DNA of 54,594 bases, taken from Candidatus Taylorbacteria bacterium RIFCSPHIGHO2_02_FULL_43_32b (GTDB lineage: Bacteria; Patescibacteriota; Minisyncoccia; Phycocordibacterales; 2-02-FULL-43-11). This document shows positions 1 to 54,594 of the stretch, piece after piece. The notes under the pieces are model-generated. The model had not been told where the DNA came from. It made no database searches and saw only the letters and a program-made list of their open reading frames with translations. Made by a program: the position numbers and the translations under genes. Within the stretch, counting starts at the first letter, position 1; every line of letters begins with the position of its first letter. The stretch spans positions 1 to 54,594 of the forward strand of contig MHRK01000019.1 of assembly GCA_001820955.1 (NCBI GenBank), in the 5' to 3' direction.

Positions 1-83
1 CTCCGATACAGACGATAGCCTCACTTTCGTGGGGATATCGTACCTGTCGAAGATTATCGGGGAACAGGTCTATTATGGAACAC

Positions 84-110
84 AAAAAACCGGTTCTAAT
101 CCGGTTTTTT
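84..110. terminator. Bidirectional rho-independent terminator-like hairpin
   Basis: A-run 84-89, stem ACCGG (89-93) / CCGGT (101-105), 7-nt loop, T-run to 110. Confidence 0.45.
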
Positions 111-113
111 AAA

Positions 114-156
114 TTTTTACTGGGAGCGGCCAGAACGCCCTGCGCTCCGCGTATGG
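114..156. repeat. GC-rich dispersed repeat, 5' module only (copy a)
   Basis: TTTTTACTGGGAGCGGCCAGAACGCC... matches the 5' end TTTTATTGGGAGCGGCCAGAGGAC at 35626-35650 and related starts at 34391 and 46514. Contains GGAGCG/CGCTCC inverted repeat. Confidence 0.6.
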
Positions 157-254
157 TTCTTTACTTATATATATGTTTTTCTGAAAAAATTACCGGCCAC
201 ACTCTTTGTTTGGGCCGTTTCAATTTTCTAGAGCCTAGGGCATAAAGCCTTATC

Positions 255-1271
255 CTAAAAAGGATTTTTCGCTCCTCTTATTTCAAAATGCAAGTGAGGA
301 CCGGTTGATTTTCCGGTTGATCCAACCTGACCAATCTGCGCCCCCCGCACAACATGATCGCCGACAGAAACATCAACTTCGCTCAGGTGAGAATACAAAG
401 TTTGTGTGCCGTTTGGATGAGCGATAACAACATATTTTCCGTACCCGCCGTTCCAACCACTCTTAGCGCTTACAATAACATCGCCCTCAGCTGATGCAAA
501 AACGGGAGCGCCTAAATACGTGGCCAAATCAACGCCGTTATAACCGTGCAAAGCCTGAGTTTTTCTTCCATTTAAAATAGGACGTAAATAGTAGCCGTCA
601 TAAGCAGGTCCGCCGCCTCCCCTCAAGGGATTACTGGTTCCGGAAGCCACATATTTGGTAACAGGCGAAGCAACCTCACCATCGGGCACAATTATAATGT
701 CGCCCGGTTTCAAAGTTGAGGTAGTCGCTATTGAATTGTAACGAGCAACTTCTCCGGCGTCTGCTTTGTATTTTTTGGCGATTGATGAAACAGTGTCTCC
801 TTTGACCACAGTGTGCCTTACCCCCGATATAGGCAAAATGACTAACACTTGTCCCTCGCGAATAACAGAACCGCTTAAATCATTTGCCCAAAGCACAGTT
901 TGCGAAGTAACTTCAAACATCTTGGCGATTGACGAGACAGTGTCTCCTTTCCTTACGACGTACACACTGATGCTTTCACTGTGGTTACCCTCGGCAATAT
1001 CAGCCATGGTTCCGACAGGACCGCTCTCGGGCAGAAGAGCAGTTCCGACTATAGTTATATCACCCCCTCCTTTCGCGCCATCAAATTCTACACCTCGCGT
1101 CGCCTGAAGAATTGCCACGTTCTGCGAATTAACGCTTGATGTTTCTGCCGAGACAGACTTAGGCGAAAAGACCTCGGTTAATTCCGCCCAAAAAGAAAAG
1201 ATCCCGGCAAAGGCGACGGAAGGCAAAGATGCTACCGTTAAAACCAAAACCACCATCTTAAGATGGGACAA
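255..1271 (-). CDS. Secreted LysM-LysM-M23 peptidoglycan metalloendopeptidase
   Basis: N-terminal signal peptide; two LysM-like repeats (GDTVSSIAK... twice); M23 motifs GYGKYVVIAHPNG..LYSHL and C-terminal HLHFE. Confidence 0.9.
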   Translation of the reverse strand: MSHLKMVVLVLTVASLPSVAFAGIFSFWAELTEVFSPKSVSAETSSVNSQNVAILQATRGVEFDGAKGGGDITIVGTALLPESGPVGTMADIAEGNHSESISVYVVRKGDTVSSIAKMFEVTSQTVLWANDLSGSVIREGQVLVILPISGVRHTVVKGDTVSSIAKKYKADAGEVARYNSIATTSTLKPGDIIIVPDGEVASPVTKYVASGTSNPLRGGGGPAYDGYYLRPILNGRKTQALHGYNGVDLATYLGAPVFASAEGDVIVSAKSGWNGGYGKYVVIAHPNGTQTLYSHLSEVDVSVGDHVVRGAQIGQVGSTGKSTGPHLHFEIRGAKNPF

Positions 1272-1698
1272 CCGATTTTTTTTATTTATCTGACCCAGTG
1301 AAGAATTGATGAAAGAGTCAGTATTTGTGGGTTTTGTAAATATAGGCCGAATCTAAACTCATAATCAACATTCCAGAAAATGGCTTAATGAAGCCATATA
1401 CACTCATTCTGAGCTCCTACCGACATGTTTAAGTATACCCAGATCGCCTCGCTCGTCAATCAATATGTGCGCACCCTGTGGATACCAAAATTACGACACG
1501 GCCATTTACGATTGGGAAATAATGTATTGTTATCTTATGGCCAAATTAGAATTATGCCGCAAAAAAAAGAAACGGGCACAAACCTGTCTGCCGAAAATGA
1601 CCGCCTTCAAACTAAAACCGCAGGTTTTCCATTTTTGAACTTATCGGTAAACATGGAAATTAGGTTAATCGAAAGTTTTTCGTTATATTATTGCATTC

Positions 1699-4600
1699 AT
1701 GTCCAATTATTTAGACTCATTAAATCCAGCCCAAAGGGAAGCGGCGCTTCATACAGAAGGGCCCGTCTTAATTATCGCCGGCGCAGGGGCGGGGAAAACC
1801 AAAACGGTCACTCACAGAATCATTCACCTCATAAAAAACGGTGCTAATCCAGGCTCTATTCTGGCCATAACCTTTACTAACAAGGCCGCAAGGGAAATGA
1901 GAGAGCGTGTAATATCAATGCTGAGGGAAGATAAGGAGCTTAACAGACCAATTTCTATCAGTCTTTACGGTGAAAACTCACCGTTTCTTGGCACTTTCCA
2001 TTCTCTTGGGGTCAAGATACTGAGAGAAAATTTCAAAAGTGCCGGTATTTCGGCCTCTTTTGCCATTTTCGATAGGGGAGATTGTGTAAGATCAATCAAA
2101 GACGCCATGAAAAGACGCGGTATTGACCCAAAAAGTTTCGAACCGGGAAAAATCCTTAGCGCCATAAGCAGAGAGAAGGGCAATATGTTAACCGCCGAAG
2201 AATTCGCAAAAGGAGTCGAACGTTCGTACTTCAGACAACTTGTCGCTTCGATCTGGATCGAATACGAAAAAATACTCAAAGAAGAAAATGCTCTTGATTT
2301 CGATGACTTACTTCTCCGCCCCACACTGCTTCTCAAAAAAAATGAGGAAGTTCGAAACGCCTATCAGGAAAAATGGAAATATATTCACGTGGACGAATAC
2401 CAAGATACAAACGCCGTTCAATACCAACTCGTTAAATTGATATCTCTAAAACACCGAAATGTTTGCGTCGTCGGTGATATCGACCAGTGCGTTCCTCCGG
2501 AGACTCGAGTTATGACTCCGAAATCTGAGGTGCCGATAAAAAACGTTAGACCTGGAGACATCATACTGAGTGCGTCGGGGCAAGGAACCACATGTCCATC
2601 GGTCGTGACAAGAGTAATCAAAAGAAAATTTCGCGGAAAACTGGTAAAAATAATCACTGAAAACGGTCACACAATAAAGACTACTGACAAACATATAATG
2701 TTCGCTAAATTACCAGATTTGGCAGAAAATTTTTTTGTATATCTTATGTACCGCAGAGATAAAGGTTTTCGCATAGGAATTGCAAAGACCACTAGAAAAA
2801 ACGGGGTAGGAATAGATGTTTGCGGTCTGTCGGTTCGTAGCAATCAAGAAAAAGCCGATAAAATGTGGATTTTGAAAATCTGCTCTACAAAAAAACAAGC
2901 AATATTTTGGGAAAATTACTATTCAGCCGAGTATGGTCTGCCCACCGTCGTTTTTCATTCAGTCGGGAGGAATATTATTCTTGATCAAAACGACATTAAT
3001 AATCTTTTTATGACCATCTCGACATCGGAAAGAGCAAAGAAGCTTTTCCGAGAAACAGGGCTGTCCGTCGATTTTCCACACTACATTCCACAAGGCACAA
3101 CAAAAACTAACACGGAAAGAGAACGTCTAAATGTCCGCCTGTGTATGTTCAGCGACAAAAGAAAAAGTATTCTTCATCCTTGGGGTTTAAGCAGAGCATC
3201 GATCAACACAACATCTCTCTCGCTTAATAAGAGTCTCCGACTGGCAAACATGCCAACACGAAAAGGAAAAAGGAACGATTGGCGATTGGAAGTAGCGCGG
3301 CTCGATTACGCTGACGCTGAAAAGTTGGCCATGAAAATATTAGATCTCCAACCAAATTTAACGATTGTTCGCACTGCTCATCTTACAAAAGAGAGTGCGA
3401 TGATGCTTCAGCCCGCCACAAATTTATTTCCCGGCATGAAATTGGCAACACTTAGAAACGGTAAAATTCTTGAAGAAACCATAAAAAGCGTCGACAGAGA
3501 AACATTCAACGGTTTTGTTTACGATCTTGACGTGGAAAATGTACACAACTATATTGCCAACAAAATTGCTGTTCATAATTCGATTTACAGCTGGAGAGGT
3601 GCGGATATAAAAAATATTTTGGATTTTGAAAAAGATTATCCTGAAGCAAAAGTGGTGCTCCTCGAACAAAATTACCGCTCCACTCAAACCATTCTCACCG
3701 TGGCGAACAGAATCATTGCTAAAAATAAAATGCGCCGCGAGAAAAATCTGTTTACGAAAAATACCGAGGGAGAGAGAATAGGGCTATACACAAGTTACGA
3801 CGAGGCAGACGAGGGAGAATTCGTCGCTTCGAAAACCAAAGAGTTAATCGATGCCGGGGTGAAGCCGTCAGAAATCGCGGTCTTGTATCGAGCCAACTTC
3901 CAAAGCCGAGTGCTCGAAGAATCTTTCATGAACAAAAATTTACCCTACCAAGTTTTGGGCACAAAGTTTTTTGAACGAAAAGAAATAAAAGATGCAATTT
4001 CCTATGTGAGGTCCGCCATAAATCCGGAGGGTTTCGCAGACTGGCAAAGGATCATCGCCGCGCCCCCTCGAGGAATCGGCAAAGTCACTTTGGCGAAAGT
4101 AGTTTCCGGGCAGGGAGGAACTTTGCCCCCCGCGGCAAAAGCTAAGATACAAGAGCTTCGAAACTTACTCGCCGAAATAAAAAATAAAATTTCAACCGGT
4201 AAACTGTCGGAAACTGTCAAATTTACCGTTACAAATTCAGGTTTATTGGACTATTTGAAAAGTGACGGATTGGAGGGAGAAGAGAGAGTTGAAAACTTAA
4301 AAGAACTGATTACTTTTTCCTCTCGTTACGATACTGAGGAAGGAGAAAAAGCTGTCGAGCATTTTTTGACTGACGTTGCGCTCGCAAGCGACCAAGACGA
4401 AATGGAGGAAAAAAGGGAAGCGGTGCGACTCATGACTGTTCACGCCTCAAAAGGTCTTGAGTTTGATGTTGTTTTTATCACCGGCCTCGAGGAAGATCTT
4501 TTCCCACACAAAAAGATGAGCGAAAATGAAGTTACGGACAGCGAAGCGGAAGAAGAAAGACGGTTGTTCTATGTGGCATTAACCAGGGCACGAAAAAAAG

Positions 4601-4746
4601 TATATCTTTCATACGCAAGCGTCAGAACAATCTTCGGTTCCAAACAAGTCAACGTTCCTTCTGAATTTATTTTTGATATCGACGAAGAATATATCGCCAA
4701 TGAGGAAAGGTTATCAGGGGGCGGCAGAATAATATATCTAGACTGA
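1699..4746 (+). CDS. uvrD: UvrD/PcrA-family SF1 DNA helicase, interrupted by an in-frame intein
   Basis: Walker A AGAGAGKTKT; DEYQDTN; motif III split as VVGDIDQ / SIYSWRGA; C-terminal VHASKGLEFD and YVALTRA motifs. Confidence 0.92.
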   Translation: MSNYLDSLNPAQREAALHTEGPVLIIAGAGAGKTKTVTHRIIHLIKNGANPGSILAITFTNKAAREMRERVISMLREDKELNRPISISLYGENSPFLGTFHSLGVKILRENFKSAGISASFAIFDRGDCVRSIKDAMKRRGIDPKSFEPGKILSAISREKGNMLTAEEFAKGVERSYFRQLVASIWIEYEKILKEENALDFDDLLLRPTLLLKKNEEVRNAYQEKWKYIHVDEYQDTNAVQYQLVKLISLKHRNVCVVGDIDQCVPPETRVMTPKSEVPIKNVRPGDIILSASGQGTTCPSVVTRVIKRKFRGKLVKIITENGHTIKTTDKHIMFAKLPDLAENFFVYLMYRRDKGFRIGIAKTTRKNGVGIDVCGLSVRSNQEKADKMWILKICSTKKQAIFWENYYSAEYGLPTVVFHSVGRNIILDQNDINNLFMTISTSERAKKLFRETGLSVDFPHYIPQGTTKTNTERERLNVRLCMFSDKRKSILHPWGLSRASINTTSLSLNKSLRLANMPTRKGKRNDWRLEVARLDYADAEKLAMKILDLQPNLTIVRTAHLTKESAMMLQPATNLFPGMKLATLRNGKILEETIKSVDRETFNGFVYDLDVENVHNYIANKIAVHNSIYSWRGADIKNILDFEKDYPEAKVVLLEQNYRSTQTILTVANRIIAKNKMRREKNLFTKNTEGERIGLYTSYDEADEGEFVASKTKELIDAGVKPSEIAVLYRANFQSRVLEESFMNKNLPYQVLGTKFFERKEIKDAISYVRSAINPEGFADWQRIIAAPPRGIGKVTLAKVVSGQGGTLPPAAKAKIQELRNLLAEIKNKISTGKLSETVKFTVTNSGLLDYLKSDGLEGEERVENLKELITFSSRYDTEEGEKAVEHFLTDVALASDQDEMEEKREAVRLMTVHASKGLEFDVVFITGLEEDLFPHKKMSENEVTDSEAEEERRLFYVALTRARKKVYLSYASVRTIFGSKQVNVPSEFIFDIDEEYIANEERLSGGGRIIYLD
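2488..3579 (+). mobile_element. Intein (364 aa) inserted in helicase motif III
   Basis: Starts with Cys right after VVGDIDQ; block B TTDKH; ends ...IAVHN followed by +1 Ser (SIYSWRGADI). Removal restores VVGDIDQSIYSWRGA. Confidence 0.85.
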
Positions 4747-4749
4747 TAT

Positions 4750-4797
4750 GCAAGTGCGAATCAACGAATGGATACGAATGTTGCGAATAAACTTAAC
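4750..4797. repeat. Solo CGAAT-type cassette arm in the uvrD-rsmA junction
   Basis: GCAAGTGCGAATCAACGAATGGATACGAATGTTGCGAATAAACTTAAC closely matches the left arm at 14962-15008 and, in inverse orientation, 15501-15558 and 37610-37643. Confidence 0.65.
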
Positions 4798-4808
4798 CAA
4801 TTTAAACG

Positions 4809-5609
4809 ATGGCAAAATTTATTAAAAAAAAATCACTGGGACAAAATTTTTTGCGCGACAAAAACGCTCTGCGAAAAATTGTTGACGCGGCCGAAATCAC
4901 TGAAAATGAAACAGTGCTGGAAATCGGACCAGGCGAAGGAAACTTGACCGAAGAACTTTTGGCGAGAGGGGCGCGTGTAATCGCAGTGGAAAAAGACGAC
5001 CGATTAATTTCAGTCCTTCAGGAAAAATTCGCCTCTCAAATGTCTTCCGGAAAATTTACTCTCGTCCACGCCGATATTTTATTTTTCCACCCTAATGCCT
5101 ACGGCCTAGAGCCTAGAGCCTATTTTGTTATCGCCAACATCCCCTATTACATAACCGGTGAGATAATCCGCAAAGCTCTTTCCGAATGGCCACAGCCCAA
5201 AAAAGCGGTTTTGCTGGTGCAAAAAGAAGTAGCTGAGAGAATTTGCTCGAAGGACGGTAAAGAAAGCATCCTGTCAATTAGCGTAAAGGCTTACGGCAAC
5301 CCCAAAATTGCCGGTATAGTAAAAGCGGGGGCATTTAGCCCTTCGCCAAAGGTAGATTCTGCAATTCTCCTAATATCGAACATTTCAAAAAATTCCTTCG
5401 AAAACGTTGATGAGCAAAGGTTTTTTGAGATAGTTAAGACTGGTTTTGCACACAAAAGAAAAATCGTCTCTGCCAATTTACGGCCTATCTTTGGTGAAAA
5501 CACCGAAAAAATTCTCACCGAATGCGAAATCGACCCCCAAAGCCGGGCCGAGACACTTTCCCTTGCCAAATGGCTCTCCTTGGCCGCGAAACCAAGAAAT
5601 ACTATCTAG
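4809..5609 (+). CDS. rsmA: 16S rRNA dimethyladenosine transferase
   Basis: LGQNFL motif, SAM-binding EIGPGEGNLT, NIPYY motif, typical length 266 aa. Confidence 0.92.
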   Translation: MAKFIKKKSLGQNFLRDKNALRKIVDAAEITENETVLEIGPGEGNLTEELLARGARVIAVEKDDRLISVLQEKFASQMSSGKFTLVHADILFFHPNAYGLEPRAYFVIANIPYYITGEIIRKALSEWPQPKKAVLLVQKEVAERICSKDGKESILSISVKAYGNPKIAGIVKAGAFSPSPKVDSAILLISNISKNSFENVDEQRFFEIVKTGFAHKRKIVSANLRPIFGENTEKILTECEIDPQSRAETLSLAKWLSLAAKPRNTI

Positions 5610-5788
5610 AACCCAAAAAAGCCGTGGTCGCCCCCCAGGCGGGCAAGGGGACACAGGTTATTCCCGCATACATTTCACATTCCTGAACCCCGGGCGTATA
5701 ACAACCAAGCCAATTAAAGGCAAACTTGTCAACGACTTCGAGAAACAACCGACCAGCTCAATTGAAAATACAAAAAAGACTACAAAAA

Positions 5789-6157
5789 CTAGTGGCTAGA
5801 CCCATGGAATAGAATCAGCATTCCTCCGCCTATAATCACAGGGCAAGGTGCGGGAGAAGGAGGACAGGGAACTAGAATAATGCAAGGCATCCAAGCGGTC
5901 GACATGCCGAGCAATTGTTGCCCCCAATGACTTGGGGGGCCATACGAATATGACAATGCCCCCATGTACATAAGTGACGAGAAAGTAGGCGGTCCAAGAA
6001 TTATCCAGGTGGCAGGCGGCACTTCGCAAGCGGGGAAATACCAGGTAATCGGACCTCCAAATGGAAATTGAGCCACAGCAAACCCGGGAAAAAGAGAAAA
6101 TGCCGCAATCATAAAAATCACCGTCAATAAACCAAATCTTTTCCAAAGTAAATCCAC
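5789..6157 (-). CDS. Small secreted Cys/Pro/Gly-rich hypothetical protein
   Basis: Signal peptide ending FAVAQ; FGGPI...PAC...LGPP...GSS pattern with spaced cysteines; divergent from the T4SS-like operon. Confidence 0.5.
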   Translation of the reverse strand: MDLLWKRFGLLTVIFMIAAFSLFPGFAVAQFPFGGPITWYFPACEVPPATWIILGPPTFSSLMYMGALSYSYGPPSHWGQQLLGMSTAWMPCIILVPCPPSPAPCPVIIGGGMLILFHGSSH

Positions 6158-6205
6158 AGCGTGATTATATCAAACGAAACGAATGTCTTATAATAAGATG
6201 TGCAT

Positions 6206-6976
6206 ATGAAATTACTTCAAAAGAAAAAAGCCGCGCTTTTTTTGCTTGTGATAATGGTCCTAATTTCTTCTATTTATATTTTTGCTTTAAGAGACAGAAG
6301 GCCAACAAGCGTCACCCTTACACCAACCTCACCGAATGATATTCCGGAACAGAAAAACATAGATTCGGACGGAGACGGTTTCGAAGATTGGGAAGAGGAA
6401 CTGAGAGGAACCGACCCGACAGTAAAGGACCCCCTGTCACAAATAAGTGGAAAAAGTCTTGTTAAAGATCGGGCGAACACGCCCCCAATCAATGCCCTAG
6501 CGCCAATCAATGACAGCGCCGAAGTCGTACCAAACACTAGGGGGGGTGATGCGCAAAACCCCTTACGAGTTATGGGAAATTCGGCAGCAACCATATTAAA
6601 AAATTTTGACTCTGTAGAGGAGGCCCGTCTTTTGAACCAATCTATTGAAACGTTGACACCGGAAATTTGGCAGGGATTAAAAAATATGGCCACGAAAAGA
6701 GCGGAAGTCGCCTCAAAACTAATCGACCTAAATACTAATTACAATGTCTCGGAACTCAAAAATTTCGCAGTAGCTCTGGACTCTCTCGCTGAAGCTATTA
6801 TTAAACTGATTGGAGACGGGAATAATTCAGATAAAATACCAGTCGAACGGTTTCAGGAATATGCACCGTACGCAATGAACTTCTCTGAAGCGTTTTTAAG
6901 TCTCTGTAAGAAATTTAAAAGCAGTAATGTAGTTTTTTCAGCGATAGAGCCAGGCGCAATATTTAATTTGCCATAA
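6206..6976 (+). CDS. Membrane-anchored protein with thrombospondin-type-3-like Ca-binding repeat
   Basis: N-terminal TM helix; DSDGDGFEDWEEELRGTDP acidic loop; ATG at 6206 (track start 6200 is GTG). Confidence 0.6.
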   Translation: MKLLQKKKAALFLLVIMVLISSIYIFALRDRRPTSVTLTPTSPNDIPEQKNIDSDGDGFEDWEEELRGTDPTVKDPLSQISGKSLVKDRANTPPINALAPINDSAEVVPNTRGGDAQNPLRVMGNSAATILKNFDSVEEARLLNQSIETLTPEIWQGLKNMATKRAEVASKLIDLNTNYNVSELKNFAVALDSLAEAIIKLIGDGNNSDKIPVERFQEYAPYAMNFSEAFLSLCKKFKSSNVVFSAIEPGAIFNLP

Positions 6977-7030
6977 TATTCCACAGCAATTGTCTTGGGT
7001 GTTTCAACCGATTGGGGATATAATAATCGT

Positions 7031-7981
7031 ATGTCGAAAAAAATTATCTTAGCGACCGTTGTTTGCCTGCTAATCGTCAGCACAGCTCTTTACCTTACCA
7101 GGATTAACAACCGCCAATCCTCTGATAACCAAGTGACAATAAAAGATGAGCGAAACCCCATACTGTTCTTGGATAATGATAAAGACGGCCTCAAAGATTG
7201 GGAGGAAGGGCTGTGGAAGACAAACCCAGAAATTGCTGACACTGATGACGATGGCACTTCAGATTTTGATGAAATTCGCGCCGGAAGAAATCCCCTCATA
7301 AAAGGACCGGACGACAAATTGGCTTCAATTACTATTTCTTCAAAAATAAATCCGCAAATCGAAGCCGATTTATCCGAAACCGATAAGTTTTCGAGAGAGT
7401 GGTTTGCCAAATACATAGCGGCCAAACAAGCAGGCGACCCGATAAACGTAGATCAGTCTGACTTTCTTATCCAGTCAGCCCTAAACGCCGAATCGGGAAC
7501 TGTGGACATCTTTAGCGAAGCAGATTTTCAGATTACTGGAGACGATGAACAATCCTTCAGAAAGTACGGGAACACCTTGGGTGCAATTTTTAATGACAAA
7601 AATGCCCAATACCCAGAGGGCGAAATGATGATTTTGGACAATTACCAAGCAACAGACGACCCATCCAAACTCGCTGACTTATCAAAATCCAAACTACGAT
7701 ATCAGGGGATAAAAGAGGAAATGGCCAAAATGGCTGTACCAAAGAGCCTTGTCGCCGATCACACAGTGATGATTAACATGATGTCCATAGTTGAGGTTGT
7801 TGTAGACAACATGCGATACATTGATTCAGATCCTTTGCGCGCTCTTGGTTGGGTATCAATATATCCTGACGCGGTAGATCTTTTTATAAATTCTCTTCGA
7901 AAGGTCAGTGCTCAATTTTCAAGCCGAGGAATTATTTTCAAGAAAGGAGAAAGTGGTTTGTTGATTTCAGGTGGTGTATAA
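7031..7981 (+). CDS. Paralog of the preceding protein (TM anchor plus two TSP3-like repeats)
   Basis: MSKKIILATVVCLLIV TM; DNDKDGLKDWEEGLWKTNP and DTDDDGTSDFDEIRAGRNP; ATG at 7031 inside track ORF 6995-7981. Confidence 0.6.
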   Translation: MSKKIILATVVCLLIVSTALYLTRINNRQSSDNQVTIKDERNPILFLDNDKDGLKDWEEGLWKTNPEIADTDDDGTSDFDEIRAGRNPLIKGPDDKLASITISSKINPQIEADLSETDKFSREWFAKYIAAKQAGDPINVDQSDFLIQSALNAESGTVDIFSEADFQITGDDEQSFRKYGNTLGAIFNDKNAQYPEGEMMILDNYQATDDPSKLADLSKSKLRYQGIKEEMAKMAVPKSLVADHTVMINMMSIVEVVVDNMRYIDSDPLRALGWVSIYPDAVDLFINSLRKVSAQFSSRGIIFKKGESGLLISGGV

Positions 7982-8039
7982 TTTGCCAAGCTTTTAATCT
8001 AAACTTCATATTATCTTATATGCCTAATTTGATTCATTA

Positions 8040-10535
8040 ATGGCCGCCTTCAAAAAAACTATTGTAATTGTTTTGATTATCGTTCTGGTTGTACCCATGA
8101 CTTTTTTCGTTAAACCAAAACCGGCCGACGCCTTTATAAGTTGTATTCTCGATGCTATTGGATTGCTGGCTGGGCTCGACTCAGCCGTCAATAAAGTTTT
8201 CTCTGTTCCGACAGGTGATTTCGTTACAGAAACCGCAACTTCCCAAAATGCTGCCGCAGATACCGGTTCCAACCTAAAAGAATGCCTGCTCGACCAAATC
8301 GCGTTCACCATGGCGAATGCTCTCATTAGAAATATAACCGCGAGCACAGTTGAATGGATAAATAGCGGTTTTGAGGGTTCGCCGTCATTTGTAACCGACC
8401 CCGAAGGTTTCTTTCTGGACGTTGGAGATCAAGTGGCCGGACAGTGGATAGAAGAATTGGGACCCCTCGGTGATCTCCTCTGCAGTCCTTTTGATTTACA
8501 AATTCGGTTGTCTCTCGGCATAGGCTGGACGCAAAGCCACAAGGAAGAAATTCGGTGTCGACTTTCTGATGTACAAAAAAATGTTTACAACGCTTTCCTC
8601 AAAGGAGGATGGGGAAGTGACGGCTGGTCAAATTGGATTTCGATCAGCAGGCCGTCAAACAACATGTACGGAGTCTATCTCGAAGCAGATAATCAATTAA
8701 CAAGAAACGTTTTACGACAACTTAACATAAATGAAAAGGAGCTCCAGTGGGGCAAGGGATTTCGTTCTTTTCGAAAATGCGTGGCGTATAGGCCAGATGG
8801 TAGCTGTCTTAAACACGACAAAAATCTAAGCACCCCGGGATCTGTCATCGAAACGCAACTTAACAATGTTCTTGACTCCCAAAAACGCCGCCTGGAGACT
8901 GCCGATGAAATCAACGAAATTATGGACGCTCTCATTAACCAGGCGTTCAACAAAGTGTTTTCCTCCATGGGAATCGGCGGTATGAGCGTTAAAAGTCCAA
9001 GGTATGGCGGCTCGTCTTACATTAAGAGTCTTGTAACTGATTACGAAAAGCAAGTGGCCGAATCCACCGCTAAACCGCCGACTTGGGTTGACTGCAATTA
9101 TACTTATCATATTGAGGACCTTGCGGATGGTAAAAAAGTTTCTGTTTGGATGCCAGGCTGGATGCCATCTGGTACAGACTGCGTAAAACCTACTACTGGT
9201 AGCACTGTTGGCCCGGGGTGTTTTGCTGAAATTACACCTGGACTTATTGCACAAGTGCCACCGGGGTCTCTTTTCCTTCCCGTACTAACTACTAGTGAGG
9301 CTGCCACCCCAGCAGCGGCCTTGGAAAATGCCATAAAAATCGGCTGTGCCAACGTCAACAACACAGTGGACAAAGTGGCGGGACAAAATGCGAACTCAGC
9401 CGTCGGAGACATAACTGGCCTTGGTTTTCTTTCACCAGAATTGACTGCGGGTGGAGCTGGAACATACCAAAAAAACTACGCGATGGATTCTTCAACTAAA
9501 ATCCTTACGAGCGCGCCACTTAGAAGGGTACAACCAGGAGATCAATTTGCCTATCTTGATGGCTCCTATTCGACTGATGGTTCAAAAAAAGCATGTGACG
9601 TATCGAGAGCAGGTGGATTTACCCTATCATCTGTTTTGACTAATTCGGGGGAAGGAGCTTACTTAAAAATGATTCTCGCAGAAGAAAAACCTATTGAAAA
9701 AATTAACTTATATATACCTTACCGATCTGTTGAAATCGGCGATAACCGAGGATGTGATAAATATTTTTACGACATGAGCTATATAATCTATGCCTATGAT
9801 GCCGCAGGAAATCAGTATTCTTCACCAGTATTTACAGGCAACTCTGATTACCAAAATCCAAAGACATGGACGTTTCCTAACACACCAAATATCAAAGAGA
9901 TCATTGTCCGCCCTTACAATCTTGACACTCGTACGCCGGATATCATAAATAATCTAAGCCTCGCCGAAGTCGAAATCCTCGGACAAGCAAAAGTTACAGC
10001 TCCTGGGACAACAGAAACCGTCACTCCGGCATCATCCAAAGTGTCTATGAATCCAGCCGCCCTTTCATTACCCAATCCGCTCAAACTGGGTTCGCTTTTC
10101 TCTCCTTCGGACAGCATGCATTACAATTTCAAACTCACACACTCAGAATCCAAACCTATCCCTGAGTTAAAATTAAAAATGACGCTGAAGTCTATTGAGG
10201 GCAGTCTTGTAACCCAACAAGATCTAAACAAATACTTCACGAACATCACTATTAAAAAAACTGTATCAAACGACTGTAGTGACCCATATGCATCTTCCAT
10301 TGTAAACAGTCCCCCGCCTCCGACCACACTAGAAATACCACTGGGGGCTTCAGCTGTTTCTCAATACTGCATACAAATTTCTGCTAAATTGCCGATTTAC
10401 AATACTACAGGAATAGACACTCTCGGGGCTTTCGAACTGCAAACGGAGATTACTGAATCTGCTTATGACACAACAAGCGAGCAATTTCTGAAAGTAGGCA
10501 CCCACAAAGCATCTTTCATTATCAATAAACCTTAG
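8040..10535 (+). CDS. Large (831 aa) membrane-anchored extracellular protein, discoidin/F5-8-type-C-like region
   Basis: N-terminal TM helix; long extracellular part. Segment ...IIVRPYNLD..NNLSLAEVEILGQA resembles the end of a galactose-binding-like domain (weak, motif memory only). Confidence 0.55.
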   Translation: MAAFKKTIVIVLIIVLVVPMTFFVKPKPADAFISCILDAIGLLAGLDSAVNKVFSVPTGDFVTETATSQNAAADTGSNLKECLLDQIAFTMANALIRNITASTVEWINSGFEGSPSFVTDPEGFFLDVGDQVAGQWIEELGPLGDLLCSPFDLQIRLSLGIGWTQSHKEEIRCRLSDVQKNVYNAFLKGGWGSDGWSNWISISRPSNNMYGVYLEADNQLTRNVLRQLNINEKELQWGKGFRSFRKCVAYRPDGSCLKHDKNLSTPGSVIETQLNNVLDSQKRRLETADEINEIMDALINQAFNKVFSSMGIGGMSVKSPRYGGSSYIKSLVTDYEKQVAESTAKPPTWVDCNYTYHIEDLADGKKVSVWMPGWMPSGTDCVKPTTGSTVGPGCFAEITPGLIAQVPPGSLFLPVLTTSEAATPAAALENAIKIGCANVNNTVDKVAGQNANSAVGDITGLGFLSPELTAGGAGTYQKNYAMDSSTKILTSAPLRRVQPGDQFAYLDGSYSTDGSKKACDVSRAGGFTLSSVLTNSGEGAYLKMILAEEKPIEKINLYIPYRSVEIGDNRGCDKYFYDMSYIIYAYDAAGNQYSSPVFTGNSDYQNPKTWTFPNTPNIKEIIVRPYNLDTRTPDIINNLSLAEVEILGQAKVTAPGTTETVTPASSKVSMNPAALSLPNPLKLGSLFSPSDSMHYNFKLTHSESKPIPELKLKMTLKSIEGSLVTQQDLNKYFTNITIKKTVSNDCSDPYASSIVNSPPPPTTLEIPLGASAVSQYCIQISAKLPIYNTTGIDTLGAFELQTEITESAYDTTSEQFLKVGTHKASFIINKP

Positions 10536-10716
10536 AGCCTGTTCATAGTCAAATCATAAACAATAAATGAGGTGTGTGACTGTAAGCCGACAATGATATG
10601 TCCCTCCTCGAGATATGTGATAGCCGCAGGCAAATTTAATTATTTTTGCAGGCAGCAGATTATGAACCGGCAACTAGTTGAGATGAGTTTTGAGAAAAGT
10701 TCAGTATAGGAAAAAA

Positions 10717-13053
10717 ATGATTTTGGGGAGATATAACAACAGGCGAAAGAAAACAGCTTCTTTGCTCGCAGTCGTTTTTTCTGCAGTGCTTTTTGCTGTA
10801 ATCCCACTTTCTGCTCATGCGATACCAAGCATGTCAGAAATGCTTGACGGCTTGTCAGCCCTCATCGATCTCTTCACTTCGGGCCGGTTAATCGCCAACA
10901 TCGCTTTCCTTTTCCTTACCATCATATCGGGCGCTGTTACATTAACAGGCGCCATTCTCGAAAAAAGTATCCAACTGTCAATACTCCACTTTGGCGATCT
11001 GGCCGGAGCTACCGGCATTGTCGGAATTGGATGGGAAATTGTTAGAGACCTGTCCAATTTGGTTTTCATCTTTCTCATTCTTTGGGTTGCGATCTCTACA
11101 ATCCTCGGCTTAAACCACGGCAGTGCTATGGGTACAATTATACGAATTGTTATAGCCGCGGTGCTCATAAACTTCAGCCTCTTTATAACCAAGGCAGTTA
11201 TAGACGTGGCCAACATCGTTGCTCTTCATTTCTATAACTTGATCATAGGTAGCAATGACGGCAGTTTGAGCGGTGTTTTTATGAGAGGGTTCCAGGTGCA
11301 AGGAATTTTTGACGGCAGATCAGTTGACCTCTCGACAGGGGCACCTTTTAAAATAATTGCTGTAAGCGTTTATGGCTCAATTATGCTTTTGGTCGCGGCG
11401 TGGATTTTTTTGGCCGCAGCGGTGATGATGATAACAAGAACAATCTACCTTGTTTTTTTGATGATTCTTTCGCCGTTTGCTTTCATAGCTTGGGTAATCC
11501 CCGGAATGGGGGGATACACGCACGAGTGGTGGAATAAACTTTTCAAGCAAGCTTTCTACGCGCCGATTTTTATGATTATGATTTACATAATCGGAAAAGC
11601 CTGGCAAGACGGCGGACTAAATACTGTTTTGGGAAGCGGATCCACCACCATGGCCACTGCATTTAACGGCATTTCAAGTGGAGCCTCATCCTCGCAGATA
11701 ATCGGGCAAATGGGCATCTTTGTAAATTTCATGACTTTCACGGGACTTTTGGTCGCCACACTCATCGTAGCCAATTCACTGGGCGCCAAAGGCGCGTCCA
11801 CAATGATTTCCTGGGGCAAGAAGTTGCAGGGAATCGGACAAGGTGTCGTCGGTAGCTACTCCGTCGGCAAAATCGGTGCCCTTATTCAGGATAAATATGG
11901 AGATAAATGGAGAGCCAGCAACAACATTGGTCAACGGCTACTTCTTCGCACAACCAATGCTATGCAAGAACAAAAGTGGGGGCAGGGAAGCAAGAGCTAC
12001 AAAGATTATAAAGAAAAAGGTTCTGTGCTTAGTGCCGGCGAGGAAGAGGTCAAGAAGAATATGGACAAGTTGGAAAATAACCCGACTGAATTTGCCAAAT
12101 ATTTTTCGCGACTTAGCGCGGAACAACGCAAATATGCTTACAAGAGTATGTCAGCCAGGAATCGTGTAGTCCTGCAACAAGCCGTGGCTGGACAACTTAG
12201 AGATCGCGCGGATAATCTGAGCCCAGCGATTGCAGGCCTCGACCAGTCATTGGCCGTATTATCAACAAAGCTTTCGCCGGAAGAAAGAGAAAAAACAGAG
12301 AAAGCGACAAGGGAAGCGGGCAGAGTAGACGAGCAGAGACAAATTCGAAATACACTTGGAGCATTTGTTCGACCTCTAACAGAGGCCATGAACGCCTTGT
12401 CTGTGGCTCAAGTTGCTGGAAATGCGGCAGAAGTGGCCAGACTTCAAGCGGAAATACCAAGAATTGAGGCGAACATCCGAACAAATCACGAGCAAGAAAT
12501 TAGAACTCGGCTTCAAAACCTTCAGAGTGGAGAGGTTAGCAATATGTCAATGCGAGATCTTCAGGCTTTGGCTCCTTATCTTTCTACGTCTCAATATCAA
12601 AAAACTAAAGATTCGCTGACAACAATAGAACAAAACCACCTTGAAATAGCCCGCTTTAACAATCTTGCAACTGCGGCCGGTCAAAATATTTCCTTAAACA
12701 ACAACAACCAAATTACCGTCACCTCAACAGGGGCAATCGACGAAACAGCTCTCCAAAATCAAATACGCCAGATGGACCCAAGAGACATTGCTGAAATGGA
12801 TGCGTCCCTCCTTCGTGTCCCTGCGATAATTAAGAACTTGTCACGCAAAAACATGGACGATTTGCTTAAGAGAACAGATTTGGATAGCGCAACAAGACAA
12901 AGTATCAGGAGAACGATTAATGACTTGATTCTGCAAGCAGCCGGAGGAACACCAGTGGCGCAAGCTGGAACACTGCAACCTAACCACGAACAGAATATTC
13001 AAGACATTGAGGATTGGCTACAAAGGGATCCTCGAGGTAGAAACTTTGTCTAA
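10717..13053 (+). CDS. Polytopic membrane protein, VirB6/TrbL-like, with long C-terminal coiled-coil tail
   Basis: Signal/TM then about 7 hydrophobic helices over the first ~400 aa, then about 380 aa charged Q/E/R-rich helical region; position next to PrgI-like and VirB4 genes; ATG at 10717. Confidence 0.5.
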   Translation: MILGRYNNRRKKTASLLAVVFSAVLFAVIPLSAHAIPSMSEMLDGLSALIDLFTSGRLIANIAFLFLTIISGAVTLTGAILEKSIQLSILHFGDLAGATGIVGIGWEIVRDLSNLVFIFLILWVAISTILGLNHGSAMGTIIRIVIAAVLINFSLFITKAVIDVANIVALHFYNLIIGSNDGSLSGVFMRGFQVQGIFDGRSVDLSTGAPFKIIAVSVYGSIMLLVAAWIFLAAAVMMITRTIYLVFLMILSPFAFIAWVIPGMGGYTHEWWNKLFKQAFYAPIFMIMIYIIGKAWQDGGLNTVLGSGSTTMATAFNGISSGASSSQIIGQMGIFVNFMTFTGLLVATLIVANSLGAKGASTMISWGKKLQGIGQGVVGSYSVGKIGALIQDKYGDKWRASNNIGQRLLLRTTNAMQEQKWGQGSKSYKDYKEKGSVLSAGEEEVKKNMDKLENNPTEFAKYFSRLSAEQRKYAYKSMSARNRVVLQQAVAGQLRDRADNLSPAIAGLDQSLAVLSTKLSPEEREKTEKATREAGRVDEQRQIRNTLGAFVRPLTEAMNALSVAQVAGNAAEVARLQAEIPRIEANIRTNHEQEIRTRLQNLQSGEVSNMSMRDLQALAPYLSTSQYQKTKDSLTTIEQNHLEIARFNNLATAAGQNISLNNNNQITVTSTGAIDETALQNQIRQMDPRDIAEMDASLLRVPAIIKNLSRKNMDDLLKRTDLDSATRQSIRRTINDLILQAAGGTPVAQAGTLQPNHEQNIQDIEDWLQRDPRGRNFV

Positions 13054-13070
13054 ATAATTATTTTAATGGT

Positions 13071-14084
13071 ATGGAATTTACACGAGAACAAATTAGGGAA
13101 GCCTGTCTCAAATTGCCACCCGAACTACAGGACGAAATTTTCAATTTGAATATCGCGCCGATGGTCAAAGGGTGGGGCAATAAATATGAACTGCATGTGG
13201 ATAGGACGGGAACACTCGCTGATGAAATTGGCCTGGTTCTTTTCGGACTTGTACCATCATCCGAATTTGTCAGTAGATTAAAAAAATTGGAGCTTGGGAC
13301 CGAAAAAACAAACTCCTTGGCAACGGAAATTAACGAGACTATTTTCAAAAAAATTCGCTCAAATTTGAGAGCCGCAAGTGAAACGCCAGTCTCCGCCCTC
13401 ACTCCAACAAAAACTGAAGGTATAGAATCTGTTTCTAAAACAGAATCCCCGATCGCGAAGCCAGAAACAAAACTTCAGTCCGCATTCGACAAGAACAAAC
13501 TTTTGGCGGAAATTGAAAACCCATCGCCGGCATCTGTCGAAGTCAAAACAGTACCGCCCCCGGTTAATTTGCCGATAGAGCCGACTGTCAAAACGGAATC
13601 CTCCTCCGCCTTAGCCGAAACCGCCATCTGGCGCACCATGGAGCGAGATGTCGCCAAACACGGCGGAGGAGCGAGCCCCTCACCGGAAACAACTCCGATT
13701 AACCGTGGCAAATTTGGCATGGGTAACGCACCAACAGCAATGAATAATGCATTACGAATTACGAATAATGCAGAAGAAGACCAACTTAAGACCGGGAGTG
13801 AGCAAAGTACCAAAGAAACGGCAAAACCGATTGCCCCGGTTGCACCAAGACCAGCCGAGGAAAAACACTATTCACCGCCGGTTCCGCCTGTCACTCCTAA
13901 ACCTCCGCAAGCCACTCCTCCCGCTCCAATCAAAACGGAAGAAAAAAGATTCGATGTTCCCCCCGTACCAATCGTCACACAAAAGAGTGATAACATGCTC
14001 GATAACAAACTGACAAAAATTGTCCGAATTCCGTCCGAAAGAAAGAGATACGTGGTTGATCCATACCGTGAACCTACTGAATAG
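13071..14084 (+). CDS. Hypothetical protein, small N-terminal domain plus Pro-rich disordered tail
   Basis: Long ORF with PPVPPVTPKPPQATPPAP low-complexity tail; carries an in-frame cassette-arm copy at 13739-13771. Confidence 0.55.
   Translation: MEFTREQIREACLKLPPELQDEIFNLNIAPMVKGWGNKYELHVDRTGTLADEIGLVLFGLVPSSEFVSRLKKLELGTEKTNSLATEINETIFKKIRSNLRAASETPVSALTPTKTEGIESVSKTESPIAKPETKLQSAFDKNKLLAEIENPSPASVEVKTVPPPVNLPIEPTVKTESSSALAETAIWRTMERDVAKHGGGASPSPETTPINRGKFGMGNAPTAMNNALRITNNAEEDQLKTGSEQSTKETAKPIAPVAPRPAEEKHYSPPVPPVTPKPPQATPPAPIKTEEKRFDVPPVPIVTQKSDNMLDNKLTKIVRIPSERKRYVVDPYREPTE
13739..13771 (+). repeat. 33-nt copy of the cassette-A left arm embedded in-frame in a CDS
   Basis: AATGAATAATGCATTACGAATTACGAATAATGC versus 14089-14121 AATGAATAATGTATTACGAATTATGAATAATGC (2 differences). 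Encodes MNNALRITNNA versus MNNVLRIMNNA. Confidence 0.8.
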
Positions 14085-14088
14085 CGGA

Positions 14089-14553
14089 AATGAATAATGT
14101 ATTACGAATTATGAATAATGCGGGGAAAAAGAACCAAAACACGGAAAGTTCATTAAATAAAATCAGCTTTTTTACTGACCTCAACGCATGGAAAGAAGGT
14201 CATAAATTAGTTTTGCTCATCTACAAATTGACCAAAAACTTCCCCTCAGACGAAAAATTTGCCCTAATAGATCAGATGCGAAGAGCAGTAATCTCTGTTA
14301 CTTCCAATATTGCCGAAGGTTTCAGCCGTCAATCTTACAAAGAAAAACTGCAATTTTACTCCATCGCCCTCGGTTCCGTTACTGAAATACAAAATCAACT
14401 ATTCACATCTCGAGATATCGGTTATTTATCTCAAGTAGATTTCCAAAAAACGCTGGATCAATCCATAATTACTCACAAGATAACTAACGGCTTGATTAAA
14501 AGTTGCAAAGGTTTTATTAACCATAATTCATAATTCTTTATTCATAATTCATA
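14089..14553 (+). mobile_element. IR-bounded mini-cassette A (four-helix-bundle cargo)
   Basis: Fills the whole gap between stop 14084 and start 14557. Perfect 13-nt inverted repeat: GAATTATGAATAA (14106-14118) and TTATTCATAATTC (14538-14550), within longer similar AT-rich arms. Confidence 0.65.
14090..14533 (+). CDS. Four-helix-bundle protein (23S rRNA intervening-sequence protein family)
   Basis: LNAWKEGHKLVLLIYKLTKNFPSDEKFALIDQMRRAVISVTSNIAEGFSR...SVTEIQNQL matches the family signature. Confidence 0.85.
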   Translation: MNNVLRIMNNAGKKNQNTESSLNKISFFTDLNAWKEGHKLVLLIYKLTKNFPSDEKFALIDQMRRAVISVTSNIAEGFSRQSYKEKLQFYSIALGSVTEIQNQLFTSRDIGYLSQVDFQKTLDQSIITHKITNGLIKSCKGFINHNS

Positions 14554-14556
14554 CTC

Positions 14557-14994
14557 ATGCGCTTCCAAGTTCCACAATTCATCGGGGTAGAGGACAAAGT
14601 TTTCGGTCCATTTACCGTCAAACAATTCGTCTATCTGGTAGGAGGCGGTGCTATTTGCTATCTCATCTACAGGCTTCTGCCCGTATTTTTAGCTGTCATT
14701 TTTTTGACCCCGGTGGCCGCTCTTTCGATTGCTCTGGCTTTTGTAAAAATAAACGGCAAACCTTTTATTTTTACCCTTGAAGCGGCCATAAAATACTTCA
14801 TGGGTACAAAATTATATCTCTGGAAAAGAGACAAAATTACACCCAAAAAGGGAGCGGAAAAAACCGAACCGGCAGACACGATGGTCAATATCGCCATGCC
14901 GAGCCTTTCCGAGAGCAAACTGAAAGATTTGACTTGGGCGCTCGACATCAACAAAAGTGCCAATCAACGAATGACTACGAATATTGACAAATAA
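14557..14994 (+). CDS. PrgI-family (VirB3-like) small membrane protein
   Basis: N-terminus VPQFIGVEDKVFGPFTVKQFVYL followed by two TM helices, 145 aa, upstream of VirB4. Last 11 codons are encoded by a cassette arm. Confidence 0.7.
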   Translation: MRFQVPQFIGVEDKVFGPFTVKQFVYLVGGGAICYLIYRLLPVFLAVIFLTPVAALSIALAFVKINGKPFIFTLEAAIKYFMGTKLYLWKRDKITPKKGAEKTEPADTMVNIAMPSLSESKLKDLTWALDINKSANQRMTTNIDK

Positions 14995-15558
14995 AGTTAA
15001 CGAATAAAAACACAAAAGGCAATACAAATAATATGGAGAGCGGGATTCAGCCGAACCAACTGCCACAAAAGCAGTCTCAAAAAGAAATTATCTACAAAGA
15101 ACTGTCTTTTAAAATAGTCGGGGTGCTCTTTTCTGTACATAACGAACTCGGTAGATTTGAAAAGGAAAAAAGGTACAGCGATCTTACAGAGCTTAAGCTT
15201 GGTGAAGCAAATCTTCAATACAGAAGGGAACTTAACATCGGCTCGAATGCAAATATCGCAGACTTTATCATAGAAAATTTGATACTTCTCGAACTTAAAG
15301 CAAAACCTTCCATCCTCAAGGAGGATTTTCGTCAAATCCAAAACTACCTTCAAAAATCACAGCTAAAATTAGGAATAATTGCTAACTTCCGAAATCGGTA
15401 TCTTAAACCTGTCCGCATTATAAGAATCAATAAATTCAAGCAATAGCAAAACCGACACTGTCAAAGTATAATGATGTGATGATCACTAATCACAATTTAT
15501 ATTCCGATTAGTTAAGTTAATTAGTTAAGATTCGCATCATTCGTATATTTGCACTTGC
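14962..15558 (+). mobile_element. IR-bounded mini-cassette B (GxxExxY cargo, CGAAT-type arms)
   Basis: Left arm AATCAACGAATGACTACGAATATTGACAAATAAAGTTAACGAATAAA (14962-15008). Right arm 15501-15558 reverse-complements to GCAAGTGCAAATATACGAATGATGCGAAT.... Next gene starts at 15562. Confidence 0.55.
15033..15446 (+). CDS. GxxExxY-family protein (PD-(D/E)xK-like)
   Basis: IIYKELSFKIVGVLFSVHNELG..E....Y, ADFIIENLILLELKA, QIQNYLQKSQLKLGIIANF are the family hallmarks. Confidence 0.8.
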   Translation: MESGIQPNQLPQKQSQKEIIYKELSFKIVGVLFSVHNELGRFEKEKRYSDLTELKLGEANLQYRRELNIGSNANIADFIIENLILLELKAKPSILKEDFRQIQNYLQKSQLKLGIIANFRNRYLKPVRIIRINKFKQ

Positions 15559-15561
15559 CTT

Positions 15562-16227
15562 ATGACTAGTAAGTCAACTCAAGATTTCGTTTCAATAAAA
15601 GAGATTCGAGATGGGGTGGTAATCCTCAAGGATAATTCGATGCGCCTCGTAATATTGACCACCTCGGTCAACTTTGCCTTGAAATCAGAAGACCTCCAAC
15701 AGGCCATAATCGCCCAATTTCAAAACTTCCTAAACTCTCTGGATTTTTCGGTGCAGATATTCATTCAATCGCGCCGCTTTGATATAGAACCCTATCTCGT
15801 CCAGCTTGAAGAACGCCACAAAAGCCAACTAAATGAACTGATGAAAATCCAAACGAGAGAGTATATCAATTTTATCCGCGATTTTACCGAGAACACAAAC
15901 ATCATGTCCAAACATTTTTTTGTTGTCATTCCATACGCCGCCTCGCTTTTATCGAAAGGAGGGGGAAGTGTCACGGACAAGATATCCAGTGCCGTTCCGA
16001 TGTCGTTTCTCGGAAAAAAAGAGGACCGGGCGGGCACAGCAAAAAAAACCGAAGAAAGCTTCTTGGATAATAAAATTCAACTTGAACAAAGAGCTTCCGT
16101 GGTGGAACAAGGACTACTCCGCGTCGGGCTCCGAACGGCACGTCTCGACACAGAAGAATTAATCGAGTTTTATTACAAAATGTTTAATCCTGGCGATCTG
16201 GCAAAGCCGGCCAAAGTCACGCAGTAA
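15562..16227 (+). CDS. VirB4 N-terminal-domain-like stand-alone protein
   Basis: TQDFVSIKEIRDGVVILKDNSMRLVILTTSVNFALKSEDLQQAII..FQNFLNSLDFSVQIF resembles the N-terminal domain of Gram-positive VirB4/TcpF/PrgJ-type ATPases; no P-loop. Confidence 0.5.
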   Translation: MTSKSTQDFVSIKEIRDGVVILKDNSMRLVILTTSVNFALKSEDLQQAIIAQFQNFLNSLDFSVQIFIQSRRFDIEPYLVQLEERHKSQLNELMKIQTREYINFIRDFTENTNIMSKHFFVVIPYAASLLSKGGGSVTDKISSAVPMSFLGKKEDRAGTAKKTEESFLDNKIQLEQRASVVEQGLLRVGLRTARLDTEELIEFYYKMFNPGDLAKPAKVTQ

Positions 16228-16257
16228 CAAATTCCTAACTGACCAATGAAACTGGGT

Positions 16258-16704
16258 GCAAATTGAAAATGTAAATATCAAAATGCAAAATGACAGTGCA
16301 AAGTTTAAAAATGAATTTAAAAAAAGAGTCTACAGTTGGGTTTTAAAACTTGTTAAGTTTATAGATACATTGCCAAAGGATTCTACGAGCTCGGTAATGG
16401 GAAAGCAGTTGATTCGCAGTGGCACAAGCATTATTGCCAATTATACTGAAGCCACCTCGGCTAGTTCAAAAAAGGACTTCATTAATTTTTTTACCTATTC
16501 ACTAAAATCAGCTAACGAGTCTAAAGTTTGGCTTACTTTGCTTCGTGACACCGGAAAAGGAAGTGTAGAGGAGCTAAATTGGCTTTTAAGTGAACTCATA
16601 GAAATAGCCAATGTTCTAGCTTCTAGTATAATGACTATGAAGGGGAAAAGATGATTTAACATTTTTAATTGTCATTTTACATTTTGATTTTTTAATTTTG
16701 CATT
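16258..16704 (+). mobile_element. IR-bounded mini-cassette C (four-helix-bundle cargo, AAAATG-type arms)
   Basis: Left core ATCAAAATGCAAAATGACA (16277-16295) versus right core TGTCATTTTACATTTTGAT (16670-16688), 18/19 complementary. Right arm is nearly identical to the SET cassette arm. Confidence 0.65.
16283..16654 (+). CDS. Four-helix-bundle protein (23S rRNA intervening-sequence protein family)
   Basis: FKKRVYSWVLKLVKFIDTLPK..GKQLIRSGTSIIANYTEA..SKKDFINFF.YSLKSANESKVWL; ATG 16283 lies inside the left arm. Confidence 0.8.
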   Translation: MQNDSAKFKNEFKKRVYSWVLKLVKFIDTLPKDSTSSVMGKQLIRSGTSIIANYTEATSASSKKDFINFFTYSLKSANESKVWLTLLRDTGKGSVEELNWLLSELIEIANVLASSIMTMKGKR

Positions 16705-16750
16705 ATTTTGACCGACACATACATATAATTCGTATATTGGTAACGCCTCT

Positions 16751-19700
16751 ATGAGTTTATTAGACAAAATTTTTCCAAAGAAAGACGCCGGCGACTCTCC
16801 GCAAATCGCCTCTGTTTTGCCTGCCGATATATATGAGGCAGGGGCACTTGAACTCCGCGATGTTATCGCCCCATCTGCTCTCAAAGTCTCGCCCAAATCC
16901 ATAAACCTGGGAAATAAAATCGTTAGAACATATTTCGTCATATCCTATCCCCGCTTTCTGACCGAAGGCTGGTTTGCCCCGATAATCAACCTGGACAAAG
17001 TTTTTGATATTTCAATATTCATCCACCCCATTGATACGGCAAGGGTTCTCAAACAATTTCAGAAAAAGGTGGCCGAAGTCCAAAGTCAGATAAACGAAAG
17101 GGAAAAGAAAGGTTTTGTCAGAGACCCCATTCTCGAAACAGCTTACAACGACCTTGAAAAATTGAGAGACGACCTTATGCAGGCTCAAGAAAAAATGTTT
17201 GATGTCGGTCTTTACATGTCCATCTACGGAGAGTCAGACGAAGAGTTGGACAAAATTGAGACTGAGGTGAGATCCATACTCGAATCCAAGCTTGTTTATG
17301 TAAAACCGGCGCTTTTCCAGGAGGAACAGGCTTTCAGAAGCATCGCCCCTCTCGGCACGGACGAAATTATGGTACACACAAAGCTAAACTCCTCGCCACT
17401 TTCCAGCCTTTTTCCGTTCATTTCCTTCGATATGACTTCCGACAAAGGTATTCTTTACGGCATCAATCGGCACAATGCGAGTTTGGTGCTGTTCGACCGC
17501 TTTTCTCTCGAGAATTACAACAGCGTGACGCTTGCTCAATCTGGATCTGGAAAAAGCATAAAAGGCAACGAACCCGTCCTCATAAAACAAAATGGAAAAA
17601 TATCACTCCGACCAATAGGTAGTGTCGTCGACAAACTAATAAGAAAGAGGGGGGCAGTACAAATAGATGAAGAAATGGACGGGGTGATCGACCCAGGACT
17701 GGAAGTCTACAGCTTTGACAAAAATATGAAAGGCTCGTGGAGTAAAGTCAGTGTTGCCGCCAGGAAAATAGCCCCCAAGCAATTCTATCGTTTCAAAACA
17801 AAAAGCGGACGTGCTGTTGTAACGACTGGCGACCACAACATGTTGGTTTTACGAAACGGTGAAATTGTAGCCACAAAAAGTGATAATGTTGGGTTGGGAG
17901 AAGCCGTGCCCTTACCGAGATCTGTAGAAACAGGCGATAATTTCGACACACAAATTAATTTACTTGAACTTCTGAAAAACCGCCCAAATATATATGTTGC
18001 CGGCGCGGCAAAAGAAATAAAATTGCTTCAAAAAGAATACGAAGGAAAGATTGTTAACTCGCGATTTGATAAATATCTCTACAAGTACCACGCGGGGCGA
18101 AGAATACCGATTGCCTATTTCCTCAAACTCTTACGAGCATCAAACCACACACCACAAGCAGTGGAGATTAGCAAATGGCGTGTTATTTCATCGAGCGGTA
18201 CTGGCTCTCTCCCCGCCATTTTCCCAATTTCCAAGGAATTCATGAGGATCATCGGCTATATTATTTCCGAAGGTACCATTCGAAAAGAAGCTGTTATTAT
18301 CAGCAACACCGAAAAAGAAGTTTTGGACGACATTTCAGACTGCCTTAAAAAAATGGGGTTAACCTTCTTCAGAAATACCAAAAGCATCCGCGTGGGTTCT
18401 GTCGTTTTCGTAAACCTAATTCACGCTCTCGGTCTTTACAAAAAATCAGCCGGAAAATGTATCCCTGGGATCGCATGGGGGACATCTACACAAAGCATGG
18501 CGGCCTTGCTTTCATCATACTTTGAAGGTGACGGTGGAGTAGACGGACCGTCAATCACAGCGGTGTCCAAATCAAAACGTTTGATTTCTGAGCTGTCTTA
18601 TTTTTTGTTTTTCTTCGGCATCGTAGGCCGCGTTCATAAGAGGGAAAAAAAATACGTCAAAACTGGTAAAAAAAGAACTTTTTGGCATATTTCCATAAGC
18701 GGGCAATCGTCACTTAACAGTTTTGCTGAAAAAATTGGCTTTGTTTCTAAAAGAAAAAATGCGCTTCTAAGTTCTCTTCTGAACAAAAATGAGAATACAA
18801 ACGTGGACACCATACCAACACTTGGACAACTAGTTGAAGAATTGACATTAATTTTCCCATACGGGATAAACGGAACATCTAATTTTCAAAAAATTAAATG
18901 GTCTAGATTTGACCCCACTCCTAAATATCTCAGAAAGGCAACTGATGAACTGGAAGAGAAAATCGAGGAGTTCGTGCAACTTGGGCAAAGCATAAAAATA
19001 TTATCGCAATTGCCCAAACTTCACAACATCATAGCTATTGCCAAGGAAAACAAAGAAGTCAACACCAAATTATGGAATCTCCTCGGTTCGAGTTGGGCAT
19101 GGATGCGAAACGAGACTGGAGCACCTCGTGCAGAGAACGCTCTTGCTCTTATAGAAGCTGTAGGTCTCACCTCTCCTAGTGTATCCGCAATTAAAACCGC
19201 CGTGCACGACAATGCAATAGCTCTGCATTTGCCAATGAAACACATGGACGCATCTTTACGGAGCGCTATAACAATACGGCCAGAAAGCAACACTTCCTAT
19301 GAAATGCTCCAAAAAGCGGCCTCTTTTATATCGACAGCATACCAGGAATGGGAAAATAATCTGCCGCGTGTGAAGGAAATAATCTCCATTTTACGCACGC
19401 TTATCGAAAGCGAACTATTTTTTGACCCGATTACCAAAATCAACACCATAGAAAACAAAAGCGAAAAATATGTTTATGACCTGACGGTAGACAATGAAGT
19501 ATTCCTTGCCGGATACGGCGGGATGTTTGTTCATAATTCATACGCCACCAAGCTCGAAATATTGCGCTCTCTTATGTTCGATACGGAAGTTATCGTTATC
19601 GACCCCGAAAGGGAATACGAGCAGTTGGCTGAAGCCGCCGGCGGAAAATATTTCAACATTTCGCTTAATTCCGAACACCACATTAATCCCTTCGACCTTC

Positions 19701-20557
19701 CCGCCCCAAGAGAAGACGAGCAACCAAGTGACGTTCTACGCTCGCACATCATCAATTTAGTAGGATTGTTTCGTATAATGCTGGGCGGTCTTACTCCGGA
19801 AGAAGACGCTATCGTTGATCGCGCCATCACGGAAACATACGCCCTAAAAGACATTACTCCCGACGAAAATTTTGCCAATTCTGAACCGCCTCTCCTTTCG
19901 GATTTCGAGACAGTTTTGGCCGGAATGGAAGGGGCATCTTCTCTTCATGAGAGGCTGACGAAATACAGCCGCGGCACATGGTCAGGCTTTATCAACCAGC
20001 CGTCAAACATTTCAATCGACAGCAAATTCGTAGTCTTTTCAATCAGAGACATGGAAGATGAACTGAAAGCCGTGGCAACATATCTCATTACAAACCACAT
20101 CTGGGCGGCAATCCGAAAAACCTTAAAAAGACGCCTTCTCATCATCGATGAGGCCTGGTGGATGATGAAATCTGAAGACACGGCCTCATTCTTGGCGCGC
20201 ATGGTAAAGCGCGGAAGAAAGTATTATTTGGGAGTCGCAACCATCACCCAAGACGTTGATGATTTCTTGAAATCTCCTTACGGCACTCCGATTATTACAA
20301 ACTCGTCTATGCAGATATTGCTCAAACAGTCGCCCACAACAATCGATCGTCTGCAACAAATTTTCCAGCTAACAGACGAAGAAAAGTATCTGCTTCTTGA
20401 ATCGGCCATAGGGGAGGGGATATTCTTCGTCGGCCTCAAACACGTAGCCATAAAAATCATCGGCTCCTATACCGAAGATCAGATTATCACGTCCGACCCC
20501 CACCAACTGCTAACAATCAAAAAAGCCAAGGAAGAGTTGCGCGCGACAGAAGGATGA
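16751..20557 (+). CDS. virB4: VirB4/TrbE-type T4SS ATPase interrupted by an in-frame intein
   Basis: Gram-positive-type VirB4 N-domain; Walker A AQSGSGK|S-YATK split by the intein; Walker B LLIIDEAWWM; ITQDVDDF. Confidence 0.85.
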   Translation: MSLLDKIFPKKDAGDSPQIASVLPADIYEAGALELRDVIAPSALKVSPKSINLGNKIVRTYFVISYPRFLTEGWFAPIINLDKVFDISIFIHPIDTARVLKQFQKKVAEVQSQINEREKKGFVRDPILETAYNDLEKLRDDLMQAQEKMFDVGLYMSIYGESDEELDKIETEVRSILESKLVYVKPALFQEEQAFRSIAPLGTDEIMVHTKLNSSPLSSLFPFISFDMTSDKGILYGINRHNASLVLFDRFSLENYNSVTLAQSGSGKSIKGNEPVLIKQNGKISLRPIGSVVDKLIRKRGAVQIDEEMDGVIDPGLEVYSFDKNMKGSWSKVSVAARKIAPKQFYRFKTKSGRAVVTTGDHNMLVLRNGEIVATKSDNVGLGEAVPLPRSVETGDNFDTQINLLELLKNRPNIYVAGAAKEIKLLQKEYEGKIVNSRFDKYLYKYHAGRRIPIAYFLKLLRASNHTPQAVEISKWRVISSSGTGSLPAIFPISKEFMRIIGYIISEGTIRKEAVIISNTEKEVLDDISDCLKKMGLTFFRNTKSIRVGSVVFVNLIHALGLYKKSAGKCIPGIAWGTSTQSMAALLSSYFEGDGGVDGPSITAVSKSKRLISELSYFLFFFGIVGRVHKREKKYVKTGKKRTFWHISISGQSSLNSFAEKIGFVSKRKNALLSSLLNKNENTNVDTIPTLGQLVEELTLIFPYGINGTSNFQKIKWSRFDPTPKYLRKATDELEEKIEEFVQLGQSIKILSQLPKLHNIIAIAKENKEVNTKLWNLLGSSWAWMRNETGAPRAENALALIEAVGLTSPSVSAIKTAVHDNAIALHLPMKHMDASLRSAITIRPESNTSYEMLQKAASFISTAYQEWENNLPRVKEIISILRTLIESELFFDPITKINTIENKSEKYVYDLTVDNEVFLAGYGGMFVHNSYATKLEILRSLMFDTEVIVIDPEREYEQLAEAAGGKYFNISLNSEHHINPFDLPAPREDEQPSDVLRSHIINLVGLFRIMLGGLTPEEDAIVDRAITETYALKDITPDENFANSEPPLLSDFETVLAGMEGASSLHERLTKYSRGTWSGFINQPSNISIDSKFVVFSIRDMEDELKAVATYLITNHIWAAIRKTLKRRLLIIDEAWWMMKSEDTASFLARMVKRGRKYYLGVATITQDVDDFLKSPYGTPIITNSSMQILLKQSPTTIDRLQQIFQLTDEEKYLLLESAIGEGIFFVGLKHVAIKIIGSYTEDQIITSDPHQLLTIKKAKEELRATEG
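17555..19537 (+). mobile_element. Intein (661 aa) with LAGLIDADG homing endonuclease in the VirB4 Walker A motif
   Basis: Ser1 after GSGK; block B TTGDHNMLV; LAGLIDADG-like motifs FMRIIGYIISEGT and LLSSYFEGDGGV; ends GGMFVHN with +1 Ser. Splicing restores GSGKSYATK. Confidence 0.85.
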
Positions 20558-20595
20558 TTTAAACAATCAGAATTACACACACTTCACTACTCAAA

Positions 20596-21033
20596 ATGGA
20601 AAAAAACGCACCCAAACAGAAGGTCTCTCACAATTTCAGACAAAATGAAGTGGGGGATAAATCGAATAGGGCAGAACCAAAACTACTGCCTGTGGTGTGG
20701 GCAATGCTTTTCACTGCCATGATCATTGTAGACCTTCTCCAAGTGGCGCTTGATGCCGTCGTCATAGGGTTTCTAGCGAATATACTTATAGACGTTGTTG
20801 TTGGCCCTTCACTTGCTTTATTCTTTTATCTGAGAGGGATGCTCGACAAGAAACTGACGATTAGCCTCATACTGGGCTTCGCACTTGATTGGTTGAGTCT
20901 CGGCATTTTACCGACCTGGACTGCGGATATTGCCTACGCATGGCTGGTCACTGACGGCTCAAAAACAATCGGCAAAGTGGCAGGGGCCGAAGAAACGGCA
21001 AAAAAGATATCTTCTAAACTGCTGAAAAAATAG
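20596..21033 (+). CDS. Small multi-pass membrane protein, hypothetical
   Basis: 145 aa with 3-4 hydrophobic helices, immediately after VirB4. Confidence 0.55.
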   Translation: MEKNAPKQKVSHNFRQNEVGDKSNRAEPKLLPVVWAMLFTAMIIVDLLQVALDAVVIGFLANILIDVVVGPSLALFFYLRGMLDKKLTISLILGFALDWLSLGILPTWTADIAYAWLVTDGSKTIGKVAGAEETAKKISSKLLKK

Positions 21034-21098
21034 TATTTGCCCTTAATATGTACTGAGGTACAAATAGTTGGAAATATTTGTTGTGGTATAATATTTAC

Positions 21099-22082
21099 AT
21101 GAAGTTGCGTCTTATTCTCACAATCGTCCTCACACTTTTTCTTTTCGCGTATTCAACTGTTGCTCAGGTCCCGGGGGAGGGTTCGCTTGAACTTGTTGTC
21201 ACTCCAGAAATTCCGAAACCAAACGAAGAAGTTGTTGCGGTAGTAAGAAGCAGTATCACTGATTTAGACCGGGCAGATATTTCCTGGATAATAAACGGGC
21301 AAACTAAAATCTCTGGCAAGGGTGTTAAAAGTTTTAGTTTTAAAAACGGACAATTAGGCGAAAAAACTTCTCTTCAGGTAATTATCGTCAGCTCCGACGG
21401 TTATTCTCTTTCTGAAACCGTAACATTCATACCGGCAAGCGTATCTTTAGTTTATGAAGCAAACTCTTACACCCCGCCCTTTTATAAGGGCAGGGCTTAT
21501 TTCCCCTATCAGGGAACCGGCCGAGTGATTGCCTTTCCATCATTTTCAGATGAAAACGGCCCGATCGACTCTTCACAGCTAATTTTCAAATGGAAGGAAG
21601 GAAATAGGGTTCATGAGAATGCCTCCGGTTTTGGCAAAAACACTTTCGCTTTTTCAAACACAGACAAATTGCCAAGACCTGGCGAGATAGGTGTAGAGAT
21701 TACATCGTCAGATAAACAAATAATCGCTACCGAAACTATAATTATCGAACCAACTGCACCCATGCTTATACTTTACGAACGCAAGCCCAATCTTGGCACC
21801 CTCTACAACAAAGCCCTTACAGATCAAGCACTTCTTAGTGGTGACGAAATGGCCGTGGTCGCCTCGCCGTTCTTTTTTGCGGTTAAAGATCCAAACCACA
21901 AAGACCTTCGATATGAATGGTCGTTAAATGGCCAGGACGTTCCTCAAACTCAAAACTCTTTGGTCGTGCGCAAGCCTCCAAATATTAGCGGCCAAGCTCT
22001 TCTGTCACTTCGAGTATGGAACACTCTTCGTTACTACCAATTCGGTACGACTGACCTTAATATTAGTTTTTCAGCTAACTAA
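21099..22082 (+). CDS. Secreted beta-rich protein (probably repeated Ig-like domains), hypothetical
   Basis: Signal peptide MKLRLILTIVLTLFLFAYSTVAQ; ATG 21099 inside track ORF 21078. Confidence 0.6.
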   Translation: MKLRLILTIVLTLFLFAYSTVAQVPGEGSLELVVTPEIPKPNEEVVAVVRSSITDLDRADISWIINGQTKISGKGVKSFSFKNGQLGEKTSLQVIIVSSDGYSLSETVTFIPASVSLVYEANSYTPPFYKGRAYFPYQGTGRVIAFPSFSDENGPIDSSQLIFKWKEGNRVHENASGFGKNTFAFSNTDKLPRPGEIGVEITSSDKQIIATETIIIEPTAPMLILYERKPNLGTLYNKALTDQALLSGDEMAVVASPFFFAVKDPNHKDLRYEWSLNGQDVPQTQNSLVVRKPPNISGQALLSLRVWNTLRYYQFGTTDLNISFSAN

Positions 22083-22083
22083 A

Positions 22084-23175
22084 ATGGCCATTATAAAAAA
22101 AATTTCAGTTGGTCTGGCGATCCTTATCTTTTTTGGTCTAAATTTTAGTTTATCCATGGCGCAGACAACCCCAAGAATTGATGTTTATCCCACCCTGGCT
22201 CCTTTGCCCAACTCAAACGGAGTGCTGGTCACAGAAGTAGTGGTTGGGGGGAACCAGGGGATAGGGACCTATTTAAACAATCTTTACAAGATGGCAGTTG
22301 CAGGGGCGAGCGTTTTGGCTGTTTTGATGATAGTTATAGGCGGTTTTACTTATCTTTCAACAGACGCCATCGGCAACAAAGAAGAAGGTAAGTCCTATAT
22401 TAAAAATGCCTTGGGGGGAATGCTCTTAATTTTAGCGTCGTGGATTATCCTAAACACAATTAACCCTCAACTTGTCCAGTTGAACATAATAAGTAAAAAA
22501 CTTGAATCGGTACGTATGGAATCTTTGTTTCTTTTTAGTGAAAACGGCCAAAAACAATTTGACGCAATGTATGAAGAGTTAAGAAAGTCTGTACTAAATC
22601 GCAAAGAAAAACTTCAAAACATGAAGGATCAATTATCAGAAATGCAATCTCAACTCGACACATATAAATACCTTCAACATATGGATAGCCTTGGAGCTTT
22701 ATCACCAATAGAAACCATAGCACTTCAACAGTTGGAGCCTAAAATCCAAGCTCTCGGTGGGGCATCCGCAATTGAAGCAAAAATCACTGACCTTACAAAA
22801 AATGTAAATCAAATTTCTCTAATTGACGGTACTTATGAGCGAATTGAGAATATCCGGGTCCAAAGCCTTACCCTAACAACCCCGACAACCATATTATCCG
22901 CCTCCGAAACTTTACGAAATATCTATACATCAACCGTTGCTAAAATTGACGCTTTGGATACACACATTTATACCGCAGATGCTAAAACAGATTACAAAAC
23001 TCAATTCGCTCAAAAAATCGACCAAACCATAGAGGAAATATGCAAAAATGGTGTAATTCCAGAAAAAATTGTAGACCTGGGTGAATTCACAGGTGGTGCG
23101 ACTTCTAACGACGACTACTCGAAGTGTTTGAGTTTTAGAATTCTACCCTCAGGCGGTGCTGGAGGGAACTGGTAA
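22084..23175 (+). CDS. T4SS-pilin-like (TrbC/VirB2-like) domain fused to a long coiled-coil tail
   Basis: Signal peptide, then two hydrophobic helices (LYKMAVAGASVLAVLMIVIGGFTYL ; IKNALGGMLLILASWIILNTINPQ) separated by a short charged loop, then about 230 aa helical region. ATG 22084 is in frame, 1 nt after the previous stop. Confidence 0.55.
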   Translation: MAIIKKISVGLAILIFFGLNFSLSMAQTTPRIDVYPTLAPLPNSNGVLVTEVVVGGNQGIGTYLNNLYKMAVAGASVLAVLMIVIGGFTYLSTDAIGNKEEGKSYIKNALGGMLLILASWIILNTINPQLVQLNIISKKLESVRMESLFLFSENGQKQFDAMYEELRKSVLNRKEKLQNMKDQLSEMQSQLDTYKYLQHMDSLGALSPIETIALQQLEPKIQALGGASAIEAKITDLTKNVNQISLIDGTYERIENIRVQSLTLTTPTTILSASETLRNIYTSTVAKIDALDTHIYTADAKTDYKTQFAQKIDQTIEEICKNGVIPEKIVDLGEFTGGATSNDDYSKCLSFRILPSGGAGGNW

Positions 23176-23179
23176 TAAT

Positions 23180-24445
23180 ATGGAAAATAAAAAAAGTAAA
23201 ATCATCATAACTGTCCTCGTAGTTGTTCTTTTTTTGATAGTGGGAGCTTTATTTTTCCTTTTTTTCATCAATCAGGAAGAGGCGGGTGATCCAGGTGACA
23301 TTTTCCCAGGCAGTGGTTCAGATTTGCCCGACATGAGTACTTCCACTACAAGTGGAGGAGGAAGATCCGGCACAACACAAGGTGGTGGCAATTTGATTTC
23401 TGGAATCCAAACACCTCACCCCCGCACGGGAACAGCTTTTAAACCAGTTCTGCGGCTCGTTACGAATAAGCCTGTGGGCGGGGCAGTAACTTTTGAAAGA
23501 AGTGGAAAAGTATTCATCCGATACATAGAAAGAGCTCAGGGCTTTACGTTCGAGACTAGCGCTGTAAATATCAATAACTTGAGACTTACTAATACAACCG
23601 TTCCGCAAATTTACTCCGCCTTATTTAACGCAAACGGGACTATCGCTATCCTTCAGTATCTGAAAGACGAATCTCTTATTCAAACTTTCGTTGGTAATCT
23701 TATTGAAAAAGGGGGAGGTCAGGGAGAATTAAGAGGTCAATTTTTAAAAACCGACATATCTACTTTGGCGCTTTCTCCACAAAAAGACAAAGTTTTTTAC
23801 TTGTTGGAAACAAATTCCGGTTCGTCAGGTGAATTAGTTTCCTTAAACAATACGCAAAGGTCTACTGAAATTTTCGAGTCTCCTTTGCGCCAGTGGCTCT
23901 CACAATGGCCAACAGAAAATAAAGTGCTTTTGTATTCGAAGCCATCTTACAATAGCGAGGGGGTTGCGCTGTTCGTAAATACAGTTAGCGCAGAGACTAC
24001 GACAATTCTCGGCGGGATTAAAGGTTTAACAGCCCTTGCCAGCCCGGAGGGAAATCACATTTTGTATTCCAATTCCTCGGACAAGACAATGTCAACCAGA
24101 ATTTATAGGCTAAATGATAACAGTAGTAAGACCATCAGCCTGACAACTTTACCGGAAAAATGCATTTGGAGCGACTCTTTACCAAACGTTTTTTACTGCG
24201 CCGTCCCATCCTCGATCCCTAAAGGAAATTATCCTGATCAATGGTACCAGGGAACTATTTCTTTCCGAGATGAAATGTGGAAGGTCAACGCGGAAACGGG
24301 CGACCTTGAATATCTGAGCCCGATAAGCGACCTGGCTGGCATGGACATTGATGCTGTAAACCTTTCAATAGACAAAAAAGACAAATCAATTACTTTCATG
24401 AACAAAAATGATCTTTCTCTTTGGACTCTCCAAATAGCCGAATAA
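23180..24445 (+). CDS. Membrane-anchored protein with probable beta-propeller (TolB/PD40-like) ectodomain
   Basis: N-terminal TM (IIITVLVVVLFLIVGALFFLFFI), Gly/Ser linker, repeated ...SP.G..ILYS... strands. ATG 23180. Confidence 0.5.
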   Translation: MENKKSKIIITVLVVVLFLIVGALFFLFFINQEEAGDPGDIFPGSGSDLPDMSTSTTSGGGRSGTTQGGGNLISGIQTPHPRTGTAFKPVLRLVTNKPVGGAVTFERSGKVFIRYIERAQGFTFETSAVNINNLRLTNTTVPQIYSALFNANGTIAILQYLKDESLIQTFVGNLIEKGGGQGELRGQFLKTDISTLALSPQKDKVFYLLETNSGSSGELVSLNNTQRSTEIFESPLRQWLSQWPTENKVLLYSKPSYNSEGVALFVNTVSAETTTILGGIKGLTALASPEGNHILYSNSSDKTMSTRIYRLNDNSSKTISLTTLPEKCIWSDSLPNVFYCAVPSSIPKGNYPDQWYQGTISFRDEMWKVNAETGDLEYLSPISDLAGMDIDAVNLSIDKKDKSITFMNKNDLSLWTLQIAE

Positions 24446-24603
24446 TTCTTGCCCCCACTGCGTCTTTGCCCATACCTCAAATCATAGACCTCCTAGCAAC
24501 TTTCATTTCTTTTTTATTCTTTCTTTTTTATTCCCAGTTGCAAACCCTCAAACCCCACGAACCCGATGGCCTCCAACCCTTTTGCCCATACCGACACCTC
24601 ACC

Positions 24604-24629
24604 ATAAATCTAACTATAGTTACGTTTAT
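24604..24629. repeat. Palindrome P1 (imperfect) upstream of the wHTH/Cas2-fold gene
   Basis: ATAAATCTAACTATAGTTACGTTTAT: 11/13 self-complementary half-sites, 24/26 identical to the P2 core, ends 34 nt before the ATG at 24663. Confidence 0.7.
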
Positions 24630-24662
24630 CGAGACCCCTATTAGAAAATTTAATTCAAAAGT

Positions 24663-25286
24663 ATGGGAAATATCGAATTTGAAGCCAAAAAAATCAGAAC
24701 CAGGCGAAGCATAAGAAAGGCAATTTTGGCTTCTATCGCGGTGGCTGGTTTTTTGAGTATAGCGGCCGTTGCGCCAAACGCCATGAGTATTCTTGAATTG
24801 GTAAGCGGTAAGAAAAAGAAAACCCCCAAATTTGCTATCACAAATTCTTTTAACAGACTTTTGGAAAGTGGGTATATCGAATTAAAAAATAAAGGAGGAC
24901 AAAAGAAAGTTGAAATAACCGGAAAAGGACGACTACTCCTAGCGAGAATTGGCGGGGGAAATTATGTACTTAAAAAGCCCTGGCGATGGGATAAACGTTG
25001 GAGAATAATCCTATTCGACATACCAGAAAATAGACGTCCGGTGAGGGTGAAACTCTGGAAAATGCTTCGCGCACTTCACTTTTACCCCATGCAAGACAGC
25101 GCGTGGGTTTATCCATACGACTGCGAAGACGTCATCAAACTCATAAAAACTGACCTGCACGTTAGTTTTGGAGTTATTTATATCATTGCGGAATCTATTG
25201 AGAACGACCGCAGGATTAGAGATTTTTTCGGACTCAATAAAAATTTGAAACACCTCAAAAAAATAGCTGCATTCATAACATCCTAA
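24663..25286 (+). CDS. PaaX-like protein: winged-helix domain plus Cas2-fold domain
   Basis: FNRLLESGYIELKNKGGQKKVEITGKGR (wHTH-like); WDKRWRIILFDIPENRRPVRVKLWKMLRALHFYPMQDSAWVYPYD matches the Cas2/PaaX-middle-domain pattern. Confidence 0.6.
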   Translation: MGNIEFEAKKIRTRRSIRKAILASIAVAGFLSIAAVAPNAMSILELVSGKKKKTPKFAITNSFNRLLESGYIELKNKGGQKKVEITGKGRLLLARIGGGNYVLKKPWRWDKRWRIILFDIPENRRPVRVKLWKMLRALHFYPMQDSAWVYPYDCEDVIKLIKTDLHVSFGVIYIIAESIENDRRIRDFFGLNKNLKHLKKIAAFITS

Positions 25287-25309
25287 AATGGAAGATCCCC
25301 CAAACTCTA

Positions 25310-25351
25310 GCCCTCAACATAAATGTAACTATAGTTACATTTATGTTGAGG
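25310..25351. repeat. Palindrome P2 (42-nt perfect)
   Basis: CCCTCAACATAAATGTAACTATAGTTACATTTATGTTGAGGG, perfectly self-complementary, 24 nt after the stop of the wHTH/Cas2-fold gene, followed by TGTTTTC. Confidence 0.85.
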
Positions 25352-25508
25352 GGTGTTTTCAAATCAAGCGGAAAAAAGTCTGCCGCAGAAAAAATCAACA
25401 TCGAGGAGTTAACTGATTAATTGAATTAATAGATTTCGTTACATTAACTCATGCAAAATACCTGAGTGAAAGAGTGTAGGATAAGAAACAATAGAAAAAT
25501 AAGTAGCT

Positions 25509-25991
25509 CTATATAGACTCTTTTGACTCAACGTATTTAATGACAACTCTTCGATATCTTCCTTCTCCTTTTGATTCTGTTTTTATATCCGGTATATTCT
25601 GCAACGCCGCGTGCACTATCATTCTCTCGTATGACGACATCGGTTCAAGCTCAATATCAACCTTAAAGGAACGCGCCCTCTCGCACATTATTTTAGCTTT
25701 ATTCTTGAGTTCCTCTTCCAGTTTTTCCTGATAATTGTTGACGTCTACAAAAAACCTGGTGGCTTCGCCGTCCTCTTCTTTACCTTTTCCCGCCATTTTT
25801 TTGACAACATGGTTAAAAGCAAGAAGATGCGCCCCTTTTGTGCCTATCAAAATGGCAGAGTCGTTGGTTTTTATAACGAATTTAGTTGAAGAAACCTCAT
25901 CTCCTTCGTTTATGTCAACCCCATCAAAAGGAACGTTCATAATCTTCAACATTTCCTCTATGATTTTTTTTACTTTTTGTGTGTCCGTCAT
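25509..25991 (-). CDS. jag: Jag/KhpB-like KH-R3H RNA-binding protein
   Basis: R3H-type C-terminus (EPMSSYERMIVHAALQ...RRVVI); located immediately downstream of yidC as in the rnpA-yidC-jag arrangement. Confidence 0.8.
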   Translation of the reverse strand: MTDTQKVKKIIEEMLKIMNVPFDGVDINEGDEVSSTKFVIKTNDSAILIGTKGAHLLAFNHVVKKMAGKGKEEDGEATRFFVDVNNYQEKLEEELKNKAKIMCERARSFKVDIELEPMSSYERMIVHAALQNIPDIKTESKGEGRYRRVVIKYVESKESI

Positions 25992-25992
25992 G

Positions 25993-26766
25993 TTACTTTG
26001 AATCTTTAGCCAATTTTTTATTGTTTTCTATTTCAGCCCTTTGGAAGGCAAATTTTTTCCGCAAGTATAACTCCTGAGCTATAGCAAAAAGATTGCTTGT
26101 TGTCCAATATAACCCTACCGCTCCAGAAATCGTAAAGGCAATAAAAGCGACAAATAAAGGCATGATGTATCTCATTTGCATGTTCAAACTTCGAGCCATT
26201 TCGTCCTTAAGAGAAGGTGCCCCATCCTTTTTCTCTCGTGGGGGAAGGGCAGGGATAGCCAGTCTCATTTGTATAAACTGGGTCACCCCAACCAGGACGG
26301 CCAAAAAAGCGCTTTTTTGGCCGATATCAATTAAACCAAGAAAGTGCATATTGACCTCTTCCGGCTTTGACACAAAAGAGTACAGCAAATCGGTATTCAC
26401 TTCCGGCAGGCCTCCCTTATAGAAAACATAATACAAAGAAAGAATAATTGGAATTTGAATCAAAATAACCAACAAACTAGCCAGCGGGTTTATTTTATTT
26501 TTTCTGTAGAACTCAAGAACAGCCTGCGCCTGAGCTTCTTTATTATCTTTGAACTTCGTCTTTATATTGTTAAGCTCCGGCTCGTACTGTTTCATAGTAA
26601 GCTGTGTCGCTACGGCTTTCTCGGAAAGAGGGAGCATGGCCAATTTAACAATGAGAGTAAGCACCAAAACGGCAATGCCGACATCGGCGCCAGGTATCAC
26701 ATCTATCAAAAAAATAAGGCCGTTATAGAGCGGCTGATACAGCGTATCGTGAAAAAATCCTATCAT
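25993..26766 (-). CDS. yidC: Membrane protein insertase YidC (short form)
   Basis: 257 aa multi-pass protein with Oxa1/YidC-type helices, in the conserved position after rnpA. Confidence 0.85.
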   Translation of the reverse strand: MIGFFHDTLYQPLYNGLIFLIDVIPGADVGIAVLVLTLIVKLAMLPLSEKAVATQLTMKQYEPELNNIKTKFKDNKEAQAQAVLEFYRKNKINPLASLLVILIQIPIILSLYYVFYKGGLPEVNTDLLYSFVSKPEEVNMHFLGLIDIGQKSAFLAVLVGVTQFIQMRLAIPALPPREKKDGAPSLKDEMARSLNMQMRYIMPLFVAFIAFTISGAVGLYWTTSNLFAIAQELYLRKKFAFQRAEIENNKKLAKDSK

Positions 26767-26820
26767 GCGGACATTCTACGCTTAAATCCAGGTATTTTCA
26801 AACTTACAGAAAAACAGAAA

Positions 26821-27159
26821 CTACAAGTTATTTTTCGAAAGAAGACTTTCAACTTCTGATTTTACCGATGAAAAAGGAGTAGAAACTACATTTTTTCTCA
26901 AAATTAAAACTATCGCCATGCTAGAACCTGAGGTATTGCCATATTTTTGATGAAGTATGTGATATATCCTTCGGCGAATTTTATTTCTTGAAACAGCCTT
27001 CGAACTGATTTTTTTGGGAACAACCACCGCAAAATGCCGGCCACCTGACTTTTGAATAGGGGAATAATATAAGGAAAAAAAGCCGGAAATTCCTCTTTTA
27101 CCGTTTTTAAACACTTCCGCGAAGGCTTTTTTGTGGAGCCTTTGGCTTTTTGGGATCAT
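26821..27159 (-). CDS. rnpA: Ribonuclease P protein component
   Basis: KAVSRNKIRRRIYHIL basic motif, 112 aa, directly downstream of rpmH. Confidence 0.85.
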   Translation of the reverse strand: MIPKSQRLHKKAFAEVFKNGKRGISGFFSLYYSPIQKSGGRHFAVVVPKKISSKAVSRNKIRRRIYHILHQKYGNTSGSSMAIVLILRKNVVSTPFSSVKSEVESLLSKNNL

Positions 27160-27161
27160 GA

Positions 27162-27296
27162 CTAAACAGTGAGACGTTTTCGCCCTTTTTGTCTTCGGCG
27201 CTTTACTGTATTACGGCCGCCTGAAGTTCTCTTACGCACAAGAAAACCGTGCGTTTTAGCTCTTTTCCTTTTTTTAGGTTGATATGTGATTGACAT
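27162..27296 (-). CDS. rpmH: 50S ribosomal protein L34 (44 aa; below the ORF-track length cutoff)
   Basis: Manual reverse-strand translation [44 protein letters not shown], the canonical L34 pattern. The stop lies 2 nt from the rnpA start. Confidence 0.92.
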
Positions 27297-27385
27297 AATT
27301 AATTAAACGATAACTTGAAAAAACAATTTGCGCAAGCGACACACAAAATTTGGTTGTGGACGAGCTGAAAAATTTCAAAAAAACA

Positions 27386-27394
27386 TTATCCACA
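27386..27394 (+). promoter_or_regulatory. Consensus DnaA box
   Basis: Exact TTATCCACA in the rpmH-dnaA intergenic region. A degenerate TGTGGAC lies at 27355-27361. Confidence 0.7.
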
Positions 27395-27477
27395 AGTTGC
27401 GAACAACTTACTAACACATCGAGTGGCTTCGGGGAAGTGTGCGCTTTGAAAGACCGATATATAATATCTCTTACATT

Positions 27478-28845
27478 ATGAGCCGAGCAGTTGCAAACTT
27501 GAGTATGGATGACAAAACTCTTTGGGAAAAGGTTCTGGCTTCTATGGAAACAATGGTATCTAAAGCCAACTTTAGTACCTGGTTTAAAAACACTGAGATA
27601 ACAAAACTTGAAGATGGAGTCGTGTACGTGGCCGTTCAAAACGCCTTCGTCAGAGATTGGTTAGCGAATAAATACCACAAGACCATATTAAAAACACTGC
27701 GGGAACTCTCCGGTGACATTAGGGGGCTCGAATATACAGTTGTTAAGAGCGATAGAAACAGAATTGTTGAAAAACCGGCAATAAAGGCCCAACCTGCCGC
27801 GGCTTTACCCCTTAACGATCACTATGTAGACCAAGAAAGCAACCTGAATCCCAAATACACATTTGATAGCTTTGTTATTGGCCCCTTCAATGAGCTTGCT
27901 TACACAGCGGCGCAAAGCGTAATAAAAGACTTGGGAAGAGTTTATAACCCTCTGTTTGTTTACGGAAACACCGGACACGGCAAAACTCATCTCATCCAAG
28001 CCATCGGAAATCATATTAAATCGAGTTTGGTAGGGAAGAGTGTTTACTATCTTACATCCGAGCGGTTTTATTTGGATTTTGTAAACGCCATGCAAGCAAA
28101 CCGTGTTCCGGTTTTTAAAGAGAAATACAGAAAATTCGATGTGATAATAATGGACGACATTCAATTCCTATCTAGCAAAGAGTCTACGCAACAGGAATTG
28201 TTCCATTTATTCAACACTCTCCATGACGGGGGGAGGCAGATTGTCTTTTCTTCCGACAAACACCCCAATTTTATTCCCGGCCTAGAAGATCGTCTAAAGT
28301 CTCGTTTTTCCGCCGGCATGATTGTTGACATCCCTCCACCTGAACTTGATTCAAGATTGGCTATTATTCGCGCAAAAACAAGCCGCTTAGGCCTTGAACT
28401 CACTGAGGATGTGGCAACCTTCCTTGCGATGGCCATAGAGGGTAATATAAGAGAGATTGAGGGGGTGATAAACACCGTACTTTGCCAAACTCAAATGAAA
28501 GGCCACACTCTTGGCCTTATTGAAATCAAAAATTTGGTAAAACTGAACGTAAAACCGAGAAAAAACAACTCTGTGAAGGATGTTGTTAAAGCAATTTCAT
28601 CCTATTATGACATAGAGGAATCTGATATTTTTGAAAAAACCAGAAGAAAAGAAGTGGTGAGACCGCGTCAAATTGCCATGTATATATTAAGAGAAGATTG
28701 TGGGGTTTCTTTCCCAATGATTGGGGAAAAGATTGGCGGGCGTGACCATTCCACCGTTTTACACTCCTATGAAAAAATAAAAGAGGAATTGAAAACCGAC
28801 CCGAGTTTGGAGCAAGATATTGCTCAAGTCCGCGCAATGTTGTAG
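27478..28845 (+). CDS. dnaA: Chromosomal replication initiator DnaA
   Basis: Walker A GNTGHGKTHL, IIMDDIQFL, C-terminal DNA-binding ...GGRDHSTVLHS. Start uncertain: ATG 27478 or 27505; the track start 27439 is GTG. Confidence 0.93.
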   Translation: MSRAVANLSMDDKTLWEKVLASMETMVSKANFSTWFKNTEITKLEDGVVYVAVQNAFVRDWLANKYHKTILKTLRELSGDIRGLEYTVVKSDRNRIVEKPAIKAQPAAALPLNDHYVDQESNLNPKYTFDSFVIGPFNELAYTAAQSVIKDLGRVYNPLFVYGNTGHGKTHLIQAIGNHIKSSLVGKSVYYLTSERFYLDFVNAMQANRVPVFKEKYRKFDVIIMDDIQFLSSKESTQQELFHLFNTLHDGGRQIVFSSDKHPNFIPGLEDRLKSRFSAGMIVDIPPPELDSRLAIIRAKTSRLGLELTEDVATFLAMAIEGNIREIEGVINTVLCQTQMKGHTLGLIEIKNLVKLNVKPRKNNSVKDVVKAISSYYDIEESDIFEKTRRKEVVRPRQIAMYILREDCGVSFPMIGEKIGGRDHSTVLHSYEKIKEELKTDPSLEQDIAQVRAML

Positions 28846-29073
28846 TTTGGTTGTGGATAACTAACCTCATAACCTGTGTTTAAAGAGAGAAAAAGGGGTG
28901 TCTATTATGTTTAGAAGTTGGTTATTATTAAAGTTGTTAAAACAATCAACATTTATATAAACAGGGTGTGTTTCTTTCATTCATAAAAAAGCCTTATTTA
29001 TCAAAATTTTTTCCACTATCCACTTATCAACAGGTCTATCATAATCTTATTTTTTATACATAAATTAAATATT
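28846..29073. promoter_or_regulatory. dnaA-dnaN intergenic region, candidate oriC
   Basis: Exact TGTGGATAA at 28852-28860; near-boxes CTATCCACT (29016-29024) and TTATCAACA (29024-29032); AT-rich tract about 28905-28975. Confidence 0.55.
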
Positions 29074-30177
29074 ATGAAAATAGAATGCGGAAAAGAGAAG
29101 CTGGAAAGGGCGTTAACTCTAACAGAAAGGGCAACAAGTAAAAACCCAACCCTACCTATACTTTCTTATGTTTTATTGGAAGCAACGTCCAATTCTTTAA
29201 TATTAAGAGCAACCAATCTTGATATTGGTGTGGAAATTACTTTACCGGCCAAAGTCGAAAAGTTAGGCACTTTGGCGGTTAAGGGCAGTACTCTTCTTGG
29301 TTTTCTTACTAATTCTCCTAAAGATAAGAATGTTACCTTGGAGTCGAGTGAAGGAGGTCTGTTGGTTAAAACTTTGGGGGGTAGTGCGTTGGTCAAAACC
29401 GCGAACCATGAAGATTTTCCTAAAATCTCCAAAGTTTCCGGAGGTTTGGGGGTTGTTATGGACGCTTCTCTCCTTTCAAGTGGAATTCGGTCGGTTTCAT
29501 ATAGCGCGTCAATTTCTCATATCAAGCCGGAATTAGCCAGTGTTGTTTTGTATAGTGATGGAAAAAATTTAGTTTTTGTTTCAACAGACTCTTTTAGGTT
29601 GGCGGAAAAAAGAATTAAAGCGGAATTACCGAAAGATATTGAACGCACGATAATCCCAATAAAGAATGCGGTTGATTTATCAAGAATGGCCGAGGATATA
29701 GAGAAAGAAAAAGTGAATGTTTTCTTCGGCAAAAATCAAATAGCTGTGGAAGGAGGGGGAATATATTTCGTATCGAGAGTTGTGGAGGGGGTTTTCCCGG
29801 ATTACAAGCAAATTATTCCAAAAGAATGGAAAACTGAAGTTGTTGTTTTGAAAGAAGATTTTGGCCGGGCGGTTAAAACATCAACAGTTTTTTCCGATTC
29901 TTTTAACCAAACTACGATCTCAATTCAACCAAGCAAAAAAAAGATGGAGTTTAAGTCAAAAAATGCCGACGTTGGGGAGGGCGAAATATCAATCTCGGGG
30001 GCTATTTCAGGTGAAGCAATAGACATTAGTTTCAATCATAAATATATTTCAGACTGTCTCCAGTCAATTCTTTCAGACAGTATCGCCATGTCATTTTCCG
30101 GCAACAACAAACCAACCATGATAAGAGGGGTGGGGGATACATCTTTTTTGTACATTGTGATGCCTATGAATCGATAA
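29074..30177 (+). CDS. dnaN: DNA polymerase III beta sliding clamp
   Basis: 367 aa, typical N-terminus (..LERAL..TERATS.NPTLPIL..VLLEA), position after dnaA. Confidence 0.9.
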   Translation: MKIECGKEKLERALTLTERATSKNPTLPILSYVLLEATSNSLILRATNLDIGVEITLPAKVEKLGTLAVKGSTLLGFLTNSPKDKNVTLESSEGGLLVKTLGGSALVKTANHEDFPKISKVSGGLGVVMDASLLSSGIRSVSYSASISHIKPELASVVLYSDGKNLVFVSTDSFRLAEKRIKAELPKDIERTIIPIKNAVDLSRMAEDIEKEKVNVFFGKNQIAVEGGGIYFVSRVVEGVFPDYKQIIPKEWKTEVVVLKEDFGRAVKTSTVFSDSFNQTTISIQPSKKKMEFKSKNADVGEGEISISGAISGEAIDISFNHKYISDCLQSILSDSIAMSFSGNNKPTMIRGVGDTSFLYIVMPMNR

Positions 30178-30191
30178 AAATTTAGTTACCC

Positions 30192-30455
30192 ATGTTCCAT
30201 CTATCGGACTTTTTAGCCAAGTACAAGAACCTCGGTTTGAGCGAACGTCTCTCGAAAGAGGCTTTTGTGTACGGCGTAAACGAGGTGCTCGGAAAGCAGT
30301 TTTTAAAAAAAGAGGATGTTTCAATAAAAAATAAAATCGCGTACATAAAAATTCCCAGTTTGTTAAAAAGCGAAATTTTAGTGAAAAAGGAGGGTATTTT
30401 TTTGAAAGCTAAGGAAATGGCCGGACAAACCTTTCAGATTGAAGACATTCGTTAA
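30192..30455 (+). CDS. DUF721/DciA-like small protein
   Basis: 87 aa, position right after dnaN, pattern ..IKNKIAYIKIPSLLKSEILVKKEGIFLKAK.. resembles DUF721. Confidence 0.45.
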   Translation: MFHLSDFLAKYKNLGLSERLSKEAFVYGVNEVLGKQFLKKEDVSIKNKIAYIKIPSLLKSEILVKKEGIFLKAKEMAGQTFQIEDIR

Positions 30456-30531
30456 TTTTTGTCGCTATTTCTTTTTTAAGATCTCAAAATAGAATTCTCG
30501 ACGGGAAAGAGATTTTAATTTCGGAGTAATA

Positions 30532-33066
30532 TCAATAATTTACAACGAAGGAGCCAACAGTTTCGGCTTTTTCACCCATTGAATTATAAACAATAACTCT
30601 TACGTTGTTGTACTTTTGTGGGAGTGGTAAATCTTTTGGAATAAACGAAATTGTAAACGGTTCCTTAACCACAGTGTCGATATATTGGCCGTTTACATAA
30701 AATTCTGCTCTAATGACCGGGTATGAACTCTCCGCTTTAAATTGAACGTCAATTTTTGACGTCGGTGTGTATTTGGTTAATTGGTTTGGCGAAGTAATCG
30801 TGACTTTAAAAGTTTTTTTGATAATTGGCTGGATTATCTCCGGGGTAGGGGTTGTTATCGGTATTTGTACACTCGAATTCTGCGGGTTGTTTTGGAGCCA
30901 TTTTTGAACTGGTATTTCCCAGAGAAGATATTGCGGGTCACTCTCGGGATTTTGGGGTTTTGGGCCCAAGGGATTTTTTTTATCTACCCAATAAAGGATG
31001 GAGTGAACGGAAGGGATCACTCTTTCTTCTATGTACTCAGTGGGGGTTAGGGAATCGGCCGGAGCGCCGGTTCTTTTGTCTATAGAAAAAGTTTCCCCTC
31101 CCTGCCAGACGCCACGAAGGATTGGTTTTAGTTGCACAAATTCATCTGCCCCCGGACTTCTGAAGTGTTCTATGGGAGTGGATTTTAACACCTCGAGCAT
31201 AAATGCTCTCCACATCGGGGCAACAATGTACCCTGCGATTTTCTTTTCCATCGGCGTATTGTCGTTGTTTCCAGCCCAGGCGCCAACAGAAATATTGGGG
31301 GTGTAACCCATAATCCATGCGTCTTTGTAATCATTCGTTGTGCCCGTTTTGTCCGCCACGTCATAGTCTTCGAAATAAAGTGGGGAATTGGCTCCAAATT
31401 CCGGAGTGCGCGCTTCGTTATCACTCAAAACATCGCTTATCATTCTCGCAATATTGGCGCTCAAAACCTGTTTGGGTTCGGGTTTGAATTCGTAAACAAC
31501 ACGACCGTCTTCAGTTTCGATTTTTTCTATGGCATGAGGCTCTATTTTTACACCCTCGTTGGCGAAAACCGCGTAGGCGACGGTCATATCAAGAAGAGAA
31601 ACTTCACCACCTCCCAAAACCAGTGTTAATCCGTAGCGATCAGGACCTACCAAGCTTTTTATACCCATTTCACTTGCCAGATCTATGGCATCCCTTATGC
31701 CGACTAAGTATAAGACTTTGATTGCGGGTATGTTTCGGGATTCAGCCAGCGCGTTTCGAAGTTTTATGGGCCCTTTAAAAACTTCATCATAGTTTCCGGG
31801 CATATAACAAACTTTCTCATTTCCAGGTGTTATCGGCGTTCCGTCTGGATTACACAAGGTGGAGAATTCAGTTTGAAGATCAAAAACTACAGTGTCGGGG
31901 GTGTATCCTTTTTCAAATGCTTTGGCGTAGACAAAAGGCTTGAACGAAGAACCCGGTTGGCGATGAGCGGTTGCGATGTTGAAATTTCCATCGATTTCTT
32001 TATCAAAATAATCTCGCGAGCCCGCCATAACCAAAATACCTCCAGTTTTGGGGTCAACAGCGGTTATGGCCGCATTTTCGGCATTAAAAGAAACCTCGTT
32101 TTCGAGAGCGTATTTTTTTACGATTTCTTCGGCTTTTTGTTCGAGATCGTAATCAAGTGTTGTTGTTACCCGAAAGCCGCTTCCAGCCATGACTTCACTG
32201 CCGTATTTTTTTTCCAATTCTTCTCTAACATACATCACAAAGTGGGGAGCCTTTATACCAATGTCGGCTTGTGGCAGGAACTCCACTTTTTCAAGAAGGG
32301 CGGCATCGTATTCTTCCTTTTTTACGAAGTCTTTTTTGAGCATAGCGCCGAGAACCATTTTTTGCCTTCGCTCAAGGGCACTCTTGTTGTGGCCGTAGGG
32401 GGAATAAAAAGTGGGTGCGTTCGGTAGGGCGGCAAGATAGGCGGCTTCGGCCAAGGTTACTTCGCTGGCTTTTTTACCAAAAAAACTTTTGGCCGCTTCT
32501 TCGATGCCGTAAAGATTGCCTCCGTAAGGGGACTCGTTCAAGTAAATTGTGAGAATTTCATCTTTGGACATTTCCTTTTCGAGCTTCAAAGAAAGCATCC
32601 ACTCTTTTAGTTTTCTGCCGATAGTTTTTTCTTTTGTTAGAAGAGCGTTTTTTATGACCTGTTGAGTGATTGTCGATCCTCCTTGGCTGTACTCTGCGGT
32701 TTTGAAATTGGCTAGCATTGCTCGCAGAAATGATATTGGCCGTACGCCCTTATGCGTGTAAAATTCGTCGTCTTCAATGGCAACCGCGGCGTTTTTAACG
32801 TTTACGGAGATGTCTCCGCTTTTAACGACGGTGCGTTTGATGCCCTCGTTTATGTCATAAAGCAAAATTTTACCCGTTTTGTCGTAGATTTTGGTTGACT
32901 GGCTGACCTTTCTGTCATCGAAAGTACGGAGATCGGGCAGCTTTAGTGAAGAAAGCCAAAGTAGGGTAAAACTGCAGGCAATAAGTACCAGTGCAGTCGT
33001 GGCGACGGCGATTTCACGCCGCAAAGTCCAGAATCGTTTTACGTGCCTTTTTATGTGTTTTCTCAC
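30532..33066 (-). CDS. Class A penicillin-binding protein (glycosyltransferase plus transpeptidase) with C-terminal extension
   Basis: GT51 motifs EDDEFYTHKG, GGSTITQQ, RKLKEW; transpeptidase SSFKP, SRN, KTGTT; about 150 aa beta-rich C-terminal tail. Confidence 0.92.
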   Translation of the reverse strand: MRKHIKRHVKRFWTLRREIAVATTALVLIACSFTLLWLSSLKLPDLRTFDDRKVSQSTKIYDKTGKILLYDINEGIKRTVVKSGDISVNVKNAAVAIEDDEFYTHKGVRPISFLRAMLANFKTAEYSQGGSTITQQVIKNALLTKEKTIGRKLKEWMLSLKLEKEMSKDEILTIYLNESPYGGNLYGIEEAAKSFFGKKASEVTLAEAAYLAALPNAPTFYSPYGHNKSALERRQKMVLGAMLKKDFVKKEEYDAALLEKVEFLPQADIGIKAPHFVMYVREELEKKYGSEVMAGSGFRVTTTLDYDLEQKAEEIVKKYALENEVSFNAENAAITAVDPKTGGILVMAGSRDYFDKEIDGNFNIATAHRQPGSSFKPFVYAKAFEKGYTPDTVVFDLQTEFSTLCNPDGTPITPGNEKVCYMPGNYDEVFKGPIKLRNALAESRNIPAIKVLYLVGIRDAIDLASEMGIKSLVGPDRYGLTLVLGGGEVSLLDMTVAYAVFANEGVKIEPHAIEKIETEDGRVVYEFKPEPKQVLSANIARMISDVLSDNEARTPEFGANSPLYFEDYDVADKTGTTNDYKDAWIMGYTPNISVGAWAGNNDNTPMEKKIAGYIVAPMWRAFMLEVLKSTPIEHFRSPGADEFVQLKPILRGVWQGGETFSIDKRTGAPADSLTPTEYIEERVIPSVHSILYWVDKKNPLGPKPQNPESDPQYLLWEIPVQKWLQNNPQNSSVQIPITTPTPEIIQPIIKKTFKVTITSPNQLTKYTPTSKIDVQFKAESSYPVIRAEFYVNGQYIDTVVKEPFTISFIPKDLPLPQKYNNVRVIVYNSMGEKAETVGSFVVNY

Positions 33067-33132
33067 GAAAGCATTTTAGCACAAAAATAGCGTAAGAAAG
33101 ACAAATCGAAGATGTTGTGGTAAATTTTCAAT

Positions 33133-34338
33133 ATGGAATCGAAAGAACAAATCGTGGACGAATTATTAACTCGCAGTATTTTCAAGATTTTGCCTTCAAA
33201 AGAGGAGTTTAAGTCTGCGCTTCTGAATAGGCGACTCAAAATATACATTGGGGCTGATGCCACGGCTTCAAGTTTACACTTGGGTCACGCAACCAATTTT
33301 ATGATTTTGGAAAAGTTAAGGAAGCTTGGACATGAAATTATTGTCTTGTTTGGGGATTTTACAGCTAGGATTGGTGACCCAACAGAGAAGGAGTCTGTTC
33401 GCAAGGCATTATCAAAGGAACAGGTCGAGTCGAATATAAAGGGATGGCGTAAGCAAGTTGGTAAGGTGCTCGATTTTAAAGATAAGGTCAATCCGGCTAA
33501 AATTCTTAAGAATAGTGCCTGGTTATCAAAACTTACCTTCGAAAAAATTATCGAAATATCGGCAAATTTTACAGCACAACAGATGCTCGAGAGAGATATG
33601 TTTGAGAAAAGACTGGCTGACAACCAACCAATTTATTTTCATGAATTTTTCTACCCGCTGATGCAGGGCTACGACAGTGTTGTTATGGATGTTGATGTCG
33701 AGATGGGTGGAAGCGACCAAATATTCAATATGCTGGTCGGAAGACAGCTCCAAAAAAAGTATAACAGTAGGGATAAGTTTGTTGTTGCGACGACACTTCT
33801 GGCGAATCCTAAGACCGGGAAAAAGTTGATGAGTAAGAGTGAGGGTAGTTATATTGCTCTCGACGATTCACCGGAAGATATGTTTGGCAAAACTATGAAA
33901 TTACCCGACGAGGTAATGATGCAGGTGTTTGTCGATTGTACTTTTATGACAATGGTGGAAATTAAAGAGTTGGAGGAAAAAATGAAATCCGGTTTGAATC
34001 CGCGAGATGTAAAACTACGATTAGCTGAGGAGATAGTGACTATTTACCACGGAAAAGTAAAAGCCAGGGCGGCAAGAAAAGGTTTTGTCGGGGCGTTTTC
34101 TGAAGATAAGATTCCGGAGGATGTGGCCACTATCGAAGTATCTAAAGGGTCGGGTCTCATGCAGGCGATTGTCCCTAAAATAGTGGTTTCAAACACAGAT
34201 TTTCGCCGATTGATCGCGGCAGGTTCTATAAAAAATATGGAAAGCGGGCAGAAGGTTTCGGATCCTCTTTCCACTCTCAGCGAAAATGCTACCTATAAAA
34301 TAGGCAAACATCGATTCGTTAAAATAGTTGTTAAATAA
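33133..34338 (+). CDS. tyrS: Tyrosine--tRNA ligase
   Basis: HLGH (HIGH motif), KLMSKS (KMSKS motif), C-terminal S4-like domain. Confidence 0.85.
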   Translation: MESKEQIVDELLTRSIFKILPSKEEFKSALLNRRLKIYIGADATASSLHLGHATNFMILEKLRKLGHEIIVLFGDFTARIGDPTEKESVRKALSKEQVESNIKGWRKQVGKVLDFKDKVNPAKILKNSAWLSKLTFEKIIEISANFTAQQMLERDMFEKRLADNQPIYFHEFFYPLMQGYDSVVMDVDVEMGGSDQIFNMLVGRQLQKKYNSRDKFVVATTLLANPKTGKKLMSKSEGSYIALDDSPEDMFGKTMKLPDEVMMQVFVDCTFMTMVEIKELEEKMKSGLNPRDVKLRLAEEIVTIYHGKVKARAARKGFVGAFSEDKIPEDVATIEVSKGSGLMQAIVPKIVVSNTDFRRLIAAGSIKNMESGQKVSDPLSTLSENATYKIGKHRFVKIVVK

Positions 34339-34357
34339 ATTATTTAGCTTTCCGACA

Positions 34358-34392
34358 AAAAAATACTCTCGGTTTGCCGAGAGTATTTTTTA
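34358..34392 (+). terminator. Rho-independent terminator after tyrS (bidirectional shape)
   Basis: A-run, stem ATACTCTCGG (34364-34373) / CCGAGAGTAT (34378-34387), loop TTTG, T-run. Confidence 0.75.
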
Positions 34393-34508
34393 TTGGGAGG
34401 GGCCAGAAGACCTCATTCGAGTCTGAAGACTCTCAGTGTCTGAACGACCCGCCGAGGTACCCCGAGGGTACCCCTTGGGGCGGGGATAGGACGGGACAAA
34501 TTTTATTG
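34391..34508. repeat. GC-rich dispersed structured repeat (copy b)
   Basis: Starts TTATTGGGAGGGGCCAGAAGACCTC, ends GGGGCGGGGATAGGACGGGACAAATTTTATTG; internal CCCGCC...GGCGGG hairpin; bounded by TTTTATTG on both sides. Confidence 0.7.
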
Positions 34509-34535
34509 TCATCTTCGCGACCAAACTGCAAATTC

Positions 34536-34757
34536 CTACAGTGTGTCCGGTTCTTCGAATGCCTGGATTTCAGGACCTATGTCGTCGCTGTCGTCCTCTT
34601 CTGTTTCGTCATTAATATCTTTTATCTCGTCATCTTCGTAATTGCCCATGATGATTTTTATTTTTAATTTAATCCGCTTGCGCGGGTTTGCAACTTGATC
34701 TTCTAACCGGAACAAATTGCTTTTACTCATTTGTATCAAAGAATAAAATTTTTGCAA
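34536..34757 (-). CDS. Possible small acidic protein (very uncertain)
   Basis: Only an ORF: basic N-terminus and highly acidic C-terminus (EDDEIKDINDETEEDDSDD). No recognisable family. Lies between repeat copies. Confidence 0.25.
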   Translation of the reverse strand: MQKFYSLIQMSKSNLFRLEDQVANPRKRIKLKIKIIMGNYEDDEIKDINDETEEDDSDDIGPEIQAFEEPDTL

Positions 34758-34780
34758 ACAAGGCGGGCTGTGGATAAAGG

Positions 34781-34884
34781 GAGCTCGCCTATGTTTTGGA
34801 GAAACACGCGTATTCGCCAGGGTGGCGAATCGCTATGCTCGGCCCGTCGGCCTGCGCAATGTTTCTCAAAACATAGGCTCGCTC
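34781..34884. ncRNA. Candidate structured RNA / long imperfect hairpin, identity unknown
   Basis: Left GAGCTCGCCTATGTTTTGGAGAAACA (34781-34806) pairs with right TGTTTCTCAAAACATAGGCTCGCTC (34860-34884): 7 + 12 + 4 bp. Inner hairpin ATTCGCC/GGCGAAT. Confidence 0.35.
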
Positions 34885-34940
34885 TCGTTTCTCGCTTTGG
34901 GTACAAAGCTCGGGGCGGGGGATAGGAATTAGGGTAACAG

Positions 34941-35420
34941 TTATTTGGAACTTCTTCTTGTTGCAAGCGCCGCGATTCCAATCGCGATAGCGTCGTATTC
35001 GTCGTCGTGTTCTATCATGGCGCGCATTTTTATAAGTCTTTTTACCATGTCCGTTACTCCGGCTTTCTTACTTCCGCCATAACCGGTTACTGCCACTTTT
35101 ACGGAATTCGGGTTGAAAGAGCGGACAGGGATTTTTTTCTTTCCGGCTTCGGCTAAAATACAACCCCTTGCTTCAGCGACCCCAATTGCCGTTTTTTGGT
35201 TGACGCTAAAAAAAAGGCTTTCCACAGCCATTTCCTCGGGTTTAAATTTAGAGATAATTTTAGAAATTCGGGCGGAAATAGAAGCTAAACGATTTTCGGC
35301 CGGGGTATTTCTTTCCGTGACGATACATTCGGAGTGAAGAAGGATGGGTAGGGATGCCGTCCCTTCAACTACGGCCACTCCGACTCTGTCATAACCGGGA
35401 TCTATCGCCAGTATTCTCAT
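34941..35420 (-). CDS. ruvC: Holliday junction resolvase RuvC
   Basis: MRILAIDPGYDRVGVAVVE... RNase-H-fold N-terminus, 159 aa. Confidence 0.88.
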   Translation of the reverse strand: MRILAIDPGYDRVGVAVVEGTASLPILLHSECIVTERNTPAENRLASISARISKIISKFKPEEMAVESLFFSVNQKTAIGVAEARGCILAEAGKKKIPVRSFNPNSVKVAVTGYGGSKKAGVTDMVKRLIKMRAMIEHDDEYDAIAIGIAALATRRSSK

Positions 35421-35427
35421 GGCTCAA

Positions 35428-35739
35428 GTGTAAAATGCAAAAATCAAAATGTAAAATTTATTGGAAGCGGGGAGAATGGCTACATAATAAATAGTGCGCC
35501 CGGTGGGGCGCTCATATCCAACCCGCCTGACGGCGAGGCAGGCAAAGTTTTCCCGGTGCCTCGCCTAATACCCCGCCGAGGTAATCCGAGGGTACCCCTT
35601 AGGGCGGGGATATGGACGAGGCAAATTTTATTGGGAGCGGCCAGAGGACTCTACGTTCGGCATGCGGATATTAACGATAAAATAAGATTTTAAAATTTTG
35701 CATTGTCATTTTGCACTTTGATATTTAAATTTTGCATTA
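35428..35739. mobile_element. AAAATG-type IR pair enclosing non-coding GC-rich cargo (gene-less cassette)
   Basis: Left GTGTAAAATGCAAAAATCAAAATGTAAAATTT (35428-35459); right 35691-35739 reverse-complements to TAATGCAAAATTTAAATATCAAAGTGCAAAATGACAATGCAAAATTTTA. No ORF over 20 codons between them. Confidence 0.55.
35457..35667. repeat. GC-rich dispersed structured repeat (copy c: one full unit plus the 5' module of a second)
   Basis: Unit 35457-35632 ends GGGCGGGGATATGGACGAGGCAAATTTTATT, followed directly by TTGGGAGCGGCCAGAGGACTC. Several GC hairpins, e.g. GGCGAGGC...GCCTCGCC. Confidence 0.7.
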
Positions 35740-36264
35740 TTCAGCATTGGTTATGACGTCCTGTACCTCATCACAGTTTTCAAGTTCATCGACAATTTTT
35801 TCGAGAAGAGCCAAATCTTCCTCTGAAAGTTCGACTGTGGAGTTTGGCACAAGTTGGCCGTTTTCTTTTTTGAATGCCCATGAGGCACTTCCAGGAGAGG
35901 CCAAGGCTATATCATGTTTTCCAAGAGCGATTTTAACTTCTTGCGCAGCCTTGTTTCTGTTATCTGTAAGCGCTTCGATAATTATTGCTACGCCTCCTGG
36001 CCCGTAGGCTTCGTATGTTATGTTTTCCATAACCGTACCCGCTTCCTTTGATTTTTTTATGGCTCGCTCGATGTTGTCGTTTGGCATGTTCTCCTTTCGG
36101 GCTCTCTCTATTACGGCCTTTAACCCCGGGGCTTCTCTGTTTCCTGCGGCTTTTTTGGCCTCGATGGTGATAAGCTTGGCGTACCTAGAAAACGCCTTAC
36201 TCTTTTGCGAGTCAGTTTTGCCCTTGCGCTCTTTTATTTGTTTCCATTTATTATGTCCTGACAT
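35737..36264 (-). CDS. yebC: YebC/PmpR-family transcriptional regulator
   Basis: MSGHNKWKQIKERKGKTDSQKSKAFSRYAKLI... canonical N-terminus. True ATG at 36264, so the track ORF is extended 33 codons upstream. Confidence 0.9.
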   Translation of the reverse strand: MSGHNKWKQIKERKGKTDSQKSKAFSRYAKLITIEAKKAAGNREAPGLKAVIERARKENMPNDNIERAIKKSKEAGTVMENITYEAYGPGGVAIIIEALTDNRNKAAQEVKIALGKHDIALASPGSASWAFKKENGQLVPNSTVELSEEDLALLEKIVDELENCDEVQDVITNAE

Positions 36265-36315
36265 AGTTGTATCAATGCCAATATAATAATACTTACGAGG
36301 TTTGAAAACAGGCAC

Positions 36316-36345
36316 TTGACATATAGTACATTTTTGATATATAAT
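36316..36345 (+). promoter_or_regulatory. Near-consensus sigma70-type promoter
   Basis: TTGACA (36316-36321), 18-nt spacer, TATAAT (36340-36345). Confidence 0.6.
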
Positions 36346-36371
36346 GTGTGGCGGTACTTTCAAAAACTGAG

Positions 36372-36420
36372 TTTGTCACAGCAGAAAGCGGCTTATTTGG
36401 CCACTTTCTGCTGTGACAAA
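36372..36420 (+). promoter_or_regulatory. Perfect 17-bp stem hairpin in the 5' leader
   Basis: TTTGTCACAGCAGAAAG (36372-36388) / CTTTCTGCTGTGACAAA (36404-36420), 15-nt loop, no T-run. Confidence 0.6.
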
Positions 36421-36531
36421 GCGGACGCTTTGCGAATTCGATGCCCAAGAGAAAAAACAGGGCGGAGATCACAGCCCGGAAAAAACAAAATTGCTGATGC
36501 AGTAAATATTCTGCGGAGGCGGAAAGGAAAT

Positions 36532-37188
36532 GTGGAAAATTGGAAAATCATCGGTCGGTTTCTCGCAGTGCTGAACCACATCGTCGAAGTGTTCAAAAAA
36601 CTTGAGGTGTCTTTGGACATCCTCGAGTGGCTCGTCGGCGAAGGCAAGGAATTCTTCGAAAAAAGTGTCCTCACTCCGCTTGTGGCGGAATTTCGCAAAA
36701 CCGAACGCGTTCGGGTGGTGAACGAGACCACTATCATGGTCAATCTCGATGCGCCGCCCAGACTCCCCTTTGAAGGAGCTGTGGTTGCGAACATCCCGAA
36801 AGGTAAGGGATGGGTGGAGGTCGAGCGTCGCACCGACGGTCTGTATGTAGATGGCAAAAACGCCATCCTGCATCTGTCAGACAATCAGAAAGGAAAACTG
36901 GTTATTGTCGGTACAGAGTTTCGGAAGGAGCTTGAAAAAATGGATGTGCTCCATCCGAACATTATGGACGCCCTCTGTGACCACCTGCGCCTTATTCCGG
37001 AAGATTGGAAGAAAAATGAAGATGGGGAAATCCTCTATATTCACTTCTGGGATGTCGTTTTTCGCGACAGCGATGACAACCTCTTCGTTCGGTGCTTCTA
37101 CTGGGACGATGGGTCGTGGTGCCGCTATTACGGTCGGCTCGGCGTCGATTGGGACCGTCTGGACCCGGCGGCTGTCCGCGCAAGTTAG
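36532..37188 (+). CDS. Hypothetical protein (GC-richer than surroundings)
   Basis: Long ORF. GTG at 36532 is preceded by GGAGGCGGAAAGGAAA (SD-like). The track start 36316 is the promoter -35 box. No recognisable family. Confidence 0.45.
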   Translation: MENWKIIGRFLAVLNHIVEVFKKLEVSLDILEWLVGEGKEFFEKSVLTPLVAEFRKTERVRVVNETTIMVNLDAPPRLPFEGAVVANIPKGKGWVEVERRTDGLYVDGKNAILHLSDNQKGKLVIVGTEFRKELEKMDVLHPNIMDALCDHLRLIPEDWKKNEDGEILYIHFWDVVFRDSDDNLFVRCFYWDDGSWCRYYGRLGVDWDRLDPAAVRAS

Positions 37189-37422
37189 TTCTCGGTTTTG
37201 GATATTAGTTCTGGCACTTGTCTTGAACTTTGTTGACACTCTGTATCGAAAAAGATGCGGGGTGTTTTTTGTAACTTGAATTCATGAACTCACTTAACGT
37301 CGCTCTTCTTCGTGCGGGAATGACAGTAAAATAGGCATGCGTGTTAATTCAGAAAAGATTATTCATATACAAGGAATTGCGGTTGACCTATTTGTTAAAA
37401 GGTTTTGCGCAAATAATTATTG

Positions 37423-37450
37423 TTGACCTAATCTAATTTGAGCATAGAAT
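37423..37450 (+). promoter_or_regulatory. Sigma70-type promoter with no ORF behind it
   Basis: TTGACC (37423-37428), 16-nt spacer, TAGAAT (37445-37450). A second GGTTGACCTA lies at 37380-37389. Confidence 0.4.
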
Positions 37451-37552
37451 AAGTTTGTTGCTTGTGGAAGTAGGGTTCAATTCCCTCACTGTGCCGCAAC
37501 GGTAAATGTCGTCTCTTTGGCGATTTAGTCCGGTCTTCAAGTGATAAGTTCT

Positions 37553-37643
37553 AATCAACGAATCCATACGAATCTTAGCGAATAGTTTTAGCGAATACAT
37601 TTGTTAAGGTCATTCGCAAAATTCGTACATTTGTTGACTTGCA
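37553..37643. repeat. Empty CGAAT-type arm pair (cassette arms back to back, no cargo)
   Basis: Left AATCAACGAATCCATACGAATCTTAGCGAATAG... (from 37553). Right 37610-37643 reverse-complements to TGCAAGTCAACAAATGTACGAATTTTGCGAATGA. Same family as 4750-4797 and cassette B. Confidence 0.55.
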
Positions 37644-37763
37644 TCCTTCCGCGCAGAAGAATCGGTCGTTTTAGTCACTCGATTCGATACTTTTTAAAAC
37701 GCGCCGGGAGGCGCAATTTTCATTTCTAGTATCTAGAGCCTAACTCCTAGAGCCTAGTCAATA

Positions 37764-39629
37764 ATGCGACGCACATTAATTATAGTTTTTTTGTTATCAG
37801 CTTTTCCTTTGTCTCTTTTTGCGACAGAGGAGCCTGTTTCGATAAGATTTAGGGTGGAGACGCATGAAGGTTCTCTTTTTAACGGGGCAATAAGCGTTTC
37901 GGCTTGCCCCGACAGTGATACTGCCTCAACGACCAGTGTAAATGCTTTTTGCGCTGTCGAAGAAGTGGCCGCGACAAATGGTTGGGATATCAAGAAAACC
38001 TGGTATTCATTTGGCGCCAGTCTTGATTCATTAAGCAATTACAATGCTGATTTTGCGAATAACCGTTTCTGGCTTTATTTTATAAATGACGAGCCGGGGA
38101 ATGCGGCGCTTAATGCCTATTTAGTTAAACCCGGGGACGATTTGCTTCTTGTTTATGGCGTATCGCCGCTTAAATTAGCCGCGGCAGAAAACAAATTGAA
38201 CGTTGGAGCAACAACAACCGTTTCTTTGTCTAGTTTTGATTTTACAGCCTGGGCGTGGGTGCCGGCCTTTCCATCAAAACTAGTTGTCGACGGGGTTTTA
38301 TATTCCGAAAGCACGGACGGAAGTTTTGGTTTTTCACCTTTGGGTAGTCGCGCCTATAACCTTATAGGAAGAAAAGAAGGTTTTTTGGATAGTAACGCGG
38401 TAAGCGTTACCGGATTATCTATCGAACCAAACCGAGGGGAGGTTTTGGGGGCAACGGTTTCCGAGTCTGTTACGAGCGGTGGATGTTGGTTGTGTTTTTA
38501 TGACGAACCAAAAAGGGAAGAGTTTGACCTGCCTAAAGCTTTGGAATTTTTGGAAAAACATCAGTCGGAGGACGGTTCTTTTGGTTCACCGATGTTATCA
38601 GATTGGGCGGCCATAGCTCTTTCGTCACACTCGACTACTTCGCCGTCCGCCCTCCTTTTAAAAAAACATTTACTCTTAGATAAAATCACTTCAAATATTT
38701 TGACCGATTACGAAAGGAGAGTGATGGCCATGTTGGCGCTCGGCTTTGATCCCCGGCAGGAGCCAGGGGAATATATTTCATACATCAAAAATTCCTTTAA
38801 AGACGGTCAATTTGGCGATCCATCACTCATTAACGATGACATTTTTGCTGTTCTTGTTTTAAGAAAAGCCGGTTTTTTAGAGAACGATGAACAAATAGAA
38901 AAAACAGTGAGAAATATAATTGCCTCTCAATCGTCGAATGGCTCTTGGATAAGTGCCGACTTAACATCCGCCGCGCTCCAAGCTCTTTTACTTACCCCCA
39001 ATTTACCCAATGTTTCGTCTTCGATAATTAGAGCTCAGGAGTATTTGCGCTCCGTTCAATTTGATGACGGCGGGTACGGGGATGTTTTTGCGACCAGTTG
39101 GGTCACTCTGGCGGTCGCGGCTTCCGGGCTCGATCCCTCTCTTTGGGTTAAGAACGGAAAGAGTCCTTTAGATTATTTGAATAGCGAACAAAGGATTGAT
39201 GGGGGGATGCGAACCGATTCAAACGATCGTGATTCCAGAATTTGGGCAACGTCCTATGCTATCTCTGCCGCATCGAAAAAGTCATGGTCCGAGATTTTAG
39301 GGGAGTGGGAAATTGCGATTGAAGACACAAAAGCCGAGGAATCGAAAAACATCGCATCCTCGACGAATGATTTTATTCAAACCGAGTCTAGTGGAGTGGC
39401 CACGATAGTGATTAGCAATCCCGCCCCAGTGCCCGCAATAGACTCACGCAAGGTGAAGTCAGAAGGGACAGAAGCTGTACGGGTCGAAGCTACGCCTTTA
39501 ACCCAAGTGAACCTTGCGGCAGTCGCGGTTAGTCCTGTATCGAGTGAGAGCGAAAATTTTTTGGTCAGGTTAACAAAAAAAGCGACGTATCAACTCGCCG
39601 CAATTTTGTTTTGGTTCATAACTGATTAA
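37764..39629 (+). CDS. Secreted/anchored protein: DUF4430-like N-domain plus prenyltransferase/squalene-oxidase-like alpha-toroid repeats
   Basis: Signal peptide; N-domain ending FWLYFINDEPGN..VKPGDDLLLVYG; repeats LEKHQSEDGSFG, ASQSSNGSW, SVQFDDGGYG, EQRIDGGM; C-terminal hydrophobic helix. Confidence 0.6.
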   Translation: MRRTLIIVFLLSAFPLSLFATEEPVSIRFRVETHEGSLFNGAISVSACPDSDTASTTSVNAFCAVEEVAATNGWDIKKTWYSFGASLDSLSNYNADFANNRFWLYFINDEPGNAALNAYLVKPGDDLLLVYGVSPLKLAAAENKLNVGATTTVSLSSFDFTAWAWVPAFPSKLVVDGVLYSESTDGSFGFSPLGSRAYNLIGRKEGFLDSNAVSVTGLSIEPNRGEVLGATVSESVTSGGCWLCFYDEPKREEFDLPKALEFLEKHQSEDGSFGSPMLSDWAAIALSSHSTTSPSALLLKKHLLLDKITSNILTDYERRVMAMLALGFDPRQEPGEYISYIKNSFKDGQFGDPSLINDDIFAVLVLRKAGFLENDEQIEKTVRNIIASQSSNGSWISADLTSAALQALLLTPNLPNVSSSIIRAQEYLRSVQFDDGGYGDVFATSWVTLAVAASGLDPSLWVKNGKSPLDYLNSEQRIDGGMRTDSNDRDSRIWATSYAISAASKKSWSEILGEWEIAIEDTKAEESKNIASSTNDFIQTESSGVATIVISNPAPVPAIDSRKVKSEGTEAVRVEATPLTQVNLAAVAVSPVSSESENFLVRLTKKATYQLAAILFWFITD

Positions 39630-39639
39630 ATTTAAACAG

Positions 39640-40656
39640 TTAGAAATTCAAAGAAGACATTTTTTTGCCTACGTGGTTGTGCGCTTTTCCGGTTGCCATT
39701 CTTCCTCTCGGTGTTCTTTCCAGAAACCCCAGCTGGATAAGGTACGGTTCGTGCACGTCCTCAATGGTTGACTGATCCTCTGAAAGGGCGGCGGAAAGCG
39801 TGTTAAGTCCTACCGGACCGCCACCAAATTTTTCGATAAGAACCAATAACAAATGTCTGTCTGCTTGCGTCAAGCCCACCTCGTCCACTCCAAGGAGTGA
39901 CAAAGCGTCATGGACGGAGTTTTTACTAAGAGAACCGCCCTTAACCTGAACATAATCACGGCATCGTTTTAGGAGGTAATTTGCCGTTCTTGGCGTAAAA
40001 CGGCTTCGTTTGGCTATTTCCTTGATTGCTTCGGACTCAGTTTCTACATTTAGAATTTTGGCCGATCTCATTATTATTTTGCCGATTTCATTTTCCGTAT
40101 AGAATTCCAGTCGGAAGACACCGCCTCCGAATCGAGAACGAAGAGGCGCCGAGAGAAGAGCGATGCGCGTCGTCGCGGCTAGTAATGTAAACGGAGGTAA
40201 CTCTAATTGAATAGTGCGGGCAGAGGGTCCCTTGCCGATAATGATATCAAGCACTCCCGATTCCATAGCGGGGTAGAGAACTTCTTCAATTGCTTTGTTT
40301 AAACGGTGTATTTCGTCGATAAATAGGATATCACCGGGCGACAAGTTGGTTAGAATCGAAGCAAGATCACCAACTTTCTCTATGGCGGGTCCCGAAGTAG
40401 ATTTTATTTGCGCTCCCATCTCTTTTGCAATGAGATGAGCCAATGTTGTTTTTCCAAGCCCCGGGGGGCCGTAAAAAAGAATATGTTCCGGCGGATGTTG
40501 GCGTTCAGCGGCCGCTCGAAGCAGTATTTTCAGGTTTTCCTTGATGTTTTCCTGTCCAATATAGTCATCCCATTTGGAAGGTCTAAGGGTTTGGTCCAAA
40601 AAATGATCATCCTCTTTTTTGTCCATGCGTTTTTTATCGGTCTCTGTACTTCGCAT
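39640..40656 (-). CDS. ruvB: Holliday junction branch-migration ATPase RuvB
   Basis: [18 protein letters not shown], Walker [19 protein letters not shown]. Confidence 0.93.
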
Positions 40657-40838
40657 GATTGTGTTACATTTTGGTTTTAAAAAATGGCTTCAAATAAGGA
40701 TATTGTAGGAACGGAGGAACGGGCATGCGAACTAATTTGACAGCAGTAAGTATTTGTGATAGTCTATTTGAATTCCCCCAAAAAAGTGTTAGTATCTGAG
40801 CCCCGAACGGTCTTTTAAAATATCCAGCTTTTTCGAAA

Positions 40839-40990
40839 GCACAAACCTCTAAGCAATAAGGCTACCGGCCGATTGATGCTTCTGCGAGGAAAATTTGGTT
40901 GACGCCTCGTGTGATCACACTGAGTTTCCCCTTAGCGTTGTTATCATACTTTTAATACACATATTAAAAGCATTGCTTAGAGGTTCGTGC
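40839..40990. repeat. Long-range 19-nt inverted repeat enclosing 114 nt (possible structured RNA)
   Basis: GCACAAACCTCTAAGCAAT (40839-40857) versus ATTGCTTAGAGGTTCGTGC (40972-40990), 18/19 complementary. Interior contains the GTGTGATCACAC palindrome. Confidence 0.45.
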
Positions 40991-41139
40991 GTTCGATCTC
41001 GAACTCCTCTATATCCGTATTCTATACCTTTTAAAAAACTCGCAACCTTTACCCGTCAAAATTTTGGTGGTGCAAAAATTTGAACGTAAAAAACTGTTTT
41101 TTGCGTGAAGTCTGTCAACTAATTAGGTTTGTGGTCCGA

Positions 41140-42825
41140 CTAAGTTTCGAATCCATAGTCGTTAAGATCAACCACCCTCTCCAATTCTTGGACTGACGTT
41201 GTGCCATTTAATATTTTTAGCACCCCGTCTTCGCGCATAGTTAATATGTTTTGAGTTTCGGCGGCTTTCTTAATCTCTCTTTCGCTTGGGGACTGTCTAA
41301 CCACGTTTTCAATTTCCGCGTTGGACAAAATTGCCTCATAAACTCCGATTCTTCCTTTGTAGCCAATTCCATTGCACTCTCTGCATCCGACGGGCACCCA
41401 CATCTTTTCATTGTATTCGACTTCGATTTTTTTCTTCATGCCGTCAATAATTTTTTCAATTTTTGTTTTGACCTCACCTTGCATGGGGACTTCTTTTTTG
41501 CATGACTCGCACAATTTTCGGACTAGTCTTTGGGCCATGGCCGCCATGACTGCCGATGTTAAGACTTTCGGGTTTACTCCAAGATCAATCAGTCTTGTAA
41601 AAGCGCCCGCGGCGTTATTGGTATGAAGGGTGGAAAAAACCAAATGCCCCGTGAGGGCCGCGTCAATTGCTACGCGTGCGGTTTCGTTATCACGGATTTC
41701 ACCGATCATTATAATATCCGGGTCCTGTCTTAAGGCCGAACGTAAACCTTCAAGAAAGGTGTATCCTTTGTTTGGGTCTGCTTGTGTTTGTACGATACCA
41801 GGCAACTTGTATTCGACGGGGTCTTCGATAGTGACAATTTTGACTTCCGGCTGATAAACAGTTCGTAGAAAAGTGTACAGAGTTGTTGTTTTGCCGCTTC
41901 CCGTGGGACCTGTAGTCAGGATCATGCCCTGAGGTTTGGAAATTAAATTTTGAATGATAGGCAGAATCTTTTTGTTCATGCCCAAAGTTTCAAGAGAGAC
42001 CGCGATGGATTTCGGATTTAATATTCGGAGAACTATAGATTCACCGAAACTTCCCGGCACGACAGAGGTTCGAACTTCAATTTCCTCCTCTCCGGCAACG
42101 ATACTAAACCTTCCGTCTTGTCCGGCACCTTTTATGTTTAACTTAAGGCTAGAGAGAAGTTTTATTCTGGAGAGTAGAAGGCTAAAAACTTTTGTGTCAA
42201 CAACAAAAACATCATAAAGCATTCCGTCCAAGCGGAAGCGAAGTCTGGAGTTGTGTTCTTCTGGTTCGATGTGAACGTCGGAGGCCATAGTGGCTATTGC
42301 TCCGGCCAAAATAATTTCAAGGGTTTCGGAAAGACGAACGTCTTTCAGGGCGGAGATTTCTTCAAGTGTTTTTTTTACATCTCCGACGGTTTTTATTTTC
42401 GAAACATATTTGGCCAACGATTCGGCTGTTATGCCAACAGAGCCGCTACTTGAGGTTTTTGCGAAAGAAAGGTCTTTGTAAAGAATAATGCATTGCTCGA
42501 AATTTTTTTCAGAAATGACATGTGCCACAAGGTCGTATCCTGCCTCCCGAAGACCTCTAATAATTTCGGTTGCCGCAGTCATCTTGGGATCCGTAACTGC
42601 AAAGAGCAAAGTTTTGTCGGCTAGCTTAAAAAGAAGGATTTTTGCTTCTCTCGCCTTTTCTTCCGGTATTAAACGCAATGCATCGGTTTCGACAGTGTTC
42701 GGATAAAGAGTGATAAAAGGTAAACCTTCATCGGCCGCTTTTGCGGCAACCGCGGCGTCTTCTTCGCGGCCTTTTACATCAGAAATTTTTTGATTTATTT
42801 TGTCGTCGTCAAATTGAAGAGTCAT
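41140..42825 (-). CDS. pilB: GspE/PilB-family type IV pilus / T2SS assembly ATPase (full length with N-terminal domain)
   Basis: Walker A TGPTGSGKTTTL, IMIGEIRD, tetracysteine CESC...CRECNGIGYKGRIGVYE, N-terminal GSPII_E_N-like region. Confidence 0.88.
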   Translation of the reverse strand: MTLQFDDDKINQKISDVKGREEDAAVAAKAADEGLPFITLYPNTVETDALRLIPEEKAREAKILLFKLADKTLLFAVTDPKMTAATEIIRGLREAGYDLVAHVISEKNFEQCIILYKDLSFAKTSSSGSVGITAESLAKYVSKIKTVGDVKKTLEEISALKDVRLSETLEIILAGAIATMASDVHIEPEEHNSRLRFRLDGMLYDVFVVDTKVFSLLLSRIKLLSSLKLNIKGAGQDGRFSIVAGEEEIEVRTSVVPGSFGESIVLRILNPKSIAVSLETLGMNKKILPIIQNLISKPQGMILTTGPTGSGKTTTLYTFLRTVYQPEVKIVTIEDPVEYKLPGIVQTQADPNKGYTFLEGLRSALRQDPDIIMIGEIRDNETARVAIDAALTGHLVFSTLHTNNAAGAFTRLIDLGVNPKVLTSAVMAAMAQRLVRKLCESCKKEVPMQGEVKTKIEKIIDGMKKKIEVEYNEKMWVPVGCRECNGIGYKGRIGVYEAILSNAEIENVVRQSPSEREIKKAAETQNILTMREDGVLKILNGTTSVQELERVVDLNDYGFET

Positions 42826-42898
42826 GGAGACATTATAAAGGCTTCATGCGCCCGGCGCTAGGCTCTTTGAAAGGGAAGCGGCACCCAAATTGATAGAT

Positions 42899-42926
42899 TT
42901 GACTTTTTCTACCGATATGCTATAAT
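42899..42926 (+). promoter_or_regulatory. Near-consensus sigma70-type promoter
   Basis: TTGACT (42899-42904), 16-nt spacer, TATAAT (42921-42926). Confidence 0.55.
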
Positions 42927-42991
42927 ATACATAGTTAGTCAACAAAAACCCGACGAGTAGGCAGAGCGCTGAAAGTCATACGAGGAGAGTT

Positions 42992-43531
42992 ATGAAAAGT
43001 ATTTTTGGATTGATTTTGGTGTTCGTTGTTATGGTTGTGGGTACCGAGGCCGCTTCCAAAAGGCAGGCGGTTGAGGTGCCTGTGTATAGGGTGGTTGATG
43101 TGACGAATGTAGTGAGAAGCACCGAGGCTATAATGGAGAATGGCACCAATTTGGTCAATGTCATCAAGGAGGACATTGTGGTGACCCGAAGCGAATTTTT
43201 GGGGAATGATGTCAACGGAATTCCAATGTTTCGCTCGGACTCTAGGGTTGTAGGTAGGGTCATCCGCGATGACACCCAACAACCCTTGCCGATGCCTGCG
43301 GTGAAGGCCAATTGGCCTCCACCCGTGCAGTATCAACCTCCGCCTGTACCGCAGGTAATTGTACAGCCGGTGTATGTGGAGAGAGGGCGCAAGCATTACG
43401 GCCACTACGCTCGCAGTCCAAGCCGACGGTCTTATACGAGGTATTCCCGTCACTCGTCATTTTATTGGGTTGGCGTAGACGGGACATTTCGCTCTGGTCT
43501 CTACCAAAGAAATTACTCAAATCGTCGCTGA
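42992..43531 (+). CDS. Secreted hypothetical protein (GC-rich block)
   Basis: SD GAGGAGAG then ATG; signal peptide MKSIFGLILVFVVMVVGTEAAS; Pro-rich and basic C-terminus. Confidence 0.55.
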   Translation: MKSIFGLILVFVVMVVGTEAASKRQAVEVPVYRVVDVTNVVRSTEAIMENGTNLVNVIKEDIVVTRSEFLGNDVNGIPMFRSDSRVVGRVIRDDTQQPLPMPAVKANWPPPVQYQPPPVPQVIVQPVYVERGRKHYGHYARSPSRRSYTRYSRHSSFYWVGVDGTFRSGLYQRNYSNRR

Positions 43532-43621
43532 GTAAATGCAGATTCAAAAAGGCGTTCCAGAAATGGAGCGCCTTTCCTTTTTTCCAAAGAAAATGGAGGC
43601 AGAAATGACACGAAATCGGGC

Positions 43622-43650
43622 TTGACAAATAGCCCCAAAAGGTGTATACT
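43622..43650 (+). promoter_or_regulatory. Sigma70-type promoter
   Basis: TTGACA (43622-43627), 17-nt spacer, TATACT (43645-43650). Confidence 0.5.
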
Positions 43651-43706
43651 CTTAATAGATTCAGAAAGCCCAAAATTTCAAAAACAAACAACAAAAAGAA
43701 AGTTCT

Positions 43707-44528
43707 ATGACACCGACACCGACACCGACACCCGGGCGCCAAAATCGAGTTGTGGCTTGGTGGCAGAGTCTTCCCAACACAACCAAATGGATTGCCTGGG
43801 GGATTATCTTGGTCATCCTTGTGAGTTGGCTCGGCTACGTAGTTTACAAGAAGGATACGAAACCTTCCTCTTCGGTTACAGCGTCAGCGTCTGCAACCAG
43901 CGTTGAGTCGGCCGCATTGGCCGAAGCCAACAAACGTTTGGCCGAGATGGCCAAACAGCAGGAGGTGGCGTCGAATCAGTTGGCTGCTCTGACGGTTAAG
44001 CTGTCTGAGTTGACCAACAAGGTAGCGGTGGCGGCAACTTCGCAGCCGCCGGTAACGGTCTCGGCACCTGTGTCGACAGTTTCGACATCGGCTCCGCCGG
44101 TTTCGACAAACACTGCGGCTACTCAAGGCACAGGTGTCTCGGTTGGCGGTAATGCCGCCGTTGGCAACGTGATCCACCTCAATAATCTCGACATCGAGGA
44201 GTTGAGAAAGATCATGAGGGAAGAGCTGACGAACACTGTTCGTCAGCTGACAAACGTGGCGCCAGTAATAATGAACGCGCCGAACCAAATCCACTTTGCG
44301 CCTGGCTCAGTTGGCCAAAACGCAATAGTTAACGCTGAGGCCGGCGATCGGCGCTACAGGGAGGCCAATGCAGTAATTCAGTCTCCGGTACAGCAAGTTG
44401 TGTACCGAAAGCGGTCTGGTTGGGATCAGTTTGAGCGAAAGCTTCCTTATCGTGAAGATCTGATCAGAAAGCAGATTAGGTTGGAGGGGCAACTCGATCT
44501 TTTGCCGGCCAGCAACCAGAGGAATTAG
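43707..44528 (+). CDS. Single-pass membrane protein with coiled coil, hypothetical (GC-rich block)
   Basis: TPTPTPTP N-terminus, TM WIAWGIILVILVSWLGYVVY, coiled coil LAEMAKQQEVASNQLAALTVKLSELTNK. Confidence 0.55.
   Translation: MTPTPTPTPGRQNRVVAWWQSLPNTTKWIAWGIILVILVSWLGYVVYKKDTKPSSSVTASASATSVESAALAEANKRLAEMAKQQEVASNQLAALTVKLSELTNKVAVAATSQPPVTVSAPVSTVSTSAPPVSTNTAATQGTGVSVGGNAAVGNVIHLNNLDIEELRKIMREELTNTVRQLTNVAPVIMNAPNQIHFAPGSVGQNAIVNAEAGDRRYREANAVIQSPVQQVVYRKRSGWDQFERKLPYREDLIRKQIRLEGQLDLLPASNQRN
43710..43733 (+). repeat. Hexanucleotide tandem repeat (ACACCG)x3 + ACACCC
   Basis: Directly after the ATG; encodes TPTPTPTP. Confidence 0.9.
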
Positions 44529-44544
44529 ACCCTAACAATTCACA

Positions 44545-44576
44545 GCGCATCGGAGTTTATACCGATGCGCTTTTCT
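44545..44576 (+). terminator. Rho-independent terminator
   Basis: GCGCATCGG (44545-44553) / CCGATGCGC (44562-44570), 8-nt loop, TTTT. Confidence 0.8.
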
Positions 44577-44597
44577 ATTGTTGGAGTTTCAATATTT

Positions 44598-44641
44598 CCA
44601 TGCAATATAATTGTAACCATAGTTACAATTATATTGCATGG
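44598..44641. repeat. Palindrome P3 (20-bp perfect arms, 4-nt centre)
   Basis: CCATGCAATATAATTGTAAC CATA GTTACAATTATATTGCATGG. The 26-nt core is 23/26 identical to the P2 core. Followed by GGTGTTCGG. Confidence 0.85.
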
Positions 44642-44767
44642 GGTGTTCGGCGATATATCTGCGGACAATACTTTTTGTGCGCATTTGCCTGCGAGGTGTT
44701 AGTGCGGCTGAAAATAATTGCGGGGCTTGAATTTGGTAACCGTAAGTCCATCTGGTACTATCTTTTC

Positions 44768-45220
44768 ATGGACGTCGTCACAAAAACAATTGAAGAAACA
44801 AAGAAAGTTGCCGAAAAATTTTTGGCGGAGCTTTTGTCGCGGAAAGACGAGGCTACTCTTGTCGCGTTGTCGGGAGATTTGGGTTCCGGCAAGACGACAT
44901 TTGTTCAGCAGTGCGCAAAAATTTTTGGAATAGAAAGTAAAGTTACGAGCCCGACTTTTGTAATAATGAAAAAATATCCCATCCCCGAGTTTTCTAAACG
45001 CTCCAATCTAAACGCTCTACGTTTTTTTGTGCACATTGATGCCTATCGTCTAAAAAGCGGGGAAGAGTTGCTGAAACTAAACTGGCAGGAGCTAATTTCC
45101 GATCCTCAAAACTTGATTTTTATAGAATGGCCCGAGAATGTTATGAGTGTGATGACACAAAATGCTCTGCAGATTAGTTTTAAATCGTTAGATGAGACCA
45201 AAAGACGAATCGTTCTTTAA
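44768..45220 (+). CDS. tsaE: tRNA t6A37 biosynthesis protein TsaE
   Basis: GDLGSGKTTFVQ P-loop, about 150 aa. ATG 44768 (the track ORF starts inside palindrome P3). Confidence 0.8.
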   Translation: MDVVTKTIEETKKVAEKFLAELLSRKDEATLVALSGDLGSGKTTFVQQCAKIFGIESKVTSPTFVIMKKYPIPEFSKRSNLNALRFFVHIDAYRLKSGEELLKLNWQELISDPQNLIFIEWPENVMSVMTQNALQISFKSLDETKRRIVL

Positions 45221-45346
45221 GAGCGGGGTCGACTCCTTTTTCCGCGGGTTATTCAGGGAGAGGGGCTTGACTTTTTTGTATAAAGACGGCAGTCTTTTAA
45301 ATGGAAGGGTCAATTCAACAAACCAGTTCCAGAAAGGTAGAGTTCT

Positions 45347-46141
45347 ATGAAAAAACAGGTTAGGTTAGGGTGTTTATTGGTCGCCGTCCTTTGGTCGGCG
45401 AGTGTGTGGTCGCAAACGGCCACAAATGTTCCACCACAGAGTGGTGTGGACGAAGTCGCTTTGCTCCGACAACAGGTCTCAGACTTGCAGGCGGCGTTAA
45501 GAAGAGCCACTAATGTGGTGGCATTGCCTGCGGTTTCAGTGGGGAGTGCTGTGGAGACTATGCCGCCGGAAGTGCCGAGCGTTTCGCCTGAAGTCGAGAT
45601 AAACAAGTCGGTTCAGCCGGTTCAGTCTTTGGTTCCGCTCACTTCTTCTCCTCAAGGGTCGAAGGCGCTCGAGGGAGCTACTGACCCCAACAGCCCGTAC
45701 TTGTTTGCTCAGGCGGGCGACGCGTATGTCGCTGTCCGTAAAGGAGAGCTGAACGCGATGGTTCAAGGCATGTCCAACCAGACTTCGCTTGTTATGAGCG
45801 ACTTCACTGCGGGGCCGGACGGTGTGCCGGTAAAACGGGTTAGAGGCGCATCAAGAGGGGCCAATCAGAGCTCCATAAATAACTCTGGCCACATAACGAA
45901 CTTCAGTTTTGAAAACTGCAAGGATTTCGTGGTGAACAACGGAGTTACGCCGAGTGGACAGGTGGAGATGGGGGATCTTTCCTCCATGTCGGGTTACGGC
46001 GGTGGTTTCGGGTCGGGGACTGTGGTTCCCGGGAATCGCCTCGGAAGTGTCCGCGCTGTTCCAAATGCCAGGGAAAAATGGTTTTTGGATCAGATCAAGC
46101 TCAACAATATGCGCAGATTGGTGAAAGCAAGCGCCTATTAG
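45347..46141 (+). CDS. Secreted hypothetical protein (GC-rich block)
   Basis: Signal peptide MKKQVRLGCLLVAVLWSASVWSQ; short coiled coil; Gly-rich C-terminal part. Confidence 0.55.
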   Translation: MKKQVRLGCLLVAVLWSASVWSQTATNVPPQSGVDEVALLRQQVSDLQAALRRATNVVALPAVSVGSAVETMPPEVPSVSPEVEINKSVQPVQSLVPLTSSPQGSKALEGATDPNSPYLFAQAGDAYVAVRKGELNAMVQGMSNQTSLVMSDFTAGPDGVPVKRVRGASRGANQSSINNSGHITNFSFENCKDFVVNNGVTPSGQVEMGDLSSMSGYGGGFGSGTVVPGNRLGSVRAVPNAREKWFLDQIKLNNMRRLVKASAY

Positions 46142-46161
46142 CAAGGAGCAAATGGTGGAGT

Positions 46162-46190
46162 GCGTCGGAATAATTTCCGGCGCCTTTTTT
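46162..46190 (+). terminator. Rho-independent terminator
   Basis: 9-bp stem GCGTCGGAA / TTCCGGCGC (one G-U), loop TAAT, T6 run 46185-46190. Confidence 0.7.
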
Positions 46191-46424
46191 ATAACATGTA
46201 AAAACCTCCGGCTTTAGCAGATTTGTACATTTTAAGCGCAGTGTTTAGACAATCACCTTGGGTCGAATTAAAGAACCAAAGGTGATTTTAACCATTAACA
46301 GACGTCTGTATCAGCAGTCCCATGCCACATGGGTATGTGATTACTTTTACATTGTTTTACGCGCCCAAGGAAGGGTAGCAGAGGGCTGTTTTTCCTTACC
46401 TGTGCAGAAAAACAGCAAAATCTT

Positions 46425-46466
46425 TCACTCATTTTAACATAGCTATAGCTATGTTAAAATGAGTGA
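46425..46466. repeat. Palindrome P4 (42-nt perfect)
   Basis: TCACTCATTTTAACATAGCTATAGCTATGTTAAAATGAGTGA. Shares the central CTATAG with P1/P2. Followed by a G-run and GGTGTTCGC. Confidence 0.8.
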
Positions 46467-46513
46467 GTGGAGGGGGGCTAGGTGTTCGCTGAAGGCACTT
46501 AATACCATTGACG

Positions 46514-46664
46514 TTTATTGGAATGGCCAGAAGACTCTGCCGAAGCGTACCTCGGCGAGTACACTCGCAATCAGGTACTCCTAGTACCCCTTGCCCGCCC
46601 GCCATCGCTAGCCGCTCAGGCGTTGCGGGCGGGGGGCGGGGATATGGACGAGACAAATTTTATT
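46514..46664. repeat. GC-rich dispersed structured repeat (copy d)
   Basis: Starts TTTATTGGAATGGCCAGAAGACTC, ends GGGGCGGGGATATGGACGAGACAAATTTTATT. Internal hairpins GCCGA..TCGGC, GGTACT..AGTACC, CCCGCCCGC..GCGGGCGGG. Confidence 0.7.
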
Positions 46665-46894
46665 AAAACTTTTGAAATCACGGTTTGTCATTTTTATAAT
46701 TTGCGTACTTTGTTATGTTACTCAACTTGGACGTTCGGCCATGTACGGTAACAAAAAATTGTAAAGAAAAGCGGCGAATGGCGATGCGAGATAAACGCAA
46801 GTGTTTTTCGCTCTGCAAAAAACTTTTGCAGTAAGTCGTAAGGGTTGGAGGTTGTATAGGTTGTTTGTGCGGTTTATTGTCGTACAATTGAAAG

Positions 46895-49333
46895 ATGGCT
46901 GATATTAATTCTGGGCGATCAAAAAAGAGACTGGTTTTGCTTGATGCTCACGCCATTATTCACAGGGCGTATCACGCTCTGCCGGAATTTGCTTCATCAA
47001 AAGGGGAACCAACGGGTGCGCTTTACGGCCTCATTACGATGCTTATAAAGATTGTGAACGATTTAAAGCCGGATTGGGTTATCGCCGCATACGATTTGCC
47101 GAAGCCAACGCATCGCCACGAAGTTTACAAGGAATACAAACAAGGCCGAGCAAAAACGGACGACGCTCTTGTTTCACAACTCATCAAATCAAGGGATCTT
47201 CTGTCCGCGCTTTCCATTCCCATTTATGACAAGGAGGGATTTGAAGCGGACGATATTTTGGGAACCATTGTTGAAATACTGAAAGATAATGAGGATGTTG
47301 AAATAATTATTGCCTCAGGTGATATGGATACACTACAGCTCGTGGATGGCAATAAGGTTAAAGTGTATACGTTAAAGAAAGGGTTGTCCGATACCATAAT
47401 GTATGACGAAGAAGCCGTAATAAAACGGTTCGGATTTGAGCCAAAACTTTTGCCAGATTATAAAGGTCTTCGAGGCGACCCGTCAGATAATATTATTGGA
47501 ATTAAGGGAATTGGCGAAGTGACGGCTTCCTCTCTCATTAAGGAGTTTGGATCGATTGAGGGAATTTACGAAGCTTTAGAAAAGGGAGAAAAACCATTTC
47601 TTGATGCGGGCATAAAGGAACGCATCATTAAACTTCTTCGAGAAAACAAAGAAGAGGCGGAATTTTCGAAAATTTTGGCCTTAATAAGAAGGGATGCTCC
47701 AATTGATTTTGTTTTGCCGGAAAAACGATGGGCGGAAGAAGTGGATTTGAAAAAGACAGACCAAGCATTTTCGGAATACGAGTTTAGGACACTTGGCGCC
47801 AGGCTTCGGGATTCACTTAAAGCAAACGGTAGGGGTCAAGAGGGGGGCAGTCAAATTGGGGAGATTATTCCAAAAGAAGTGCGGCCGGCGGGGGATTCTG
47901 CAGAATTTCTGGAGTCGCCTTACGTTTTAGATCCAAAAGTTTTTCGCGAGGCGTCAATTATGTTGTGGATTTTAAATTCTTCAATTACTAATCCGACTAT
48001 CGAGGACATCAAGGTTTACTCCAGAAAAGAAACCTTGGGCGAGGCCAGGGATTATTTATTGTCGGAATTAAAAAAACAAGGTCTGTTCAGGGTGTACGAA
48101 GAAATAGAAAGACCGCTGATTCCGGTTATAGAAAAAATGAACGGGCATGGAGTGGTGGTGGATACGGAATATCTTAAGAAACTTGGCAAGGAATATCGGG
48201 CAAGTTTGGAAAAATTGGAAAAGCAGATATGGAAAGAGGCAGGAGTGCAGTTTAATATCGCGTCTCCAAAACAGTTGGGAGAAATCCTTTTTGTGAAAAT
48301 GGGAATGAAGGCTAAAAATCAGAAAAAAACGGCGGGGGGAGCGCTTTCGACAAAAGAGTCGGAGTTGGCCAAACTTGCCGATGAGAATCCAATTATCGGC
48401 AAAATTTTGGAGTACAGGGAATTGGCCAAACTTCTCGGAACTTATATTGATAATGTTATTCCGATGGTCGGTCTTGATGGGAAGCTTCGGGCTAATTTTT
48501 TGTCAGCCGGCACCACAACAGGAAGGATGTCCTCCGAAAACCCGAATCTCCAAAATATCCCGCATCACAGCGATCTTGGTATTAGGATTAGAAACGCTTT
48601 TGTCGCAGAGGAAAAATCCAAGTTGGTCGCTTTCGATTATTCTCAAATGGAACTTCGGATCGCGGCTTTTTTGGCGAACGACGAAGAACTGATCAAAATT
48701 TTTAAGGAGGGCAAGGATGTGCATTCGGGCGTGGCGGCGGCCGTCTTTAATGTACCTCCCGAAAAGGTTGATAAAGAGATGAGGAGGAGGGCCAAAGTAA
48801 TTAATTTTGGCGTGATGTATGGAATGGGGGTGTCGGCGCTTCAGAAAAATTTATCCAGCACCAGAGAAGAAGCAAAAATTTTTTATGATTCATACTTTAA
48901 AACTTTTGCCGGTTTGGCAAAGTATTTGGACGAGATAAAGAAAGAAACGGCCAGGAAAGGTTATACCGAAACGGTTTTCGGCCGCCGCCGCTATTTCGAG
49001 GGTATCAATTCCAAGTTGCCGTTTATCAAGGCGGCGGCCGAAAGGATGGCCATCAACGCGCCGATTCAAGGAACAGAAGCTGATATTATTAAGATTGCCA
49101 TGGTTAGAGTTGATGAATGGATTGGCAAGAACGATTTAAGTGACAAGGTATATCTCGAGCTCCAAGTGCATGATGAGCTGGTTTACGAAATAAAATCGGA
49201 AATGGTTGATAAAGTTGTGCCGGAAATAAAAGAAATTATGGAGAATGTTTTGCCGCTTTCCGAAACCCGCGGGGTGCCTATCAAGACGGACGTGTCGGTT
49301 GGGAAGAACTGGGGGGAGATGGAGAAAATGTAA
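46895..49333 (+). CDS. polA: DNA polymerase I (5' nuclease plus family A polymerase)
   Basis: 5'-3' exonuclease N-domain; motif A DYSQMELRIAA, motif B RRRAKVINFGVMYG, motif C QVHDELV. Confidence 0.93.
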   Translation: MADINSGRSKKRLVLLDAHAIIHRAYHALPEFASSKGEPTGALYGLITMLIKIVNDLKPDWVIAAYDLPKPTHRHEVYKEYKQGRAKTDDALVSQLIKSRDLLSALSIPIYDKEGFEADDILGTIVEILKDNEDVEIIIASGDMDTLQLVDGNKVKVYTLKKGLSDTIMYDEEAVIKRFGFEPKLLPDYKGLRGDPSDNIIGIKGIGEVTASSLIKEFGSIEGIYEALEKGEKPFLDAGIKERIIKLLRENKEEAEFSKILALIRRDAPIDFVLPEKRWAEEVDLKKTDQAFSEYEFRTLGARLRDSLKANGRGQEGGSQIGEIIPKEVRPAGDSAEFLESPYVLDPKVFREASIMLWILNSSITNPTIEDIKVYSRKETLGEARDYLLSELKKQGLFRVYEEIERPLIPVIEKMNGHGVVVDTEYLKKLGKEYRASLEKLEKQIWKEAGVQFNIASPKQLGEILFVKMGMKAKNQKKTAGGALSTKESELAKLADENPIIGKILEYRELAKLLGTYIDNVIPMVGLDGKLRANFLSAGTTTGRMSSENPNLQNIPHHSDLGIRIRNAFVAEEKSKLVAFDYSQMELRIAAFLANDEELIKIFKEGKDVHSGVAAAVFNVPPEKVDKEMRRRAKVINFGVMYGMGVSALQKNLSSTREEAKIFYDSYFKTFAGLAKYLDEIKKETARKGYTETVFGRRRYFEGINSKLPFIKAAAERMAINAPIQGTEADIIKIAMVRVDEWIGKNDLSDKVYLELQVHDELVYEIKSEMVDKVVPEIKEIMENVLPLSETRGVPIKTDVSVGKNWGEMEKM

Positions 49334-49786
49334 AATTAAAAAATCAAAATGAAAAATGACGATGTAAAATATAGAATGAAAGAAATCAATGGGGTAATTG
49401 TAGGAAAATCCAATGGAAAAGGGGAGGGGTTGTTTGCCGCGAGACCATTTGAGGCAGGTGAAATAATTCTTTCTTATGATAATTGGAAGCTAAAGGGAAA
49501 AAAGCATTTTCCGGATGGAGATGAACATGTTGATTATCAAGGCAGGGGAAAATATGTTAGTAGCAATCATCCCTATTCATACACCAATCATTCTTGCGAC
49601 CCAAATTCATATATTAAGTTTAGGACGATTGCCAGTGGTACGGTCTTCGCACAAAGAGATATCAAAGAAGGCGAGGAGATAACTTATGATTACGCCTTCA
49701 TTGATATGGATGGTTTCGGATTAAATACGGAAAGAAATTTTAAAATTTTAAGTTGTCATTTTTCATTTTGATTTTTTAATTTTACA
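49329..49786 (+). mobile_element. IR-bounded mini-cassette D (SET-domain cargo), 32-bp perfect inverted repeats
   Basis: TGTAAAATTAAAAAATCAAAATGAAAAATGAC (49329-49360) is the exact reverse complement of 49755-49786. It overlaps the polA stop, and holA starts 9 nt after the right arm. Confidence 0.8.
49349..49771 (+). CDS. SET-domain protein (putative lysine methyltransferase)
   Basis: GEGLFAARPFEAGEII, NHSCDPN, GEEITYDY. The start codon and the last codons are encoded by the cassette arms. Confidence 0.8.
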   Translation: MKNDDVKYRMKEINGVIVGKSNGKGEGLFAARPFEAGEIILSYDNWKLKGKKHFPDGDEHVDYQGRGKYVSSNHPYSYTNHSCDPNSYIKFRTIASGTVFAQRDIKEGEEITYDYAFIDMDGFGLNTERNFKILSCHFSF

Positions 49787-49794
49787 TTTAGTTC

Positions 49795-50511
49795 ATGCTC
49801 TATCTAATTTATGGTAACGATTGGCAAAAAGCTCGCGCAAAAGCTCGTGAGGTTTTGGATGTGCTGAAGAAAAAAAAGCCGGATGCCACCGTCGTTTCTC
49901 TTGAAGAGGGGGGAGTAAGTGAAGCTAAAATTGACGAATTGTCGGGAAGTCAGGGTCTATTCGAAAGAAAATTTATAGTTTTCGGTGATCGCGTCTGCGC
50001 CGATAGCCAAAATGCCGAGATTGTAGCGGATAAATTGGAAGTTATCGGCAAGTCGGAAAATGTTTTTGTGTTTTTGGAGGAAGGTGTGAAGGCTCCGCTT
50101 CTTAAAATCTTTGAGAAATATGCGGCAAAAGTTCAGGAATTTGCCAAAATCGAAAAAAAAGAAAGATTTAATTCTTTTTCTCTTGCTGATGCTCTCGGCG
50201 AAAGAAATAAACAAAAGCTTTGGATTTTATACCAAGCCGCTCTATCCGAAGGACTTTCTCCCGAAGAATTGCATGGCACTTTGTTTTGGCAGGTAAAAAG
50301 TCTTCGAGCGGCCGCTATTGCGAAGAGTGCCGATGAGGCGGGGCTTAAGCCTTTTGCCTGGACTAAAGCCAAAAGATTTTTGAGTAGATGGGATATTAAG
50401 GAGCTCGAAAATGTTAGTCAGAATTTGGTTTCTCTTTACCATGATTCGAGGAGGGGAGAGCATGAACTTGAGATTGCCCTTGAAAAATGGATATTGGATC
50501 TGCCGGTCTAA
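49795..50511 (+). CDS. holA: DNA polymerase III delta subunit-like (short form)
   Basis: N-terminus MLYLIYGNDWQKA... and length/helical C-part resemble HolA. Weak assignment. Confidence 0.45.
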   Translation: MLYLIYGNDWQKARAKAREVLDVLKKKKPDATVVSLEEGGVSEAKIDELSGSQGLFERKFIVFGDRVCADSQNAEIVADKLEVIGKSENVFVFLEEGVKAPLLKIFEKYAAKVQEFAKIEKKERFNSFSLADALGERNKQKLWILYQAALSEGLSPEELHGTLFWQVKSLRAAAIAKSADEAGLKPFAWTKAKRFLSRWDIKELENVSQNLVSLYHDSRRGEHELEIALEKWILDLPV

Positions 50512-50552
50512 GTCCAGGTATAAAAATTTTTGGCTGGTTTGTTTTTATTAAA

Positions 50553-50584
50553 AAAACGCAAACCGTGAAGATTTACGTTTTGTT
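50553..50584. terminator. AT-rich bidirectional terminator-like hairpin between convergent holA and purD
   Basis: AAAACGCAAA (50553-50562) / TTTACGTTTT (50572-50581), one mismatch. Confidence 0.4.
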
Positions 50585-50589
50585 ATTGA

Positions 50590-51903
50590 CTACGGGGCGT
50601 ATATGCCGATATCCTTTCGGTACCAAAGAGCTTGGCAATGTATTTTGCCCACTGCTTGGTAGGCTTTTGATTTGGCCTCGAACAGGTCAACACCCCAGGA
50701 TGTTACACCCAAAACTCGGCCGCCGTTTGTGACGATTTGCCCATCCTTAAGCGCAGTGCCAGCATGAAAAACTTTTGTGTCCGGCACAGCGTCAGCTTGC
50801 TCAATGCCAAAGATGGGTTCTCCTGCGGTCAGCGAATCGGGATAACCATTTGAAGCCATGACTACACAGACTGCTACACCGTATTTCCATTTAAGGTCAA
50901 CTTTGTCGAGCGTTCCTTCCACGCAAGCGTCCAGTAAATCCAAAAGATTGCAGTTCAGCATCGGCATGTAGACCTGTGTTTCCGGGTCGCCGAAGCGCGC
51001 GTTGTACTCTAAGACTTTGGGTCCAAACCTCCGGTAATTTTGAAGATGGAATCCATCATCTGTGAGCATGATGCCCGGGTAGAAAAGTCCTTTATAGACA
51101 ATACCCTCTTCAAGACAGGCATTGTGCCAAGGTTTGATGATTTCATTTTCAATTCGCATGGCATCGTTTCCACCTAAAGGTGTTGTTCTCATCGTGGCCC
51201 CCATGCCTCCGGTCATGTTGCCTTTTCCGTCACCTTTGTTGTCCTGAGAGAGTGGAAACATTTTATAATTCTTCCCATCACAGAGGGCGTGAGCGGAGAC
51301 TTCACAGCCAGTCAGGCGATTTTGAATAAGGATATGCCGGCCAGCGGGGCCAAATTCGTCCCTTACCAGCATTCTCTCGATTGCCGAGTGAGCCTCGATG
51401 CTCGTTTTGCAGAGCACTACGCCTTTTCCATCGAATAAGCCGTCGGCCTTGATCACCGAGCCCGAGGTTAAGGAGTTGGCAAAGGCCTCAGCTTCACGTA
51501 ACCTGTCAAGGTCGAAGTTCTGACCTTTGGGTTGAGGGATTCCGTGCGTGGAATTAAAGGCGTGCGTGAAGATCTTTGAGCTTTCAAAAAGTGCAGCTTC
51601 TGGAGCGAAGATGCGTAATTTTCGGAAGCGAAAAAAAGTGGCAATACCTAAGCCGATAGGCTTATCCGGCCCCACGACAGTTAAGTGCACCTTTTTTTCG
51701 GTAGCGAAGTCAGCCAATCGTGACAGGTCGGTTGTTTTGATGTCGATGCATTTGACCAGGTTACCGTTTTGCAGACGTTCTTTTGCTATACCTGCATTGC
51801 CAGGCGCGCACCATATTTCGATGATTCTTGAGTCTTTGGCTAATAGCCAAATCAAGGCATGTTCACGTCCGCCACTACCGATTATGAGGATAATCATTAG
51901 CAT
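50590..51903 (-). CDS. purD: Phosphoribosylamine--glycine ligase
   Basis: N-terminus IILIIGSGGREHAL, ATP-grasp body, about 430 aa. Confidence 0.85.
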   Translation of the reverse strand: MLMIILIIGSGGREHALIWLLAKDSRIIEIWCAPGNAGIAKERLQNGNLVKCIDIKTTDLSRLADFATEKKVHLTVVGPDKPIGLGIATFFRFRKLRIFAPEAALFESSKIFTHAFNSTHGIPQPKGQNFDLDRLREAEAFANSLTSGSVIKADGLFDGKGVVLCKTSIEAHSAIERMLVRDEFGPAGRHILIQNRLTGCEVSAHALCDGKNYKMFPLSQDNKGDGKGNMTGGMGATMRTTPLGGNDAMRIENEIIKPWHNACLEEGIVYKGLFYPGIMLTDDGFHLQNYRRFGPKVLEYNARFGDPETQVYMPMLNCNLLDLLDACVEGTLDKVDLKWKYGVAVCVVMASNGYPDSLTAGEPIFGIEQADAVPDTKVFHAGTALKDGQIVTNGGRVLGVTSWGVDLFEAKSKAYQAVGKIHCQALWYRKDIGIYAP

Positions 51904-51965
51904 TCCTTTTGTTAATGTTCACTGTTGCCAGCATTCATCCTACTTAGCCAAGTAAAAAAATCAAG

Positions 51966-51998
51966 AAAAAACGCAGACATAAATCGTCTGCGTTTTGT
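51966..51998 (-). terminator. Rho-independent terminator after pyrC
   Basis: ACGCAGAC (51971-51978) / GTCTGCGT (51986-51993), flanked by an A-run and a T-run. Confidence 0.7.
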
Positions 51999-52002
51999 TT
52001 TG

Positions 52003-53067
52003 CTATTTTGCGATTTGAAATTCGAGAACTTCGCCGACTCCCGGCGGCTCAACTGTCCAATCCCCAACTTTATAAAACGGGGGGATGGTGAAAGGTTTAC
52101 GAACGAGAATTACGTTTCGTGATGACCTTGGAAGTTTATGCAGTGACCTCGCGTTTCTGCTCGTAAAGTTTATGTAAATCTCTATTCCCCGAGGCGTTAA
52201 GAAGAGATGGCTAAGCGCGTGTGCGTAAAGAAGGTGGAGGAAGGGGGCGGTGTAATCGCCACATGAGCACTTTCCCTTGTGGGCATGCTTGTTTTCGACA
52301 TCGTGCGGTGCCGCATCCGAGCCGGCCATCACCCAGTAATGGTTTTCTCCAATCAGGCTGATGAGCTGGAGCCGATCGAGGTCGGTTTTAATGGGAGGTT
52401 TGCATTTTTTTCGAACATCTCCAAATGCCGAGTCTTCGTCCCAAGCCAAGTGATGGGCAGTTAACGTGAGATAGAATCTGCCGGGAAAGTCGTTGGCAAA
52501 TTTTTTCCACGCCCTTACGCATCTGCCGTCAGATCCGTGTTCCCATACGATGATGGCCTTTGTCGATTCAAGGAAGATTTCTGCTATGGGAAGACAAAGG
52601 TATTCGGCATCGCGGTTTGGGTGGACAGAATTCGGATGTTCGAAATGTGCGTGAACTTTGATACCAAGCTCTCCACACCAGCGAACGATCGGTATCATAT
52701 TCGAGTAACAGTGGACTCCGTGCGCCGATTTCGTTGTGCGCATATAGGGATAAATTTTGCCGTCCCTAATGCCTGTCGCCACACATTTTTCGAGTTCTGC
52801 CCGTGTCGTACACTCTGTCAACATCACAAAAGGTATGAATGACATGGGCTTCAACGGATTCACGAATGTTTTTGCTGAATTTATATACCAGCTTACTTCC
52901 TGCTCTGTTATGCGCGGGCTATTGGTGTTTGGTTGGGGACCTATAACGTCCGATCCTCCATCATAACAATCTCTGACCACATCTGACATTACCCATCCGA
53001 TTTCACGCAAATGAACGTGCGGGTCAGCTATTGCTTCAGCCGTGTATTGTTCTTCGCTTTGATTCAT
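52003..53067 (-). CDS. pyrC: Dihydroorotase, E. coli-like class II
   Basis: Aligns by eye with E. coli PyrC landmarks: DPHVHLRE (DDWHLHLRD), GKIYP (AAKLYP), VHAHFE (LVHGE), WEHGS (FEHIT), AGSDAAPH (GTDSAPH), CSCG. Confidence 0.75.
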   Translation of the reverse strand: MNQSEEQYTAEAIADPHVHLREIGWVMSDVVRDCYDGGSDVIGPQPNTNSPRITEQEVSWYINSAKTFVNPLKPMSFIPFVMLTECTTRAELEKCVATGIRDGKIYPYMRTTKSAHGVHCYSNMIPIVRWCGELGIKVHAHFEHPNSVHPNRDAEYLCLPIAEIFLESTKAIIVWEHGSDGRCVRAWKKFANDFPGRFYLTLTAHHLAWDEDSAFGDVRKKCKPPIKTDLDRLQLISLIGENHYWVMAGSDAAPHDVENKHAHKGKCSCGDYTAPFLHLLYAHALSHLFLTPRGIEIYINFTSRNARSLHKLPRSSRNVILVRKPFTIPPFYKVGDWTVEPPGVGEVLEFQIAK

Positions 53068-53227
53068 AAAGGGCTATCCTTCGTTTGTGTTTGTTTTTCC
53101 GCTTTTCGCATTCTACATAAGTAAGGTAAACAAGCAAGAGTATTTAAGAGAAAATTTTGGCGTGTTCTACTTTTCAAAACGAGTTATAATGAAGTTGTCT
53201 TTTGGTAATACAATCAATAAATAATTT

Positions 53228-54403
53228 ATGACTCAGAAATATGAAAATCCCGATATGTCCCCGGTTCAAATACTGGAATCAGTTTTGCAAAATGCTATAG
53301 CGAGTCGAGCGAGCGATATCCACCTCGACCCTTCGAGAGAGGCGCTTGAAGTCAGGTTTCGGGTTGATGGGGTGCTGTATAAATTTGGCAGTGTTCCCAC
53401 TCATTACAGCGAAGCTATTATTTCGAGAATAAAAGTTTTGGCGCAGATGGATATTGGGGAAAAAAGATTTCCCCAGGACGGGCATTTTGAATTTGATATA
53501 GACGGCAAACTGCACAATTTTCGCGTATCTACTGTGCCCTCAATGCACGGTTTGGCCGTGGTGCTTCGGGCGTTAAAGAAGGGTGATATTTTTTCTGATT
53601 TAAATCAGTTGGGTATGGACGCGGAACAGGCGGAGATCTCAAAAGGGATTATCGAGAGTCCTCACGGCATGGTTTTGATTAGCGGGCCAACAGGATCGGG
53701 CAAGACGACTTTTTTATATTCTGTAATTGGGGCTATGAATAGAGTTCAAAAAAGCGTTGTCACTCTTGAGGATCCGGTGGAATTGGAAATGGATGGTGTG
53801 AGGCAAATGCAAATCAACGAGGCCATCGACCTTAGTTTTTCGAAAGCCGCCAAAGCGCTATTGCGCCAAAATCCGGATGTCATTATGATTGGTGAAATTC
53901 GCGATCCTGATACCGCCGCCATCGCTTTTAGAGCGGCGCTTTCGGGAATATTGGTTTTTTCAACTTTTCATACTTTTGATACTCCGGGACTCATTATTCG
54001 TTTGGTCGAAATGGGCATTCCTCGCTCCGTTGTTGCATACGGTTTGGCAGGCATGATTTCCACAAGGTTGGTCGGGAAAATTTGCAGTAATTGCGCCACA
54101 CCTTATGAACCGAGCGCTTTTGAAAGAAAATTAATAGGCGAAGCCGTGGGTGGCGCCCAGTTTATGAAGGGGAAAGGATGTGAGGTTTGTCGCAATAGCG
54201 GATTTATGGGAAGAACGGGTATTTTTGAAATTGTAAGGTTCGATGATGAGATAAAGTCAAAAATTATCGAGGATGTTTCCAGAACTTCGCTTCGAGAATT
54301 TTTCAGGAAGAAAATCAAGAAGAGTTTGAAAGAGTCGGCTGTGGATAAAGTGAGGCAGGGCATAACGACCGCGGAGGAAATTATACATATTGTGGATTAC
54401 TAA
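53228..54403 (+). CDS. GspE/PilB-family secretion ATPase, short form lacking the N-terminal domain
   Basis: Walker A SGPTGSGKTTFL, VIMIGEIRD, CSNC...CEVCRNSGFMGRTGIFE. Confidence 0.85.
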   Translation: MTQKYENPDMSPVQILESVLQNAIASRASDIHLDPSREALEVRFRVDGVLYKFGSVPTHYSEAIISRIKVLAQMDIGEKRFPQDGHFEFDIDGKLHNFRVSTVPSMHGLAVVLRALKKGDIFSDLNQLGMDAEQAEISKGIIESPHGMVLISGPTGSGKTTFLYSVIGAMNRVQKSVVTLEDPVELEMDGVRQMQINEAIDLSFSKAAKALLRQNPDVIMIGEIRDPDTAAIAFRAALSGILVFSTFHTFDTPGLIIRLVEMGIPRSVVAYGLAGMISTRLVGKICSNCATPYEPSAFERKLIGEAVGGAQFMKGKGCEVCRNSGFMGRTGIFEIVRFDDEIKSKIIEDVSRTSLREFFRKKIKKSLKESAVDKVRQGITTAEEIIHIVDY

Positions 54404-54427
54404 GAACCTATCCACGATCTAACCGCC

Positions 54428-54487
54428 TGCCTGTGCGTACCTGTCTGCCTGTCTCCGTATACGCACAGGTAGATACGCAGACAGGCA
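54428..54487. repeat. Composite GC hairpin, probable terminator
   Basis: CCTGTGCGTA (54430-54439) / TACGCACAGG (54460-54469) and TGCCTGTCT (54446-54454) / AGACAGGCA (54479-54487). Confidence 0.4.
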
Positions 54488-54594
54488 AAATATGGCTCAA
54501 AACCTCGCTTGCCTGCTAAAATCTCCAAATTTCTGCTGTAAATTGCGAATTTCTCGTCAGCGTATCTCGATATCCTTCCTCCAAATTCTCAATT

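Follow-up and report, generated by a model that had tools for sequence, protein, structure and literature searches.

A chromosomal, relaxase-less T4SS locus beside dnaA in the class Paceibacteria and its possible part in exchange with a host cell

The window, that is, the whole stretch of 54,594 nucleotides that was analysed, carries at 6200-24445 on the plus strand 12 host genes together with three small inserted cassette genes and one intein. A sequence-only reading of the same DNA had laid out the ORFs as they are retained here, including the three cassettes, whose families are now given by Pfam (two 23S_rRNA_IVP and one PDDEXK_3); its count of 13 host genes is reduced to 12 on recounting. 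The genes and features are as follows.

5789-6157, minus: divergent gene, small secreted Cys/Pro-rich protein, 122 aa, N-terminal hydrophobic signal
6200-6976, plus: host gene, membrane-anchored TSP3-type Ca-binding repeat protein, 258 aa, one N-terminal TM segment
6995-7981, plus: host gene, 328-aa protein; membrane anchor, two DxDxDG Ca-binding repeats, C-terminal domain
8040-10535, plus: host gene, 831-aa surface protein with signal/anchor, N-domain, discoidin/CBM32-like domain and Ig-like beta domains
10690(10717)-13053, plus: host gene, 787-aa polytopic membrane protein, putatively VirB6-like with an extension, likely start ATG 10717
13071-14084, plus: host gene, 337-aa protein without TM segments; N-terminal ~100-aa domain, Pro-rich linker, DPYRE
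14090-14533, plus: cassette gene, 23S_rRNA_IVP four-helix bundle (PF05635, E 1e-34), outside the machine
14557-14994, plus: host gene, PrgI/VirB3-like membrane protein, 145 aa
15033-15446, plus: cassette gene, PDDEXK_3, PD-(D/E)XK nuclease family (PF13366, E 1e-16), outside the machine
15562-16227, plus: host gene, TrsD-like protein, 221 aa, a homologue of the N-terminal portion of VirB4/TraC ATPases
16256-16654, plus: cassette gene, second 23S_rRNA_IVP four-helix bundle (PF05635, E 1.2e-19)
16751-20557, plus: host gene, VirB4 ATPase, precursor 1268 aa, spliced product 607 aa
17555-19537, plus: 661-aa intein with LAGLIDADG homing endonuclease, in the VirB4 Walker A motif
20596-21033, plus: host gene, small 2-TM membrane protein, 145 aa, positionally conserved component
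21078(21099)-22082, plus: host gene, anchored 327-334-aa protein carrying three Ig-like domains in tandem (AF2, Foldseek)
22084-23175, plus: host gene, VirB2-like T4SS pilin-domain fusion, 363 aa
23156(23180)-24445, plus: host gene, single-pass anchored protein, 421-429 aa, one TM segment

The flanks within the window consist of housekeeping genes, uvrD and ksgA on one side and jag, yidC, rnpA, dnaA and dnaN on the other, and show no ICE borders, which would have counted against the sequence-only reading; that reading had overlooked the oriC neighbourhood. Across 80 GTDB species-representative Paceibacteria genomes, the order uvrD-ksgA-locus-jag-yidC-dnaA is nearly invariant, so that the gene-order conservation which that reading had proposed to check is borne out; conservation of both the order and the housekeeping flanks beside oriC implies that the locus belongs to the core chromosome and not to an ICE. 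At least 36 of the 80 loci have the UvrD/PcrA helicase gene a short way upstream. The GC-skew minimum of the window falls at 26-28 kb, the operon runs on the lagging strand, head-on to replication, and GC content across the window shows no island. Between ksgA and the locus, the 122-aa ORF, which has no family in the Pfam scan, occupies the same position in only three of the 80 related loci, and it is doubtful that this gene belongs to the system. The window also contains a type IV pilus ATPase gene, PilB (41140-42825), and a LysM-M23 gene is located ~5 kb upstream of the cluster, within which there is no hydrolase.

The core of the locus is a recognisable secretion machine. The spliced 607-aa product scores as VirB4, as had been claimed for 16751-20557, with both Pfam families (P-loop_TraG, 96 bits; AAA_10, 44.8 bits) and with PDB 4AG5, the Thermoanaerobacter VirB4 (E 1.8e-38). 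Its homologues number more than 8000, are ~605 aa long and share ~77% identity across Paceibacteria families, indicating vertical inheritance under strong purifying selection. The membrane protein encoded at 14557-14994 matches PrgI (PF12666, 41.7 bits with the cut-off at 27; gene in 78/80 loci), and the fusion protein encoded at 22084-23175 matches T4SS_pilin (PF18895, 29.3 bits against 26.6; gene in 62/80 loci), each above its cut-off and in agreement with the earlier assignments. In the fusion, the pilin domain at residues 57-126 is followed by a helical C-terminal region of ~235 aa that is predicted to be extracellular, and NCBIfam gives weak matches to the Mycoplasma ICE pilin-like families Mbov_0395 and MMCAP2_0566; a canonical VirB2 filament may not accommodate so long an extension. 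Overlooked in the sequence-only reading was the TrsD-like gene, found in 79 of the 80 loci. Its product aligns with the N-terminal part of VirB4 models from Mycoplasma and Clostridioides (NCBIfam VirB4_plasma, E 1.8e-11; CD1110, 2.7e-5; TrsD, 0.037), shows a weak Pfam TraC_F_IV match, has PF26593 (TraC-like) as its precomputed family, and is the ‘TrsD’ of PMC12102498. The 787-aa protein had been called VirB6/TrbL-like. Its polytopic character and long tail stand, with six predicted TM segments and a hydrophilic coiled-coil tail of ~400 aa that finds only coiled-coil-type matches in the PDB. The protein itself has no TrbL score in the Pfam scan, and the matches lie at the family level: TrbL is matched by four of 29 family members (best 6e-5) and by the family consensus (E 0.0033), Bacteroides TraJ by hhalign (probability 41%, E 2.8e-4), and the protein gives E 0.0015 against NCBIfam CD3337/EF1877. 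These comparisons point weakly to a VirB6-like protein.

Around this core lie anchored and surface proteins. The first two host genes had been read as paralogs carrying a thrombospondin-type-3-like repeat; the N-terminal anchor and the repeat are indeed common to both, nothing else is shared, and the single TSP3_bac repeat encoded at 6200-6976 reaches only 22.2 bits where 25 is the cut-off. That gene occurs in only 5/80 loci and is a lineage-restricted accessory gene. The 6995-7981 gene occurs in 41/80 loci, always as the first gene of the cluster; its repeat has only weak NCBIfam MtsD/CglD TSP3-region matches and family-profile matches to Bap (E 1.7e-6) and calmodulin Ca loops. The 337-aa protein found no match in Pfam, NCBIfam or PDB searches; its gene lies between the VirB6-like and PrgI genes in 40/80 loci, and in its family the N-terminal ~100-aa domain is conserved and the C-terminal DPYRE motif invariant. 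The 145-aa protein encoded at 20596-21033 has no family match in Pfam or NCBIfam, and in 66/77 loci the corresponding gap is filled by an ORF of 80 aa or more with 2-4 TM segments. For the 334-aa protein, the proposed Ig-like repeats are supported by an AF2 model (pLDDT 95.3, pTM 0.83) and by Foldseek, whose best matches are Hoc, SGBP-B and adhesin Ig arrays; the gene is present in 77/80 loci, and its homologues all bear the annotation ‘hypothetical’ and fall into no Pfam family. The model shows three such domains in a row, and the fold is not of the NTF2/VirB8 kind. In the 421-429-aa family (67/80 loci), three Cys are conserved, as are numerous Trp, Gly and Pro residues, and Pfam gives no family match. 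For the beta-propeller-like character proposed earlier for the 429-aa protein, the one hint is a weak prolyl-endopeptidase propeller match (E 0.43) in a PDB profile search.

The 831-aa protein combines a conserved Cys-containing N-domain (about residues 70-330) with C-terminal modules. Although its AF2 model has an overall pLDDT of 66, blocks within about residues 540-830 reach pLDDT 80-95, and Foldseek relates them to F5/8 type C and CBM32 domains (TMt 0.6-0.72). Relatives carry F5_F8_type_C (PF00754/PF22633), Ig-like PF16403 and PKD modules in Pfam, located at their C-termini, and the earlier claim of a discoidin-like segment is thus upheld by structure prediction together with the Pfam F5_F8_type_C domains of close homologues. 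Many family members begin, in mature form, with AQWVVTDPGN, a motif common to TrbJ (VirB5) and Bacteroides TraI/DUF4141; in the copy of the window the motif is degenerate (PADA/FISCILDAIGLL). In nearly all of the 55 loci in which the gene was detected, the next gene downstream is the VirB6-like one. The motif and this position suggest that the family forms a tip whose lectin or Ig modules can be exchanged, and the 831-aa protein is a candidate VirB5/TrbJ-type pilus-tip protein carrying a sugar-binding domain.

Among the inserted elements, IVP genes were seen in only nine of the 80 loci, where they occupy differing gaps between genes, and the second IVP gene is absent at its site from most relatives; the PDDEXK_3 gene is found at its site in 1/80 loci. 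The intein, which interrupts VirB4 at GSGK/S...VHN/S and contains Intein_splicing (59 bits) and two LAGLIDADG_3 domains (72 bits), is absent from 80/80 related VirB4 genes and present in all copies of the source organism. The operon tolerates all four of these insertions, the three cassettes and the intein, which are selfish elements.

No relaxase or VirD4-type T4CP was recognised among the window ORFs scanned with Pfam, which comprised nearly all ORFs of at least 130 aa, except a 391-aa ORF (53228-54403) and a 290-aa ORF (36316-37188), and every ORF of at least 400 aa; within the same window, no integrase or tRNA gene was found. VirB8-like and VirB1-like genes were not recognised inside the locus. 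These results agree with the sequence-only reading, which had seen no relaxase, VirD4 or VirB8-like gene and had described a relaxase-less T4SS-like locus; the description ‘Gram-positive style’ fits as well, since the closest relative of solved structure is the VirB4 of a Firmicute, the locus includes PrgI, and the TrsD-like protein matches Mycoplasma and Clostridioides models. The T4SS of Patescibacteria, class Paceibacteria included, is already described in 2023-2025 (PMC12102498, PMC10633639, PMC12857230). Quinonero-Coronel 2025 (PMC12102498) reported VirB4, TrsD, PrgI, VirB6 and VirB2-like components without a relaxase, in Paceibacteria among others; accessory genes were left unassigned, and neither adhesins nor VirB5 were reported in the clade. 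Wang 2023 (PMC10633639) found a Saccharibacteria locus without T4CP and relaxase, SEML1_0006-0019, to be essential for epibiotic growth.

The locus is likely a vertically inherited chromosomal T4SS of the class Paceibacteria, monoderm, related to MPF-FATA, severed from conjugation and serving contact-dependent exchange with a host; a contact or attachment apparatus, as read earlier, is likewise what we infer. A VirB4 hexamer would dock on a platform of PrgI/VirB3, TrsD and the VirB6-like protein in the single membrane, and would power extraction of pilin-domain subunits, or passage of substrates, via a wall-spanning structure in which the Ig-like and other anchored proteins would replace VirB7-10; given that neither a VirB8-like nor a VirB1-like gene was recognised there, this envelope-spanning architecture is conjectural. 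At the distal end, the putative VirB5/TrbJ-class 831-aa protein would sit, with discoidin/CBM32 and Ig modules binding glycans of the host-cell surface. Contact-dependent exchange might consist of protein export or uptake of host macromolecules, in parallel with the homologous Saccharibacteria system, without which epibiotic growth fails; for Paceibacteria, both essentiality and the tie to host contact are extrapolations from another class, Saccharimonadia, with a differing locus. Against this reading, the VirB6-like protein and the TSP3 repeats fall below curated thresholds, the pilin domain bears its long C-terminal extension, and T4CP-like genes occur elsewhere in many Patescibacteria (5,713 in 2,918 genomes; PMC12102498). 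The head-on, lagging-strand operon sits badly with the published argument of ‘high expression near oriC’.

It is extremely improbable that the locus is a conjugative element (ICE), or what is left of one after decay, with a relaxase and T4CP outside the window or recently lost. VirB4, PrgI and TrsD are nearest to monoderm conjugative systems, and selfish elements (intein, small cassettes) do sit inside the locus, but the identical order and housekeeping flanks in 80 species-level genomes already contradict this explanation. VirB4 identity across families, the missing GC island, the lack of integrase, relaxase and T4CP in the ORFs scanned and the lack of a tRNA gene in the window speak against it as well. 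Relaxases were found in only 103 genomes, rarely close to virB4 (PMC12102498).

The two remaining alternatives concern function. A ComB-like machine that takes in DNA from the host or the environment to supply nucleotides is unlikely, even though it would need only VirB4, VirB2/3/6-like parts and surface proteins, with neither relaxase nor coupling protein, both unrecognised in the locus, and even though the uvrD gene is conserved just upstream. Also counted in its favour is that Patescibacteria are not known to synthesise nucleotides. Import of DNA or other macromolecules was explicitly proposed in PMC12102498. However, the locus has no recognised component that would bind or cut DNA, the neighbouring uvrD is a housekeeping gene whose adjacency may be mere near-origin synteny, and a separate PilB is present for classical competence-type uptake. 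In Saccharibacteria, moreover, transformation proceeds via comEC, which is dispensable, while the T4SS is essential (PMC10633639, PMC12857230), so that T4SS essentiality does not act through ComEC-dependent uptake. Quite unlikely, too, is an organelle for adhesion only, in which the ATPase would assemble a VirB2-like fibre presenting adhesins, with no substrate translocated. The pilin domain, the lectin and Ig-like surface proteins, the VirB5-class N-terminal motif of the 831-aa family and the coupling protein not found in scanned window ORFs would all suit such an organelle. Yet the pilin is a 363-aa fusion and not a small polymerising subunit; type IV pili already provide adhesion in Patescibacteria (PMC12206443), and PilB is encoded in the window; and T4CP-less T4SSs such as Ptl and Brucella VirB are known to secrete (cited in PMC12102498 and PMC12857230).

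The preferred reading, a T4SS for contact-dependent exchange, can be set beside known systems. Like the monoderm conjugative T4SSs of the pGO1/pIP501 and Mycoplasma ICE types (MPF-FATA), the window has a PrgI/TrsC-type VirB3 and a separate TrsD/TraD-like gene before the VirB4 gene; the VirB4 C-terminal domain resembles that of Thermoanaerobacter VirB4 (4AG5), and the pilin fusion weakly matches the Mycoplasma ICE pilin-like protein Mbov_0395 and MMCAP2_0566. In contrast to these systems, the cluster is without relaxase, T4CP, VirB8-like protein (TraM/PrgL/TcpC) and VirB1-like hydrolase, and the locus is chromosomal, vertically inherited and not mobile. The Southlakia epibionticum locus SEML1_0006-0019 shares the order VirB6 ... 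PrgI - TrsD-like - VirB4, after which come extracellular proteins, some with Ig-like folds, and pilin genes lie within the cluster; both loci adjoin dnaA and dnaN and are without T4CP and relaxase. Only S. epibionticum has an NTF2-like (VirB8-like) protein and lysozyme/CHAP and peptidase genes directly after virB4, whereas in the window no NTF2-like protein was recognised and no hydrolase lies inside the cluster. Its pilins are six small ones in an array as opposed to a single fusion, and the 831-aa and 429-aa families are not annotated there.

The Paceibacteria T4SS of PMC12102498 is the same system as that of the window: VirB4, TrsD, PrgI/VirB3, VirB6 and a VirB2-like pilin, MPF-FATA affinity, no relaxase, no T4CP nearby, and a chromosomal position near dnaA, dnaN, ksgA and rnpA. 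To it, the window copy adds the LAGLIDADG intein in the VirB4 P-loop and the three cassette genes; beyond that description also go the discoidin/CBM32 (831 aa) and 3xIg (334 aa) proteins and the TrbJ/TraI-type motif of the 831-aa family. That family shares (A)QWVV(T/S)DPGN right after the signal peptide with TrbJ and TraI/DUF4141, although the similarity is limited to about 45 N-terminal residues, members measure 500-1200 aa as against 210-260 aa, and the Cys-rich conserved domain is unique to the family. Its gene directly precedes the VirB6-type gene, as trbJ precedes trbL and traI precedes traJ. The VirB5/TrbJ-type reading that these likenesses suggest is possibly new and would be the main addition to the published description.

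Regarding the chromosomal setting, the window is ordinary chromosome surrounding oriC. The cumulative GC skew reaches its minimum at 26-28 kb, and the skew flips sign at ~27-28 kb (1-27000 versus 28000-54594), with oriC beside dnaA. The T4SS-like locus comprises 12 host ORFs, all on the plus strand with very small gaps in the ORF map (6200-24445), one fewer than the thirteen counted in the sequence-only reading. For comparison, one genome per GTDB species was scanned, and the best 80 of 587 confirmed matches were taken with 10-kb flanks. The presence counts below derive from tblastn of every window protein against these 80 loci, and most of the absences are due to contig ends.

Features of the window, with presence among the 80 related loci in brackets
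255-1271, minus strand, LysM-M23 peptidase
1699-4746, uvrD, with an intein of its own (36/80)
4809-5609, ksgA (48/80)
5789-6157, minus strand, divergent 122-aa ORF with a signal peptide
6995-7981, plus strand, 6995-type protein (41/80)
8040-10535, plus strand, 831-aa protein (831-aa family, 55/80)
10690-13053, plus strand, VirB6-like protein (59/80)
13071-14084, plus strand, 337-aa protein (40/80)
14090-14533, plus strand, inserted 23S_rRNA_IVP four-helix-bundle gene, E 1e-34
14557-14994, plus strand, PrgI (78/80)
15033-15446, plus strand, inserted PDDEXK_3 gene, E 1e-16
15562-16227, plus strand, TrsD-like protein (79/80)
16256-16654, plus strand, inserted 23S_rRNA_IVP four-helix-bundle gene, E 1.2e-19
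16751-20557, plus strand, VirB4 ATPase
17555-19537, plus strand, VirB4 intein, 661 aa (Intein_splicing 59 bits; two LAGLIDADG_3 domains, 72 bits)
20596-21033, plus strand, small 2-TM protein
21078-22082, plus strand, 334-aa protein (77/80)
22084-23175, plus strand, pilin fusion (pilin, 62/80)
23156-24445, plus strand, 429-aa protein (67/80)
24663-25286, PaaX_M-like gene, past the locus
25509-25991, minus strand, jag
25993-26766, minus strand, yidC (63/80)
between yidC and dnaA, rnpA
27439-28845, dnaA (55/80)
29074-30177, dnaN
beyond dnaN, PBP1, a class I (Trp/Tyr-type) aminoacyl-tRNA synthetase, ruvC, ruvB, pilB, polA and others

Conservation of gene order, proposed earlier as a check, held across the 80 species-level loci: the order uvrD, ksgA, 6995-type, 831, VirB6, 337, PrgI, TrsD, VirB4, small TM, 334, pilin, 429, (jag), yidC, dnaA is essentially invariant, and the orientation of the operon relative to dnaA is conserved as well. 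The T4SS operon (~18 kb) is encoded on the lagging strand, as are uvrD and ksgA, with transcription running head-on to the origin, an orientation left unconsidered by the published argument from gene dosage near oriC. Elsewhere in the window, a PilB/T2SSE ATPase (41140-42825, minus strand; T2SSE E 3.9e-120 plus an MshEN domain) shows that a separate type IV pilus system is present close by in the genome. Two further genes are unusual in a reduced genome, one encoding a 621-aa protein weakly similar to squalene-hopene-cyclase-C and DUF4430 (37764-39629), the other a 140-aa SET-domain protein (49349-49771).

The central ATPase was correctly recognized as VirB4. Its spliced product of 607 aa scores 96 bits with P-loop_TraG, 44.8 bits with AAA_10 and 31.7 bits with DUF87, and aligns over 356 residues with PDB 4AG5, the C-terminal domain of Thermoanaerobacter VirB4 (E 1.8e-38). 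The Walker A and B motifs are intact, Walker A reading GSGKS once the intein is removed. More than 8000 homologues were found in databases; the best 120 share 76-91% identity at 592-620 aa, and the named entries among them belong to Parcubacteria, Paceibacterota, Taylorbacteria and similar groups. The intein is inserted exactly in Walker A (GSGK/SIKGNE...FVHN/SYATK); it starts with Ser1, its block B reads TGDH, and it ends in HN ahead of Ser+1. It is present in the VirB4 of none of the 80 related loci, and inteins in VirB4 go unmentioned in the paper on Patescibacteria T4SSs (PMC12102498). Several JGI and ENA metagenomes contain the window's organism again, and every copy there carries both intein and cassettes. 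The UvrD/PcrA helicase encoded at 1699-4746 also carries an Intein_splicing/Hint region, at about residues 262-627, and thus two intein-interrupted P-loop ATPase genes lie less than 20 kb apart.

The 221-aa product of 15562-16227, previously left unassigned, aligns with the first 120 residues of VirB4 models in NCBIfam (VirB4_plasma E 1.8e-11, CD1110 2.7e-5, TrsD 0.037), and its precomputed family is PF26593 TraC-like; by these similarities it is assigned as a TrsD-like protein. The possibility that this protein and the 607-aa VirB4 (828 aa in total) are one gene split by an IVP cassette was rejected, because a VirB4 of ~605 aa after a separate gene of ~213 aa is the norm in 79/80 relatives without the cassette. 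The 221-aa gene and VirB4 match the known TrsD/TrsE arrangement. The locus has a TrsD/TraD-like paralogue of the VirB4 N-domain, and 4AG5 is the best solved VirB4 relative, both as in monoderm MPF-FATA systems; Pfam and NCBIfam returned no matches to VirB9 or VirB10 in the locus.

Of the remaining core components, PrgI/VirB3 was likewise called correctly (PF12666, 41.7 bits against a cut-off of 27); its gene precedes virB4 by two host genes and is kept in nearly every locus. The predicted TrbC/VirB2-like pilin domain at 22084-23175 was borne out by PF18895 T4SS_pilin (29.3 bits against 26.6), which covers residues 57-126 with TM segments at 70-88 and 105-123. The fusion is atypical in carrying ~235 helical residues C-terminal to the pilin domain. 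The pilin fusion and the TrsD-like protein also weakly match Mycoplasma ICE families (Mbov_0395 pilin-like, MMCAP2_0566 and Mbov_0397 VirB4), which hints that VirB2-like pilins are not wholly missing from monoderm MPF-FATA systems. The polytopic architecture proposed for the VirB6/TrbL-like protein (called from 10717) stands, since at least six TM segments are predicted ahead of a ~400-aa hydrophilic tail, and its identity as VirB6 is weak. The window protein has no Pfam match; 4/29 orthologues match TrbL (best 6e-5), and the family consensus does so at E 0.0033. In addition, NCBIfam CD3337/EF1877 is matched at E 0.0015, and hhalign gave a probability of 41% with Bacteroides TraJ, on the LMILSPIAF segment, and 2.5% with TrbL.

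Three small unrelated genes, identified with Pfam, sit among the host ORFs, in agreement with the three cassette genes first noticed. IVP cassettes occur in only 9/80 related loci, and the intergenic site varies; IVP or PDDEXK_3 cassettes besides those of the window are found in loci L006, L014, L034, L044, L045, L048, L051, L062 and L066. These genes behave like mobile gene cassettes, because the gaps that they occupy differ between species in an otherwise invariant operon. A similar short sequence, ATTCGTATATT, is located 5′ of the host genes starting at 15562 and 16751, each downstream of a cassette. A promoter and terminator scan gave no enrichment over shuffled sequence. A perfect hairpin with a 19-bp stem (25311-25352), the sole strong terminator-like structure within 5.5-25.4 kb, follows just past the PaaX_M-like gene, between the T4SS locus and jag.

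Most of the other partners are anchored or exported proteins. Homologues of the 334-aa protein are all annotated as hypothetical and lack a Pfam family. Its model, built from an 88-sequence alignment (pLDDT 95.3, pTM 0.83), revealed three Ig-like domains in tandem after an N-terminal helix, as the earlier call of an Ig-like repeat protein had anticipated; Foldseek matched Hoc, SGBP-B, titin FnIII and adhesin Ig arrays. This protein is the best positional candidate within the locus for a VirB8-like scaffold (TcpC/PrgL/TraM), and its reading as a TcpC/VirB8-like NTF2 scaffold was rejected on the high-confidence Ig-like model. The 6995-type family contains DxDxDG Ca-binding repeats, with profile matches in the PDB to Bap (E 1.7e-6) and calmodulin loops, and its C-terminal domain has no PDB profile match. 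In the 337-aa family (alignment A9), a conserved N-domain (LP..Q..I......IG.KH.LHIDQ.G.L.DE) is followed by a Pro-rich linker and, at the C-terminus, an invariant DPYRE; TM segments are absent, and no homologue with an assigned function was detected. Profile searches of the PDB with the 334, 429, 831, VirB6-like and 337 families gave nothing informative, nor did the 429 and 831 consensus sequences against Pfam and NCBIfam. The beta-propeller proposed for the 429-aa protein in the sequence-only reading is a possible fold. The gap between VirB4 and the 334-aa protein holds an ORF of at least 80 aa with 2-4 TM segments in 66/77 loci, and its sequence diverges fast.

The 831-aa family has a variable C-terminal part. 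The model of the window protein is of low overall confidence (pLDDT 66, pTM 0.39), with blocks within ~540-830 reaching 80-95. Foldseek placed F5/8 type C, CBM32 and F-lectin domains on it with target-normalised TM-scores of 0.6-0.72, and close full-length homologues score Pfam F5_F8_type_C (e.g., family member P0215, residues 526-668, E 2.8e-8), in support of the discoidin-like segment noticed in the sequence-only reading. Other members carry Bact_surface_Ig-like, PKD or InlB-type repeats in its place. The family numbers 6249 clusters at 50% identity (HMM search of a representative library, E <= 1e-3). A typical member has ~540 aa, the N-terminal ~330 aa of which are conserved and Cys-containing with an invariant WIN.GF.G.P.

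Several members match Pfam DUF4141 at about residues 20-50 (E 1e-5 to 9e-8); DUF4141 is a Bacteroides conjugative-transposon protein whose gene lies between traG (VirB4) and traJ (VirB6). Family member P0280 matches NCBIfam TrbJ (E 8.4e-5), and TrbJ is the sole recurrent NCBIfam match among 88 typical members (three models, up to 5/88). A tblastn search with P0280 against 72,556 plasmids gave three weak matches, two of which, Dyella trbJ and the Bacteroides DUF4141 gene, fall at the homologous N-terminal position; Dyella plasmid TrbJ and Bacteroides TraI, picked by this tblastn, served as references. These matches arise because the sequences past the signal peptide resemble one another: AEAQWVVTDPGNIVQSTITA in the 831 family, APAQWVVTDPGNMIENTISA in Dyella TrbJ and VQAQWVVSDPGNLVQGIVNS in Bacteroides TraI, with an identical 10-mer common to the 831 family and Dyella TrbJ. 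With the family profile, hhalign gave probabilities of 85% for TrbJ (E 5.8e-6) and 79% for TraI, over only ~30-45 columns each. The strict motif, (Q)(W/F)VV.DP.N at the mature N-terminus, is found in 29/246 members versus 0/209 control proteins. The gene position is similar as well: in nearly all 55 loci with a detection, the 831-family gene immediately precedes the gene for the VirB6-like protein, as traI does traJ; trbJ is upstream of trbL, with one small ORF in between.

The motif is degenerate in the window's own protein (PADA followed by FISCILDAIGLL), and no VirB5 structure came back from Foldseek or from the PDB profile search. Its AF2 N-domain is helical with low confidence (pLDDT <50 over much of 27-320, e.g., 40-88, 151-170 and 281-319). 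A lysozyme-like VirB1 fold of this N-domain, possible at such low model confidence, gained no support: there is no invariant Glu and no Foldseek match. It is possible, and in our estimate somewhat doubtful, that the 831 family represents a VirB5/TrbJ-class tip protein whose lectin or Ig modules are exchangeable; given the degenerate motif and the lack of a VirB5 structure, the tip-protein reading is therefore put forward as a hypothesis. The N-terminus would dock on the VirB6-like platform or the VirB2-like fibre, the C-terminus would be a cassette in which discoidin/CBM32, Ig-like or PKD modules can be swapped, and the protein could be the host-recognition tip of a pilus-bearing monoderm T4SS. 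If so, the variable module could predict the host surface glycan bound by each uncultivated Paceibacterium, so that host specificity could be approached from sequence in a class with only few co-cultured members.

As to mobility, no relaxase, as had been noted for the locus, and no integrase were found among the window ORFs scanned with Pfam (nearly all those of at least 130 aa, save 53228-54403 and 36316-37188), and the reported lack of a VirD4-type coupling protein inside the locus agrees with zero T4CPs among all window ORFs of at least 400 aa. There are no tRNA genes in the window and no GC or compositional island at the locus. An ICE or mobile island was rejected on synteny and housekeeping flanks: the locus occupies the same chromosomal position in 80 species, and this essentially invariant order and position therefore refute an ICE and identify a vertically inherited core. 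A decayed ICE is thereby effectively excluded. No VirB1-like peptidoglycan hydrolase was detected within 6200-24445 (Pfam, NCBIfam). Upstream of uvrD, the gene at 255-1271, syntenic in the 6-7 loci reaching that far, encodes two to three LysM copies plus Peptidase_M23, and is a candidate for the M23/LysM gene of VirB1-like type whose association with virB4 is reported for Paceibacteria (PMC12102498).

The component identities, weak for the VirB6-like protein, their conservation and chromosomal position, and the extracellular lectin and Ig folds are shown here, with no relaxase or T4CP recognised among the ORFs scanned. In the proposed mechanism, VirB4, TrsD and PrgI would energise a VirB6-based membrane platform, the wall-spanning part would consist of the pilin-domain protein along with the Ig-like and other anchored proteins, and the 831-aa protein would hold out its glycan-binding module towards the host cell. 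Such a system would serve contact-dependent exchange, not conjugation. Its rivals are ComB-like DNA uptake, in which the apparatus would import DNA, and a role in adhesion only. Contact-dependent exchange is the reading followed here, and the T4SS is probably central to the life of ultra-small CPR bacteria on other cells.

The sequence-only reading of the locus is right, and the kind of system is already known, because three publications describe it (PMC12102498, PMC10633639, PMC12857230). Quinonero-Coronel et al. (2025) found this system across Patescibacteria, with a VirB4 that forms a distinct clade related to MPF-FATA and has TrsD as its most abundant partner, and with PrgI/VirB3, VirB6 and VirB2-like pilins. 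In their survey, VirB8 and VirB1 homologues are few, relaxases occur in 103 genomes only, T4CP-like genes are distant in many genomes and seldom near virB4, and T4SSs of Paceibacteria and Microgenomatia lie near dnaA, dnaN, ksgA and rnpA; no adhesins or VirB5 were reported in the clade (PMC12102498). Wang et al. (2023) described Saccharibacteria SEML1_0006-0019, which is essential for epibiotic growth and has no recognisable coupling and relaxase proteins (PMC10633639). Its genes run VirB6, NTF2-like, large protein, PrgI, TrsD-like and VirB4, followed by hydrolases and Ig-like proteins, plus a pilin array (PMC10633639), a core gene order like that of the window. A 2025 FEMS review listed these systems as the first T4SS essential for its carrier bacterium, possibly elaborating a pilus (PMC12857230). 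Rather than a new kind of system, the window offers a clean Paceibacteria example that is syntenic throughout. It adds to the published surveys a lectin-bearing protein whose N-terminus is of TrbJ/TraI type, a high-confidence 3xIg component in a place where one might look for a VirB8-like scaffold, a small membrane protein conserved in position, and evidence that an intein in the VirB4 P-loop and small selfish cassettes are tolerated by the operon. The incremental value over the known systems comes from the folds assigned here and from the TrbJ/TraI-type motif found in the 831-aa family.

Follow-up and report, generated by a model that had tools for sequence, protein, structure and literature searches.

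Small genes wedged into a secretion-system operon of an uncultured Paceibacterota bacterium are probably cargo of hairpin-forming insertion elements

Intervening sequences (IVSs) of 23S rRNA have been known since about 1990, yet where they come from, how they move, and what their open reading frame (ORF) does are unexplained (PMC4990558). [quoted passage not shown] Correia, ERIC, and YPAL are MITEs that are co-transcribed with their neighbors; Correia hairpins have been proposed as RNase III targets, with a post-transcriptional effect through cleavage of double-stranded RNA (PMC2229807). Rickettsia palindromic elements (RPEs) are found in intergenic DNA, in frame within protein genes, and in RNA genes (PMC2229807). 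Tandem 7-nt units make up the GGGAATC arrays of Xanthomonas, which form 70–75 convergent pairs, and the GGGGAYT arrays of Nostoc; a 2015 paper on heptameric repeats stated that no detailed literature on them existed (PMC4692102). The elements described here resemble each of these groups in part.

The locus lies within a 54.6-kb stretch of DNA from an uncultured groundwater bacterium of the Paceibacterota (CPR); this whole stretch is called the window below. It includes a secretion-system operon with three small genes wedged between the host genes, and these small genes are probably cargo of hairpin-forming insertion elements. The host genes, all on the forward strand, follow the order up337, prgI, traC-N, and virB4, with one small gene filling each of the three junctions. 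The first of them, up337 (13071–14084), has no Pfam match and ends in a conserved DPYREP-x-E motif immediately 5' of cassette A. The prgI gene (14557–14994) belongs to the PrgI family (PF12666), traC-N (15562–16227) encodes a TraC-like or VirB4-N-like protein, and virB4 (16751–20557) encodes a VirB4/TraG P-loop ATPase with a LAGLIDADG intein inside. Across about 7000 homologues, traC-N is a free-standing gene of ~220 amino acids, and its reading as a split fragment is excluded. Each element occupies exactly the space between one gene's stop codon and the start of the co-directional gene that follows.

Two of the three cargo genes encode four-helix-bundle (4HB) proteins. That of cassette A (14090–14533, + strand) matches PF05635 (23S_rRNA_IVP) and TIGR02436 (E 1e-34), with 2gsc, Xanthomonas XCC0516, as the nearest solved structure. 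That of cassette C (+ strand), which runs from an ATG at 16283 or a GTG at 16256 to 16654, also matches PF05635 (E 1e-19; nearest solved structure 2rld), in keeping with an earlier note on this DNA that had linked the 4HB family to 23S rRNA IVSs; the link that the note drew between GxxExxY genes and these IVSs is tentative. Cassette B (15033–15446, + strand) carries a GxxExxY gene of the PD-(D/E)XK type (PF13366 PDDEXK_3, TIGR04256; E 1e-16). Its product has the motif D ... (D/E)-x-K, with D77, E87, and K89 invariant among 30 homologues, and is by this motif a putative PD-(D/E)XK nuclease. For the 4HB cargo, dN/dS is about 0.08–0.12 (about 0.1 for that of cassette C) with saturated dS, which points to purifying selection. 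The arms that flank these genes are more conserved than the synonymous sites of their own cargo, although arm conservation in the metagenome set is inflated, as its loci were chosen by arm pattern.

All arms of the three cassettes were read on the forward strand. The left arm of cassette A (14088–14122) is built of the tandem heptamers ATGAATA, ATGTATT, ACGAATT, and ATGAATA, and both candidate cargo starts (14090 and 14111) fall inside it. The right arm (14515–14556) consists of complementary heptamers and abuts the prgI ATG (14557); over 31 nt, the two arms (14090–14120 and 14522–14552) are 84% complementary. In cassette C, the heptamers AAAATGT, AAATATC, AAAATGC, and AAAATGA form the left arm (16256–16310), with the cargo ATG at 16283 inside, and pairing with the right arm (16655–16704) extends over 50 nt at 76% complementarity (16261–16310 and 16655–16704). 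The arms of cassette B are more degenerate. An imperfect left arm (14950–15032) faces a right-arm region (15447–15561) that pairs from about 15500 to 15556 and abuts the traC-N ATG (15562); the 20-nt core (14955–14974 and 15537–15556) can be extended to about 60 columns. An integron gene cassette was ruled out as an identity for these units by the arms on both sides of the gene, by the interleaving with operon genes, and by the failure to find an integrase.

The general anatomy of an element is a left arm of about four to seven tandem 7-nt (sometimes 9-nt) units, a loop, and a right arm of complementary units, where the loop is either 20–50 nt long or an ORF of ~400 nt with its ATG in the last arm units. 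The best unit period among 28 arms was 7 in 19 and 9 in six, and the window holds eight tracts at lag 7 versus at most one each for lags 4–12. The earlier note had spoken of AT-rich inverted arms; their inversion holds, but they are not merely AT-rich inverted repeats, being tandem arrays of short units.

The region is indeed AT-rich (GC 0.38–0.39) and its arms are of low complexity, as would be expected of chance inverted repeats in intergenic DNA around ordinary small genes. That explanation is refuted by the controls. The arms of cassettes A and C and of a further cassette with a SET gene account for three of the five highest-ranking inverted repeats in the window, while those of cassette B score 28, versus a maximum of 25 and a mean of 8.5 for 262 control ORFs in flank-only windows. 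The arm duplexes have energies of -19.8 (A), -34.2 (B), and -33.2 (C) kcal/mol; in every case all 200 shuffles lie higher, and the arms pair in the minimum-free-energy folds of whole cassettes; duplex stability had been set beforehand as a refutation test, and all three duplexes proved stable. The core motif occurs seven times, versus 0.26 expected, and the arms recur in metagenomes and in rRNA. Given the gene families, arms beyond chance, and predicted pairing, the proposal of three inverted-repeat-bounded cassettes at consecutive operon junctions is borne out.

The arms also contribute coding sequence. As the earlier note claimed, they supply cargo start codons, and the proteins begin alike: MQND in cassette C, MKND in the SET cassette, and MEND in metagenomic relatives are all specified by ATG-NAA-AAT-GAC in the arm. 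The claim that an arm encodes the last 11 residues of PrgI was close, with the last ~12–13 codons overlapping the left arm of cassette B. This tail is 5–8 residues longer than that of close relatives such as L212, in which the homologous B left arm begins downstream of the prgI stop codon. A solo copy of the cassette A left arm (13739–13771, + strand; 94% identity to 14089–14121) lies in frame within up337, where it encodes MNNALRITNNA. These two in-frame copies, together with an arm that encodes the polA stop codon, are reminiscent of RPEs, which, however, have neither cargo genes nor heptamer-array arms.

Arms of the C family are found at two more sites in the window. The SET cassette (49319–49796, + strand) is a fourth element, with C-family arms around a SET-domain ORF (49349–49771), and takes up precisely the junction of polA and a holA-like gene. 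Its arms (49319–49370 and 49745–49796) are 88% complementary over 52 nt, with a duplex energy of -56 kcal/mol; they encode the polA stop codon and both the start and the end of SET, and the right arm matches that of cassette C at 34 of 36 positions. The fifth element (35425–35738, no strand assigned) has C-family arms around a GC-rich, structured, non-coding insert of ~230 nt, and its neighbors on either side, ruvC and a yebC-like gene, are encoded on the minus strand. On a variant contig, such arms bracket a further 4HB paralog beside efp, and at least 119 metagenome stretches match the family, mostly as cargo-less hairpins of ~100 nt between co-directional genes. The arms had been expected to recur under the earlier proposal, and they do so at all of these sites. 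Many of the hairpins are only about 0–20 nt from neighboring genes. While five metagenome loci carry 4HB genes with 74–80% identity to cargo C, 52 of the 80 loci that were read are cargo-less hairpins of about 100–120 nt. Hairpins that lack cargo are thus more numerous than those with a gene, so the armed hairpin is the unit, with the gene either as optional cargo or as the mark of an autonomous form.

The predominance of short, non-coding, multicopy inverted repeats would also suit ordinary MITE-like DNA transposons, with the arms as terminal inverted repeats served by a transposase in trans, the genes as passengers, and any RNA hairpin or RNase III cleavage as incidental. Short hairpins lie in both orientations relative to their flanking genes (10 same, 12 opposite), so arm complementarity could be a DNA-level property without RNA-level selection. 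Likewise, G-U mismatches on the sense strand are not in excess over A-C mismatches (31 versus 22 in cassettes, p = 0.27; 25 versus 32 in short hairpins), and no RNA-strand-specific signature was found. The arms are homogenized inside a genome, and Correia, RPE, and ERIC elements are known in operons, coding regions, and RNA genes (PMC2229807). We nevertheless regard this explanation as unlikely. Neither the window nor the 14-kb flanks of 80 loci contain a transposase, and none of the five window elements has a visible target-site duplication, although AT-rich arrays make it difficult to tell where an element ends. The arms consist of short units in tandem and differ in sequence from genome to genome, unlike transposase-specific terminal repeats; elements lodged at the tips of helices 9, 25, and 45 of rRNA must be compatible at the RNA level; and the 4HB cargo is under purifying selection and tied to heptamer arms across phyla. 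Like Correia/NEMIS elements of Neisseria and ERIC and YPAL of enterobacteria, the elements are hairpin repeats of ~100–150 nt in the spacers of co-directional genes, with many copies per genome. However, Correia elements have defined 24-bp terminal repeats, TA target duplications, and no cargo genes, whereas the present arms are variable arrays of tandem 7- or 9-nt units, have no visible target duplication, and in a subset enclose conserved protein genes.

The rRNA insertions provide a direct tie to IVSs. In a Paceibacterial 23S rRNA gene, C-family arms bound insertions at helix 9, model position ~284, helix 25, and helix 45; the contig with this gene also has them around rplJ, where they fill the junction with rplL. 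The comparison with rRNA IVS arms was made for the C family: the arms of cassette C, the SET cassette, and the fifth element align with those of helices 9, 25, and 45 (alignment A4), with the consensus AAATGTAAAATTnAAAAATCAAAATGnAAAATGACAAT. One arm family is thus common to gene-bearing cassettes, cargo-less hairpins, and IVSs of 23S helices 9, 25, and 45. Since C-family arms occur in the 23S rRNA gene, the analogy to IVSs is direct, and IVSs are not confined to rRNA. The IVSs of Leptospira, Coxiella burnetii, and Xanthomonas likewise have a long stem from terminal inverted repeats, an optional PF05635 ORF of ~120 amino acids, and a sporadic distribution, and tandem heptamers directly 5' of the ORF are shared with the Coxiella GACAGAT repeats. 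The window cassettes have the extended stem of complementary ends, predicted at 30–50 bp and in length compatible with an RNase III substrate, and cassettes A and C have the PF05635 ORF (PF13366 in B). Replacement of the tip of helix 9, 25, or 45 is seen in L108, L156, and L164 but not for the window cassettes, which sit between protein-coding genes of operons; Rfam found no rRNA in the window. In contrast to rRNA IVSs, the cargo can also be a GxxExxY gene, a SET gene, a non-coding RNA, or nothing, and RNase III excision, established for rRNA IVSs, is proposed here by analogy.

The PF05635 family is homologous to Avd of diversity-generating retroelements (PMC10053308), with a homologous four-helix-bundle fold and family (PF05635/PF22296), which raises the possibility that the 4HB genes are accessory (Avd) components and the repeats are template and variable repeats. 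Weak matches were obtained (bAvd, 21.5 bits; NF033474, 22.8 bits), far under the curated cut-offs of 40 bits (PF22296, bAvd) and 80 bits (NF033474). No reverse transcriptase was found in the window, and the repeats are inverted short-unit arrays around the gene rather than a template/variable pair with adenine-specific differences, which effectively refutes this reading.

Orthologous operons from 80 genomes show how variable the insertions are. Most have compact junctions with gaps of about 0–50 nt and no insert, and all 13 of the 4HB genes in the 14-kb loci of these genomes lie at one of the three operon junctions. Close relatives (71–77% identity) have a GxxExxY or a 4HB gene at junction B, and a 4HB gene or just a short hairpin at junction C. 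In L209, the left arms of the junction-B and junction-C cassettes are identical at 45 of 45 positions, and the two cargo genes are nearly identical in their 3' third and clearly less alike in the middle, with many scattered substitutions. Variation among orthologs had been named as a test, and the closest relatives do differ in cargo or presence; together with arm recurrence, duplex stability, and the arms shared with 23S rRNA, this supports the IVS-like reading of the earlier note.

At an inverted-repeat score of 14 or more, hairpins were found in 28 of 179 instances of the three operon junctions, compared with 4 of 476 other co-directional junctions (Fisher p = 4e-13). This enrichment of about 20-fold, which in diverse genomes falls precisely on the three junctions around prgI and traC-N, could be explained if the hairpins were host-selected processing or stability signals that set the relative amounts of PrgI, TraC-N, and VirB4 mRNA, with the small genes riding in the loops. 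RNase III sites between the early genes of phage T7 are a parallel. The repetition of the triple arrangement in the distant lineages L175, L157, and L209 fits such selection, as does arm conservation above that of synonymous sites. We find it improbable, however, as roughly 80–85% of orthologous operons are hairpin-free at these junctions; arm sequences, periods, and cargos are not conserved across lineages; the absence of an RNA-strand-specific signature tells against it; and unrelated selfish genes occupy the same junctions, including a RelB/YafQ toxin–antitoxin pair, an ORF6N gene, and a GIY-YIG gene.

The association of 4HB genes with heptamers extends beyond this bacterium. Cyanobacterial tandem heptanucleotide repeats (STRR) were reportedly described by Mazel in 1990. 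All six 4HB genes examined on plasmids of Nostoc, Calothrix, Pseudanabaena, and Riemerella (cyanobacteria and Bacteroidota) are bordered on either side by heptamer arrays, with no further array within ±600 nt; the arrays are inverted in five cases and direct in one. The STRR, GGGAATC, and GGGGAYT repeats are similarly tandem 7-nt intergenic units near the upstream gene, often in convergent (inverted) pairs, and it is such arrays that flank the Nostoc and Calothrix plasmid genes. They differ in having been described as simple-sequence or G-quadruplex motifs, with no link to 4HB genes, IVSs, or mobility.

We think it likely that the three genes are carried as cargo by palindromic insertion elements that are of one kind with the IVSs of 23S rRNA, and this view includes the following scheme of processing and spread. 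The cassettes would be co-transcribed with the operon, because no intrinsic terminators were found in the cassette junctions. Their arms would pair as AU-rich duplexes, and RNase III, for which no gene was found within the window, may cut them as it does rRNA IVS stems. Such cuts would divide the polycistronic mRNA at every junction and free the cargo RNA, whose start codon may be sequestered in the stem until then. Spread and exchange of cargo presumably take place in DNA, through copying together with recombination or gene conversion between arms. The 4HB protein (Avd-like, pentameric, and nucleic-acid binding), the GxxExxY nuclease, or both may target arms of their own family in trans, in which case copies with a gene would be autonomous and bare hairpins non-autonomous. 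Host selection, as opposed to selfish insertion, could account for the strong preference for three junctions of a single operon.

More tentatively, rRNA IVSs may be only the rRNA-resident members of a widespread, cross-phylum class of mobile hairpins with heptamer-array arms. Autonomous members would encode a 4HB (Avd-like) protein or GxxExxY nuclease that recognizes their own arms in trans, bare hairpins and copies with odd cargo (a SET gene, a tRNA, a non-coding RNA) would be non-autonomous, and CPR elements would colonize intercistronic junctions, where RNase III would yield processed monocistronic RNAs. If true, this would explain the long-noted excess of heptameric tandem repeats in bacterial genomes and tie their abundance (STRR, GGGAATC arrays) to a specific gene family. 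There is also a practical hazard, in that the arms can give rise to chimeric metagenome assemblies (L003). One element family is found in 23S rRNA and in mRNA operons, with and without cargo, with cargo turnover and concerted evolution of its arms. What an IVS is thereby becomes a testable question, one that concerns a mobile hairpin element of a general kind and the 4HB and GxxExxY proteins that belong to it, and for CPR bacteria an RNase III-dependent layer of operon processing is predicted.

The window comes from the chromosome of an uncultured groundwater bacterium of Candidatus Paceibacterota (Parcubacteria, CPR). At least 24 public contigs contain its sequence, its homologues carry the names Paceibacterota or Patescibacteria, and dnaA and dnaN lie near the operon region. 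On the plus strand, the T4SS-like operon runs from a 787-aa membrane protein (up787, 10690-13053) through up337 (13071-14084), PrgI (PF12666, 14557-14994), and a free-standing TraC-N-like gene (15562-16227) to VirB4 (TraG P-loop, 16751-20557), with pilin-like genes downstream. The TraC-N-like gene is not one part of a split virB4, as this 221-aa gene stands alone in approximately 7000 homologues. VirB4 contains an intein with a LAGLIDADG domain, which is missing from relatives L210 and L212, and another intein lies in a UvrD-like helicase (1699-4746). This genome is rich in selfish elements. In up337, a strain variant (L004, L006, L008; 99.3% identical) differs by an in-frame deletion of 30 nt and by clustered substitutions in the proline-rich part (13888-13934); variants at this level had no informative changes in the arms discussed below.

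A small gene, also on the plus strand, occupies each of three operon junctions. Cargo A (14090-14533), between up337 and PrgI, belongs to PF05635 “23S rRNA-intervening sequence protein”/TIGR02436 four-helix bundle (4HB; E 1e-34; PDB match 2gsc), as does cargo C (16283-16654), between TraC-N and VirB4 (PF05635, E 1e-19; PDB match 2rld). Cargo B (15033-15446), between PrgI and TraC-N, is a GxxExxY gene (PF13366/TIGR04256, E 1e-16) that retains the PD-(D/E)XK active-site residues D77, E87, and K89, which are invariant; source names for its homologues say only “GxxExxY protein,” which gave no confirmation that this family occurs in 23S intervening sequences. The cargo proteins are conserved, and the 4HB cargo evolves under purifying selection (dN/dS approximately 0.08–0.12, with dS saturated). 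A DGR/Avd reading was rejected, with scores below the membership threshold and no RT in the window.

Each of the three genes has inverted arms on both sides. The arms of A, C, and the SET cassette, a further element at 49.3 kb, rank within the top five inverted repeats of the window. Cassette B has more degenerate arms, yet with flanks alone compared they score 28, higher than any of 262 control ORFs (maximum 25, mean 8.5). The paired arms have duplex energies of -19.8 kcal/mol in A, -34.2 in B, -33.2 in C, and -56.1 in SET, in each case below 200 of 200 shuffles, and predicted folds of whole cassettes pair the arms with each other. Each arm repeats a short unit in tandem, with the complement of that unit repeated on the opposite side, for example ATGAATA/ATGTATT/ACGAATT/ATGAATA in cassette A and AAAATGT/AAATATC/AAAATGC/AAAATGA in cassette C. 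The window has 8 lag-7 periodic tracts, located at arms, vs. 0–1 for each of lags 4–12. In a set of 28 arms drawn from this genome and its relatives, period 7 fitted best in 19 and period 9 in 6, with a mean lag-7 identity of 0.59 (shuffles, 0.34 ± 0.016). Cargo start codons are encoded by the arms themselves (ATG-NAA-AAT-GAC, giving MQND, MKND, or MEND). About 13 codons at the end of prgI fall within the left arm of B, and this tail makes PrgI 5–8 residues longer than its counterparts in close relatives, whose homologous arm starts 3′ of the stop codon. The observation of the earlier note was thus confirmed: profile matches, inverted-repeat ranking, and controls support three small genes with inverted arms at consecutive junctions, the arms do supply start codons and the end of PrgI, and their pairing is more stable than in shuffled sequence. 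The arms it called AT-rich are indeed inverted, but they are short-unit arrays and not generic AT-rich palindromes.

Several arm-like tracts also occur outside the cassettes. At 13739-13771, a solo cassette-A left arm (31/33 positions identical) lies in frame in up337, encodes MNNALRITNNA, and can form a duplex with the right arm of cassette A (-14.9 kcal/mol). Tandem heptamers GCCTACG/GCCTAGA/GCCTAGA stand in frame in a variable loop of a ksgA/rsmA-like gene (tract 5089-5126, gene 4809-5609), with no complementary partner nearby; the junction-A cassette arms of relative L209 are built from the same unit. Across the start codon of the gene 3′ of virB4 (MEKN...), the motif TCAAAATGGAAAAAAAC (20591-20607) may be a left-arm remnant at a fourth junction. 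Elsewhere, a PaaX_M gene (Cas2-like domain, 24663-25286) lies between 36-nt inverted repeats (24594-24629 and 25319-25354, 89% complementary). Both copies are palindromes around TAACTATAGTTA, and the downstream one, a possible operator or terminator, is perfect over 42 nt (25311-25352).

We compared 14-kb loci from 80 species-representative genomes (TraC-N 51–60% identical). The usual order is up787-up337-PrgI-TraCN-VirB4, without insert and with junction gaps of approximately 0–50 nt. These loci hold 13 4HB genes, all at an A, B, or C junction, and flanking inverted repeats exceeded the control 95th percentile in 11 of them. Hairpins with or without a gene were found at 28/179 A/B/C-type junctions vs. 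4/476 other co-directional junctions (Fisher p = 4e-13). Precise intercistronic placement, and insertion relative to a compact ancestral operon, are established. Such a hot spot would also fit hairpins selected by the host as processing signals. However, they are missing from most orthologues, and the same sites are used by unrelated selfish genes; a RelB/YafQ toxin–antitoxin pair, an ORF6N gene, and a GIY-YIG gene were further inserts at junctions.

The closest relatives (L209, L210, and L212; 71–77% identity) are the most informative. L209 reads 4HB, PrgI, 4HB, TraCN, 4HB, VirB4; L210 has the same order with a short hairpin in place of the third 4HB gene; and L212 has a 4HB gene before PrgI, a GxxExxY gene between PrgI and TraCN, and a degenerate hairpin before VirB4. 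Cargo family thus switches at one junction, and a junction may hold a gene-bearing or a bare hairpin, so that cargo turnover is established along with the variation among orthologues that the earlier note had proposed to look for. Within L209, the left arms of the B and C cassettes are identical at 45/45 positions, demonstrating arm homogenisation, while the cargo middle is clearly less similar (many scattered substitutions) and the 3′ third near-identical. This pattern is a signature of duplication with later gene conversion.

The arms of cassette C recur widely. In the window, the core motif of this family was observed 7 times (0.26 expected), and its arms bound a SET-domain ORF exactly between polA and a holA-like gene (49319-49796) and a ~230-nt GC-rich non-coding insert (35425-35738). 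The insert folds strongly (z = -3.8) and had no match in Rfam, and parts of it recur at 34448-34508 (90% identity), 46634-46664 (97%), 34388-34411, and 112-134, which indicates a second, GC-rich dispersed repeat family nested inside this hairpin. The only Rfam hit in the window was an AdoCbl riboswitch away from the cassettes (RF01482, 53 bits; 37439-37590), upstream of a 621-aa gene (37764-39629). Contig L003 (10690-11150) is identical to the window as far as the C left arm, then continues with another 4HB paralog, another right arm, and efp. It is a genuine recombinant or else a chimera produced by assembly through the repeated arm; the switch, which falls inside the arm, shows that another copy exists elsewhere in the genome and that assembly is at risk.

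A 29-nt degenerate form of the C right arm matched at least 119 metagenome stretches, 80 of which we read. Cargo-less hairpins of approximately 100–120 nt (median loop 44 nt) accounted for 52 of the 80, many filling the space between two co-directional genes with approximately 0–20 nt left over. Five had 4HB genes 74–80% identical to cargo C, and one had PrgI between two 4HB cassettes. In another (L100, 2072-2222), a stable RNA gene serves as cargo, the arms surrounding a tRNA gene of the opposite strand. Since cargo dS is saturated, the arms are more conserved than synonymous sites in this set, which was chosen by arm pattern. In two contigs (L032, 4536-4626 and 5069-5172; L014), near-identical ~90-nt cargo-less hairpins stand on both sides of prgI. 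By eye, their loops have TATAAT 17 nt after TTTATA or TTCATA of the left arm, a possible internal promoter (-35/17-nt/-10).

Matches in L108, L156, and L164 fall within a 23S rRNA gene (Rfam LSU, 1250 bits) with four hairpin insertions, at model positions ~139 (helix 9), ~284, ~583 (helix 25), and ~1218 (helix 45). Helices 9, 25, and 45 are the canonical sites of 23S intervening sequences (IVSs) (PMC4990558). Three insertions have C-family arms and the fourth has AAAGTC-type arms, as flanking PrgI in L032 and L014. On the L156 contig, arms of both types also stand on either side of rplJ and occupy the rplJ–rplL junction, the products being confirmed as L10 and L7/L12. Arms from the window, rRNA, and rplJL align to one consensus, AAATGTAAAATTnAAAAATCAAAATGnAAAATGACAAT, which establishes a single arm family at mRNA junctions and rRNA IVS sites alike. 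The IVS analogy of the earlier note is thus backed by arm sequence identity in addition to the cargo families, and its expectation that arms recur is borne out by the SET element, the 35.4-kb insert, the L003 paralog, and the metagenome stretches. In the Coxiella IVS, two to three tandem GACAGAT heptamers directly precede the S23p start codon, and excision by RNase III has been demonstrated (PMC4990558).

Heptamer arrays accompany 4HB genes in other phyla as well. All six plasmid 4HB genes examined (Calothrix, three Nostoc, Pseudanabaena, and Riemerella) have an array on either side, and within ±600 nt the arrays are confined to these flanks; in five cases they are inverted and in one direct. 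Between nrdB and nrdA, for instance, they read (TAGGGAG)n/(CTCCCTA)n, and further arrays lie between cas6 and cas4. The 4HB gene at this second site (L216, Pseudanabaena plasmid, NZ_CP112875.1 46268-46627) has the long direct arrays, with (AAAGCTA)n on its upstream side and (AAAGCCA)n on its downstream side. Plasmid GxxExxY genes from other phyla gave mixed results (inverted repeats in 2/4, a direct repeat in 1/4), and consequently we claim the heptamer-arm rule for 4HB genes only. A 2015 study of heptamer repeats in Xanthomonas and Nostoc reported 70–75 convergent pairs per genome, noted the absence of detailed literature on heptameric repeats, and did not link them to 4HB genes (PMC4692102). 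Our literature search found no account of IVS-type elements in protein-coding operons, though older Leptospira IVS papers, Elhai 2008, and Mao 2009 might mention them.

How the elements act can be proposed in outline. A promoter and terminator scan of 12.9–17.1 kb gave no excess, and because the junctions are without terminators, the cassettes are probably co-transcribed with the operon. Arms would pair within the transcript, and RNase III may cut the paired arms, splitting the operon mRNA and releasing cargo RNA. Counted against an RNA-level role are arm mismatches in which G-U is not in excess of A-C (31 vs. 22, p = 0.27; 25 vs. 32), the lack of orientation preference among short hairpins, which occur both ways relative to flanking genes, the absence of an RNase III gene, transposase, or RT from the window, and the absence of visible target-site duplications at element ends. 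Spread and exchange would occur at the DNA level via the arms. A conventional MITE moved by an unseen transposase was also weighed and would account for the short hairpin forms; arms that are variable arrays, and the failure to find either a transposase or a target duplication, speak against it. As for the cargo, 4HB and/or GxxExxY proteins may act in trans on their own arm family. This suggestion draws on how bare copies compare in number with gene-bearing ones, and on odd-cargo copies whose arms are common to a 4HB cassette in the same genome. The finding itself is real, and its interpretation holds up for the structural and evolutionary parts. These elements are best classed as IVS-type, MITE-like hairpins that reside in the protein-coding operons of CPR bacteria and may carry a 4HB or GxxExxY gene.

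Follow-up and report, generated by a model that had tools for sequence, protein, structure and literature searches.

Why a single gene in the chromosome of an uncultivated bacterium should stand between two long palindromes, with related palindromes recurring some distance away, is the question that this locus raises. The window analyzed is the whole stretch of 54,594 nt from contig MHRK01000019.1 of Candidatus Taylorbacteria bacterium RIFCSPHIGHO2_02_FULL_43_32b, a segment of a Paceibacteria (CPR) chromosome close to oriC. A first-pass annotation had described four palindromes (P1 to P4) and suggested two roles for them, either as operators of the dimeric protein encoded between P1 and P2, with autoregulation at P1, or as hairpin ends of a small mobile unit with P3 and P4 as solo copies. 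The comparative evidence (a bracket of sites around the gene in 60 of 73 related loci, a site anatomy of ~40 bp and a promoter register) argues for the operator role, and support for the mobile unit is limited. The features concerned are the following.

24446 to 25508, no strand: cassette interval of 1063 nt, from the T4SS-cluster gene (end 24445) to jag, containing P1, the gene and P2
24591-24603, minus strand: GGTGAGGTGTC, the P1 counterpart of the GGTGTT flank, pointing away from the gene
24594 to 24634, no strand: P1, imperfect, core 24604-24629, dyad between 24616 and 24617; candidate autoregulatory operator
24649 to 24654, plus strand: putative -10 hexamer TTTAAT, 8 nt before the ATG; weak, without the conserved A at position 2
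24663 to 25286, plus strand: PaaX-like gene, 207 aa, winged helix plus Cas2-like ferredoxin-fold domain
25311 to 25352, no strand: P2, perfect 42-nt palindrome, 24 nt past the stop codon; candidate second operator
25352 to 25358, plus strand: GGTGTTT flank, abutting P2
25509-25991, minus strand: jag/khpB, convergent with the PaaX-like gene, P2 lying in between
44598 to 44641, no strand: P3, solo, 44 nt, 20-bp perfect arms; candidate extra operator
44642-44648: GGTGTTC flank, abutting P3
46425 to 46466, no strand: P4, solo perfect 42-nt palindrome, centre GCTATAGC
46481-46487: GGTGTTC, 15 nt beyond P4

The fold proposed for the encoded protein was borne out by profile and structure searches. 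An N-terminal winged helix (recognition helix at about residues 56-69, wing at 72-85) is followed by a Cas2-like domain at residues 113-189; Pfam PaaX_M (PF20803) matches at 4e-17 (62.5 bits, cut-off 24), and the AF2 model (mean pLDDT 80) retrieved E. coli PaaX (8a39, E 1.3e-4) as the top Foldseek match in the PDB and then Cas2 proteins. A PDB search with the Cas2-like domain as a single sequence returned noise only. The C-terminal effector domain of PaaX is missing, as the protein stops at residue 207 with no PaaX_C match in Pfam, and the score against the PaaX equivalog model (NCBIfam TIGR02277) is 21.6 bits, below the cut-off of 264.55. The family comprises 629 clusters (50% identity) at E<=1e-30 and is present as a lone gene in many genomes. 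Its Cas2-like domain holds an invariant PYDCE motif, and the acidic residues D119, E122, D153 and E155 are invariant. The FDI..QDSVW motifs, including the FDI Asp, which we take from the alignment to be Cas2-type, are kept here and lost in PaaX. Some relatives carry the name 'Cas2' in database records.

The gene has a T4SS-like cluster on one side and jag-yidC-rnpA-rpmH, then dnaA, on the other, with no paa genes among these neighbours. The genes around its relatives are unrelated, and the neighbourhood is not kept among distant relatives. No repeat array was found in the window, nor did any of its ORFs scanned against Pfam show a Cas domain. Searches of Pfam, NCBIfam and Foldseek gave no HUH/Y1 or other known transposase fold, motif or domain match. 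A phage origin was rejected, as no relative was found in viral contigs and PADLOC returned weak winged-helix matches only. An N-terminal transmembrane anchor was likewise ruled out because relatives are charged there and the segment models as helices of the winged-helix bundle.

Recurrence of a common core in the window was confirmed, as TGTAACYATAGTTACA with up to 3 mismatches is found at P1, P2 and P3 only, amounting to 6 strand-matches versus 0.40 expected, and none of 100 shuffles reached 6. The core identities reported earlier (24/26 for P1 and P2, 23/26 for P2 and P3) were reproduced. P1 is imperfect as described, its extended form (24599-24634) being 81% self-complementary, and together with P2 it forms a 36-nt inverted repeat (24594-24629 versus 25319-25354) that is 89% complementary. 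P2 is perfect and at the described distance from the stop codon, but its coordinates had been given one position too low, as 25310-25351. By our estimate ~1e-8 perfect 42-mer palindromes would be expected in 54.6 kb. The perfect arms of P3 were also found as described, with one central mismatch (centre CCATAG) and TATAAT in both arms; this palindrome lies between a canonical terminator with a T-run (44542-44573), whose presence ahead of P3 had been correctly noted, and tsaE (GTG start, 44702-45220). P4, which precedes polA in a gene-poor interval of 750 nt (46142-46894), is perfect as claimed but has only its centre in common with the others (TAGCTATAGCTA versus TAACTATAGTTA). In P4 the TCA..TAA half-site is 1 bp nearer the dyad, giving 12 of 18 half-site matches at a shift of -1, equal to P3, and P4 is therefore a looser member of the family.

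The GGTGTT(T/C) flank had been placed directly after P2, P3 and P4, which holds for P2 and P3 but not for P4. The heptamer GGTGTTY occurs 22 times in the whole window versus 14.4 expected and is not enriched; the flank is found in the source genome only, and no GTAG-type head is kept across the family. Across nine contigs compared, no strain variation falls within P1 or P2, the single variant being a SNP at 25290. The strain variant of P3 (L225) carries a mirror-symmetric double substitution together with a perfected centre. No RNA run was found with the locus in it, and three metatranscriptomes from a related study gave no coverage there.

Evidence that the palindromes belong to the gene comes from its relatives. 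Of 73 related loci, 60 have a CTATAG or CGRYCG centre on each side of the gene, one shortly before the ATG and one shortly after the stop codon, where ~3% would be expected by chance; the centre motif would occur by chance ~0.16 and 0.21 times per flanking search interval. Taken separately, 62 of the 73 have a centre no more than 110 nt upstream and 65 have a downstream copy, and the background of the centre motif elsewhere in these loci is an ordinary 0.0013 per nt. Matching upstream and downstream repeats were found for 36 of 64 PaaX-like genes versus 16 of 480 other ORFs, most of the latter being paralogues. The bracket stays with the gene in unrelated genomic contexts too, while its arms are specific to genome and paralogue, so that paralogues have arm sequences of their own. 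The unit occurs once per locus, with a single tandem duplicate (L037, 86% identity) as the exception. Solo sites are rare in ~600 kb of flanks; a few are found at gene 3' ends (L056, L050) and others between convergent genes.

The sites span 36-44 bp around an invariant centre. Their symmetry, scored with no prior selection for paired arms, reaches 0.8-0.94 at 10-18 nt from the dyad, drops to 0.5-0.8 at 4-9 nt and is random farther out than 19 nt; two half-sites plus a centre match this profile better than a uniform stem does. In two loci (L019 and L091) the same outer arms enclose a TATA centre upstream and a CGRYCG centre downstream, and where the central RY asymmetry gives the two ends a relative orientation, 13 are the same and 7 inverted; these mixed centres and orientations fit symmetric recognition by a dimer. 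Spacer positions change symmetrically, with 44 compensated differences versus fewer than 1 expected. No protein residue tracks the centre class (CTATAG versus CGRYCG) cleanly, the best candidate being D145, which is invariant in the TATA class and N, D or K in the other. No common target gene follows the 3' palindrome, the genes there being unrelated (RNase J-like, prfB, gap, rnhA, thyA, trpS, dnaE), and the next gene is convergent in 25 of 53 loci.

The upstream copy is also tied to the promoter. A TATAAT-like hexamer with its end 6-7 nt ahead of the ATG is present in at least 20 of 77 loci, which would make the mRNAs of the family leaderless. The palindrome centre lies +8 or +32 to +36 nt from this -10 hexamer, so that a half-site covers the -35 in both registers. 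The distance at P1 is 35 nt. The putative -10 of the window was picked out in its own sequence; on the pattern of the relatives, the right half-site of P1 overlaps the -35 region of the putative promoter, and the mRNA of the window gene is probably leaderless or nearly so. The -10 in their right arm makes the upstream copies less perfect than those downstream.

Considering these observations together, the palindromes are probably operators, duplex DNA sites for the dimeric PaaX-like protein whose gene P1 and P2 flank. Each winged helix would read a half-site 10-18 bp from the dyad, and the core of the Cas2-like dimer would lie over the conserved centre, which is CTATAG at this locus and CGRYCG in many relatives. 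Since P1 overlaps the -35 region, it is proposed that the dimer represses its own, probably leaderless, transcript there. P2 would be a second site of the same gene unit and most likely stops transcription, either as a protein roadblock or through a 19-21-bp RNA hairpin that works in either direction between the convergent genes, or by both means. A repression loop between P1 and P2 is a further possibility. P3, ahead of tsaE, and P4 would then be further sites of a small regulon. The concerted, symmetric arm changes could stem from hairpin selection on transcribed copies or from template-switch correction in quasi-palindromes.

Several observations count against an operator role. Concerted arm changes, whether the 44 compensated differences or the L225 variant of P3, are not by themselves required of a duplex-binding dimer, and the rarity of solo sites, the position of some of them at gene 3' ends, the failure of any residue to track the centre class and the weak -10 of the window point the same way. 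For about half of the loci there is no promoter that the downstream copy could control, so that the term operator does not explain its conservation. The features left over are the concerted arm changes, seen even between strains, the promoterless downstream copy, the relatives that lack the cassette, and the recurring GGTGTT flank.

Three other explanations have to be weighed. The palindromes might be structural RNA hairpins only, terminators or 3' mRNA stabilisers (with P1 a 5' element) copied by local duplication and with no link to the protein. P2 does lie between convergent genes and is flagged by a simple terminator scan with a partial tail (GTGTTTTC), its hairpin is very stable at -30.5 kcal/mol within a range of -29 to -30.5 kcal/mol for these hairpins, and stems are kept by compensatory changes. 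No U-tract follows P3 or P4, however, P1 sits 5' of the gene, and across the family the 10 nt that follow the downstream copies contain 3.5 T on average versus 2.7 from base composition; the earlier statement that these are not plain terminators therefore stands. Canonical terminators of the same genomes look different, with short GC stems between runs of A and T, and one of these already precedes P3. Upstream copies overlap the -35 or -10 and are mostly not transcribable as whole hairpins, the centre and half-sites are conserved in a sequence-specific manner, and the tie to one gene family is far too specific, all of which leaves hairpins alone an improbable explanation. Sites of an unlinked factor, such as a restriction-modification, nucleoid or partition protein recognising the CTATAG or CGRYCG centres, are very improbable. 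The window does adjoin dnaA, near which parS-like sites cluster in many bacteria, and CTRYAG and CGRYCG centres resemble type II restriction sites. A scan of genome contigs with WWTGTAACYATAGTTACAWW gave at least 120 matches, among those listed mostly in unrelated Micrarchaeota, where the same 16-bp core is frequent without this gene nearby. Conversely, the bracket travels with the gene into unrelated contexts and stays with it while the arms become genome- or paralogue-specific, and the centre motif has an ordinary background density elsewhere in the loci. Integron attC, protelomerase sites, CRISPR repeats and parS were dropped because no integrase, telomere resolvase, array or ParB context is present and because the bracket follows the gene.

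The third alternative is a selfish or REP/RAYT-like ('REPtron'-like) cassette, in which hairpins or cruciforms would be recognised, and possibly cut, by the Cas2-like domain, the whole moving as a unit with the palindrome-flanked gene as master copy and P3 and P4 as dispersed solo copies. RAYT genes are single-copy, mostly vertically inherited and flanked on both sides by their own REP palindromes, often just after the stop codon; complementary changes preserve the palindromy of the REPs, whose sequence varies together with the protein lineage, and solo copies are intergenic (PMC2817692). The family resembles this on each of these points, among them the palindromes on both sides of the gene and the compensatory arm changes. 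Also favourable are the long palindromes P2, P3 and P4, called perfect (P3 with its one central mismatch), the asymmetric GGTGTT flank pointing outward at P1 and P2, the tandem duplicate, the solos between convergent genes, the invariant acidic residues with the retained Asp of FDI, and the unrelated neighbourhoods of distant relatives. Further, three syntenic relatives (L226, L227 and L228) keep the flanking genes with gaps of 8, 13 and 124 nt in place of the cassette interval; their flanking proteins are only ~40% identical, so this presence/absence event is old. The absence of the whole P1-gene-P2 unit from some relatives and the inverted relation of P1 and P2 thus speak for a mobile unit. 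Against it, the unit occupies the same locus in close relatives, the cassette ends are bordered by no direct repeat that would mark a target-site duplication, no near-identical multiple copies were seen among the loci examined, and the two ends are not consistently inverted across the family. The same evidence speaks against an insertion sequence or MITE, which the cassette resembles in its presence/absence at an otherwise conserved site; the ends form an inverted pair at this locus, but each is itself palindromic and the relative orientation is mixed across the family. The protein is PaaX/Cas2-like with a repressor as its nearest structure, rather than of the IS200/IS605 HUH/Y1 type; solos in the flanks scanned are few rather than hundreds; the outer arm pairs best and the positions beside the loop pair weakly, unlike a uniformly selected stem; the upstream copy is integrated with the promoter; and the family is missing from viral contigs. 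A REP-like cassette is thus unlikely. One form of it, a winged-helix/Cas2-like element that recognises its own extruded hairpins and perhaps nicks them with the retained acidic site, and so keeps the arms symmetric, seeds P3 and P4 and moves the cassette between intergenic sites, is improbable as well. If true, the palindrome-associated elements of CPR bacteria would include an enzymatic class not known before, and a Cas2-like domain would have a function outside CRISPR.

An operator role has a close precedent in the PaaX repressors of E. coli and Pseudomonas. E. coli PaaX is an autorepressor that occludes RNA polymerase at its own promoter by way of a 39-bp operator, TGATTC-N27-GAATCA (PMC9493321). 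Both proteins have a winged helix followed by a Cas2-like dimerisation domain, and both sets of sites are long inverted repeats with widely spaced half-sites. The present protein differs in lacking the C-terminal phenylacetyl-CoA effector domain and any paa genes nearby, and its sites differ in having a conserved central hexamer and a second copy past the gene's own stop codon. With Cas2 it shares the ferredoxin-like fold, many Cas2 structures being among the top matches, but here the fold is fused to a winged helix and encoded by a lone gene. The placement of a repressor gene between two sets of its own (here candidate) operators recalls phage lambda, where cI lies between OR and OL and the distal set joins in autoregulation by looping, without a cI promoter to control. 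The lambda operators measure 17 bp, are arranged in threes and have 2.4 kb between the two sets, and looping needs CI octamers, whereas only a dimer is indicated here.

To our knowledge, gene regulation in the CPR/Patescibacteria is essentially uncharted, because almost none of these organisms are cultured. The locus provides a directly testable candidate regulator-operator pair from an uncultivated groundwater bacterium and from a large, lineage-typical family of minimal PaaX-like proteins. The second site past the stop codon and the concerted arms exceed textbook autoregulation and may point to roadblock termination, looping or a Cas2-like activity on hairpins. In each genome the flanks of the gene reveal a cognate candidate site of ~40 bp, which would yield hundreds of natural protein/operator pairs with co-varying half-sites, useful for studies of specificity, for synthetic orthogonal repressors and for regulon prediction in uncultivated organisms.

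The palindromes of the window comprise two copies that bracket one gene and two solo copies further along the contig, and they can be set beside canonical terminators of the same contig:

24604-24629: P1, core of an imperfect palindrome whose extended form (24599-24634) is 81% self-complementary
24663-25286, plus strand: gene for a PaaX-like protein of 207 aa
25311-25352: P2, a perfect 42-mer
44598-44641: P3, 20-bp perfect arms flanking CCATAG
46425-46466: P4, a perfect 42-mer
84-110, 34358-34391, 44542-44573 and 51966-51998: examples of canonical terminators, each a short GC stem with A/T runs

All four palindromes described in the first-pass annotation are present, and P2 is the perfect 42-mer claimed, displaced one base to the right of the position first assigned to it. 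The recurrence of a core motif holds for P1, P2 and P3, which are the only matches in the window to the 16-nt core TGTAACYATAGTTACA at three or fewer mismatches (0.40 matches expected; observed count reached by 0 of 100 shuffles). P4 was counted as a further member; it has the common centre and a TCA..TAA half-site shifted 1 bp nearer the dyad, but not the rest of the core. Similarly, the GGTGTT(T/C) reported after three of the palindromes directly abuts P2 and P3, but lies 15 nt past P4; at P1, GGTGAGGTGTC is found on the opposite strand, pointing away from the gene. P3 does lie right after a canonical terminator (44542-44573) and ahead of tsaE (GTG 44702). The ordinary terminators of the window are short GC stems between A and T runs, and P2-P4, with RNA hairpins predicted at -29 to -30.5 kcal/mol, are structures of another sort.

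The window belongs to the chromosome of groundwater Paceibacteria (CPR) and is also found in many metagenomes; along it, a T4SS-like cluster is followed by the P1-gene-P2 unit, a convergent jag-yidC-rnpA-rpmH and dnaA-dnaN. Several other features of the contig should be noted. Within the T4SS-like cluster, the gene for a VirB4/TraG-like ATPase (16751-20557) contains an intein with a LAGLIDADG homing-endonuclease domain, a call taken from the precomputed Pfam families of the identical gene on contig L001. A long hairpin at 36372-36420 (20-bp stem with one mismatch, 7-nt loop, -36.5 kcal/mol), unrelated in sequence to P1-P4, sits just upstream of the start of a minus-strand YebC/TACO1-family gene (35737-36363). 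An AdoCbl (cobalamin) riboswitch at 37439-37590 (Rfam RF01482, 53 bits) precedes a 621-aa ORF (37764-39629) with weak prenyltransferase/DUF4430-like matches. The 750 nt at 46142-46894, which hold P4 and a GC-rich stretch (about 46590-46645), have no convincing ORF, though a 77-aa gene is called there in one assembly; nothing reached the Rfam gathering score in this interval, which could encode a non-coding RNA.

The bracketed gene encodes a protein matching Pfam PaaX_M ('central Cas2-like domain', 4e-17), with a weak winged-helix match. In its AlphaFold2 model (mean pLDDT 80), a winged helical bundle (residues 56-97) precedes a ferredoxin-like domain (residues 113-189); the model matches E. 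coli PaaX (8a39) best in the PDB, with numerous Cas2 structures next. Orthology to PaaX was ruled out (21.6 bits against the NCBIfam cut-off of 264.55 bits; no C-terminal effector domain). The gene has neither the effector domain nor the equivalog score nor the paa context of PaaX proper, and so belongs to a minimal PaaX-like subfamily. The family comprises 629 clusters (50% identity, E<=1e-30), or 3360 at E<=1e-10, with named members in Kaiserbacteria, Vogelbacteria and other Paceibacteria; a search of viral contigs found no member.

Comparison with 80 related loci from metagenomes, and several more from exact protein look-up, revealed that the palindrome bracket is a property of the PaaX-like gene family and far more general than the window shows. 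In a test blind to arm pairing, a CTATAG or CGRYCG hexamer was sought within 110 nt upstream of the ATG and from -45 to +110 nt of the stop; among the 73 loci with enough flank it occurred upstream in 62, downstream in 65 and on both sides in 60, compared to about 0.16 and 0.21 occurrences per upstream and downstream search interval expected from background density. The two flanks shared a matching repeat (score >=14) for 36 of 64 PaaX-like genes and for 16 of 480 other ORFs, the strongest of these 'controls' being further PaaX-like paralogues or mis-ended copies. The centres fall into classes (39 CGRYCG, 24 CTATAG, 2 CACCTG and 2 G-rich), and the arms vary among genomes and among paralogues of one genome, but are alike between the two copies bracketing one gene. 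No description of such a bracket in CPR bacteria was found in the literature.

Aligned on the dyad without selection for pairing, the family sites have mirror symmetry of 0.8-0.94 at 10-18 nt from the dyad and 0.5-0.8 at 4-9 nt, becoming random past about 19 nt, while the three positions next to the dyad on each side hardly vary. Across the family, a weak half-site can be made out (about T-W-M-A-C-W-A-W-W at -18 to -10), and the 5' arm is poor in G. One site is thus two half-sites about 28 bp apart with a conserved centre, 36-44 bp in total. The functionally closest system is PaaX, with a long inverted-repeat operator and autorepression: the 39-bp E. coli operator reads TGATTC-N27-GAATCA, and by excluding RNA polymerase PaaX represses transcription from its own promoter (PMC9493321). 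In both size and layout, the palindromes therefore fit binding by a PaaX-type dimer.

A TATAAT-like hexamer (one mismatch at most) ends 6 or 7 nt ahead of the ATG in at least 20 of the 77 non-redundant loci, implying leaderless mRNAs; measured from the hexamer midpoint, the palindrome centre is upstream by about 8 nt or by 32-36 nt. In the first of these registers the right arm contains the -10, which accounts for upstream copies being less perfect than downstream ones (67 single asymmetric deviations compared to 42). The geometry suggests that a half-site falls on the -35 position in both registers. The best candidate -10 of the window, TTTAAT (24649-24654), is a weak hexamer; it precedes the ATG by 8 nt and, at 35 nt from the P1 centre, appears to be in the second register. 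The predicted promoter register is what would be expected of an autoregulatory operator, and with the -10 and -35 so placed most upstream copies could not be transcribed as a complete hairpin.

Downstream copies start at most a few tens of nucleotides from the stop, overlapping it in some loci. The sequence after them has a mean of 3.5 T in 10 nt (2.7 from base composition) and no U-tract, such that they are not plain terminators; of 53 genes that come next, 25 are convergent and 28 co-directional, the co-directional ones having unrelated functions. The downstream copy is therefore tied to the PaaX-like gene and not to a neighbouring promoter, and it is no canonical terminator. We infer that it could be a second binding site that would halt transcription at the unit end in both directions, by roadblock and/or hairpin, or alternatively could anchor a loop with the upstream site.

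The arms of the two copies evolve in concert. A position-by-position comparison at 42 loci, chosen for having palindromes, which inflates symmetry somewhat, showed 543 positions to be conserved; single asymmetric differences numbered 109, and a further 44 differences left both palindromes symmetric, where fewer than one would be expected from independent hits. Independent of this comparison is a strain-level case: in a contig 96.4% identical to the window over 2.8 kb (L225), P3 reads CCATGCAATATATTTGTAACTATAGTTACAAATATATTGCATGG, with a mirror-image double substitution and a change perfecting the centre. As P3 lies between a terminator and tsaE, selection on a transcript hairpin does not readily explain this symmetry. 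The alternatives are that the DNA itself has to be able to form a hairpin/cruciform, or that template switching in quasi-palindromes, a known mutational process, copies changes between arms. Beside P3, the same contig also has the gene upstream of tsaE called at 264 aa instead of 273 aa (L225:128-922), and its left end diverges from the window before 43842, a difference that is local rearrangement or assembly variation.

The proposal that the palindromes are ends of a mobile unit has limited support. A homology search with the 429-aa protein of the gene immediately upstream recovered three contigs with the same neighbourhood (T4SS cluster gene, convergent jag-yidC-rnpA, dnaA-dnaN) from which the whole unit is absent, leaving gaps of 8, 13 and 124 nt compared to 1063 nt in the window. 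Distant homologues occupy unrelated neighbourhoods, and in one genome (L037) the unit is tandemly duplicated (936-1645 and 1969-2679, 86% DNA identity), with proteins highly similar by eye and a small ORF and canonical terminator between the copies; three single-copy relatives (L049, L062 and L067) have the same left flank. Together, the cassette-less relatives, unrelated neighbourhoods and duplicate imply that, on long evolutionary timescales, the unit acts as a discrete cassette. Several observations speak against active transposition: no target duplication was found at the cassette ends, the fold of the protein is not that of a transposase, identical copies do not recur, and the locus of the unit is shared by genomes with 80-88% DNA identity. 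The spacer that separates P1 from the T4SS-cluster gene contains TTTGCCCATACC twice, as an exact 12-nt direct repeat at 24465-24476 and 24581-24592 (116 nt apart), the second copy ending 1 nt short of the extended P1 arm (24594), and TTTCTTTTTTATTC is perfectly duplicated in tandem at 24506-24533; these repeats may be scars of cassette arrival.

Architecturally, the closest system is a RAYT gene flanked by REPs, where REPs occur on both sides, often directly past the stop codon, and palindromy is kept through complementary mutations (PMC2817692). A REP/RAYT-like system built on a Cas2-like domain would accommodate the conserved 3' copy, the concerted arm symmetry, the GGTGTT flank and the cassette-like distribution, all of which operators explain only partly, but the enzyme class, copy number and orientation of the ends differ, and we consider it improbable. 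Asymmetric centres of the two ends have the same orientation at 13 loci and are inverted at 7, and two loci pair an upstream CTATAG centre with a downstream CGRYCG within the same outer arms, a mixture that fits symmetric dimer recognition better than oriented transposon ends. As for copy number, a search of about 600 kb of flanking DNA with locus-specific half-sites and the centre motif, controlled by mismatched half-site models, yielded few further sites (in L050 and L027, in the second unit of L037, and as P3 and P4 in the window); a full-length similarity search added a 92%-identical solo in L056. In L056 and L050 the solos follow unrelated genes or separate convergent ones, and that of L027 is 75 nt upstream of a gene. 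If these sites constitute a regulon, it is small.

Outside the bacteria, DPANN archaea (Micrarchaeota, Anstonellales, 'ainarchaeum') carry a palindrome of 16-20 bp, (W)ATGTAACTATAGTTACAT(W), at strikingly high frequency, each genome having several, and DPANN make up about two thirds of the WWTGTAACYATAGTTACAWW matches listed (L096-L215, at least 120 matches). These sites have AT-rich flanks, no long arms and no nearby PaaX-like gene, and probably serve those archaea as a transcription-factor or promoter site.

The best-supported mechanism, and in our judgment a reasonably probable one, is that the palindromes would be operators of the encoded PaaX-like dimer, with autoregulation at P1, as the first-pass annotation had suggested. 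The family-wide bracket, the PaaX-like site anatomy and the promoter register all favor this, while the 3' copy and the arm symmetry are only partly explained by it. The lambda cI gene, which lies between OR and OL, two sets of its own operators, offers an analogy for a repressor gene so placed.

A related CPR contig (L083) carries a TrpR/YerC-like small regulator gene (5836-6144) flanked by its own palindrome family, near 6175-6208 and 6288-6331, with the centre AGTTAACT. Regulator genes bracketed by cognate palindromes may be more general in these CPR genomes.

Follow-up and report, generated by a model that had tools for sequence, protein, structure and literature searches.

The intervening sequences (IVSs) of rRNA genes and their S23p/IVP open reading frame (ORF) have stood unexplained since the early 1990s, and the published accounts consulted here treat IVSs as a feature of rRNA genes. 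[quoted passage not shown] Short uncharacterised insertions and IVP ORFs have also been described in the rRNA genes of CPR bacteria (PMC11270868).

The locus described here lies between two protein-coding genes of Candidatus Taylorbacteria bacterium RIFCSPHIGHO2_02_FULL_43_32b, in a 54.6-kb window (by which we mean the whole stretch of DNA analysed). The unit spans 464 bp (49326-49789) and is probably a member of a family of palindromic IVS-type elements, with a SET gene in place of the IVP gene. The features of the locus are the following:

46895-49333, + strand: polA, 812 aa; Pfam DNA_pol_A 1e-134 plus 5'-3' exonuclease domains
49326-49377, + strand: left arm (terminal inverted repeat, TIR); nhmmer arm model 49327-49375, E = 5e-7
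49349-49771, + strand: SET-domain ORF, 140 aa (131 aa if the start is 49376); Pfam SET 6e-16
49382-49732, + strand: cargo-specific DNA, SET core only; boundaries from the arm alignment, accurate to a few bases
49738-49789, - strand: right arm (TIR), with the SET stop codon inside; nhmmer 49788-49737, E = 7e-8
49795-50511, + strand: holA-like gene (DNA polymerase III delta), 238 aa; begins 5 nt past the element end

A sequence-only reading of this DNA had described a SET-domain gene carried in a cassette with 32-bp perfect inverted repeats, and recomputation confirmed that 49329-49360 and 49755-49786 are exact reverse complements. Perfect pairing reaches 35 bp (49326-49360 with 49755-49789); beyond it, an imperfect match extends each arm to about 52 nt, with 88% agreement over the 52 nt. 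The 32-mer had no match in any of 100 dinucleotide-preserving shuffles. The coordinates also agree with the claim that the left arm overlaps the polA stop and supplies the SET ATG (49349) and the codons for MKND. The final polA codons and the stop TAA (49331-49333) fall within the outer end of this arm, 15 nt before that ATG, and the resulting C-terminus (...WGEMEKM*) aligns with ...WGQMEKMRT* of relatives. A second in-frame ATG occurs in the left arm at 49376. As had been proposed for the other end, the SET stop codon (TGA, 49769-49771) is inside the right arm, so that the arms encode residues 1-9 and about 129-140 of the ORF. The holA start placed 9 nt after the 32-bp right repeat is likewise correct, the ATG at 49795 being the ninth base past 49786. 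The matches of this holA-like gene to NCBIfam holA (1e-15) and Pfam DNA_pol3_delta_C (3e-5) are both under the curated cut-offs; the N-terminus MLYLI of its product is kept in relatives. The GC content of the SET cargo DNA is 39.6%, versus 43.3% for the window.

The suggestion that the transcript would fold into a duplex is supported by the predicted fold of the unit, in which the two ends form a long stem (MFE -142.8 kcal/mol, z = -7.1). At 49752, the only SNP separating the window from its sister strains, the window has G and the sister strains have A; the difference turns a G.U pair of the stem into an A-U pair and preserves or improves stem pairing. No Rfam family matched the arms or the non-coding cargo, at either gathering or E-value thresholds. 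A candidate extended -10 promoter in the arm (TGTAAAAT) was rejected, as its TG abuts the hexamer, a non-canonical spacing, and the scan performed no better than shuffles. A signature of rnc, the RNase III gene, was not found in the window and related contigs, which represent a partial genome.

The SET-domain identity of the cassette ORF is borne out by its Pfam match. In alignment with homologues, the protein has the motifs GxG, NHSCDPN and EEITYDY, and an AF2 model has a confident core, with pLDDT below 50 at both ends. The top structural match of the model was vSET of PBCV-1 (3kma; TM 0.70 normalised to vSET), and the MLL1 SET domain was also matched. Motifs and model thus predict that the protein keeps the SET catalytic core and the SET fold. 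The post-SET motif CxCGxxxCR is absent: in the place of the xCxCGSxxCR of homologues, the ORF has arm-encoded residues and stops 14 aa beyond DY. Since the close homologues compared carry the motif wherever their sequence reaches that far, its absence looks like truncation rather than an ancestral minimal design, and the SET ORF may therefore be a dead fragment. Nothing supports the effector role that had been hinted at for this protein. An exhaustive search of 1.84 billion representatives retrieved a total of 1196 SET homologues. No second arm-flanked SET was present among the 14 close homologues examined out of the 150 listed, and within this search the SET unit occurs at a single genomic site. 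Two SET homologue loci, L256 and L257, are ordinary genes without arms.

The arms recur in the same window, which contains three convergent arm pairs of one family, each with different cargo. The two other elements are:

16260-16705, + strand: IVP element; arms 16261-16312 and 16654-16704 (nhmmer hits)
35426-35739, no strand assigned: non-coding element between ruvC and yebC; arms 35427-35457 and 35687-35738

The first of them encodes a 123-aa four-helix-bundle protein (16283-16654; PF05635 1e-19, TIGR02436 8e-24) that initiates at the arm ATG; its right arm shows 2 mismatches to the SET arm over 32 positions, and its predicted RNA fold also has a terminal stem. The insert of the second is non-coding and GC-rich, with no IVP remnant and no Rfam match. 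The SET unit has no IVP remnant either, as judged by comparing the IVP HMM with its six frames.

Beyond the window, a 21-nt arm core was present at no fewer than 120 genome loci and at least 119 metagenome loci, mostly in CPR genomes. Among 2.9 million viral contigs there was a single match, which we attribute to chance because its flanks are not arm-like. Neither of the two observations named beforehand as counting against the cassette was made: the arm recurs at two more places in the window, with different cargo, and at hundreds of public loci, and SET is missing from the junction in relatives (see below). Sequence beyond the searched 21-nt pattern is conserved, with a periodicity of 7 and a sharp outer boundary, and the arms are built over about 52 nt from AAAATGN heptads. 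A full-length arm was found in 178 of the 239 loci among the matches listed, a partly circular count, given that the pattern hits themselves served to build the arm HMM. The left arm of the SET unit aligns with arms of other loci, including that of a hairpin inside a 23S rRNA gene. The matches listed come from many CPR classes as well as some other phyla, although those under non-CPR labels may reflect mis-binned contigs. In the ultra-small bacteria of groundwater (CPR) this family is very common, and its abundance outside rRNA genes, for which we found no description in the literature, appears undescribed so far.

The element takes three forms: a bare hairpin (90-140 bp), a unit with IVP (431-455 bp) and copies in 23S and 16S rRNA genes. 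Among the matches listed, bare hairpins were the commonest form (about 46), with at least 14 IVP units. Homologous arms inside 23S and 16S rRNA genes were confirmed with Rfam at four loci (L218, L039, L155 and L189). The IVP units encode a protein of 123-125 aa that takes its start codon and first ~10 codons from the left arm, and inverted repeats flank 24 of 25 IVP ORFs, versus 2.3% of 1601 other small ORFs. The normal cargo of the family is the four-helix-bundle 23S rRNA IVS protein (23S_rRNA_IVP/TIGR02436, related to Avd). Its dN/dS of about 0.07 indicates purifying selection, and between copies the 42 arm-encoded nt are 84% identical, versus 67% for the remaining IVP ORF. Other cargo between single arm pairs comprises a glyoxalase-family ORF (L153, 464 bp) and a 144-aa ORF (L136). 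The largest of the regular forms codes for nothing but IVP; apparent pairs of greater size enclose ordinary genes. Dispersed arm pairs, the three forms and the copies in rRNA genes therefore point to an IVS-type palindromic element between protein genes. Measured against described classes, the SET unit has the stem-forming complementary termini of an IVS, outside rRNA and without an IVP ORF, and the dispersed shared terminal repeats of a MITE or mobile insertion cassette, without target-site duplication.

We weighed this reading against three others. It is possible, but unlikely, that the SET gene was resident between polA and holA and was never a cassette: two hairpins would have inserted, one upstream of the gene and one inside its 3' part, their inner halves would have been lost, and the remaining arms would have been homogenised by gene conversion. 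Bare hairpins of the family do often flank ordinary genes. The pyrophosphatase (L127) and GroES (L034) genes, which we had considered as housekeeping cargo, each lie between two complete hairpins and are not cassettes, and arms are also seen at or within the 5' ends of normal genes. Moreover, the SET gene is truncated exactly where the right arm starts. However, this scenario requires two insertions, two deletions and one conversion, and the unit has only one left and one right arm, with no trace of inner partners. Its 464 bp are close to the size of the IVP units and identical to that of the glyoxalase unit, and the arm-encoded start is fused in frame at the native SET N-terminus. Comparison of strains and relatives bears on the same question. 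Every conspecific contig has SET between polA and holA, and only conspecific strains have it: the gene is absent at this junction in relatives with 70-75% identical polA, and none of the sampled relatives has SET at the site. The junction is variable, as residence would allow: in the relatives it is occupied by a 134-nt spacer, by a 72-aa ORF or by a 359-aa gene. As for the empty sites to be sought in relatives, these lack SET at the junction, but none has polA and holA directly adjacent. The inverted repeats seen at the junction in relatives are only weak, and we do not claim cassettes there. Taken together, the recurrence of the arms elsewhere and the lack of SET in relatives uphold the initial description of a cassette bounded by inverted repeats.

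We find it very unlikely that the arms are REP-like intergenic hairpins maintained by the host as terminators, RNA stabilisers or protein-binding sites and conserved through the binding of a host factor, with SET as an accessory gene regulated by the hairpin. Such a role would suit the finding that the outer ends of 62 arm pairs, and those of the three window copies, have no direct repeat of the kind that target-site duplication leaves, and no transposase or other mobility enzyme was identified. Arm conservation exceeds that of synonymous sites, and the elements are packed very closely against start and stop codons. In relatives, the orthologous ruvC-yebC spacer is free of this arm family and has hairpins of other heptad types (one of these assemblies has the arm family elsewhere, at L089 and L012). 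Against a host function, however, the identical arm family occurs at several positions in rRNA genes, some hairpins are nested in the loops of other hairpins, and there are intermediates of internal deletion, the truncated IVP in L194 among them. In addition, the arms are conserved at the nucleotide level over many CPR classes and some other phyla, and a scan of the SET region stayed at chance level, with 4 promoter-like sites against 2.9 expected, and gave no terminator in the arms.

Finally, a SET fragment mis-joined between polA and holA is scarcely credible: palindromic repeats can mislead assemblers, as in a SET 'variant' that we left out (P0002/L255, a mis-joined scaffold with a foreign piece and an N gap inside SET), but the unit is not an assembly artefact because the same polA-SET-holA arrangement is present in 10 independently assembled contigs of up to 15.9 kb (ENA and JGI entries from different samples and pipelines, whose contigs are named in different styles), with one SNP.

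If the SET unit is, as we favour, an IVS-type element with exchanged cargo, its history and expression might be as follows. Bare hairpins (90-140 bp) would be internal-deletion derivatives of the IVP-bearing form, and copies of the family are located at gene boundaries and inside 16S and 23S rRNA genes. In the copy between polA and holA, a SET gene would have been fused in frame to the arm-encoded start, cut just before the post-SET cysteine motif and left to read into the right arm; this insertion, or the formation of the element, was probably recent, at the level of this species. The unit would be co-transcribed with polA and holA, and its arms would pair over 35 bp perfectly and about 60 bp with wobble, hiding the SET start and the stop codons of both polA and SET. 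By analogy with rRNA IVSs, RNase III would cut the stem and release separate polA, cassette and holA RNAs, and such insertions might be tolerated in operons and rRNA because of this proposed separation. SET could be translated if ribosomes terminating on polA open the stem or, alternatively, from ATG 49376 at the inner stem edge after cleavage. At this locus, SET is better regarded as a passenger of such an element than as a conserved member of the replication operon.

These observations change the picture of IVSs in that a single family of arms is plentiful between the ordinary genes of CPR lineages, its nucleotide-level conservation exceeds coding needs, and the IVP gene is under purifying selection yet replaceable by other cargo. 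IVSs thus become a tractable family of mobile or selfish cassettes, and the elements offer concrete substrates for studying RNase III processing and IVP-arm binding. A wider and rather improbable extension would make IVS-type elements a general, horizontally spreading cassette platform of CPR bacteria instead of a peculiarity of rRNA genes. The arms would provide a start codon and an RNA-level excision stem that makes insertion harmless both in rRNA and in densely packed operons, the Avd-like IVP would act as a maintenance or mobility factor, maybe on RNase III-released RNA with a reverse transcriptase, and the cargo would be swappable (SET, glyoxalase-family or 144-aa protein).

Several known systems resemble the SET unit in part. 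Its protein is like vSET (about 120 aa) in having a SET core without the post-SET zinc motif and unlike it in that its close homologues have CxCGxxxCR. Like integron gene cassettes, the unit is small, promoter-less and single-ORF, sits among other genes and has an imperfect palindrome; integron cassettes, however, have one 3' attC, an integrase and attI, whereas the SET unit has two symmetrical arms and polA and holA as neighbours, and none of the window ORFs examined stood out as an integrase gene. The mobile insertion cassettes (MICs) of the Bacillus cereus group have the repeats of IS231, whose transposase acts in trans, and the SET unit is similar in having mobile-element terminal inverted repeats around a passenger gene that replaces the element's own; we know of no transposase for the present arm family comparable to that of IS231. 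The Correia/nemis elements of Neisseria are MITEs that duplicate a TA target, have no ORF and are cut by RNase III in the repeat hairpin. They share with the present family short palindromes with terminal inverted repeats, many intergenic copies and, as proposed here, co-transcription with neighbours, but there is no sequence relationship, no target duplication was seen here, and the full-size form of our family encodes a conserved protein. A further parallel is with the 23S rRNA IVSs of Coxiella burnetii and Leptospira, which carry an S23p/IVP ORF. Unlike these, the SET copy lies between protein-coding genes, carries SET instead of IVP, and has arms that supply stop and start codons of neighbouring ORFs; RNase III cleavage is demonstrated for the Coxiella IVS, whereas the SET unit has a predicted duplex. 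The likenesses are in size (444 nt in Coxiella versus 431-464 bp here), stem-forming complementary termini, a single small PF05635 ORF in the canonical copies, a patchy and apparently horizontal distribution, and the presence of some members in 23S and 16S rRNA genes. The SET unit represents a new cargo in a known kind of element.

The sequence-only reading had described a SET-domain gene carried between polA and holA in a cassette bounded by perfect 32-bp inverted repeats. The repeat is there, 49329-49360 being the exact reverse complement of 49755-49786; by BLAST its perfect pairing is 35 bp (49326-49360 / 49755-49789), and a repeat finder lengthens it to 52 nt at 88%. In 100 shuffled versions of the window with dinucleotide frequencies preserved, the 32-mer had no match. 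The gene arrangement was also correct: the polA stop (TAA) lies within the left arm, where the SET ORF starts, the SET stop lies in the right arm, and a holA-like gene follows. The features concerned, with the only three convergent arm pairs that BLAST and an arm HMM detected in the window, are:

46895-49333: polA (Pfam DNA_pol_A, 1e-134)
49326-49377: left arm, as aligned with other arms
49349-49771: SET ORF, 140 aa (Pfam SET, 6e-16)
49738-49789: right arm, as aligned with other arms
49795: start of the holA-like ORF
49326-49789: element with the SET gene as cargo
16260-16705: element with a 123-aa ORF as cargo (PF05635 23S_rRNA_IVP, 1e-19; TIGR02436 'four helix bundle protein', 8e-24)
35426-35739: element with GC-rich, non-coding cargo, between ruvC and yebC

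The 32-mer, whose uniqueness to this site would have spoken against a mobile cassette, recurs in the window (16671-16702, in a mismatch-tolerant search), and the arm to which it belongs recurs at many public loci. A 21-nt degenerate arm core (AAWATCAAARTGNAAAATGAC) matched at least 120 loci in species-representative genomes and at least 119 in JGI metagenomes; by rough estimate, chance would yield ~4 in the genome collection at uniform composition and a few tens were all genomes AT-rich. Across 2.9 million viral contigs there was one match, rejected as an arm because its flanks are not arm-like. More telling than these counts is the conservation outside the searched core, seen in 255 distinct arm copies: the conserved block starts abruptly at its outer edge, (A/T)AAT(G/T)N..., and extends for ~52 nt, its autocorrelation peaks at lag 7, and its consensus is a series of AAAATGN heptads. 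Among the matches listed, 77 genome loci out of 120 have lineage names that place them in many classes of CPR/Patescibacteria; a full-length arm is present in 25 of the 43 listed genome loci with other or unspecified labels, where mis-binning of MAGs is possible. Rfam holds no family for the arm hairpin.

When every arm was matched to its best inverted partner downstream, distinct size classes appeared. About 46 units are hairpins only (90-140 bp), and at least 14 measure 431-455 bp and contain an ORF of 123-125 aa that begins at the arm ATG (M-Q/K/E-N-D-x-x-K-F-K-N-E-F-K-K-R-L-Y...) and encodes the four-helix-bundle 23S rRNA intervening-sequence protein (IVP). Deletion intermediates occur, such as locus L194 with a truncated IVP. 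In a few units a single arm pair encloses different cargo: besides the SET unit (464 bp), a 464-bp unit carries a 129-aa glyoxalase-family ORF (L153; Pfam 5e-6) and a 543-bp unit a 144-aa ORF (L136). Genes for a pyrophosphatase (L127) and GroES (L034) were rejected as cassettes because each stands between two complete hairpins. Some units harbor nested hairpins of other families in their loops (L171, L246, L118, L090), one type being GC-rich and translating to '...AKAGIQ...'-like peptides; loops of hairpins seem to be favored targets for insertion. Some ordinary genes (L083, L084, L086, L178, L222; by eye, glycosyltransferase, NADH-dehydrogenase-like, GlyRS and Fpg-like genes) have a single arm at or within their 5' end, and these arms provide in-frame 'MQND...' extensions or new starts that recall the in-frame Rickettsia palindromic elements. 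The non-coding cargo at 35458-35686, which has a well-structured predicted fold and an internal direct repeat (AAUUUAUUGGAAGCGG / AAUUUUAUUGGGAGCGG), has no Rfam match and may be an unknown small RNA. Further along, an AdoCbl riboswitch (37439-37590; Rfam 53 bits, above gathering) precedes a 621-aa ORF. Two similar self-palindromic sites (core AACTATAGTT; 24594-25354) on either side of a PaaX-like ORF (24663-25286) look like operator sites, not element ends.

IVP genes are generally cassette genes. In the fetched loci, 24 of 25 IVP ORFs are flanked by an inverted repeat with a score of 31 or more, compared with 2.3% of the 1601 non-IVP ORFs between 90 and 200 aa long. Divergent subfamilies have distinct heptad-type arms, and each seems to have its own type; the second IVP gene of the window (14090-14552; 147 aa, PF05635 1e-34), for instance, has GAATTAT/GAATAAT arms (14090-14120 and 14522-14552) unlike those of the SET unit. 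Purifying selection acts on IVP (median dN/dS ~0.07, six pairs unsaturated at synonymous sites). Identity between copies is 84% in the 42 arm-encoded nt versus 67% in the remaining IVP ORF; therefore, the arms are under constraint as nucleic acid. High flanking-repeat scores were also obtained for small GIY-YIG and, by eye, DUF559-like ORFs in the fetched loci, and in the window a 20-nt inverted repeat (85%; 14955-14974 / 15537-15556) surrounds a GxxExxY / PD-(D/E)XK ORF (15033-15446; TIGR04256 6e-16). The IVP element at 16260-16705 lies between a TraC-N-like ORF (15562-16227) and a 1268-aa TraG/VirB4-like ATPase (16751-20557) holding a LAGLIDADG intein.

The cargo between the SET-unit arms contains no IVP remnant. 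Residues 1-9 of the SET protein (MKNDDVKYR) are arm-encoded, and homology to other SET proteins begins near residue 13, the position of the native N-terminus in the homologues. The core motifs are intact, and homology is lost 14 residues past ...YDY, exactly at the xCxCGSxxCR of those homologues that extend so far; the homologues of 160-190 aa have this motif, as do most of those examined of 110-135 aa. None of 14 homologues examined, taken from the 150 listed of 1196 matches in an exhaustive search, has arm-encoded residues at either end; the closest outside the species is only ~49% identical, and no arms were found at the SET genes of two homologue loci. In an AF2 model with a mean pLDDT of 70.5, the core is modelled with confidence, and the two ends encoded by the arms fall below 50; among solved structures the model most resembles the minimal viral vSET and, next, MLL1 SET domains. 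With an intact core and a vSET-like model and without the end motif, the protein could be either a functional minimal SET or an inactive fragment. In the public scaffold L255, the 5' part of SET is joined to foreign sequence over an N gap, generating a spurious 88-aa 'variant' in the protein database (P0002).

The window comes from a CPR bacterium near Candidatus Taylorbacteria. Neither SET nor a SET-unit arm occurs at the polA-holA junction of the relatives, which contains a 72-aa ORF (L011, L012; polA 75% identical), a 134-nt spacer with ACGCTTT repeats (L013; 71%) or a 359-aa PEP-utilizer gene (L014, L015; 70%). In none of them are polA and holA directly adjacent. The assembly with L012 has the arm family elsewhere (L089), and the ruvC-yebC spacer of the relatives contains hairpins of other heptad types. 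A resident SET gene might have been trapped between two decayed hairpins, a scenario that we consider unlikely. Sister strains (L001-L004) are 99.6% identical from polA onward and unrelated upstream (window 45347-46895), where they have a reverse transcriptase gene (RVT_1), accompanied in L002 by a bAvd gene, in what looks like a diversity-generating retroelement. At that place the window has a GC-richer 264-aa ORF, secreted-looking by its apparent signal peptide, and a 750-nt ORF-free stretch with a perfect 42-bp palindrome (46425-46466; 21 + 21, no spacer).

RNA folding of 49310-49805 predicts closure by a terminal stem of ~60 base pairs (-142.8 kcal/mol, z = -7.1), and both sibling units adopt the same predicted fold more weakly (z = -2.6 and -2.35). 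Maintenance of the hairpins by the host as regulatory sites appears improbable, even more so than trapping. Mis-assembly can be dismissed as extremely improbable, since the SET arrangement recurs in 10 contigs, obtained from different samples through different assembly pipelines and differing solely at 49752, where the strain SNP turns a stem G.U pair into A-U. The cassette reading was supported and sharpened: the arms are a repeat family whose usual cargo is an intervening-sequence (IVS) protein, and the data support the SET unit as an IVS-type palindromic element with exchanged cargo. It would be co-transcribed with polA and holA, and RNase III would cut its stem, as in rRNA IVSs; such cleavage would account for the tolerance of the family both within rRNA and between closely packed genes. 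Translation of SET might be coupled to termination on polA or begin at the 49376 ATG. We found neither a target duplication at the element ends nor a transposase for the arm family.

Hairpins of the SET-arm family also lie within rRNA genes, as identified by conserved rRNA motifs and then Rfam. Two occur inside the LSU match of L218 (655-776 and 1593-1706), each embedded in a larger local stem; others lie between the peptidyl-transferase region and the sarcin-ricin loop (L039, ~840-930; L155) and in a 16S gene upstream of position 515 (L189, ~2500-2640). The copies in L218, L039 and L189 are hairpin-only. Our literature search found no account of arm-family copies outside rRNA genes or with other cargo. 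A 2024 survey of rRNA insertions in CPR bacteria recorded short uncharacterised insertions and IVP ORFs, guessed that they were IVSs, and did not mention copies outside rRNA genes or other cargo (PMC11270868). The Coxiella IVS has 444 nt, a 28-bp terminal stem cut by RNase III at its middle, and an S23p ORF (PMC4990558). SET is a new cargo in an already known kind of element; what appears to be undescribed at the family level is the abundance outside rRNA genes, the conserved arms and the exchange of cargo.
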